NCBI GenBank assembly: GCA_000503875.1
Contig: CP006913.1
Span: 450,001 to 482,000 of the forward strand
Source: Candidatus Saccharimonadota bacterium
Lineage (GTDB): Bacteria; Patescibacteriota; Gracilibacteria; Absconditabacterales; Absconditicoccaceae
DNA length: 32,000 bases
Direction: 5' to 3'
Shown here piece by piece: positions 1 through 32,000 of this stretch. The notes below the pieces were generated by a model. That model ran no database searches. It had not been told where the DNA came from and was given only the letters and a program-made list of their open reading frames with translations. Numbering within the stretch: the stretch's first letter is position 1; every line of letters begins with the position of its first letter. The translations under genes were made by a program, and so were the position numbers.

Positions 1-530
1 AAGGGAAATCTATTAAAGAAATGGAGCCTAATGAAAGAGCTAAACTGTGAATTTTTCTTGCTTTTCAACATATTCCAGAAATTGCAGGATTGAAATTATT
101 TGAGTTTCTTAGAACAATTTATAATGCAAATCAATGACAAGAATATTCATTTTTACAATTTAAAAAAATAATAGAGCCACTATTTTTAGAACTAAATTTA
201 GAAAAAGATTTTTTGCGAAGAGATCTTAACGTGGGTTTTAGTGGTGGAGAAAGAAGAAAATTAGAGGTTCTTCAAATAAAATTACTCCAACCTAAATATA
301 TAATTCTGGATGAAATTGATAGTGGACTTGATGTTGATGCATTCAAAACCGTTGCAAAATTGGTTGCTGAAGAGAACAAAGAATGAAATACATTTATTGT
401 AATCACCCATATTTTTACAATTTTGGACTATATTTCCGTAGATAAAGTGTTTATTTTGGAAAACGGAAAAATAAGCAAAGAGTGAGATACATCTTTGATC
501 ACAAAAATCAAAAAAGAATGATTTAATTAA
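1..530 (+). CDS. sufC: Fe-S cluster assembly ATPase SufC, C-terminal part (5' end outside window)
   Basis: Frame 3 reads ...ERAKL[G]IFLAFQHIPEIAGL...VGFSGGERRKLEVLQIKLLQPKYIILDEIDSGLDVDA...NTFIVITH. This gives the ABC signature, Walker B and H-loop. Five in-frame TGA (e.g. 48-50) must be sense. TAA stop at 528-530. Confidence 0.9.
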
Positions 531-1269
531 TATTGTTTTTGATTTTTATTTCGGGTTTTTCTGGGTGTTCTACTTTTGCAATAAATCAATTCTGTCGTTC
601 TTCAAGAGTGTTATCTTGTTTAAATTTTTCTTTAAAAAAATTTAATAACTGAGGAGAAAAATATTTTAAATCAATAATTCATTTTTTATGTAAATCTGGA
701 AATATATCATCAAATCAAATTATTTTTCATGGAATAATTGCTGTGTTTACAATAGATTCATTGATATCACCATAATCACTAACAAATTTTCAAACACCAA
801 TATTAACGGTATTTCTACCTTTTTGATCCACATAGTAAACTATATTGTTATGTGTTCATTCTAAACCAAAATGAAGTTTATATATTAATGGATCAGGTGT
901 TTTTAATTCATTAACAACTAAATTAACATCGGAAAATCATGCTTCTTTCATATAATGCAATATCAAGAAAGAATATTCCAAACAAGTATTCATAAAAAAA
1001 ACTTCTTTTTCTGTTAACAATTGTCTTGTTGATAATTTTCGCATAGTATCAGGATCGTATTTTGGAGTTTTTTTTAAATTTGAATAAACACGATGAATTA
1101 TATCTGATATTACATAAAATACATCTTGATGTGTCTCGCATCAATCCAGTTTTTGGGTCTTTCCAAGAATACTATATATTTGTTGATCAGAAAGCAATTC
1201 TTTGTATCAATGAGATGCTATTTCTGATAATTGTTGTTTGGGAACTAAAATATTATTTAGATTTTCCAT
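523..1269 (-). CDS. hypothetical protein, 248 aa
   Basis: ATG at 1269-1267 and TAA at 525-523. I checked every triplet: there is no in-frame TAA/TAG but nine in-frame TGA (plus-strand TCA at 586, 679, 715, 727, 790, 856, 937, 1141, 1207). It is invisible in the standard-code track. No family recognised. Confidence 0.6.
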
Positions 1270-1344
1270 AAATAAAAAACCAAATAAAATAGAAAAAATC
1301 AATATCCGATAATAACGATTTTACAAAAAAAGTCAATTAAATGC

Positions 1345-1376
1345 AAAAAAGAAAAAACCCACTCATTTGAGCGGGT
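1345..1376 (-). terminator. intrinsic terminator downstream of the 171-aa gene
   Basis: On the minus strand: ACCCGCTCA-AAT-GAGTGGGT followed by TTTTTCTTTTTT. Confidence 0.6.
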
Positions 1377-1394
1377 CATAATTTAACTCTAGCT

Positions 1395-1910
1395 CTACAA
1401 GGTAGAGTTTTTATAAATAGCAATAGAGGTAGTTGTAACTTTTAGTTTGTACTTTTCTTTTTCAAAAAGAGATAACAAATTTTCCTCTAAGGCCACAGAA
1501 TTGTTGATTAAATGAATAGTAGGCTTTATAAAAATTTTTCCTCTTTCCATTTTTGCAGCGGAAAGAAAATTGTTTTCATAAGAGCCATCTGAATCAGTAT
1601 TGTGAAATACTTTTTCAATAATTTTAGCTATTTCACTTAATGGCGGAAGTTTGATAACGATCAAAAAGCAGGTGATGTCAATTGCAGTTCCCTCAGGAAA
1701 ATGCTGTTTCAAAAGCTTTCTAAGTAGCATATTATCAAATTTCAAACAAGGTTTTGGTCTGAGATATACTTTTTCATCCGATAAAGAACAATCAGAAAAG
1801 AAATTGTTATGAAAACTTTTGTTAAAGTTCGTCTCGCTAAATGCTTTTTTAATCAGAACTACTATCTCTTCTAGAGTATAGCGGTAGAGAATAGTGTTGG
1901 AGTCTTCCAT
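1395..1910 (-). CDS. hypothetical protein, 171 aa, two copies of a ~75-aa repeat
   Basis: Uninterrupted ORF with an ATG start. It shows an internal duplication and similarity to the neighbouring 93-aa ORF (see findings). It has its own terminator. Confidence 0.6.
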   Translation of the reverse strand: MEDSNTILYRYTLEEIVVLIKKAFSETNFNKSFHNNFFSDCSLSDEKVYLRPKPCLKFDNMLLRKLLKQHFPEGTAIDITCFLIVIKLPPLSEIAKIIEKVFHNTDSDGSYENNFLSAAKMERGKIFIKPTIHLINNSVALEENLLSLFEKEKYKLKVTTTSIAIYKNSTL

Positions 1911-1978
1911 TTTTAGATTTTTTTTTGTTAGCGGGTTGTTAATATATATTTTAATACTAAAGTCAATAGATATAATTT

Positions 1979-2009
1979 ATAAAAAAATCCCTTTATATTT
2001 TAAGGGATT
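1979..2009 (-). terminator. intrinsic terminator downstream of the 93-aa gene
   Basis: AATCCCTT / AAGGGATT 8-bp stem (1986-1993 / 2002-2009) with an 8-nt loop. On the minus strand it is followed by a T-run. Confidence 0.65.
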
Positions 2010-2026
2010 TTAGATAAGAAAGAGAT

Positions 2027-2308
2027 TTATTCCTTGTTTCGTTGTATAGTAATTATATCAACCGAAACTTCAACCGTGTAAAATTTTTCCAAAAAAATAC
2101 TTTGGAGGTATCTTTCTAATAAAATCGGGTCAAAAATAAAATTTGATTTGATTTTGATAGTAACTTTATTTTCATTTTGTTTTGTTGCTATCAATAAATC
2201 AGTTTTAAAAGAAAATTTAGATTTTGCTTTATTATAAGCTTCTTCAATAAGCTTTCCTGCTGTTTCAGCTTGAAAAACAGGAGATTTTTTTTTCTTTGAA
2301 AAACACAT
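2027..2308 (-). CDS. hypothetical protein, 93 aa, single copy of the repeat seen in 1395-1910
   Basis: Uninterrupted ORF. It is a paralogue of each half of the 171-aa neighbour. Confidence 0.55.
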   Translation of the reverse strand: MCFSKKKKSPVFQAETAGKLIEEAYNKAKSKFSFKTDLLIATKQNENKVTIKIKSNFIFDPILLERYLQSIFLEKFYTVEVSVDIITIQRNKE

Positions 2309-2425
2309 TTTGTATATATTTTGTTTTATATATACATAATAATTCGAAGAAGAAAATCAATGAATTAGATTTGAAAAAGAATAAGAAAATCCTAAAAGAG
2401 AAATATCTATTTTATAATAAGTATC

Positions 2426-3811
2426 ATGTCACTCAAAGATACCTTAGAATCAGCTGATAAAATTAAATATGAAATACTGATCAAATGACTTACAGAACAA
2501 ACGGTAAGACAAATTTCTGCTACTCAAAAAGAACCGGAATGGATGCTGGCACACAGATTAGAATGCTTTGCTACTTTTCAAAAAATGTCTTTGCCCAAAC
2601 GATGACCAAGTTTACAGTGATTAGATCTTGATGATATTGTTTATTATGCAAAACCAAGTAAAGAATATGAATGATATGCTAATAATCGAGAAGAAGTGCC
2701 AAAAGAAATCAAGGAAAAATTTCAAAAGTTGGGAATACCTGAAGCTGAACAAAAATATCTTTCTGGAGCGGGTGGTCAATACGATTCTCTCAATGTTTAT
2801 CACAAAATCAAAGATCAACGAGCAGCCAAAGGAGTAATTTTCGAAGACATGCCGCAGGCACTACGAAGTCATGAGGAATTAGTGAAAAAATATTTTATGA
2901 AGGTAGTGCCTGCTACAGATCATATTTTTGCTGCATTACACGGTGCCGTGTGGAGCGGGTGAACATTTATCTATATTCCAAAATGAGTCCAATTAGAGGA
3001 CCCGCTCCAGGCGTATTTTCGCATGAATACCTATGCTGGTGGTCAATTTGAACATACGCTAATTATTCTCGATGATGAAGCGAAAGGGTCTTATATTGAG
3101 GGATGCTCTGCACCAAAGTTTGATAAAGCATCATTACATGCAGGTTTAGTAGAAATAATTATCGGAAAACATGCTAAGATGAAATATTCTTCAGTAGAAA
3201 ATCGATCAACAAATACCTATAATCTCAATACCAAAAGAGCAATAGTAGAGGAGCATGGCTATATGGAATGGGTAAATGGAAATATGGGATCATGTACAAC
3301 AATGTTATATCCCTGTAGCATTTTAAAAGGTGATTGGAGTAAAACAGATATGCTAGGTATCGCTGTTGCAGGAAAGTGACAGAATCAAGATACAGGATCA
3401 AAAGCAATTCATATAGGTAAACATACTTCATCGACAATAATTTCAAAAACTATAGCAAAGGATGGCGGAATTTCTACGTATAGATGATTGGTTAAAATAA
3501 CTAAAAATGCAGAATATGCAGTAAATCACACAGAATGTGATGCATTACTTCTTGATGATGAGTCTGTCTCCACAACAATTCCAGATATTATTTGTGATAC
3601 AAAAACAGGAATAGTTGCTCATGAAGCAAGTGCAGGGAAAGTAGATGATTCTGAAATTTTTTATCTCACTGCTCGTGGTATTCCAGAAGAAAAAGCAATA
3701 GCTATGATAGTAAACGGATTCTTTTCATCTGTAGTCAAAAAGCTTCCTTTGGAATACGCAGGAGAATTAAATAAATTAATTGAAATGGAAATGGAAGGAT
3801 CTGTATGATAA
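2426..3811 (+). CDS. sufB: Fe-S cluster assembly scaffold protein SufB
   Basis: Four track fragments in one frame are joined by TGA. The sequence reads HGAVWSG[G]TFIYIPK[G][14 protein letters not shown], then EGCSAP, and [15 protein letters not shown] with CGA (3203-3205) at the conserved W. The C-terminus MEMEGSV[G] is followed by TAA at 3809-3811, and SufB proteins end in SVG. Confidence 0.95.
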
Positions 3812-3815
3812 GAAA

Positions 3816-3845
3816 AAACCGACAAATAATGCCGGTTTTAAAATT
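3816..3845. terminator. bidirectional hairpin between convergent sufB and the 3851-4621 gene
   Basis: AACCG(3817-3821)/CGGTT(3833-3837) stem with an 11-nt loop. It is flanked by an A-run upstream and a T-rich run downstream. Confidence 0.45.
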
Positions 3846-3850
3846 CAGAT

Positions 3851-4621
3851 TTAAAAAGTTATTTTTCTCTTTTTTTCCCAAAATTCATAGTTATCCGGGA
3901 AATAAAGTATTCTCTTTCCTCCATCAATTTGCAAAGAAAGACCAAAATCATCAATAATAAGTATTTTAGTTTCATACTTAGGGACACTTTTCATGTCAAT
4001 TTTTCTTTTCACTGTAATATAATTATCACCAGTAGATAATATAATATCCCTTATAATTATATTCGAAAGAAGTTTAACCTCTTTTTTTTGAGCTCCAATA
4101 ACATAATAAAAAACTTTTCCTTGGAGAGCAGGTGATAAATAAACCTGGTCCTCAGATATGTTTAATTTAATATGAAGCCGAAAGGCAAGAGAATCTCTTC
4201 CAAGAAGGACACATGAAAGAACCTCAAAAAAAACTGGTCTTTCTTTTTTCACAAGGGTATCCTTTTGAAAAGTACTATCTTGTTTTGCTACAAGAAGCAT
4301 ACTATCTTGTTTTGGCAAGGATATAATACTATCCTGCTTTATCAGAGAGTCGGGAATAACAGCTATATGTACAAGAGAATCATTCTTATGCAAAGAAAAA
4401 ATCTTTTTTTGTAAAATAATAGCTTGTTGTTCCAGGGTAGTAATTTCCATTTTTTTTAGGTCAATAATAGTCGTTAAACTATCCAACTGATGTTGGATAA
4501 ATTGCGTACTATCAACGACCAAAGTATCACTTCGAACAGTTTGAACAAGAATACTATCAGCAATTTGTCCAAAAGTTAAAAAAGGAATACTTCCCAAAAG
4601 ACAGCATATAAACCACTTCAT
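3851..4621 (-). CDS. secreted hypothetical protein, 256 aa
   Basis: Uninterrupted ORF. The N-terminus MKWFICCLLGSIPFLTFGQ looks like a signal peptide. There is no in-frame TGA. Confidence 0.6.
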   Translation of the reverse strand: MKWFICCLLGSIPFLTFGQIADSILVQTVRSDTLVVDSTQFIQHQLDSLTTIIDLKKMEITTLEQQAIILQKKIFSLHKNDSLVHIAVIPDSLIKQDSIISLPKQDSMLLVAKQDSTFQKDTLVKKERPVFFEVLSCVLLGRDSLAFRLHIKLNISEDQVYLSPALQGKVFYYVIGAQKKEVKLLSNIIIRDIILSTGDNYITVKRKIDMKSVPKYETKILIIDDFGLSLQIDGGKRILYFPDNYEFWEKKRKITF

Positions 4622-4803
4622 ATTTTATTTTTATTAGGTTATTTTATTTCAGTTTATAGTAGATATATTGTTATAATAAAAGAAGTCAATATAAAAGAAC
4701 TCTGACAAAAAATAAATTTATGTTTTTATTTTTTTAATAAAAAACATATTGCTATTAAGGATAATTTTGTTATAAAATCCTAGTTTATTTTTTAACTCAA
4801 AAA

Positions 4804-5394
4804 ATGACATCTAGAGAGACAGGATCAGAAGTAAAATCACCAATATTCACAAAAAAACGAACAAATTTTTTTAAACCAACAAAAAAAGAAATCAAAGATA
4901 TATTAGAAGAAACACCTAAACAAAATGGGATGCATAATTTTACTCAAGACATTACGCCTATAGACACAATACCTACTTCAATGGAAGAAATAAAAAAGGC
5001 CATAGATGTTTGTATTATAAACGATGCAGAAAATATAAGTGTAGATTCTATTGAGGACAGATTTCCGAACATTGAAGATGAATTTCCAGAATGAGAATGA
5101 TGGAAAACTCCTATAGAAAAATATATCAAAAATTATAGAAAATTACTCGTTCGAATAAAAGAAACTTTGGTTAATGATCCTCAAATTATTGATAAATACG
5201 GATCAGTATTCGGAAATATTATAGACGAAGGTCAAAAGAAAAGAGAAATAAAACCAGATCAAATAGCGATATTATTAGAATTTATTTTCAAATACAATAA
5301 AGAGTGTTATCTGTTTACTCAAGATGATATTATTAATGTATGTATTGAACAATCAGATAATAAACTATTAAATACTATAATATTCAAAAATTAA
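4804..5394 (+). CDS. hypothetical protein, 196 aa
   Basis: Track ORFs 4804-5094 and 5167-5394 share a frame and are joined through two TGA (5092-5094, 5098-5100). TAA stop at 5392-5394. Confidence 0.55.
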
Positions 5395-5482
5395 AAAGCA
5401 AAAGCCTTGAAGAAAAACATAAAATATATACAAAGAAAACAGTATAGATATTTTTAGTGTATATGTAAAATTGAAACATCCC

Positions 5483-6025
5483 ATGGAAAATATAGGACAT
5501 AATTCAGAAAAGAAACCTTGATCTCAATATATATCAGTAACGAAATCGTTTCTTATTTTGAGTATATTAATAGCAGATCCTCAAGGATATTCTATGATTA
5601 CAGAAAAAGCATCGATATATGAAAATGTTGATACACAAACAGATAAACAAATAATAGAAGAAGCTGTTAAAAAAACGTTATTAGATTTAAAAAGTCTCGA
5701 TCAACTTCCTAAAGCGATACAATATATAAATAAAAACATTCAAAATGTACCAAAAAGTATAGATATTACGCCAAAAAAAATAACCGAACCAGTAAAAGGA
5801 ATTATCCTAATTTTAGGATGAAGAAAATTTTTTATCGAACCATTAATTGGAAAAATACAAACAATGAAGTTAACAAATGAAGCATTAGAATTGGAAACGA
5901 CATATCTTGATAAAAAATATTCCAGAGAACAAAAGCTCCCAGAATTATGTTATAGATTATGGAATACTCCAAAAGGAAAATGAGAAAAATCATGATTTAT
6001 AGGAAGTATAATAACTGAAATATAA
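5483..6025 (+). CDS. hypothetical membrane protein, 180 aa
   Basis: ATG at 5483. In-frame TGA at 5519-5521, 5819-5821 and two more near the 3' end. TAA at 6023-6025. There is a hydrophobic segment SFLILSILIA. Confidence 0.5.
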
Positions 6026-6050
6026 TTAGATTTTATTTATAAAAAATATA

Positions 6051-6629
6051 ATGTTACAAAAAATCGTTAATCTTATTTTCGAATCTCTTCACCTCAAAAA
6101 TTTAGATCATATAGGATTCAAATATCTTCACATTAAACAACCTGATACTGTTGCTGAACATTCACTCAATGCAGCACAAATCGGTTATATTTTAGCGAAA
6201 ATGGAAGGTGCCGATGCAAATAAAGTAGCAACTATGCTCGTTTGGCATGATATTGCGGAAACAAGAATAGGGGATATGCATAAAGTTGCTGTTGGATATA
6301 TTACCAACAAAAAAGAATTAGAAAGACAAGTCATGAAAGATCAATTTAATGGATTAGATTTTGGTGAAGAAATTCAAACATATTTTCAAGAAATGGATGA
6401 TAGACTAACACTTGAATGAAAGGTCGCTAAAGATGCAGATTATCTTGAACAAGCTTTTCAAGCAAAAACATACAAAGAAATAGGCTATGAAGATGCACAG
6501 AATTGGATAACTAATGTAGGAAATGCTTTGAGAACTGAAAGTGCAAAGAAAATTCGAACTCAAATGTGTCAGACAAAATCAAGTGATCGACGACTCAAGG
6601 AAGCACTTCAAAATTTAAAAAACGTATAA
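6051..6629 (+). CDS. HD-domain phosphohydrolase (YfbR/COG1896-like)
   Basis: The sequence contains VAEHSLNAAQIGYILA, LVWHDIAETRIGD and [G]KVAKDADYLEQAFQAK. It reads through TGA at 6417-6419. TAA at 6627-6629. Confidence 0.8.
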
Positions 6630-6649
6630 TTTTATTACACTGCTATCTA

Positions 6650-7945
6650 ATGACAAAAACAAAAATATTATTTTTAGGAGGTTTATTATACTTATTTGGC
6701 CTTTCCTCAAGCAATGCTTATCTTCTCTGACTTAAATCAGCAGACAATACTATAGAAAATATTCAATCTATAGAAGAAAAACATACAATCAGAATTCCTT
6801 TGGTTGGATTTATTTTTGATCCACGAGGAGATTATGTTGTAGATACACTCAATCAACTTTCTGGAACATTAGGTACAACAAGAATATATCATATTACTGT
6901 TTCTCCAAATGGTTTTTCTGCTGCTGAAGTAGCAGAAGGAAAATTTGATAAACAATATCTCCAGTTTTTTCAAGCAATCAAAGATAATAATCTGAGGGTG
7001 GTATTTAGAACAATGCACGAGATGAACGGCGGACGATACCCTTGGTCCTCGCATCCTGAAAACTTCAAAAAAGCACGAATCCACGTCCGAGATCTTTCTA
7101 GAACAGTTGGTTTATCGACAAACAATATCTTGTTTGATTTTTCGGTAAATCACCGAGACATGCCTACCAAACAGACGCCAAGCCAAAAAGCAAAACTTAT
7201 ACCTTGTCAGTTATCTTGGAAAGAAAAAACAGGATGCTATACATTTGAAGATTATTATCCATGAGCTGAATATGTTGATCTTATTTGATTTACTTTTTAT
7301 AATCGAGGAAAAGGATTTGCCGATAGAAAACGACTTACTCCATCACAAATAGTATACGAAAAAGGACGAAATCCGCTTCAAAGAATCAAATCTTTCAATA
7401 AACCTATTATTATTGATGAAGTAGGGACAACAGCCGTTTGGTATGAAGAAGAATTTAATTATAAAATTTCCAAAGAAATATATAAAACAAATTATAAAAT
7501 GAAAAACACCTGGTTACGACAGCTACAAAATTTACTTTGGAAAGAGCAAGATATTATTGGTACCGTATATTTTAATGTAGATTATACAAATGGATTGACA
7601 AAAAAATTGATAGGTGAGGCAGATCGATCAGTAATTAACTTAGAAACTAAAAAAGTATATAATACAATTTTTACTCTTTTCAAAAATGGAGACGATCTTC
7701 ATTTACGATCACCGTTACTCAATCTTTTTGGTGTAGGGTTAATGGAAATAAATAATAAAGAAACTTTTGTTCCTCTAAAATTATTTTCAAAGATGAGAAC
7801 ATTACAATCAGGAATAAATAAATTATGAAAAACAGATGAAGAACGTAAAAAAATATTAACATCTCTTTCGTCCGATCAACTCAAAAAAATGTTTCCAACA
7901 AGTACTTTAAAAGAAAGAGAAAATATATTAGAACTTATAAAGTAA
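6650..7945 (+). CDS. secreted GH26-like glycoside hydrolase
   Basis: Signal-peptide-like N-terminus MTKTKILFLGGLLYLFGLSS. The motif FRTMHEMNGG[CGA]YPWS resembles the GH26 RPLHEMNGxWFWWG motif. The motif NKPIIIDEVG resembles the nucleophile motif. Three track fragments are joined by TGA. There are about ten CGA codons. TAA at 7943-7945. Confidence 0.6.
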
Positions 7946-8851
7946 TTATCATTGAAATTCCAAAGTTTTTGCTATATATCATTTTTTTTCATACCAATCA
8001 ATTACTTCCAAAATATCTTCTATAGGAGTAGATGCTCAGCCAGTAACTGCAACGTTACTGAAATTTTGATGCATAAATTCTTTATTTTCCAATAAATCTG
8101 ATAATCATTCACCAAAAAATACTTTCTTTCATAATTTTTCTCATATTTTATACAATTCTTTGGTATTACTACTTTCCTTACCTCAAATAACAACAAGCGT
8201 TTCAAAATTTGATGTAAATTTTTGAATAACTCATTGTCTTTCGTAAGTTGCTTTACATATATCCAATATTTTTGGTGTAATAGCTGCTGAAAATTGTTGT
8301 TGAATCTGTTTAATAAGATGTTGGACGAGATCAAAATTTAATGTTGTTTGTGAAAGAATAGCAAAAGGTCATGAAAAAGGAATATGAGGGATTTCAGAAA
8401 CATCAAGTATACTACAAACCTCAGCTCATTGAAATTGTATATCATGTATTACATTTTCCGCTTCTTGATGTCATTGTTTACCAATATAAACAAATTTTTT
8501 AATTCATTGTTCTATAAAATATCTTATTTCATTATAAATTTTAGAAACAAATGGACATTCCAGACTATAAACAGCTTTAAATAGAGTAGTAGCTTCATTA
8601 AATATATTTCTAGAAATACCATGAGCAGAAAAAACTACAACAGCATCTTTGCTGGGTACTTCTTGTATAGTTTCAACAAATTTTACTCCACGATCTATAA
8701 AATAGGTAGTCACTTTGGGATTGTGAACCAAAGCGTGAATACAGTAAATAGTATCATTGGAGTGCTTTTCTATAACTTTTTGTAATTCTTCTATTGATCT
8801 TTTTACACCAAAGCAAAAACTAGATGGTTTAAGATAATAAATATATGACAT
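7946..8851 (-). CDS. ispH: 4-hydroxy-3-methylbut-2-enyl diphosphate reductase IspH/LytB
   Basis: I hand-translated the whole gene. Motifs: MSYIYYLKPSSFCFGVKRSI, VVFSAHGIS, ECPFVSKIY, IGKQ[G]HQEAE, AILSQTTL, DICKATYERQ, VVI[G]GKESSNTKEL and VAVT[G]ASTP. There are about 12 in-frame TGA. TAA at 7948-7946. Confidence 0.9.
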
Positions 8852-8958
8852 AAGTAAAGTAAGGAATAAATAATAGGAGAATATCAATAAATACATTGAG
8901 TTCAAGATATTTTTTTAAAGAAAAAACTGAGAAAAAAATCTCAGTCTTTACATAATAA

Positions 8959-9420
8959 TTATCCATCACAACCAAGTCCATCACAGCAAAGCATTTCGGC
9001 AACTTCCATTGTTCTAAGAGGAAATAATTCTTGGAAAACCTCCAATGAAGGAAGTATTTCATTTTTCTTTAGGTGAATAAATGGAGTAAGATCTTTACCC
9101 GTATTCATACCAATTTCGAAAAAATAACTATTATTTTCTCCATCAAATATAATTTGAATTCCTGATAAATAAGAATTCTTAATTAAAAATATTTTTGCTG
9201 AAGACGATAAAATGGTTTTGCAATACATGACAAAGTTCTTTGATGAAGGGAAAAGATATTCTTTCACCAAAATTGATTCATAGACAGAATTATGTTCTTG
9301 ATCAGAATAAAATTCAGCATCAATAGATTCTTCAGAAAAGTCTTTTTTACCTCTTCTAAATCCTTCCATTTTTGAGAAAGCTATACTAATAGCTTCCAGA
9401 TATTCTTTAAACTGTTCCAT
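8959..9420 (-). CDS. hypothetical protein, 153 aa, Cys-rich C-terminus (MLCCDGLGCDG)
   Basis: Uninterrupted ORF with an ATG start. No family recognised. Confidence 0.55.
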   Translation of the reverse strand: MEQFKEYLEAISIAFSKMEGFRRGKKDFSEESIDAEFYSDQEHNSVYESILVKEYLFPSSKNFVMYCKTILSSSAKIFLIKNSYLSGIQIIFDGENNSYFFEIGMNTGKDLTPFIHLKKNEILPSLEVFQELFPLRTMEVAEMLCCDGLGCDG

Positions 9421-9496
9421 AGTATATGTGTTTTAATTTATTTTTGTTTTTATGTTGACATAAGATAATAATTCTAATTTAATATACAAGTAATTT

Positions 9497-10729
9497 TTAT
9501 CCTTCAACTTTTTCTACGGTAACTCCTATAGCTTTGAGTTTATGTTCGATATCATCGTATCATCTAGCAATAATATCTTCATTCATAACATACGTTGTTC
9601 CTTTTGCCATAACCCCAGCAAGCATCATTGCACCACCACATCTAAGATCTCTACTAGAAACATAACCACCTTTAAGAGTAGTGGGACCAACAACTATTGC
9701 CTGATATGGATTGAGAATCTCGATTTTTGCACCAAGATTTTCGAGTTCATTGAGATAGGCAAATCTACCTTCATACAGCGTTTCGAAAATCTTCGAAATT
9801 CATTTACATTGAGTCACAAGAGTACCAAAAATCGACTGTAAATCAGTAGGAAACCCTGGATAAATTCTTGTTTCTACCTTAACCGCTTGATAATTCTTTT
9901 TATTAAACGAATTTACCACAATAGTATATTTATCGATAATTTTAAAATTAATTCCAATCCTATCTGCAACGCTATACAATGCAGAAAGTTCATCTACATG
10001 ACATCCTTTGATCGTAATTTCAGAATTATCAGCACCTGCACCGATAGCAAAATAGGTACCTGCTTCGATATAATCAGCAATAATAGTAAATTCAGATTCT
10101 TTAATTTTTATTTTAGATGGTTTAACAACAAGCGTATGATCAACATTTAAGGTAATATCAGCTCCCGCATTATTCAAAAATTCAATCAGATTTCTTACAT
10201 GCGGTTCGATTGCTACTTGGTAAATATTCACTTCGTAGTCAAAGTTATTTGCAAAGGCTAGATAAGTGATTAATGCTTCAACAGCAGTTACCGAGAATCC
10301 TTGGAGCATAATATTTTTCTTGGGTTGACCTGTTACTTCAAATGTTTTAAACTCATCATTAGTAATAGTAATTCCAGCCTTAATCAAAGCATCATCAAAC
10401 ATATCAAGCGGTCTCTTACCAATTGCACAACCACCACTTCCTATAAATTTCACCTTTCCATATTTAATAAGCCCTAAGGGAATAAGTAGTATAGATGCTC
10501 TAAATTTAGTAGCTTTCTCCGAAGTAAGATCAAAAAACTCCTTAGAGATAGCTAATGATTCCGTAGCAAGTTCTTCCATAGCAGCAATATCTTTTATATT
10601 TGGTTTATTTATTAATTTTACTTGATTGTCCAAAATGTAATTTGCAGCTACAATAGGCAAGGCAGCATTTTTGCTTCCAGAAATCTGTACTTCACCTTTT
10701 AGATTTGGAGAATAAGAAATCTTATACAT
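9497..10729 (-). CDS. murA: UDP-N-acetylglucosamine 1-carboxyvinyltransferase MurA
   Basis: The sequence begins MYKISYSPNLKGEVQISGSKNAALPI and contains YPGFPTDLQ. It continues through TGA (9802-9800) as ...K[G]ISKIFETLYEGRFAYLNELENLGAKI...DLRCGGAMMLAG...IAR[G]YDDIEHKLKAIG. TAA at 9499-9497. Confidence 0.95.
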
Positions 10730-10884
10730 CAGGGTAAGAATAAGAAAATAAAGAAAGTATCGAAAATGAGTATATATTTTCCAAAAACATTTTCAAAGCA
10801 AAATTAAATCTGATTTTTTAATATTGTTTTTTATCTTGAGAAATATAAACATAAATCATTGTTTTTAATTATTAATGTAATCAT

Positions 10885-12504
10885 ATGAGAATTGCAATTT
10901 GATTTTCTGGAGCAGCAGGTTCAGGAGTAAATACTTCAGGATTATTACTTTGAAATCTTTTGGCTTCTAAAGGATATACTATTTTGGCAGACAAAGAATA
11001 TGCATCTATCATAAAAGGAGATAATAATGATTTTTTCTTGTATATTTCAGATCAACCAGGAGAATATTTTTTAAATAAAACTATAGATTTCTTTTTCGCA
11101 TTTGATGATTATGCAGTAAGTAAAAATCAGAAATTCTATACCCTCAAAAATACTATCAATGTAAAAGATCAAATCTGTAAACATAAAAATGTCTTCTGTT
11201 TTTGAGCTGCACTTAAAGCAATGAATATACCATTAGAAGAATGAGAAAAACTTATAAAAGAACAATTTTCTGGAGATAAACTTGAAGACAATATTACTGA
11301 TCTTATGGGTGGATATGGGTATATGCAATGACTAGGAACTCATGATGGAGATCGAAGTAAAACAATAGGAGAAGCGAAAACGCTTATGTTTGGAAACGAA
11401 TGTATTGCGAAAGGAGCGATAGAAGCAGGTATGGATTTCTACGCAGCATATCCTATGACTCCAGCAAGTTCATTAATTGATGTAGTAACTACAGATAATC
11501 GCGTTACCTTTTTTCAAGGAGAAGATGAAATTGCTGTAAGTATGGCAATGCTTGGAGCCAAAGTAGCTGGTAAAAGATCTATGTGTGGAACAAGTGGGGG
11601 AGGATTTGCTTTGATGACGGAATCTATTTCATTTTCTAATCAAGCAGAAATCGGAGGAGTTTATGTATTAGCTCAACGTGATGGACCATCAACAGGTACT
11701 CCAACCTATACAGGACAAGCAGATTTAACCTATGCTCTCAATGCAAGTTTTGGAGATACCTTTCCTATCGTACTCGCTCCATCTACTTTTGAAGAAGGAT
11801 ATACGCAAATCGGAAAAGCACTTAACTGGTCAGATATTTATCAACATCCCGTAATTCTTCTGACTGACAAACAATTTTCTGAATGATATATAGCTATAAA
11901 TCCAAAAGACCTAAAAGCAGAAGAAATCAAAAGAGGTAAATTAGTACAAGGATCTGAAGGATATAAAAGATATGAATTTACCAAAGATGGCATATCTCCA
12001 TGGACAACTCCAGGTACAGAAAACGGAGAATTTATTACTACATCCTACGAACACGACGAATACGGAGCAACCAACGAAGACCCAGAAATCAAGAAAGCAA
12101 TGCAAGATAAAAGAGATCAAAAACTAAAAACCTTTATACAACAAGAATTTACTGAAGACTTTTATGGATATGAAATCATCAATCCAGATGCTGAAAAATT
12201 CTTTATTACCTATGGATGGAATAGATTTGTATTGGAAGATTATATCAGAAACAATAAAGATCAAAAAATAGGACTTATCGTGATAAAAGTATTTCAACCA
12301 TTCGATTTGAGATTAAAGACATTCTTAGAACAAAAAAATAGTCAGATTCAATTATTGATATTTGTAGAAATGAACGCATCTGGTCAACTTCAACGTTTGG
12401 TTACCGAACAATGTGTACTCAATCAACCAATACGAGAAGGTAAACTTACGAACCATAGAAAATACACATTATATCCAATATTTGGTGAAGAAGTTACTCT
12501 TTAA
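10885..12504 (+). CDS. korA: 2-oxoacid:ferredoxin oxidoreductase, fused gamma-alpha subunit
   Basis: The N-terminus is a POR gamma-like domain (MRIAI[G]FSGAAGSGVNTSG...KEYASIIKG). It is followed by the alpha domain (GNECIAKGAIEAGMDFYAAYPMTPAS, GTSGGGFALM, AQRDGPSTGTPT). Four track fragments in one frame are joined by TGA. Confidence 0.85.
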
Positions 12505-12523
12505 TTCTTAATGACAAACGAAA

Positions 12524-13126
12524 ATGAGATCCGGCTTAAATAAATTTCAACGATGCCCATGATGTGGAAACTTTATGATCCATTTGGCCATCAAAAATGC
12601 AATCAAAGAACTCAATATCCCAAAACATAAAGTTATGGTAGTTACGGGTATTTGATGTAGCGGAAAAATGAGTCAATACCTTGATGGATACGGAGCAGAA
12701 AGTCTTCATGGAAGATCTGTACCTTTTGCTACAGGAATTAAACTCGCAAATCCAGATCTGACAGTTATTGCTTACGGAGGAGATGGAGATGGATATGGAA
12801 TCTGATTAGGACATTTATTACATGCAGCAAGAAGAGATACAAATATCACGTACATCGTTGCTGACAATGAAAATTATGCATTGACTACTGGGCAAGCTTC
12901 ACCTACAACGCCAATAGATATTCCTACAAAATCAACTCCTGCAGGAAACCAAATCACTCCATTTAATCCAATAGAACTAGTAAAAGCTGCAGGATGTAGA
13001 AATGTAGTTGATGCCGTTGATAAAGATATCAAAAACTTGACACAAGCTATCGTCTCTGCTATTCAGCACCAATGATTCTCACATATTCACGTCAACCAGG
13101 CTTGCCCAACATGGAGAAGATGGTAA
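12524..13126 (+). CDS. korB: 2-oxoacid:ferredoxin oxidoreductase beta subunit (short, 200 aa)
   Basis: The sequence begins MRSGLNKFQ[CGA]CP[G]CGNF, matching the invariant WCPGCG. Other motifs are TGI[G]CSGK, HGRSVPFATGIKLANPDL and the TPP motif AYGGDGDGYGI[G]LGH. TAA at 13124-13126. Confidence 0.85.
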
Positions 13127-13142
13127 TTTATCGCAAAAACAT

Positions 13143-13697
13143 ATGCATAAACAATATCTCACCCCTATCAAATCATGAACACTCGCAGATGTGAAACTTG
13201 GATCTCACACAGTTTTTGAGGAAACTGACGAAAAGGGCATACTCCAACAATGTACAGGATTAGAATATATTATCAAAATAGAACCAAATATCATAGTCGT
13301 AGATAATCACGATCGTGTACTTGAATTTCGACCAAAAGGATTTCCAGTTCTCCATATAGACCAACATACAGATATGAGACCAGTCTGACCTGATGGGGTG
13401 AATGTTGGTAATTTTCTTAGATATGCCCTAGATACACAGTTAATCACGTGATCAAGCCAAATAAATACAGAATATTCTTTATTAAATTTAAATATTGATA
13501 TAATAGAGTCTGACAAAACAATTTTAGATATAGATCTTGATTTTCGACACCCAGATATGAGTATAGAACAATTCGAGAAGACAATTCAGATTGTAAAATG
13601 ATTAATAAAAAAAGCGAAGATAGTCACTATAGCCACTTCGCCTTATTTTTTAGATCAAGATTTAGCAATAAAATTATTAAAGCAATTAATTGATTAA
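13143..13697 (+). CDS. hypothetical protein, UPF0489-like (DNH...W / HIDQHTD motifs)
   Basis: The frame of track ORF 13191-13388 extends both ways through TGA. The sequence reads IVVDNHDRVLEF[CGA]PKGFPVLHIDQHTDM. The start is uncertain (ATG 13143 or GTG 13191). TAA at 13695-13697. Confidence 0.5.
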
Positions 13698-13903
13698 TTT
13701 TCACTTAGAAAATCTTTATGTAATAGTATTTCAATATCTTTCATCATTTCAAAAAGGATAGATTTATATTTATTTGTTTCATATCAATGAGGATTTAAAC
13801 TTTTTCCTTTTAATACACGATAAAGTTTACACAAATTTTCTTGCGTATATCATGAAAACTTATAAGTAAGTATTGCCTTTTTGTTATTAGCTTCAATATT
13901 CAT
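13694..13903 (-). CDS. small hypothetical protein, 69 aa, immediately downstream of pilB
   Basis: ATG at 13903-13901, 22 nt after the pilB stop. Two in-frame TGA. TAA at 13696-13694. It overlaps the convergent upstream gene end by 4 nt. There is no homology support. Confidence 0.3.
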
Positions 13904-13925
13904 AGAAGTAATAATAAGAATAAAA

Positions 13926-15506
13926 TTAAACAACTCTTCTAATCTCTTCCAACGTAGTGATTCCATCCAATAATTTTAATATACCATCTTCTTTCATCGT
14001 CAAATATCCAGTTTCTCTTGCTTTGGAATACATCATCAACGTAGATGCTCCATCAATAATCATAGTTTTGATATCATCAGTAATTTCAAAGGTTTCAATA
14101 AGTCAGATTCTTCAAACATATCCATTCCCATTACATTTATCACAACCTACAGATTGTGGAATTTTCCCATCTCGTTCGAGTTTCATATTTGGATTAGCAT
14201 CCGTAATTTTTTTGATTGTTTCTTCCACTTCCACTTTTTCTCCATATTGGGGATCTCTTTTGGTTGCACAATGAGGACAGAGTTTTCTTACCAATCTTTG
14301 AGCTACAATAAGATTTAATGCTGGAGCTAACATATATGGTTTAACTCCCATATTCAAAAGTCTAGTAATAGATTCAATTGCTGAATTGGTATGAAGGGTA
14401 GTAAATACTAAATGTCCTGTCAAAGCTGCGTTGATACTTGCATCAGCAGTTTCAGAAGTTCTTGTTTCTCAGACCAATATAATATCAGGATCATGTCTTA
14501 GAATAGCTTTGAGACCAAGTTCAAAATCATATCATTTTGTATAATTGATTTGAGATTGTTGGATTCCTGCAAGTTGATATTCGACAGGATCTTCCAAAGT
14601 AATAATTTTATCTTCTCCCGTATTGAGAGTATGAAGAATAGAGTAGAGGGTTGTTGTTTTTCATGATCCTGTAGGACCAGTAATAATAGTAATACCTACA
14701 TTTTTTTCCAAATTCTTTTTGAGAATATCGTAAGTTCTTCCTTTAAATCAAATATCTTCGAAAGAAGAAAATCATTTCCCTGGATCCAGAAATCTAATAA
14801 CAGTACTTTCTGATCAAATTCCTGGCATAAAGTTAATTCTGACATCAACTTGTTTGGTTTCTCCATTTCTATTTACTGATTGAAAAGCAAATCTTCCATC
14901 TTGAGGAATATAATCAATATTCATTTTTGTCCCTGCAATAAATTTCATTTTTTGGAGATATTTCAAAAAATCTTCATGAGTAAATTCCAAAATTTCTTGT
15001 AAAACACCATCTATTCTAAGTCTCATAACAACACCTGATTCCTGCGGTTGGAAGTGAAGATCCGATGCTCATGTTTGAAAGGCTAGTCTTACTATTTCCA
15101 TAATAAAATCACCTGGTTCCATAGTATCTCTTTTTTCAAACAAACTTTTGATCATAGAAATTGCACCTGTTCATTCAGCTTGTTTTTGTTTTTTCATGGC
15201 TTCTGTTGCAGTATCTTCTTGTGCTTGTAATTGATCATACCAACTAAGTGCAGCAGTAAATCCTTCAACAGAAGTATAAAATATTTCTGATAAAAAATTT
15301 TTATCTTCTAGCATTTTAACTACTTTTTGAACTTGTTCTGGGAAATTATTGGTAGTAAGTAATTTAAGTTTGTTTTTCTCTTTAGCAAAAACAAGCACTT
15401 GGATTTTCTCTGCAGTAGCTTTTGGCATTATTTTAAGCTGCACAAAATCAGGTATTAAAGCCTGTATATCTTGTAATTCTAATATTGATTTTTCTAATGT
15501 TCACAT
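13926..15506 (-). CDS. pilB: GspE/PilB-family secretion ATPase (type IV pilus assembly ATPase-like)
   Basis: Three track fragments in one frame, and I checked the gaps codon by codon. Motifs: Walker A GPTGS[G]KTTT (TGA 14663-14661), DPDIILV[G][16 protein letters not shown], and CPHC...[10 protein letters not shown][G]RI[G]LIE. The N-terminus M[G][19 protein letters not shown] begins at ATG 15506. Confidence 0.9.
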
Positions 15507-15548
15507 GGATAATAAAGTTCGTTAAGAGCTAAGTTACTATATACTCTT

Positions 15549-15554
15549 ATTATA
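15549..15554 (-). promoter_or_regulatory. candidate -10 box (TATAAT) upstream of pilB
   Basis: The minus strand reads GGGTATAAT about 45 nt upstream of the pilB ATG. No good -35 is visible. Confidence 0.3.
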
Positions 15555-15631
15555 CCCAGAAAAATCTTTTTTCAAAATGTTCAAGCAATTCACCAGACAA
15601 AGAGATTGACTTTTTTTAAAAAAATAAGAAA

Positions 15632-16636
15632 TTATTTAATCCAGAAACTAAATCCTTTATGATCAGATCAAGGAATATTAATAACCTGAAGTTCTTTAAT
15701 AAAAACAAGTTTATTAGCAAAAATATGATCGATATGGCTCCAAAACAAAGGGAATCACACACTTTTTCGTGTAAAAAGAATAGGTAATGACCTTGTTATG
15801 TTAACAAATTCTCTGTTAAATCCTTCAGCAAACTTCCAATAGAAAATAGACCATGGTGATGTATTAAAATCTCATATAACAACAACTTTATCATTTCTTT
15901 CTCTATGAACTTCCTTATGGAGATCAAAATCTTTAAAAAAGGTTTCTATTTGCACATTTCTCATGTGAAAAAATTTTGGATTACTTGGTGAACTAGCATG
16001 TACTAGATAGAAATAGATAGGTTGATTATCATACATTACAGAAAAATAGCCATATCTCCAAGCTCATTGAGGAAAATTATCAGCCCGATTATTGATTTCT
16101 TTTTTACTAAAAACCATATTTCCTACATATTTTTGAGATCGAATAGTACTATTGCTATAAGGATAATTAGTTTCTAACACATCTTTAAGATGTTTATAAT
16201 GATGATCTGCAAATTCTACAAAGAAAATTAAATCTGGATTTTCTTGTTTGATAAGCTCTTCTATTGCTACATAATCTGTATTATTTTTGTAAATATTTGC
16301 ATATAATACTTTAATTCCTCATGTCATTTGATTTTGTATTTGTTCTACAGGAAAATTATAAAATGAAGTAAATTTTTTTGAAAAAAGAAGAAAGAGTATT
16401 CAAAATCAAATAACCAATCATGCTAAAATAGATCTTTTTTTAGTTGATTCTATTGATTTTTTCTTTTTCAAAAAATAACGAAAAAAAACGATTCACATAA
16501 CCAGTCATAAAAAAGATATTCCAATATGATAGGGCAGAAAACTCAAGAAAAGTTCGGAAAAATAGTATTGGGGTAACAGAAAAGAGAAGAATCAAACCCC
16601 AAGAAATATATATCAACAAAAGATAAGAAGCATCAT
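15632..16636 (-). CDS. membrane-anchored endonuclease/exonuclease/phosphatase (EEP) family protein, YafD-like
   Basis: Absent from the standard-code track because of 12 in-frame TGA. I translated it by hand with no TAA/TAG. The N-terminus has TM helices. Then come VVVI[G]DFNTSPWS, WSHIDHIF and the C-terminal P[G]SDHKGFSFWIK. ATG at 16636 and TAA at 15634-15632. Confidence 0.75.
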
Positions 16637-16768
16637 AGTATCAGTATAGCTACTACTAAAAACAACATATTGATACTAATATTTTCAATTATCAAAACAA
16701 GAGATAAATCAAATTGATTTTATCTGAGAAATATATAAAATTCAATTGAAAACCAATAAAAAAACATA

Positions 16769-17005
16769 ATGGAAGAAATTAACATAGTTGAGATATTAAA
16801 AGCTGCAAAAACAGATTTTACTATAGAAGCTACAATGAGTTGTAGAAACAAAACTGTACTAACAAAACTTCGTATAAATACGATAGAAAAAACAGTAACA
16901 GTAGAAGATATTAATTGTACTAACCCTAAAGATGTATTTGTGATAATTAGGGGAAATGAACAACTTTTGTCTTTAGAGAAAATCAAATTTTTTAAGACTG
17001 TATAA
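16769..17005 (+). CDS. hypothetical protein, 78 aa
   Basis: ATG ORF with normal soluble composition. A strong plus-oriented terminator follows directly. I prefer it over the overlapping antisense ORF 16720-17028. Confidence 0.45.
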   Translation: MEEINIVEILKAAKTDFTIEATMSCRNKTVLTKLRINTIEKTVTVEDINCTNPKDVFVIIRGNEQLLSLEKIKFFKTV

Positions 17006-17008
17006 TAA

Positions 17009-17042
17009 GGTTTTTTGATTTTTTTCAAGAAACCTTTTTTTA
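17009..17042 (+). terminator. intrinsic terminator
   Basis: GGTTTTTTGA / TCAAGAAACC 10-bp stem with a T6 loop, followed by a T-run (17035-17041). Confidence 0.7.
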
Positions 17043-17044
17043 AT

Positions 17045-17076
17045 TATTGACATTTAATAGAAAATATTTATATATA
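17045..17076 (+). promoter_or_regulatory. sigma70-like promoter (TTGACA-N18-TATATA) inside a conserved 18-mer
   Basis: TTGACA at 17047-17052 and TATATA at 17071-17076. The 18-mer TATTGACATTTAATAGAA is repeated exactly at 20488-20505. Confidence 0.5.
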
Positions 17077-17102
17077 GGAGTTTTATATTTTAGAAACTAT
17101 AG

Positions 17103-17525
17103 ATGAATAATTGATTAAATCACAATGAAAACATCCAAAAAGAAATAATTGCTCCAGAAAAATTTCTTTCTGTTGAAATACAAGAAGCTATTTGTAACCA
17201 TTGTTATAGTAATCCTATAGAAATAGCAATGCAAAAAACAAAAGACAATACAGAAGATTGGGATCCTGAAATATTGATTTTTAATTATGTTAGTGATTAT
17301 TTTAAAATAAGATTTCCTATGCTTTTTTCCGATAAAACTACAGAAAAACAATTAGATGTAATATATGAAGGAATAAAATATTTTTTAGAAGGACGGGACA
17401 GAAAAAATCAAATTCCAAGAGTAATAAGTATATTAAAAAGGAATAATAATGAAGAAATCAAAAAAAACCATACAGAGGTAGAAAAAAATAGAGTAATGAG
17501 TAAAATTCTAGCAGTATTTATGTAA
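17103..17525 (+). CDS. hypothetical protein, 140 aa
   Basis: ATG at 17103 directly after an in-frame TAG. It reads through TGA at 17112-17114 into track ORF 17229-17525. A terminator follows. Confidence 0.5.
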
Positions 17526-17560
17526 AATTCTTGATTATCCGCCGCAAATCACTATCAAAG

Positions 17561-17586
17561 CAAAGTTGAAAAACTTTGTTTTTTTT
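17561..17586 (+). terminator. intrinsic terminator
   Basis: CAAAGTT-GAAA-AACTTTG followed by T8. Confidence 0.75.
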
Positions 17587-17596
17587 GTTCAAAAAA

Positions 17597-19069
17597 ATGA
17601 AAACCTTCCATATAATTATTTTATGATGTCAGATGAATTATGCTGACAGTGCAAGAATAAAAGCAGTCCTTACCAACTGTTGATTTTTGTATACAGAAAA
17701 TAAAAAAAATGCTGATATTATCATATTTGATACCTGTTCTATCAAACAAAAATCTGAAGATAAAATAACAGGAAAACTCAAAGAAACGCTTCCTCACCAG
17801 AAGATACGAATTACCTGATGTATGATACAACATAATCTAAGAAATCAGAAAATTACCGAAAAAGAATTACCAGAGAATCTTAAAAGAGGAAATTTTTTAG
17901 GGTCTTTACAAACAAAGAATCCAGAAATTGTGGGTATAACCGCAGATGAGGTAAATGAGTTTAGAAACAATCCTTCTCCAGATAAAGTAGTAGGAATAAA
18001 CAACGCTTTTAATCCACTCTTTTATACACTCAAAAAAAAACAAGCAAATATAGAATTGTTTTGGAGAATCGATGATACGGGGTTTTTGCCGCTTATTTTG
18101 CAAAAATTAGGATATCAAATCCACCACGATACGGAAACAACAAACGAATATTCCAAAATCATACCAGAATGATTCAATACCTCGATGAATAATCACAAAA
18201 AAACAGCGTATATCCCAATCTCTTCGTGATGTAACCAATTTTGTAGTTATTGTATTGTTCCTTATGCAAGAGGATTAGAAAAACATTACCCCAAAGAACA
18301 AATTATTGAAGAGGCTAAGCGTCATCTTGCCTCAGGATGCAAAGAAATTGTTTTATTAGGACAAATTGTAAACAAACATCCTGAATTTATCGAAATTCTC
18401 AAAACTATTTTGTCTCTAGATGGTCTTGAATGGTTGAGATACACATCTCCTTACCCAAATTTTTATACACCAGAACTTCTTTTCTTACACGAAACAGAAA
18501 ACAAACTTTGTCCTCATATCCATATCCCATTTCAATCAGGATCAAATACTATTCTCAAAGCGATGCGCCGCGGATATACGGTTGAACAAGCAAAAGAATT
18601 TATTAAAAACATTAGATCGCTCAAGAGAAAAATTAGCATTACTACTGATATGATTGTTGGCTACCCCGATGAAACTGAAGAAGATTTTCAAGCAAGTTTA
18701 GATCTAGCAAAATACGGAAATTTTGATATGATTTATATTGGAATTTATTCACCAAGACCAGGAACCTTCGCTCATAAAAATCATCCAGACACTATTGACC
18801 GTGCAACCAAGCGAGAAAGACGAAACCGTTTAAACGAACTTCTTAAATCTATATCTAAAGCAAACAACGACCAAGAAATCGGCCAAATAAAAAAAGCAAT
18901 CGTCGATAAAATACATGACCAAGAAATATATGGCTATACCGACAACATGAAACAAATTATTATAAAAAATAAATCTGACTCTAAAATTAATGTAGGAAAT
19001 TTTATTAACGTACGTATTACAAAAGCAATTCCTTTTAAATTGTATTGAGAAATAGTTGAGAATAGCTAA
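17597..19069 (+). CDS. miaB: tRNA methylthiotransferase MiaB (radical SAM)
   Basis: The sequence begins MKTFHIIIL[G]CQMNYADSARI and has IFDTCSIKQKSEDK and IT[G]CM. The radical-SAM motif is SS[G]CNQFCSYCIVPYARG. The TRAM-like C-terminus ends ...FKLY[G]EIVENS. TAA at 19067-19069. Confidence 0.9.
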
Positions 19070-19102
19070 GAATAAAGCGTTTTATATTTTGAATAATAGT
19101 AT

Positions 19103-20398
19103 ATGCTTCGTCCCGGATGATTTCCTGAATACAATCCAGCTGAACAATTAGTCTTTGATCAAGTCAAAGTAATTATAGAACAACTCTATGAACAACATGG
19201 ATATACACATATTCAAACTCCCGCAGTAGAAGCAAATTCAGTTCTTCTTTCAAAAAATGGAGAAGACGCAGGGAAACAGATTTTCTGATTATATGGATTA
19301 GCTCAAGGAGCAGAGGATAGTAAAGATTATTCTCTCCATTTTGATCTTACCGTTCCTTTTGCAAGATACGTTCTCGATCGAGAAAATGAACTTACTTTTC
19401 CCTTTAAGCGTTTTCAAGTACAACCAGTTCGAAGAGGAGAAAGAAGTCAAAGAGGGAGATTTAAAGAACTTTGGCAAGCGGATGTTGATGTGATTTGGCA
19501 AGAATGAGAAAAATCAGCTATAGGAAAAAATCTCTATTACGATGCAGAAATGATGATCGTAATAGCAAAAACATTACATCAAATTATAGAAAAGTTTATT
19601 TCTGGGAAAAAATTTACTCTTCATATCAATAATAGATACCTTCTTGCTGGAGTAATGGAACAATTTTCTGAAGAAAAACGTCCTCTTATATATTCACTTT
19701 TGGATAAATATTATAAAATATCTCATGAGCAATTTATCAAAGAAATAGAAGAATTACTTGGTACAGAAAGCAAAAAAATATTGGATTTTGTAGCTTGCAA
19801 ATTAGACGATTTGACATCGTACAAACTAGAAAACGAAAATTTCAAAAGAGGGGTAAAAGAACTTGAAGAGGTATTTTGATATATCAAAGCACTAAATCCT
19901 GACAATACGTATAAACTTGTATTTGATCCTTATATTATTAGAGGATTAGATTATTACACAGGAACAGTCTATGAATCATTTTTTGATGATGATATGGCGT
20001 TAGGAAGTATTAGTTCTGGGTGAAGATATGAAAATCTCACAGGATATATCAATCCAAAAAAGAGTCAGTATTCATGAGTAGGAGGAAGTATTGGATTATC
20101 AAGAATTGTCTTCCTTATTTTGGAAAAGAGCAAACCAGAACTTTTGACTAAGACAGAATATCTCTTTGTGAATTTCAAAGAAACAATCAATGAAACTGCT
20201 TGATTGATGAACAAATTTCTTGCAAAATGAAAAATATGTGAAATATATCCATCACCAGATAAACTGGGAAAACAATTCGGATATGCTGATAAGAAGGGGA
20301 TTCCTCTTGTTATTATTCTAGGGGAAGGAGAAAAAAACGAAGGAAGTTATAAGATAAAAGATATGATAGCAGGAACAGAAACAACTCACAAAATTTAA
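19103..20398 (+). CDS. hisS: histidyl-tRNA synthetase
   Basis: The sequence contains [13 protein letters not shown] and FKRFQVQPV[CGA][17 protein letters not shown], where relatives read PVWRGERPQ. It also has [14 protein letters not shown][G]GRYENL and [G][10 protein letters not shown]. It is joined through several TGA. TAA at 20396-20398. Confidence 0.9.
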
Positions 20399-20428
20399 TC
20401 ATAAAACAATCGTCTACACATATAAAGG

Positions 20429-20460
20429 AAATCCCCGGAGAAAAACCGAGGATTTTTATT
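20429..20460 (+). terminator. intrinsic terminator after hisS
   Basis: AAATCCCCGG / CCGAGGATTT imperfect 10-bp stem with a 7-nt loop, followed by a T-rich tail. Confidence 0.6.
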
Positions 20461-20487
20461 GGCAAAAAAATAACAAAAACAATAAAA

Positions 20488-20517
20488 TATTGACATTTAA
20501 TAGAATATCATTATAGA
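20488..20517 (+). promoter_or_regulatory. sigma70-like promoter sharing the 18-mer of 17045-17062
   Basis: TTGACA at 20490-20495 and TATAGA at 20512-20517, with a 16-nt spacer. Confidence 0.45.
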
Positions 20518-20610
20518 AAAGATATGGAGAAAGATAAAAAAAACCAGCTAGATATAAATATATGAAAGAAATCTTCTTTATGATTCTCCTATAGTAAAAA
20601 AATTGAAACA

Positions 20611-21963
20611 ATGCTCGCTCTATTATTATTGAGTATATGATCTCCCGTAATGGGCCAAATAAAAACAATAGCCTCGGAAAAAATAGAAAAAGTTATTTCT
20701 TTAGACACAAAAAATAGATTATATGAGCAAAAATTACTTAAAATAGTTAATTTTGATAAATTATCAGATACCCAAAAAAATAAAGCATTGCAAGATATTA
20801 CCTATCGAGAACAAAAACTAGATGCATGTAATGTCCCTCAACATATGAGAATACCACCAGAATCAATTTGTATTACAGAAAATAAAAATCAAGTAAACAT
20901 TATCACAAAATTTAGAAATATTCATTATTTTCCGAGCATAAGCTTGGCCTACCAATTATCAGAAATAAATCATAAATATTTTCTTGAATACGGAAAAGAT
21001 TCTCCAACACTGACAATAATTTGCGGTCTTCTTTCTCAGGAAACAGGAATTAGAGACATTATCAATCCCGAATGAGATTCTAAAGGATATTGACAACTTC
21101 ATTATCCCACTGCAGAAGATTTATTAAAAAGAAAACCTGAAATATATAGTCAGTATTTTTATTTAAAAAATGGTCATATAGAATTTCATGGAAAAACTGA
21201 AGAAGAAAAGCAAAAAAATATGATTATAGTAATTTATCGCATACTTATTGAAGAAAAAGATTATAAAGAAAGCCAAGAATTATTGGGACTCGGAAGATAC
21301 AATTGATCTCAAAAAAATTTCAATAGATATGCAATCCCTGTAGTAACAAAAGCAATTAGTTACGCCACATTTTTTGCTGCAATGAATAATAATGTATTTA
21401 CCTATGACCAAGAAATTAAACCAATAGAATATCTTCTCTTAGAAGAATGAAAAAAATTAGGCAAACAAGTTTCTCCGCAAATTATAAGAGATATATTTAA
21501 TAATCAAGTAAAAGAAGCTAAAATCTGGCGAAAAGATCCTAAAAATTACAATAAAAATAAAACTTTAAAAGTAGAGGATACCGATATACAATTAATGTAT
21601 GGTGCATATTCTTATATATCAACAGATCAGGAATCATTAGGAGAACCTTATATTATCCCAGAAAAATGAAAAACTATTTTTTCTTATTTTAGAGAAAACA
21701 CACGAGAAGCAACAGAGTACCATAATAAAAAAGTTAACGATCCAAAAGAGAAAATAAATATATTTTATTACGAATTAATTAATAACAAAAAAGTACAACG
21801 TAGTATAACAAGTAAACAAGAAATGATTGAAAAAGGTAAAGAATATATGATCTATGCAAGTCCTGATAAGAAAAAAATATACATCAATCCAGCAAATAAA
21901 CTTTATTATTATGAAGGAACAGAAGAGCATGTAACAACAATTTATTATAACAGCATCAAATAA
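20611..21963 (+). CDS. secreted protein with lytic-transglycosylase (SLT)-like motif
   Basis: The N-terminus MLALLLLSI[G]SPVMG is signal-like, with an alternative ATG at 20524. The motif GLLSQETGIRDIINPE[G]DSKGY[G]QLHYPTAEDLL resembles the SLT pattern ES...S.aGA.GLMQ...TA. It reads through about 6 TGA. TAA at 21961-21963. Confidence 0.5.
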
Positions 21964-21965
21964 AA

Positions 21966-21994
21966 AATCCTCTAGAAAAATTCTCTAGAGGATT
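21966..21994. terminator. bidirectional intrinsic terminator
   Basis: Perfect 11-bp stem AATCCTCTAGA / TCTAGAGGATT with a 7-nt loop. An A-run lies upstream and a T-run downstream. Confidence 0.8.
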
Positions 21995-22156
21995 TTATCA
22001 AATAAAAATTTTAAAAGCAACCGTATACATACACATATAGAATATAATCATTACTATAGTTAGATATGTACCTCCATTTGGGAATCTATACCTATCAAAA
22101 AAAATAACATTTCCAGGTAATATAGGTTCACCCACTTGATACTTTTCTATTTTCAT
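21995..22156 (-). CDS. possible small membrane protein, 53 aa
   Basis: ATG at 22156-22154. The sequence is MKIEKYQVGEPILPGNVIFFDRYRFPNGGTYLTIVMIIFYMCMYTVAFKIFI[G], then TAA at 21997-21995 abutting the terminator. No other support. Confidence 0.25.
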
Positions 22157-22304
22157 TTTTTTTAAGTTTAGTTTTCTATTTTCACCTATAAGAAAATATA
22201 TATATAAATCAAGATATAAGCTATTTTTCAGTTGATTTTTCTTCTCAACTTCCTATATTTTTGACAAACAATAGTAAATTTTACTTCTTAATAATTCATT
22301 AAGA

Positions 22305-23399
22305 ATGTCTTTGTTACAATTTATCATCATCATAGCGGCGATAGTATTTATTCTCTTTGGGATAGATCTCTATAAACGCAAAAAGATGAACGTTTTACAC
22401 TTTATTGTATTTTTATGAGGTGGAGCAGCAGTTATCCTTTTTGCATTTAATCAAAATTTATTAAACACATTTTGACAATTTTTTGGATTAGCAAGAGGTG
22501 CTGATGTATTGGTATATGGTGCTATAATTTTGCTATTTTATTTTTATATAGAGCTCCTCAATCAACATACAAAAAATAAATATCAATTAACAAGACTTAT
22601 CTCTCGGAAAGCTATTAATGAAACATATAATAAAGAAAAAGATCATATAATAAATTTCCAAAATACTACAGAAAAAGACGATTTTATTTTTAATTTGAGA
22701 GTATATAATGAATGACAAGTAGTGTGATGAGTAATAGACGAAATCATCAATGCTGGCTTTTCAAAAATACTCGTTATTAACGATGGTTCACAAGATAATA
22801 CACAAGAAATTATTGAAGCTAAGCAAAAAGAATATTCAAATAAACTTATTATGATAGCTTCCCATGATATCAATAGAGGAGGAGGTGCAGCCAACCAAAC
22901 AGGATATAATTTCATAAAAAAATATGGGGATCTTTTGAAAATTAAATGGTTTGTAGGATATGATGCCGATGGACAAATGGATATAAATGATATGAATACT
23001 TTTATGAAAACAATGCATGAACACAAAGCTGATCTTTATATTGGATCGAGGTTTATAAAATGAGCAAAGACAGAAAATATGTCTCAAACAAGAAAAATAA
23101 TTCTATGGATTTCCAAATTAGTAACTAGAATATTTTATGGCTCGCAAGTCTCGGACCCTCACAGTTGATATAGAGTTATTAGTCTTTCATCTCTCAGAAA
23201 AATTGAATTATTGGCAGATGGAATGCACTACGCAAATGAACTCAACGAACAAATTCACAGAAATAAAATGAAATATAAAGAAGTGCCTATTACTGTTCGT
23301 TATACAGAATATAGTACAACTAAAGCACATAGACAAAAGAATTCCAATAGTATCAAACTTGGTTTAGAAATGATTTATAGAAAAATATTTTTTAGATAA
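22305..23399 (+). CDS. DUF2304-like membrane domain fused to family-2 glycosyltransferase
   Basis: One frame joins track ORFs 22509, 22851 and 23211 through TGA. The N-terminal ~115 aa form TM helices with the FGLARGADVLVYG pattern of DUF2304. Then come RVYNE[G]QVV[G][G]VIDEIINAGFSKILVINDGSQDNT, GYDADGQMD and SDPHS[G]YRV. Confidence 0.8.
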
Positions 23400-23426
23400 C
23401 AACCTTTAAATCTTTATTATAATAGA

Positions 23427-24671
23427 ATGATAGATCTCAAAAAAGTACGCGAAAATATCGAAGGATATAAAGCAATTTGCAAAAATAAAGGCAAAAATAT
23501 AGATGTAGAAGCAATTATTGCAAAAGATGACGAAAGAAAAAATTTACAAAAACAAATTGATGATCTTAAATTTCAACAAAAGAAATTTGGAGAAGAAAAA
23601 AAATATGACGAAGCAAAAGCACTTAAAACAGAAATCCAAGCTAAAGAAGAAACATACCAAACGATAGTAGAAGATCTAAATAAAGAACTTTTGAAAATGC
23701 CAAATACATCTATTCATCCAGATGCTCCAATTGGAAAAAACGATACAGAAAATGTAGTAATAAAAACTATTGGAGAACCTATTAAATTCTCTTTTGAAGC
23801 TAAAGACCATATGGAATTGATGAAAAAACACGATATGGTTGATGTTGAAAGAGGAGTGAAACTTGCTGGAGCAAGAAGTTATTTTCTCAAATGAGATGGA
23901 ATGATGCTTGAACAAGCTATTTTGCAATATACACTCAAAAAGTTGGTAGCAAAAGGATTTACACCTATGAATGTACCAAATATTGTTAATCCAGAAGCAC
24001 TTCAAGGAACTGGATATTTTCCTGGAGGAGAAGAAGATGCTTATTGGTTAGAAAGAGATAATCAATGGTTAATCGGAACATCTGAAATTCCAGTAACTGC
24101 TTATCATATGGATGAAGTTCTTAGTGAAGATGAACTTCCAAAAAGATATTGTGGATATTCTGCATGTTATCGTCGTGAAGCTGGTACTTATGGTAAAGAT
24201 ACAGCAGGATTGTATAGAGTTCATCAGTTTATGAAAGTAGAACAAGTCGTTATTTTGCCAGAAGATATTGCAATGTCTGATGAATTTCACAGACAAATTT
24301 TACAAAATGCTATGGAAATAATAGATGATATCAAGGTTCCTTACCGTGTACTTCAATTATGTACAGGAGATATGGCAATTGGAAAGTATAATTCACAAGA
24401 TTTAGAATGTTGGATGCCATCACGTGATGGATACGGAGAAACACATTCAGTAACATCATTTTTGGACTTCCAAGCACGTAGATTAAATCTTCGTTATCGC
24501 GACAAAGAAGGTAAAATTAAATACTGTTATACGATGAATAATACTGCTATTGCTACTCCAAGATTTTTAATTGCAGTTATAGAAAATTATCAACAAGCTG
24601 ATGGTTCTATCAAAGTACCAGAAGTATTGGTTCCTTATATGGGTAAGGAATTTATAACAACTTGAAAATAA
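23427..24671 (+). CDS. serS: seryl-tRNA synthetase
   Basis: The sequence has an N-terminal coiled-coil arm, GARSYFLK[G]DG, TSEIPV, YSACYRREAGTYGKDTAGLYRVHQF and NNTAIATPR. It ends FITT[G]K then TAA at 24669-24671. Confidence 0.95.
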
Positions 24672-24719
24672 AGAAAAAATATCTATACACAAAAAGTAAA
24701 ACAAAAGTAATAAATAAAA

Positions 24720-24725
24720 AGGAGG
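24720..24725 (+). promoter_or_regulatory. Shine-Dalgarno AGGAGG for the first receiver gene
   Basis: AGGAGG lies 11 nt upstream of ATG 24737. Most genes in this window lack an obvious SD. Confidence 0.55.
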
Positions 24726-24736
24726 AGATTAAATAA

Positions 24737-25090
24737 ATGAGAGTATTGGTTGTAGACGATGATTCTACTAACATAATGTTGTTAGATAGAATTTTAAAAA
24801 GAATGGGTATCGTGGATATCGCTATTGCTGAAAACGGGAAAGAGGCTGTCGAAATATGTAAAGAAAATGATTTCAATACTATTCTTATGGATATTAGAAT
24901 GCCTATAATGGACGGTTTTGAAGCAACAAAAATCATCAAAGAAATGAAAGAAATAAATATTGTTGCTTTGACCACACACCCAATTGAAGATATTTATTCA
25001 CAATATAAAGAAGCTGGTTTTGATTATTATATTTCAAAACCAATAAAAGCTAATATATTAGAAGAATATTTTCAATTATTGAAAAATTAA
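24737..25090 (+). CDS. single-domain response regulator receiver (CheY-like), 117 aa
   Basis: The sequence contains MRVLVVDDD, ILMDIRMPIMDG and YISKPI, which give the acidic pocket, phospho-acceptor Asp and conserved Lys. Confidence 0.85.
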   Translation: MRVLVVDDDSTNIMLLDRILKRMGIVDIAIAENGKEAVEICKENDFNTILMDIRMPIMDGFEATKIIKEMKEINIVALTTHPIEDIYSQYKEAGFDYYISKPIKANILEEYFQLLKN

Positions 25091-25095
25091 TTAAG

Positions 25096-25123
25096 TCCCT
25101 AAGTTATTCTTAGGGATTTTTTT
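25096..25123 (+). terminator. intrinsic terminator (copy 1 of duplicated hairpin)
   Basis: TCCCTAAG-TTATT-CTTAGGGA followed by T7. Confidence 0.8.
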
Positions 25124-25209
25124 AACAAAAAATAATTATAAACTTGAAATTAATAAGAATATTAATAGAATGCAAATCGTTGTAAATCAAAAAATAAAAA
25201 TAAATAAAT

Positions 25210-25572
25210 ATGATGATATTAATTGTTGACGATGAATTTCCAAATAGACTTTTTATACAAAGATTACTTAAAGATTTGGGAATCCTGGATATTAAGATGG
25301 CAATCAATGGTAATGAAGCCGTAGAATTATGTAAACAGTATGATTTCGATATTATTTTCATGGATGTTAAAATGCCTATAATGAACGGTGTTGAAGCAAC
25401 TAGAATAATAAAAGAAATTAAAGAAAAAACTCCTCATATTGTAGGAGTAAGTAGCTTCCCTTTTGAAGATATCGAAAAGACATACAACGAAGAACCTAAA
25501 TTTAATGGTTACATTCCAAAACCGATTAATATAGGAACTTTAAGACAATATCTTGAAAAGTTGAAAAATTAA
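25210..25572 (+). CDS. single-domain response regulator receiver (CheY-like), 120 aa
   Basis: The sequence contains MMILIVDDE, IFMDVKMPIMNG and YIPKPI. It is roughly half identical to the upstream receiver. Confidence 0.85.
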   Translation: MMILIVDDEFPNRLFIQRLLKDLGILDIKMAINGNEAVELCKQYDFDIIFMDVKMPIMNGVEATRIIKEIKEKTPHIVGVSSFPFEDIEKTYNEEPKFNGYIPKPINIGTLRQYLEKLKN

Positions 25573-25577
25573 TGAAG

Positions 25578-25607
25578 ATTCCTAAGTTATTCTTAGGGAT
25601 TTTTATT
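25578..25607 (+). terminator. intrinsic terminator (copy 2 of duplicated hairpin)
   Basis: CCTAAG-TTATT-CTTAGG followed by a T-run. A 24-nt stretch CCTAAGTTATTCTTAGGGATTTTT is identical to copy 1. Confidence 0.75.
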
Positions 25608-25619
25608 TTATAAAAAAAT

Positions 25620-25692
25620 AGCTCAAGAGCGGGATTGAACCGCCGACCTCACCCTTACCATGGGTGTGCTCTACCGACTGAGCTACCTGAGC
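25620..25692 (-). tRNA. tRNA-Thr (anticodon GGU), CCA not encoded
   Basis: The reverse complement is GCTCAGG TA GCTC AGTCGGTA GAGC A CACCC ATGGTAA GGGTG AGGTC GGCGG TTCAATC CCGCT CTTGAGC T. It forms a full cloverleaf with GGT at positions 34-36. Confidence 0.9.
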
Positions 25693-25843
25693 ATATTTTT
25701 ATGCATAGTATACTTATAGATATAGAAAAGTTTTTCAAGTAAAACAAAAAACACCACTACTGTGGAGTCTTTGCTTGTTCCCGCAAAGCGGGAGAGTTGA
25801 CGGAACTGAGGGTATTCACTTGGTTGTTTATACTAGAGTGAAA

Positions 25844-25920
25844 TGGAGGCACCGATCGGATTCGAACCGATGAACCAAGGTTTTGCAGACCCGTCTATTG
25901 GACCACTCTAGCACGGTGCC
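25844..25920 (-). tRNA. tRNA-Cys (anticodon GCA), CCA encoded
   Basis: The reverse complement is GGCACCG TG CTAG AGTGGTCCA ATAG A CGGGT CTGCAAA ACCTT GGTTC ATCGG TTCGAAT CCGAT CGGTGCC T CCA. The anticodon is GCA. The discriminator is U73 and there is a 13:22 mismatch, both typical of tRNA-Cys. Confidence 0.9.
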
Positions 25921-25984
25921 ATATTGGCAACTGCGAAGATGACTATAATAATTTATACAAGAATTGCAAACTATTTTATTGAAA

Positions 25985-26449
25985 TTATATGTTTTTCATT
26001 CCCTTTATTTCTCTATCCATCTGTCTTTTAACATCTTTTTCTTTGAGGATCTGTTTTTTTTCTACCTTTCTCATAAGTCTCGCAACTCAAAGTTTGATTT
26101 TAATTCTTCAGCGTTTGCTAATAAATAATTCCAAAGGTAATAAAATAGTTCCAGAAACATCCAAAGCAGCAGACAGTTTAGCTAATTCTTTTTTATTTAC
26201 CAAAATTTTTCTTCTTCCTTTGGGTTGATAGCCAGGAACAAGTACATAAGAAGTTTTTTCATATAAAGGAACGTCCATTCCTACAATCCAAAGTTCTCTA
26301 TTATCTAATATTATAATCGAATCTTTAATATTTACATGACTTGTTTTTATAGATTTTACCTCACATCATTGAAGAACAAGTCCTGCTTCATATTCTTTTT
26401 CTATTGCATAATCATGAAAAGCCGCCCTATTTTTTGTAATAACTTTCAT
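25985..26449 (-). CDS. smpB: SsrA-binding protein SmpB
   Basis: The sequence is MKVITKNRAAFHDYAIEKEYEAGLVLQ[G]CEVKSIK...QPKGRRKILVNKKELAKL...GTILLPLELFISKR[G]RIKIKL[G]VARL. TAA at 25987-25985. Confidence 0.9.
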
Positions 26450-26667
26450 GACTTTTAGAAATAAATAAAACAAATTTTAATTATTAGAAACTTTATAATT
26501 AGAGCAATAAAAAGGACAAATAAAAGAAGAAAATCATCACCAAATCAACATAATCCGTAGCCAAAAAGCAGCAATACAAAGACTTCGTGACTTTCAACTA
26601 ATGACTCGATACTGCCTTGATGATTGATGAATTTTATTTGTTTTTTATTGCGAAGTAACGATTAGAT

Positions 26668-27762
26668 TTATTTATTCCAAACAATCTTAGTTCTAGCACC
26701 ACCAAATCTCATTGTGATATTAAGTATTTTTTGAGCAGAGGCAATGTTGGTTGATTCGAAATATCAAGGTCCCTTTTGCTCAAAGTCAGCAAGTTCTAAC
26801 TGTCATACAAGGTGTTTATATGTAAGTTTTACTCATACATCTTTTGGTAAATGAATCGTAATATCCGCCAAAGATGATTCTATATCCAAATTTTTGAGAG
26901 AAGATCCAACAACAATATCGGAAATCATTGCTCCAGCATGAACTTTAACAGTTTTAGCCAAAGTATCCGTAAGGTCTATTTTTTGAAGAGCCAAAAGATT
27001 TTTAACATACAAATATAATGGTTGTGTTGAAGTAACTCAAAGCGATATTATACTATAGTAATTTTGAAGTAAATTCAGATTTGTTTCTTCTTGAAAAGAA
27101 TAATATTGATAATTTCCTGTAGAACCTGAAAACACTAACAATTTTCTATCTGATCAATAATTTCATTCCAAGAAATTATCTGTTTTTTTACCAACAAAAG
27201 TAAGGTCACTCACCAAAGTGGTTAGATACATCTTGCTATATTGAGCAGTTGATGCGGAAGGATATGAAATATAAGAACCAAATTTTGTTTCAGTTGAAGG
27301 ATTGAGTGATGTATATACTCAGATAGTAAAAAATCACCCTACAACAACTAAAAACAAAAGCAGACCAAATATTTTTCCAAATAATCATCTATAACTCCAA
27401 ATAACTATCGAACTGAAAAGAATAAAAATAGGATATATCAAGTTTAGATTAAAACCATTGATATTAAGAGAAAATACATTCAAGGATTCCAATAACATCA
27501 AAAAGCCTATAACAACCAATGATAAAATTGTTAGTGTTCTGAAAAAGCCATGTACTCTTTGCTTTTTATAAACAATTTTTTCTATTATTTGTGGTTGTGA
27601 AGTCGTTCCTTGGAACAAAGGTTGTGGCGGAATGCCTGCTTGTCCAGCCGAAGTTTGTCTAATAAAAGACTCCAAAGATGTTGGATCGTGAGGTGGAGGA
27701 GTTTGTTCTGGTTGATTTGGTTGGATTGGTTGGATTGGTTGATTAGGTTGCATAGGATCCAT
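26668..27762 (-). CDS. membrane protein with Pro/Gln-rich N-terminus and beta-rich C-terminal domain, 364 aa
   Basis: Track ORF 27385-27762 continues through 11 in-frame TGA, and I checked every triplet, to TAA at 26670-26668. Two or three TM helices are followed by a C-terminal domain that may resemble LiaF/DUF4097 (weak impression only). Confidence 0.6.
27711..27755 (-). repeat. imperfect 9-bp tandem repeat x5 (encodes QPI/QPN units)
   Basis: Plus-strand units are GTTGATTTG, GTTGGATTG, GTTGGATTG, GTTGATTAG and GTTGCATAG. Confidence 0.8.
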
Positions 27763-27785
27763 ATTGAAATATTAAGGAATAAATA

Positions 27786-29285
27786 TTATAAGGTAATTTC
27801 TTCAGGTTTGATTCTTATTTGTTTCATATCATCTCTAGTTCTAAGAGTCACGGTTCCATCTTCCAAAGTCTGATGATCAATAGTTATACAGTAAGGAGTA
27901 CCGATTTCATCTTGTCTGCGATAACATTTTCCGATATTTCCACTATCATCGAATTCACACATATATTGTTTGCTCAACTTTTTATAGAGATTTTCTGCAA
28001 ATCCAACTATTTTTTCATCTTTTTTTAACAAAGGAATAATAGCAAATTTAATTGGTGCAACATTTTTATGGAATCTGGCAACAATTCTTGTTTGTTCTGC
28101 TCCGTTTCAATCCGTATATTTTTCTTCATCATAGGCATCAATCAAGGCTGTCAAAATAGCTCTTGTTAATCATCGACTTGGTTCTATACAATGAGGAACA
28201 TATCTTTTACCTGTATAAGGATCATTATATTGCATATCTTTACCAGAATGCTGCATATGTTGTTTCAAATCATAATCAGTCCTATAAGCAATACCTTGTA
28301 ATTCTCACCATCATCGTGGGAAAAGATATTCTACATCACAGGTTCCTTTACTATAAAAGCTCAATTCATCTTTATCATGATCTCTAAATCTCATATTTTC
28401 TTCTTTGATTCCTATCTCTTCTTTCCATCGTTTCTTACTCAAATTTTTCCAATCTTCAAATGCTGCTAATCCCACTTTTTCATCATTTTCTACAAAGTAT
28501 TCGATTTCCATTTGATAAAACTCTCTCACTCTAAACATAAAGTTACCTGGAGTGATTTCATTTCTAAATGATTTTCCTATTTGAGCAATTCCAAAAGGAA
28601 TTCTTGATCTCGTAGTATCCAAGATATTTCTAAAGTTAACGAAGATTCCTTGTGCAGTTTCTGGTCTCAAGTAAATATCTGTTCCCTCTCATTCTACGAT
28701 ACCTTGTTGCGTCTTGAACATCAGATTAAATTTCTTTGGTTCAGTTCGATCACATGATCAACATTTAGGACATTTTACTTTTTCTCAATTAAGAACAGCT
28801 GTTTGTTGCTCGAAAGTCCAAGCTTCTGGTGTTAGATTTTGAATTCAATATTTTTCTAAAAGATAATTTAATGCTGTTTTATCATTTTTTTCAAATTCTT
28901 TATCCATATTTTTTGATTCTCAATTTTTTGTTGCTGATAATTCTGAAACAAATTTTCTAGTTATATAATCTTCAATCAATTTATCAGCCCTTTCTCTACT
29001 TTTACATTTTTTACAATCAACCAATGGATCAGAGAAACCTCATACATGCCCACTAGCTTCCCATACTTTTGGATTCATCAAAATCTGACTATCAAGCCCT
29101 ATCACATCATCTTTTTCTTGAACAAAATATTTCCATCGAATATTTTCTATATTTCTTTTGATTTCTGTCCCATAAGGTCCTAGATCCCATGCATTTGCTA
29201 ACCCACCATAAATATCTGATCCTGGATACGCAAAACCCCTTCTTTTCGCCCACGCAACAATCGTGTCCAATGATTTCTCCATCAA
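27786..29285 (-). CDS. glyQS: glycyl-tRNA synthetase (dimeric GlyQS type)
   Basis: Three track fragments in one frame. The sequence reads [24 protein letters not shown][CGA]WKYFVQE (WWK in relatives), then GHV[G][26 protein letters not shown] and [12 protein letters not shown]. It also has LFP[CGA][G]W[G][13 protein letters not shown] and the anticodon-binding C-terminus. TAA at 27788-27786. Confidence 0.95.
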
Positions 29286-29360
29286 TACTATACATTAATA
29301 AGTAAACATACTGTTTTTGAATATATGAAACTCGTCCAAAGTTTCAAGACTAAGGTTACT

Positions 29361-29391
29361 TTAAAAAAAACCTACGAAGAAATCGTAGGTT
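29361..29391 (-). terminator. intrinsic terminator overlapping the last codons of the 141-aa gene
   Basis: On the minus strand: AACCTACGA-TTTCT-TCGTAGGTT followed by T8. The TAG stop lies inside the 3' arm. Confidence 0.8.
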
Positions 29392-29797
29392 CATCAGAAT
29401 CAATTATTTGAGGAGGATTGTTTCCATCTTTTAAATAAACTTTATCGTCCTGTATCCAAGTAGAAAAAATTTTGATTGATTTATCCATATCCATATCCAT
29501 ATCCAAATCTTGTAATGTTTCTTTGAGAATACCTCTAGGCATTCCCTGTGAAGAAATATGAATATGTGGATAATGTTTTTCTATTTTAGATGAAAACATT
29601 TTTTTGAAGTCTTGAGCTTTAGTACTTTCTTTTTTTCGATTATTTATATCCAACACATTTGACCAAACAAAAGCACCTTGTCCTACTTTTTCTGCATGAT
29701 TATTTAATTCAACAGAAGATTCTATATTGAATATTTTTTCTGTCCAAATATCAACGATACGCTGAATATTTTTGGATTTGTTATTTTTTGTATTCAT
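29372..29797 (-). CDS. hypothetical protein, 141 aa
   Basis: Uninterrupted ATG ORF with its own terminator. It contains a DMDMDMD run encoded by a hexanucleotide repeat. Confidence 0.55.
   Translation of the reverse strand: MNTKNNKSKNIQRIVDIWTEKIFNIESSVELNNHAEKVGQGAFVWSNVLDINNRKKESTKAQDFKKMFSSKIEKHYPHIHISSQGMPRGILKETLQDLDMDMDMDKSIKIFSTWIQDDKVYLKDGNNPPQIIDSDEPTISS
29483..29506 (-). repeat. hexanucleotide repeat ATCCAT x3 plus ATCCAA
   Basis: The direct tandem repeat is seen on the plus strand. It encodes DMDMDMD in frame. Confidence 0.8.
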
Positions 29798-30035
29798 ATT
29801 AGTTTTTTTTAGGTTTTCACCATATTAAATAAATAGATGCTTTTTTCAATGAAAAACCAATGTTTTAAAATACAAATTTTATCTATTAAAAAAAGTAAGT
29901 AAAAATTTGTTTATATTTTGATTACTAAATGAATCTACAAGAAATTGCATTTAGATAATCAATTATACTTTAGTATAAATTTCACAAATTAAAAATCTTT
30001 ATTAAAATTTGTTTATAAATTTTCTTTGCGAAAAT

Positions 30036-30063
30036 TTGCTTTTAAAATAATCCTCGTTATACT
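30036..30063 (+). promoter_or_regulatory. candidate promoter TTGCTT-N16-TATACT for the non-coding island
   Basis: TTGCTT at 30036-30041 and TATACT at 30058-30063. The predicted start is near 30070. Confidence 0.4.
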
Positions 30064-30069
30064 TTATAC

Positions 30070-30434
30070 GAAAGAATGAATGTAAGGATATCGGAATATT
30101 GTATATATACTACTAATTCCCTGATATTATCTACAAATAGGATGGCCACCCAAAACAAAAACAAAATCTAATACTATTTACCCCTTAGACAGTGGCGCCA
30201 ACATTTTATTTCCCTGGATATTATTCATAATTACGTATTATGTATGTGGTCAAAATCTGATTATCTCCACCAGTGAGATAGGCATCGCTTGCAACACATT
30301 GCTTTCATGTAAAATTTGTTATCTGCACGGTAATCCAAACCCAAGGATTAAGAAAGTGTATCAGTATCTGGTACCACCACAAGACATCAAATTTTCTATT
30401 AGACCGTAGCGTTATTGGACCTACGGTCTTTTTT
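30070..30434 (+). ncRNA. candidate structured non-coding RNA of unknown family (~365 nt)
   Basis: No ORF is possible on either strand, even with TGA as sense. GC is about 40% in three 60-nt blocks I counted, against about 17% in the flanking spacer. GAAAGAATGAATG (30070-30082) can pair with CATCAAATTTTC (30385-30396). There are several internal hairpins, for example 30086-30131, 30226-30242 and 30291-30302. It ends in the strong terminator at 30401-30434. Confidence 0.4.
30401..30434 (+). terminator. intrinsic terminator ending the non-coding island
   Basis: AGACCGTAG / CTACGGTCT 9-bp stem with an 11-nt loop, followed by T6. Confidence 0.8.
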
Positions 30435-30501
30435 GTTGATTTGAAAAGAAAAATAGATAAATAGAACATAGCCACTATTTATATACCTAACCAATGTAAA
30501 A

Positions 30502-30945
30502 ATGTGTATATTTTGCAAAATTATTTCAGGAGAAATACCGTCTTACAAGATATGGGAAAACGATAAATTTATAGCAATTCTCGATATTTTTCCAAATTGT
30601 AAGGGACAAACATTATTGATTCCCAAAAAACATTATGAATCAGATTTATTTAATATTCATGACAAAGAACTCTATAAAGATGTTATTCTTGCTACTGATG
30701 ATGTAGTCCAACTTCTAAAAGCAAAACTTAACGTACAGAGAGTAGGAATGATTATGGAAGGAATGGGTGTAAATCATCTCCATATCAAACTTTATCCTAT
30801 GCATGGAATAGAAGAAGACTGGAAACAAAATATTTGATGAGAACAAGTATTTTTCGAAGAATATCCAGGATATCTCACGACAGAAATAGGTGAACAAGCC
30901 GACTTCCAAGATCTAGCCAATATCCAAAGACAAATAAAAGAGTAG
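30502..30945 (+). CDS. HIT-family hydrolase
   Basis: The sequence begins MCIFCKIISGEIPSYKIWENDKFIAILDIFP and has the histidine-triad region GVNHLHIKLYP. It reads through a TGA TGA pair (30835-30840). TAG stop at 30943-30945. Confidence 0.85.
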
Positions 30946-30973
30946 TTGACTTTTATGTATAAATGGTTATATA
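30946..30973 (+). promoter_or_regulatory. candidate promoter TTGACT-N16-TATATA
   Basis: TTGACT at 30946-30951 and TATATA at 30968-30973, about 37 nt upstream of ATG 31010. Confidence 0.45.
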
Positions 30974-31009
30974 TTGGTTTGTTCTATGTTTTATATATAA
31001 TAGATAAAA

Positions 31010-31783
31010 ATGACCGTAGAAACCATTTCTATCAACGAACAAATGCAAATAGAAACGAAAGAATCTAAAGATTCTACTTTTTGGAAAAATGAAATAATAA
31101 AGTATATAGAAAAAGCAAAAATAGATACCCACAAACGAAAACCAACGTTAGAAAAAGAAGATGATATATTAAATGATATTCGAAAAAATATTCAGAATTT
31201 AGCAATGCAAGCAAAAAGTTATTATATCCATAAAAAGAATACTCAGAAAATAAAATTTGAAGTTGGAAAAAGAGATTTTCCAGAAAAATTTAGAGAAAAA
31301 GTTATAAAAAAACTCAATAAAAAACTTTTCCAAATAAACGCTGAAGATATTAAAAATGAATTAGAAAGAGCATATCAAAAAGAGCATCAAAAAGAAATAC
31401 ACCAGTACCAAAGTATAGAAGAAAAATGGAGAAGATTAGAACAAATGTGTATCCGATGAAGCAAAAAAAGAGCGATAAGAACGTTAGTAAATGGAAGTCT
31501 TTTTAAAAATTTAATAAATCAACCAGAAAACAATCGTTTCACCTATACAACAAAAACAAGCAAAAAGCTTTATGATGTTGTAGTATTAGGTAAAGAAACA
31601 GTAAATGATAAAACTATATATCAGCTAGAAATGGCAGAGGGAAAACCATTAAAATTTGCTGTATCAATGGATAAAAATCAAGAGGAGCACTTCTTTCAAA
31701 CAAGCAAAAATACCTCAACAATAGAATGATTACAAGAAATAGAAGACACTATATACAATTTCCTCAACAAGATCCCTTGATAA
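31010..31783 (+). CDS. hypothetical protein, 257 aa, highly charged N-terminal half
   Basis: Track ORF 31010-31459 continues through TGA at 31457-31459 and two more to TAA at 31781-31783. Confidence 0.55.
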
Positions 31784-31799
31784 GTAAGGGATTTTTTTT
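31772..31799 (+). terminator. intrinsic terminator overlapping the stop codon
   Basis: ATCCCTT-GATAAGT-AAGGGAT followed by T8. Confidence 0.8.
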
Positions 31800-31831
31800 A
31801 TAAAACGGATAATTTACTATCAATAAAATAT

Positions 31832-32000
31832 ATGAAACACTACGTTGTACGAGAGGGAAAAACCCCTTGAATTTATGATTCACGAGATAATTGTTTACCC
31901 AATGTTTCTTGATTTTCTGGTGCAAAATACAAATCATTTAAGACCAAACAAGAAGCAGAAATAGCATACAAAAAACCGTATACAGAATATTACGAAACCA
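31832..32000 (+). CDS. rnhA: ribonuclease H1, N-terminal hybrid-binding domain (3' end outside window)
   Basis: The sequence is MKHYVVREGKTP[G]IYDS[CGA]DNCLPNVS[G]FSGAKYKSFKTKQEAEIAY. This matches the RNase H1 / caulimovirus-VI N-terminal domain pattern YvV..G..pGIY.sW.ec...v.Gf.gAkyKsF....eA. Confidence 0.8.

Follow-up and report, generated by a model that had tools for sequence, protein, structure and literature searches.

CGA as a predicted tryptophan codon, alongside UGA glycine, in an Absconditabacterales-type Patescibacteria genome

Does CGA still specify arginine in this genome, or has it become a second codon for tryptophan? The question is raised by a 32,000-nt stretch of DNA (the window), in which a sequence-only reading had noticed CGA codons on tryptophan columns of several proteins and proposed a reassignment to Trp, a proposal with which solved homologues, the codons of relatives and profile scores now agree. 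We consider it very likely, on comparative evidence, that this Absconditabacterales-type member of the Patescibacteria uses genetic code 25 (UGA = Gly) and reads CGA, and probably CGG, as Trp and not Arg.

Results and Discussion

The window has a GC content of 29.5% and is 100% identical to positions 93433-125432 of contig DPJE01000003.1 in assembly GCA_003543185.1; the same sequence is present in contig k127_922976 of ENA ERZ936476. Because of this match to a published assembly, the code here can be equated with a known rare one. CGA as Trp is therefore not new: a Codetta screen predicted CGA/CGG to Trp in Absconditabacteria, with UGA to Gly (Shulgina & Eddy 2021, eLife 10:e71402; PMC8629427), and its calls for GCA_003543185.1 were UGA=Gly, CGA=Trp and CGG='?' (Figure 4 source data). 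The CGA=Trp call is repeated in KACI (bioRxiv 2026) and in a 2026 NAR paper, and a search of the literature found no peptide or aminoacylation data on CGA decoding. The sequence-only reading had pointed to such a screen in Absconditabacterales and had suspected a rare, experimentally unverified code and not a brand-new one; both points are borne out, as this very assembly is listed in the 2021 source data.

Across the 34 window genes (9273 codons, with TGA treated as sense and 147 in-frame TGA read through) we counted 53 CGA, 4 CGG and 57 TGG codons against 207 AGA, 10 AGG, 27 CGT and 10 CGC, AGA thus being four times commoner than CGA. TGG alone gives a Trp share of 0.61%, rising to 1.23% with CGA and CGG added. 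Per 10,000 codons the window has 57 CGA and 61 TGG, almost a balance, the published values for the assembly being 25 vs 56 per 10,000 Pfam-aligned codons (Shulgina & Eddy 2021, PMC8629427). The four CGG codons in called genes exceed the "about two" first estimated.

CGA and CGG sites in conserved proteins

The CGA codons listed in the sequence-only reading (in SufB, KorB, a GH26-like protein, HisRS, GlyRS, RNase H1, an unassigned ORF and MiaB) were all correctly placed. The sites are as follows, with codon counts taken from the DNA of relatives.

2600..2602, + strand: SufB CGA, SLPK[CGA]G, aligned with W of E. coli SufB (EEPHWL); relatives have CGA x7, TGG x2
3203..3205, + strand: SufB CGA, SSVEN[CGA]ST, opposite W both in E. 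coli SufB (TVQNW) and in its M. mazei counterpart (MIHNW); relatives have CGA x7, CGG x1, TGG x1
7034..7036, + strand: GH26-like CGA, HEMNGG[CGA]YPW, W of C. thermocellum Lic26A (HEANGDWYPW); relatives have CGA 58, CGG 6, TGG 15 and nothing else
7076..7078, + strand: GH26-like CGA, FKKA[CGA]IHV, opposite F in Lic26A; TGG is the commonest codon in relatives (42), with CGA 27 and CGG 5; database translations give W 73, R 47
7304..7306, + strand: GH26-like CGA, FTFYN[CGA]G, W of Lic26A (DGYNWG); relatives have CGA 63, TGG 12, CGG 5
12551..12553, + strand: KorB (2-oxoacid:ferredoxin oxidoreductase beta subunit) CGA, Q[CGA]CPGCG, W in 4/4 solved homologues shown
13329..13331, + strand: CGA in a hypothetical ORF (13143-13697), RVLEF[CGA]PKGF, CGA kept in three relatives
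16085..16087, - strand: CGG in an endonuclease/exonuclease/phosphatase-family protein, KEINN[CGG]ADNF, the sole CGG at an alignable conserved site; relatives have CGA x3, TGG x1
18812-18814 and 18821-18823, + strand: MiaB CGA pair, TK[CGA]ER[CGA]NRL, uninformative
19430..19432, + strand: HisRS CGA, QPV[CGA]RGER, F, W or Y in solved HisRS; TGG in two relatives
28314..28316, - strand: GlyRS CGA, YLFP[CGA]GWGEL, F in Mycobacterium and H in Thermus GlyRS, thus an aromatic or variable column
28746..28748, - strand: GlyRS CGA, CGSCD[CGA]TEPKKFN, W in 4/4 solved GlyRS shown; TGG in one relative; a Trp-column site missing from the earlier list
29136..29138, - strand: GlyRS CGA, NIENI[CGA]WKYF, first W of WW in 4/4 solved GlyRS shown
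31883..31885, + strand: CGA in the N-terminal (hybrid-binding) domain of RNase H1, GIYDS[CGA]D, with a second CGA at 31850-31852

The ORF at 13143-13697 had been labelled UPF0489-like but matches no Pfam family, whether W, R or X is placed at its CGA sites. A caution that the MiaB pair and the SufB ALxSHEEL site would look natural as Arg was fair, but these sites are uninformative and not Arg-like, MiaB having I and L in the B. uniformis structure (K and Q in RimO) and the solved SufB homologue H. The conserved arginines cited in SerRS (YRREAG), KorA (AQRDGPSTG) and SufB (TARGIP) are indeed encoded by CGT.

When six window proteins were each aligned with their best solved homologue, all from standard-code organisms, 23 CGA sites faced W seven times, F three times and neither R nor K, whereas 66 sites with AGA, AGG, CGT or CGC faced R 45 times and never W (Fisher's exact test, p=1.7e-9 for R and 3.6e-5 for W). 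With a background of 1.3% W, seven or more W among 23 sites would arise by chance with a probability of 1.3e-8. TGG faced W at 9/16 sites and TGA faced G at 23/36. In these distant homologues, roughly two in three CGA sites face a residue other than W (F, L, H, Q, N, A, G, I, V, D). In such alignments CGA sits on Trp and aromatic columns, never on Arg columns.

Profile scores rise by approximately 61 bits over eight families when CGA is translated as W instead of R. The gain is seen in SufB on TIGR01980 (639.6 vs 620.1 bits), GlyRS (625.9 vs 611.2), HisRS on TIGR00442 (292.7 vs 286.9), KorB on NF008820 (262.1 vs 256.0) and the RNase H1 N-terminal domain on Pfam Cauli_VI (73.9 with W at both CGA sites, 64.9 with R). 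Where the column is variable, the profile either shows no preference or puts R ahead by 1-2 bits, as in KorA (W 396.2, R 398.1), SufC (W 189.0, R 190.6) and the two C-terminal MiaB sites (WWW 359.3 and RRR 359.4 on TIGR00089; 310.3 and 309.5 on TIGR01574). For CGG, the protein at 16085..16087 scores 82.1 bits with W vs 78.9 with R on Exo_endo_phos. CGG is probably also Trp, judging from this single informative site; the earlier opinion that CGG could not be judged from the window alone holds, in line with the Codetta '?' for the assembly.

Some sites aligned with solved homologues might instead point to Phe, Tyr or Leu (F at three CGA sites, and L, I or V at several); alternatively, faulty assembly, frameshifts or C-to-U editing that turns CGA into UGA could have produced a false signal. 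We give this family of explanations almost no credence. W is the commonest aligned residue (7/23), and in SufB and GlyRS it outscores each of F, Y, L, K, R and G (SufB: F 625.8, Y 624.6, L 622.4, G 615.3; GlyRS: F 621.9, Y 619.2, L 615.6, G 608.1). Editing to UGA would yield Gly, the lowest scorer in both. The two independent assemblies are identical across the window, and the same pattern recurs in 80 other genomes. In those genomes 15 of 773 codons paired with window CGA encode Phe or Tyr, the partner codon being TGG and not TTY or TAY.

Codon interchange with related genomes

Window genes were paired codon by codon with the DNA of 80 related metagenome-assembled genomes. The 773 partners of window CGA comprise 489 CGA/CGG, 195 TGG and only 2 other Arg codons, counts that are dominated by one gene and whose unit is sequences, not independent events. 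With that gene, the GH26-like one, excluded, CGR is paired with TGG 23 times and with another Arg codon 0 times. Counted by site, TGG occurs in some relative at 22 of 39 covered CGA sites and another Arg codon at 1. The exchange runs in both directions, window TGG facing CGA/CGG 145 times and TGG 133 times, and it does not extend to AGA (584 other Arg codons, 62 Lys, 0 TGG); TGA swaps with GGN codons. In the database translations of 120 homologues, columns under window CGA and under TGG contain R and W only, whereas AGA columns are R or R/K without W. Throughout the order, the aligned codons show CGA exchanging readily with TGG and CGG but hardly ever with AGA, AGG, CGT or CGC.

These data leave practically no room for a plain code 25 in which CGA is still Arg and the matches to Trp columns reflect coincidence or lineage-specific Trp-to-Arg replacement. 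Database translations do give R, such proteins still pass family thresholds, and a few variable columns score slightly higher with R. Against this stand R at 0/23 CGA sites vs 45/66 for the other Arg codons, 195 TGG pairs vs 2 of the AGA/CGT type despite AGA being four times commoner, the gain in profile bits and the genome-wide Codetta call. The Arg reading is thus already refuted at the level of sequence comparison, and CGA as a Trp codon is supported by three independent tests, namely homologue columns, TGG interchange and profile scores.

tRNAs and a proposed mechanism

The window contains only tRNAs Thr-GGT and Cys-GCA, and tRNA(UCG), already noted as missing, is absent together with tRNA(CCG) from the window and from approximately 10 kb on either side. 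Since neither was found here, the decoder in this genome rests on the published presence/absence table for GCA_003543185.1, which lists ACG 0, GCG 1, UCG 1 and CCG 1 (Shulgina & Eddy 2021, fig4-data1, PMC8629427). The tRNA(UCG) of one relative (L072) carries A1:U72, G73 and U20, and thus appears Trp-like and devoid of the Arg determinant A20; this base is found in 52/52 ordinary tRNA-Arg(UCG) from metagenomes, and tRNA-Arg(GCG) of two further relatives (L063 and L064) has A20 and A73. The anticodon arm of the L072 tRNA does not differ from the one in ordinary tRNA-Arg(UCG), in which C35 with G36 are Arg determinants of tRNA identity.

From this tRNA and the published table we propose that tRNA(UCG) lost A20 and has Trp-type features in its acceptor (A1:U72, G73), and that it would be charged by TrpRS and decode CGA and CGG via U34 wobble. 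tRNA-Arg(GCG) would read CGU and CGC, and tRNA-Arg(UCU) would read AGA and AGG; because tRNA-Arg(ACG/ICG) is absent, no Arg tRNA should compete for CGA. Low GC and AGA-dominated Arg usage may have made CGA and CGG rare before capture, after which CGA could have climbed to near parity with TGG (53 vs 57 in the window), single synonymous steps connecting CGA, CGG and TGG.

The retained anticodon arm would also suit an intermediate stage in which CGA is mostly Trp and sometimes Arg or another residue, through mischarging of tRNA(UCG) or a competing tRNA. Arg would be tolerable at some CGA columns (KorA, SufC, the MiaB C-terminus), and experiments alone can tell if translation is ambiguous (Shulgina & Eddy 2021, PMC8629427). 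We nevertheless regard ambiguous decoding as improbable. Essential enzymes have CGA at invariant Trp positions of structural importance (GlyRS WW, KorB WCPGCG, SufB NW), where frequent insertion of Arg would do damage; CGA is about as common as TGG, other Arg codons form just 2/773 pairs, and the sole tRNA(UCG) observed, in the relative, has no A20.

Comparison with known codes

The CGA/CGG-Trp code of Absconditabacteria (SR1) is the same phenomenon in the same genome and differs in nothing essential, the published GCA_003543185.1 having tRNA(UCG), tRNA(CCG), tRNA-Arg(GCG), no tRNA(ACG), a GC of 0.31 and AGA-dominated Arg usage. NCBI translation table 25 (SR1/Gracilibacteria) likewise has UGA as Gly, a sense codon here, but keeps CGA and CGG as Arg. 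The same 2021 screen predicted that CGG has become Trp in Anaerococcus and in the RFN20 Bacilli (Onthovivens) and Gln in Peptacetobacter, and that AGG has become Met in Enterosoma (PMC8629427). These are also low-GC bacteria in which a rare Arg codon was reassigned and a dedicated tRNA changed identity. In the Firmicutes CGG cases, however, CGG alone is altered, and CGA keeps its Arg meaning because it is read by tRNA(ICG) and the genomes lack tRNA(UCG); in the present genome CGA is the main reassigned codon, tRNA(ACG) is lacking and tRNA(UCG) is predicted to read both CGA and CGG.

Beyond the 2021 prediction, our analysis adds the codon-level interchange of CGA, CGG and TGG over 80 related genomes, one Trp-like CGG site in this genome, where Codetta gave '?', and the near equality of CGA and TGG frequencies in this window. 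Translation of the window with table 25 would place R at 53-57 positions that are, in all likelihood, Trp.

Origin and gene content of the window

The window is identical to positions 93433-125432 of contig DPJE01000003.1 (462,027 bp) of assembly GCA_003543185.1, with a BLAST identity of 100.000% and no gaps in all overlaps. The same DNA is present on ENA ERZ936476 contig k127_922976 (287,776 bp; SRR944699, PRJNA167727), obtained from a sediment metagenome; both assemblies were located via exact-protein matches. GCA_003543185.1 was labelled at NCBI as "Candidatus Gracilibacteria bacterium" (taxid 2044595), now "Candidatus Altimarinota bacterium", and appears in the Figure 4 source data of Shulgina and Eddy (2021) as "Likely Absconditabacteria", having failed GTDB quality control (CheckM 0.50; PMC8629427). 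The closest homologous loci belong to MAGs titled Absconditabacteria, SR1 or "Peribacteria" (up to 74% identity), and these titles, together with the published listing, point to a member of the Absconditabacterales / JAEDAM01 clade. Labels within the clade are inconsistent, as close relatives are also titled Patescibacteria group or just "bacterium", and one related locus (L045) is titled "Bacillota bacterium".

With TGA as a sense codon the window contains 34 genes comprising 9273 codons, counted from gene starts that agree with the independent ENA gene call, among them:

SufC, SufB, an HD-domain hydrolase, IspH, MurA and a PilB/GspE ATPase
6650-7945, secreted GH26-like glycosidase
KorA and KorB (KorB at 12524-13126), 2-oxoacid:ferredoxin oxidoreductase alpha and beta subunits
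an endonuclease/exonuclease/phosphatase-family (EEP) protein
MiaB, HisRS (19103-20398), SerRS and GlyRS
two receiver proteins, SmpB and a HIT protein
RNase H1, start of the gene only
in addition, as the only tRNA genes, tRNA-Thr(GGT) and tRNA-Cys(GCA)

The window has a low GC content (29.5%) and AGA-led arginine usage, with in-frame counts of 207 AGA, 10 AGG, 27 CGT and 10 CGC, such that AGA accounts for 207/254 of these four codons. The remaining codons of interest are TGA (147), CGA (53), CGG (4) and TGG (57). Long ORFs exist in the window only if TGA is sense, and TGA lies opposite glycine at 23 of 36 sites in the best solved homologue of each protein (lysine at 1, tryptophan and arginine at 0). 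In the DNA of relatives, 557 pairs with a window TGA comprise 260 TGA and 247 GGN codons. A tRNA with anticodon UCA in the related locus L030 (12077-12151, minus strand), labelled tRNA-SeC by ARAGORN, has the acceptor pairs G1:C72, C2:G71 and G3:C70, which fits a tRNA-Gly(UCA) reading UGA in the clade.

KorB is unusually short at 200 aa, covering positions 15-206 of a 287-position profile, with solved homologues of 273-305 aa; its C-terminal third is absent and the adjoining ORF (13143-13697) is unrelated. This ORF carries the motifs HIDQHTDM and DIDLDF[CGA]HPD, resembling a metal-dependent hydrolase; Pfam gives no match to it at E<=0.001 whether CGA is translated as Trp or as Arg, leaving the label "UPF0489-like" given to it in the sequence-only reading without confirmation. 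The ∼700 nt at 29798-30501, between an ORF at 29372-29797 (minus strand) and the HIT gene, have no ENA gene call and no Rfam match even at E<=1, and under code 25 none of their frames contains a credible ORF. A search of the window against Rfam found no RNA beyond the two tRNAs.

CGA codons on tryptophan columns

The sequence-only reading had proposed that CGA encodes tryptophan in this genome in addition to UGA encoding glycine, and the codons and coordinates on which it relied are all as it gave them; the conserved arginines that it cited are CGT codons. For six proteins, CGA was replaced by X and the sequence aligned with the best-matching PDB entries, all from standard-code organisms; the tally uses one homologue per protein, the best.

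Residues in the best solved homologue opposite window codons
CGA, 23 sites: W 7, R 0, K 0, F 3, L 2, H 2, Q 2; N, A, G, I, V, D and gap 1 each
TGG, 16 sites: W 9, R 2, K 0
AGA, AGG, CGT and CGC, 66 sites: R 45, K 3, W 0

Compared with the other Arg codons, CGA has a deficit of arginine (Fisher's exact test, p=1.7e-9) and an excess of tryptophan (p=3.6e-5), falling on Trp columns and off Arg columns as in the Absconditabacterales code. The sites concerned include the following:

SufB, CGA 2600 and 3203, opposite W
GlyRS, CGA 29136 and 28746, opposite W
GH26-like protein, CGA 7034 and 7304, opposite W
KorB, CGA 12551, opposite W in 4/4 structures
HisRS, CGA 19430, opposite F, W or Y depending on the structure

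Some CGA sites had been thought natural as arginine. For MiaB TK[CGA]ER[CGA]NRL, the B. uniformis structure has I and L at the two sites, and for SufB AL[CGA]SHEEL the E. coli protein has H, so neither example bears this out.

Translating CGA as W rather than R raises the profile score in eight families, with a summed gain of ∼61 bits, and W is the best of seven residues tried in both SufB and GlyRS.

Profile scores (bits) with CGA translated as W or R
SufB (TIGR01980): W 639.6, R 620.1
GlyRS (NF003211): W 625.9, R 611.2
HisRS (TIGR00442): W 292.7, R 286.9, the latter barely above the curated cut-off of 286.75
KorB (NF008820): W 262.1, R 256.0
Cauli_VI (Pfam): W 73.9, R 64.9
Exo_endo_phos (Pfam): W 82.1, R 78.9
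Glyco_hydro_26 (Pfam): W 36.7, R 35.1
UPF0004 of MiaB (Pfam): W 51.8, R 50.5
SufB, other residues at CGA: Y 625.8, F 624.6, L 622.4, K 620.4, G 615.3
GlyRS, other residues at CGA: F 621.9, Y 619.2, L 615.6, K 612.3, G 608.1

At variable columns the scores slightly favor R (KorA, W 396.2 vs R 398.1; SufC, 189.0 vs 190.6) or are neutral (PilB, 396.1 vs 395.9; MiaB TIGR00089, 359.3 vs 359.4). Because the background frequency of tryptophan is low, such scores are no argument for arginine, and relatives have kept CGA or have Phe codons, rather than AGA, at these same columns.

Exchange of CGA and TGG within the clade

A database search at E<=1e-5 finds 333 homologues of the secreted GH26-like protein, which shows strong conservation throughout the order and has numerous invariant columns; its match to the Pfam GH26 family is weak (about 35 bits). 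We read its columns from 120 listed of the 333 homologues (45%-96% identity), of which those with a named source are Absconditabacteria, SR1 or "Peribacteria". Among these 120, R and W are the sole residues in columns under window CGA (such as R112/W8, W73/R47 and R81/W39), columns under window TGG likewise mix R and W (R94/W26, R73/W47), and columns under window AGA are R120 or an R/K mix with W absent. This is the mixture that mistranslated Trp codons would produce. Of the 16 Trp positions in the window gene, 11 are CGA vs 5 TGG. Outside the clade, a profile search for relatives gave mainly ORF fragments and multidomain proteins of very remote similarity, with no credible alignment; the resulting GH26 alignment, which misplaces even the invariant R of FRTMHE, was dropped.

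At the DNA level, the comparison covers 80 related loci in GTDB species genomes, for which tblastn alignments made under code 25 were read one codon at a time.

Codons of related loci opposite window codons
CGA, 773 pairs: CGA/CGG 489, TGG 195, other Arg 2, Lys 3, Phe/Tyr 15
TGG, 378 pairs: CGA/CGG 145, TGG 133, other Arg 0, Lys 3, Phe/Tyr 17
AGA, 682 pairs: other Arg 584, Lys 62, CGA/CGG 10, Phe/Tyr 1, TGG 0
CGA/CGG, GH26-like gene left out: CGA/CGG 73, TGG 23, other Arg 0
Other Arg codons, GH26-like gene left out: each other 441, Lys 33, CGA/CGG 4, TGG 0

Plain table 25, in which CGA is synonymous with AGA, AGG, CGT and CGC, does not account for these counts, as CGA is replaced by another Arg codon in 2/773 pairs and by TGG in 195, and AGA by TGG in 0/682. 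By site, TGG occurs in some relative at 22 of the 39 covered CGA sites and another Arg codon at 1/39, and TGG occurs in relatives at 0/148 sites with other Arg codons. The pairs are sequences, not independent events, and one gene dominates, but their direction is unanimous all the same. The counts therefore split the six-codon Arg family into two non-exchanging sets, of which {CGA, CGG} swaps with TGG and {AGA, AGG, CGT, CGC} with Lys codons. At many invariant columns assigned to Trp, CGA is used more often than any other codon across the order.

The column tally (W at 7/23 CGA sites, R at 0/23), the interchange with TGG and the profile gains agree with the proposed reassignment, and we predict with high confidence that CGA is read as tryptophan in this genome.

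CGG and a candidate decoding tRNA

Only one of the 4 in-frame CGG codons, at 16085-16087, could be aligned, and relatives have CGA (three) or TGG (one) at this site. Clade-wide, CGG lies opposite a window CGA in 54 pairs and opposite a window TGG in 18. Codetta, a decoder based on profile columns, returned "?" for CGG in GCA_003543185.1 (PMC8629427); the Trp-like behavior suggested for 16085-16087 is thus a modest addition where that method made no call.

The published tRNA table for GCA_003543185.1 lists anticodons ACG 0, GCG 1, UCG 1, CCG 1 and CCA 1 (PMC8629427). As previously noted for UCG, neither tRNA(UCG) nor tRNA(CCG) is among the Thr-GGT and Cys-GCA tRNAs of the window, and no further tRNA is found within ∼10 kb of either side. 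A tRNA with anticodon UCG is present in a related locus, L072 (163-235, minus strand), from Absconditabacterales MAG JTS-AC65 (JBGTAD010000144.1). ARAGORN assigns it an 8-bp acceptor stem; re-read with the usual 7 bp, it has A1:U72 and discriminator G73, and its D-loop (AGUGGUA) places U at position 20. The identity rules for tRNA-Trp used in 2021 are G73 and no A20, with A1:U72 as optional support (PMC8629427), and by these rules the L072 tRNA is predicted to be Trp-type, not Arg-type. In contrast, all 52 of 52 ordinary metagenome tRNA-Arg(UCG) with the same anticodon arm have A after G18G19 and G as first base, and the tRNA-Arg(GCG) of two further relatives (L063 and L064) have A20 and A73.

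The L072 tRNA has exactly the anticodon arm of genuine tRNA-Arg(UCG), CCGGUCUUCGGAACCG, and we rejected the idea that its stem is specifically Trp-like for this reason. The tRNA may be an Arg tRNA that switched identity or a Trp tRNA with a mutated anticodon. Because of a C27-U43 mismatch, its anticodon stem has 4 bp and is closed by G26-C44; a 2026 NAR paper ties 4-bp anticodon stems to expanded wobble and for this order discusses only tRNA(CCG). Three loci homologous to the amidase gene that adjoins the L072 tRNA, reached by synteny, show no tRNA(UCG). Scanning metagenomes for the anticodon-arm pattern gave only the ordinary tRNA-Arg(UCG) used as the contrast set, and a scan of viral contigs for tRNA(UCG) returned nothing. 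The same L072 contig encodes an amidase_2 / SpoIID-like protein (1311-3713, minus strand) with 13 CGA/CGG codons, which look natural as W by eye (for example TRN[CGR]GDIGYHF).

Relationship to the published prediction

The reassignment is already known as a prediction for this same genome. Shulgina and Eddy (2021) applied Codetta to more than 250,000 genomes and predicted that Absconditabacteria read CGA and CGG as Trp besides UGA as Gly, supported by examples of conserved columns and by tRNAs that bear Trp identity features; the authors considered the prediction unverified and confirmation possible by experiment only (PMC8629427). The genome-wide calls for GCA_003543185.1 are UGA=Gly and CGA=Trp at a GC of 0.31, and per 10,000 Pfam-aligned codons it has AGA 289, CGU 45, CGC 12, CGA 25, CGG 1.7 and UGG 56 (PMC8629427). 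The sequence-only reading had referred to such a screen, which does contain this assembly; the call made in that reading matches the 2021 listing and is therefore a rediscovery from raw sequence. KACI, a k-mer method from 2026, recovers the same reassignment, and the 2026 NAR paper takes it as given; our literature search found no official name for the code and no proteomic or biochemical confirmation. The Anaerococcus/Onthovivens-type code differs in that only CGG is Trp and CGA stays Arg via tRNA(ICG), whereas here CGA is the main reassigned codon and tRNA(ACG) is listed as 0.

The synonymy of CGA, CGG and TGG at the codon level across 80 genomes adds modestly to the published picture, as does the near-equal use of CGA and TGG in the window (57 vs 61 per 10,000 codons). 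Taken jointly, a reassignment that has gone beyond the published rare, recently captured codon, with CGA co-dominant, CGG also Trp and a decoder that is perhaps a former tRNA-Arg(UCG), is a tentative reading to which we give somewhat less than an even chance.

Consequences for the clade

To our knowledge, bacteria very rarely reassign sense codons, and no such case has been confirmed by experiment; the phenomenon matters for the evolution of the genetic code. Public databases apply table 11 or table 25 throughout the clade. NCBI gene calls for GCA_003543185.1 are broken at TGA, as by table 11, with GyrA in nine pieces and SufB and GlyRS uncalled; in the ENA annotation of this DNA the genes are whole. 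Under table 25 each predicted CGA or CGG tryptophan is rendered as arginine, and the database homologues of the GH26-like protein show R where Trp is predicted; the HisRS score with R (286.9) lies next to its cut-off (286.75). About half of the tryptophan residues would therefore be misrepresented wherever these translations are used, be it in sequence databases, alignments or structure predictions, and those mis-rendered are often invariant, functionally important residues.
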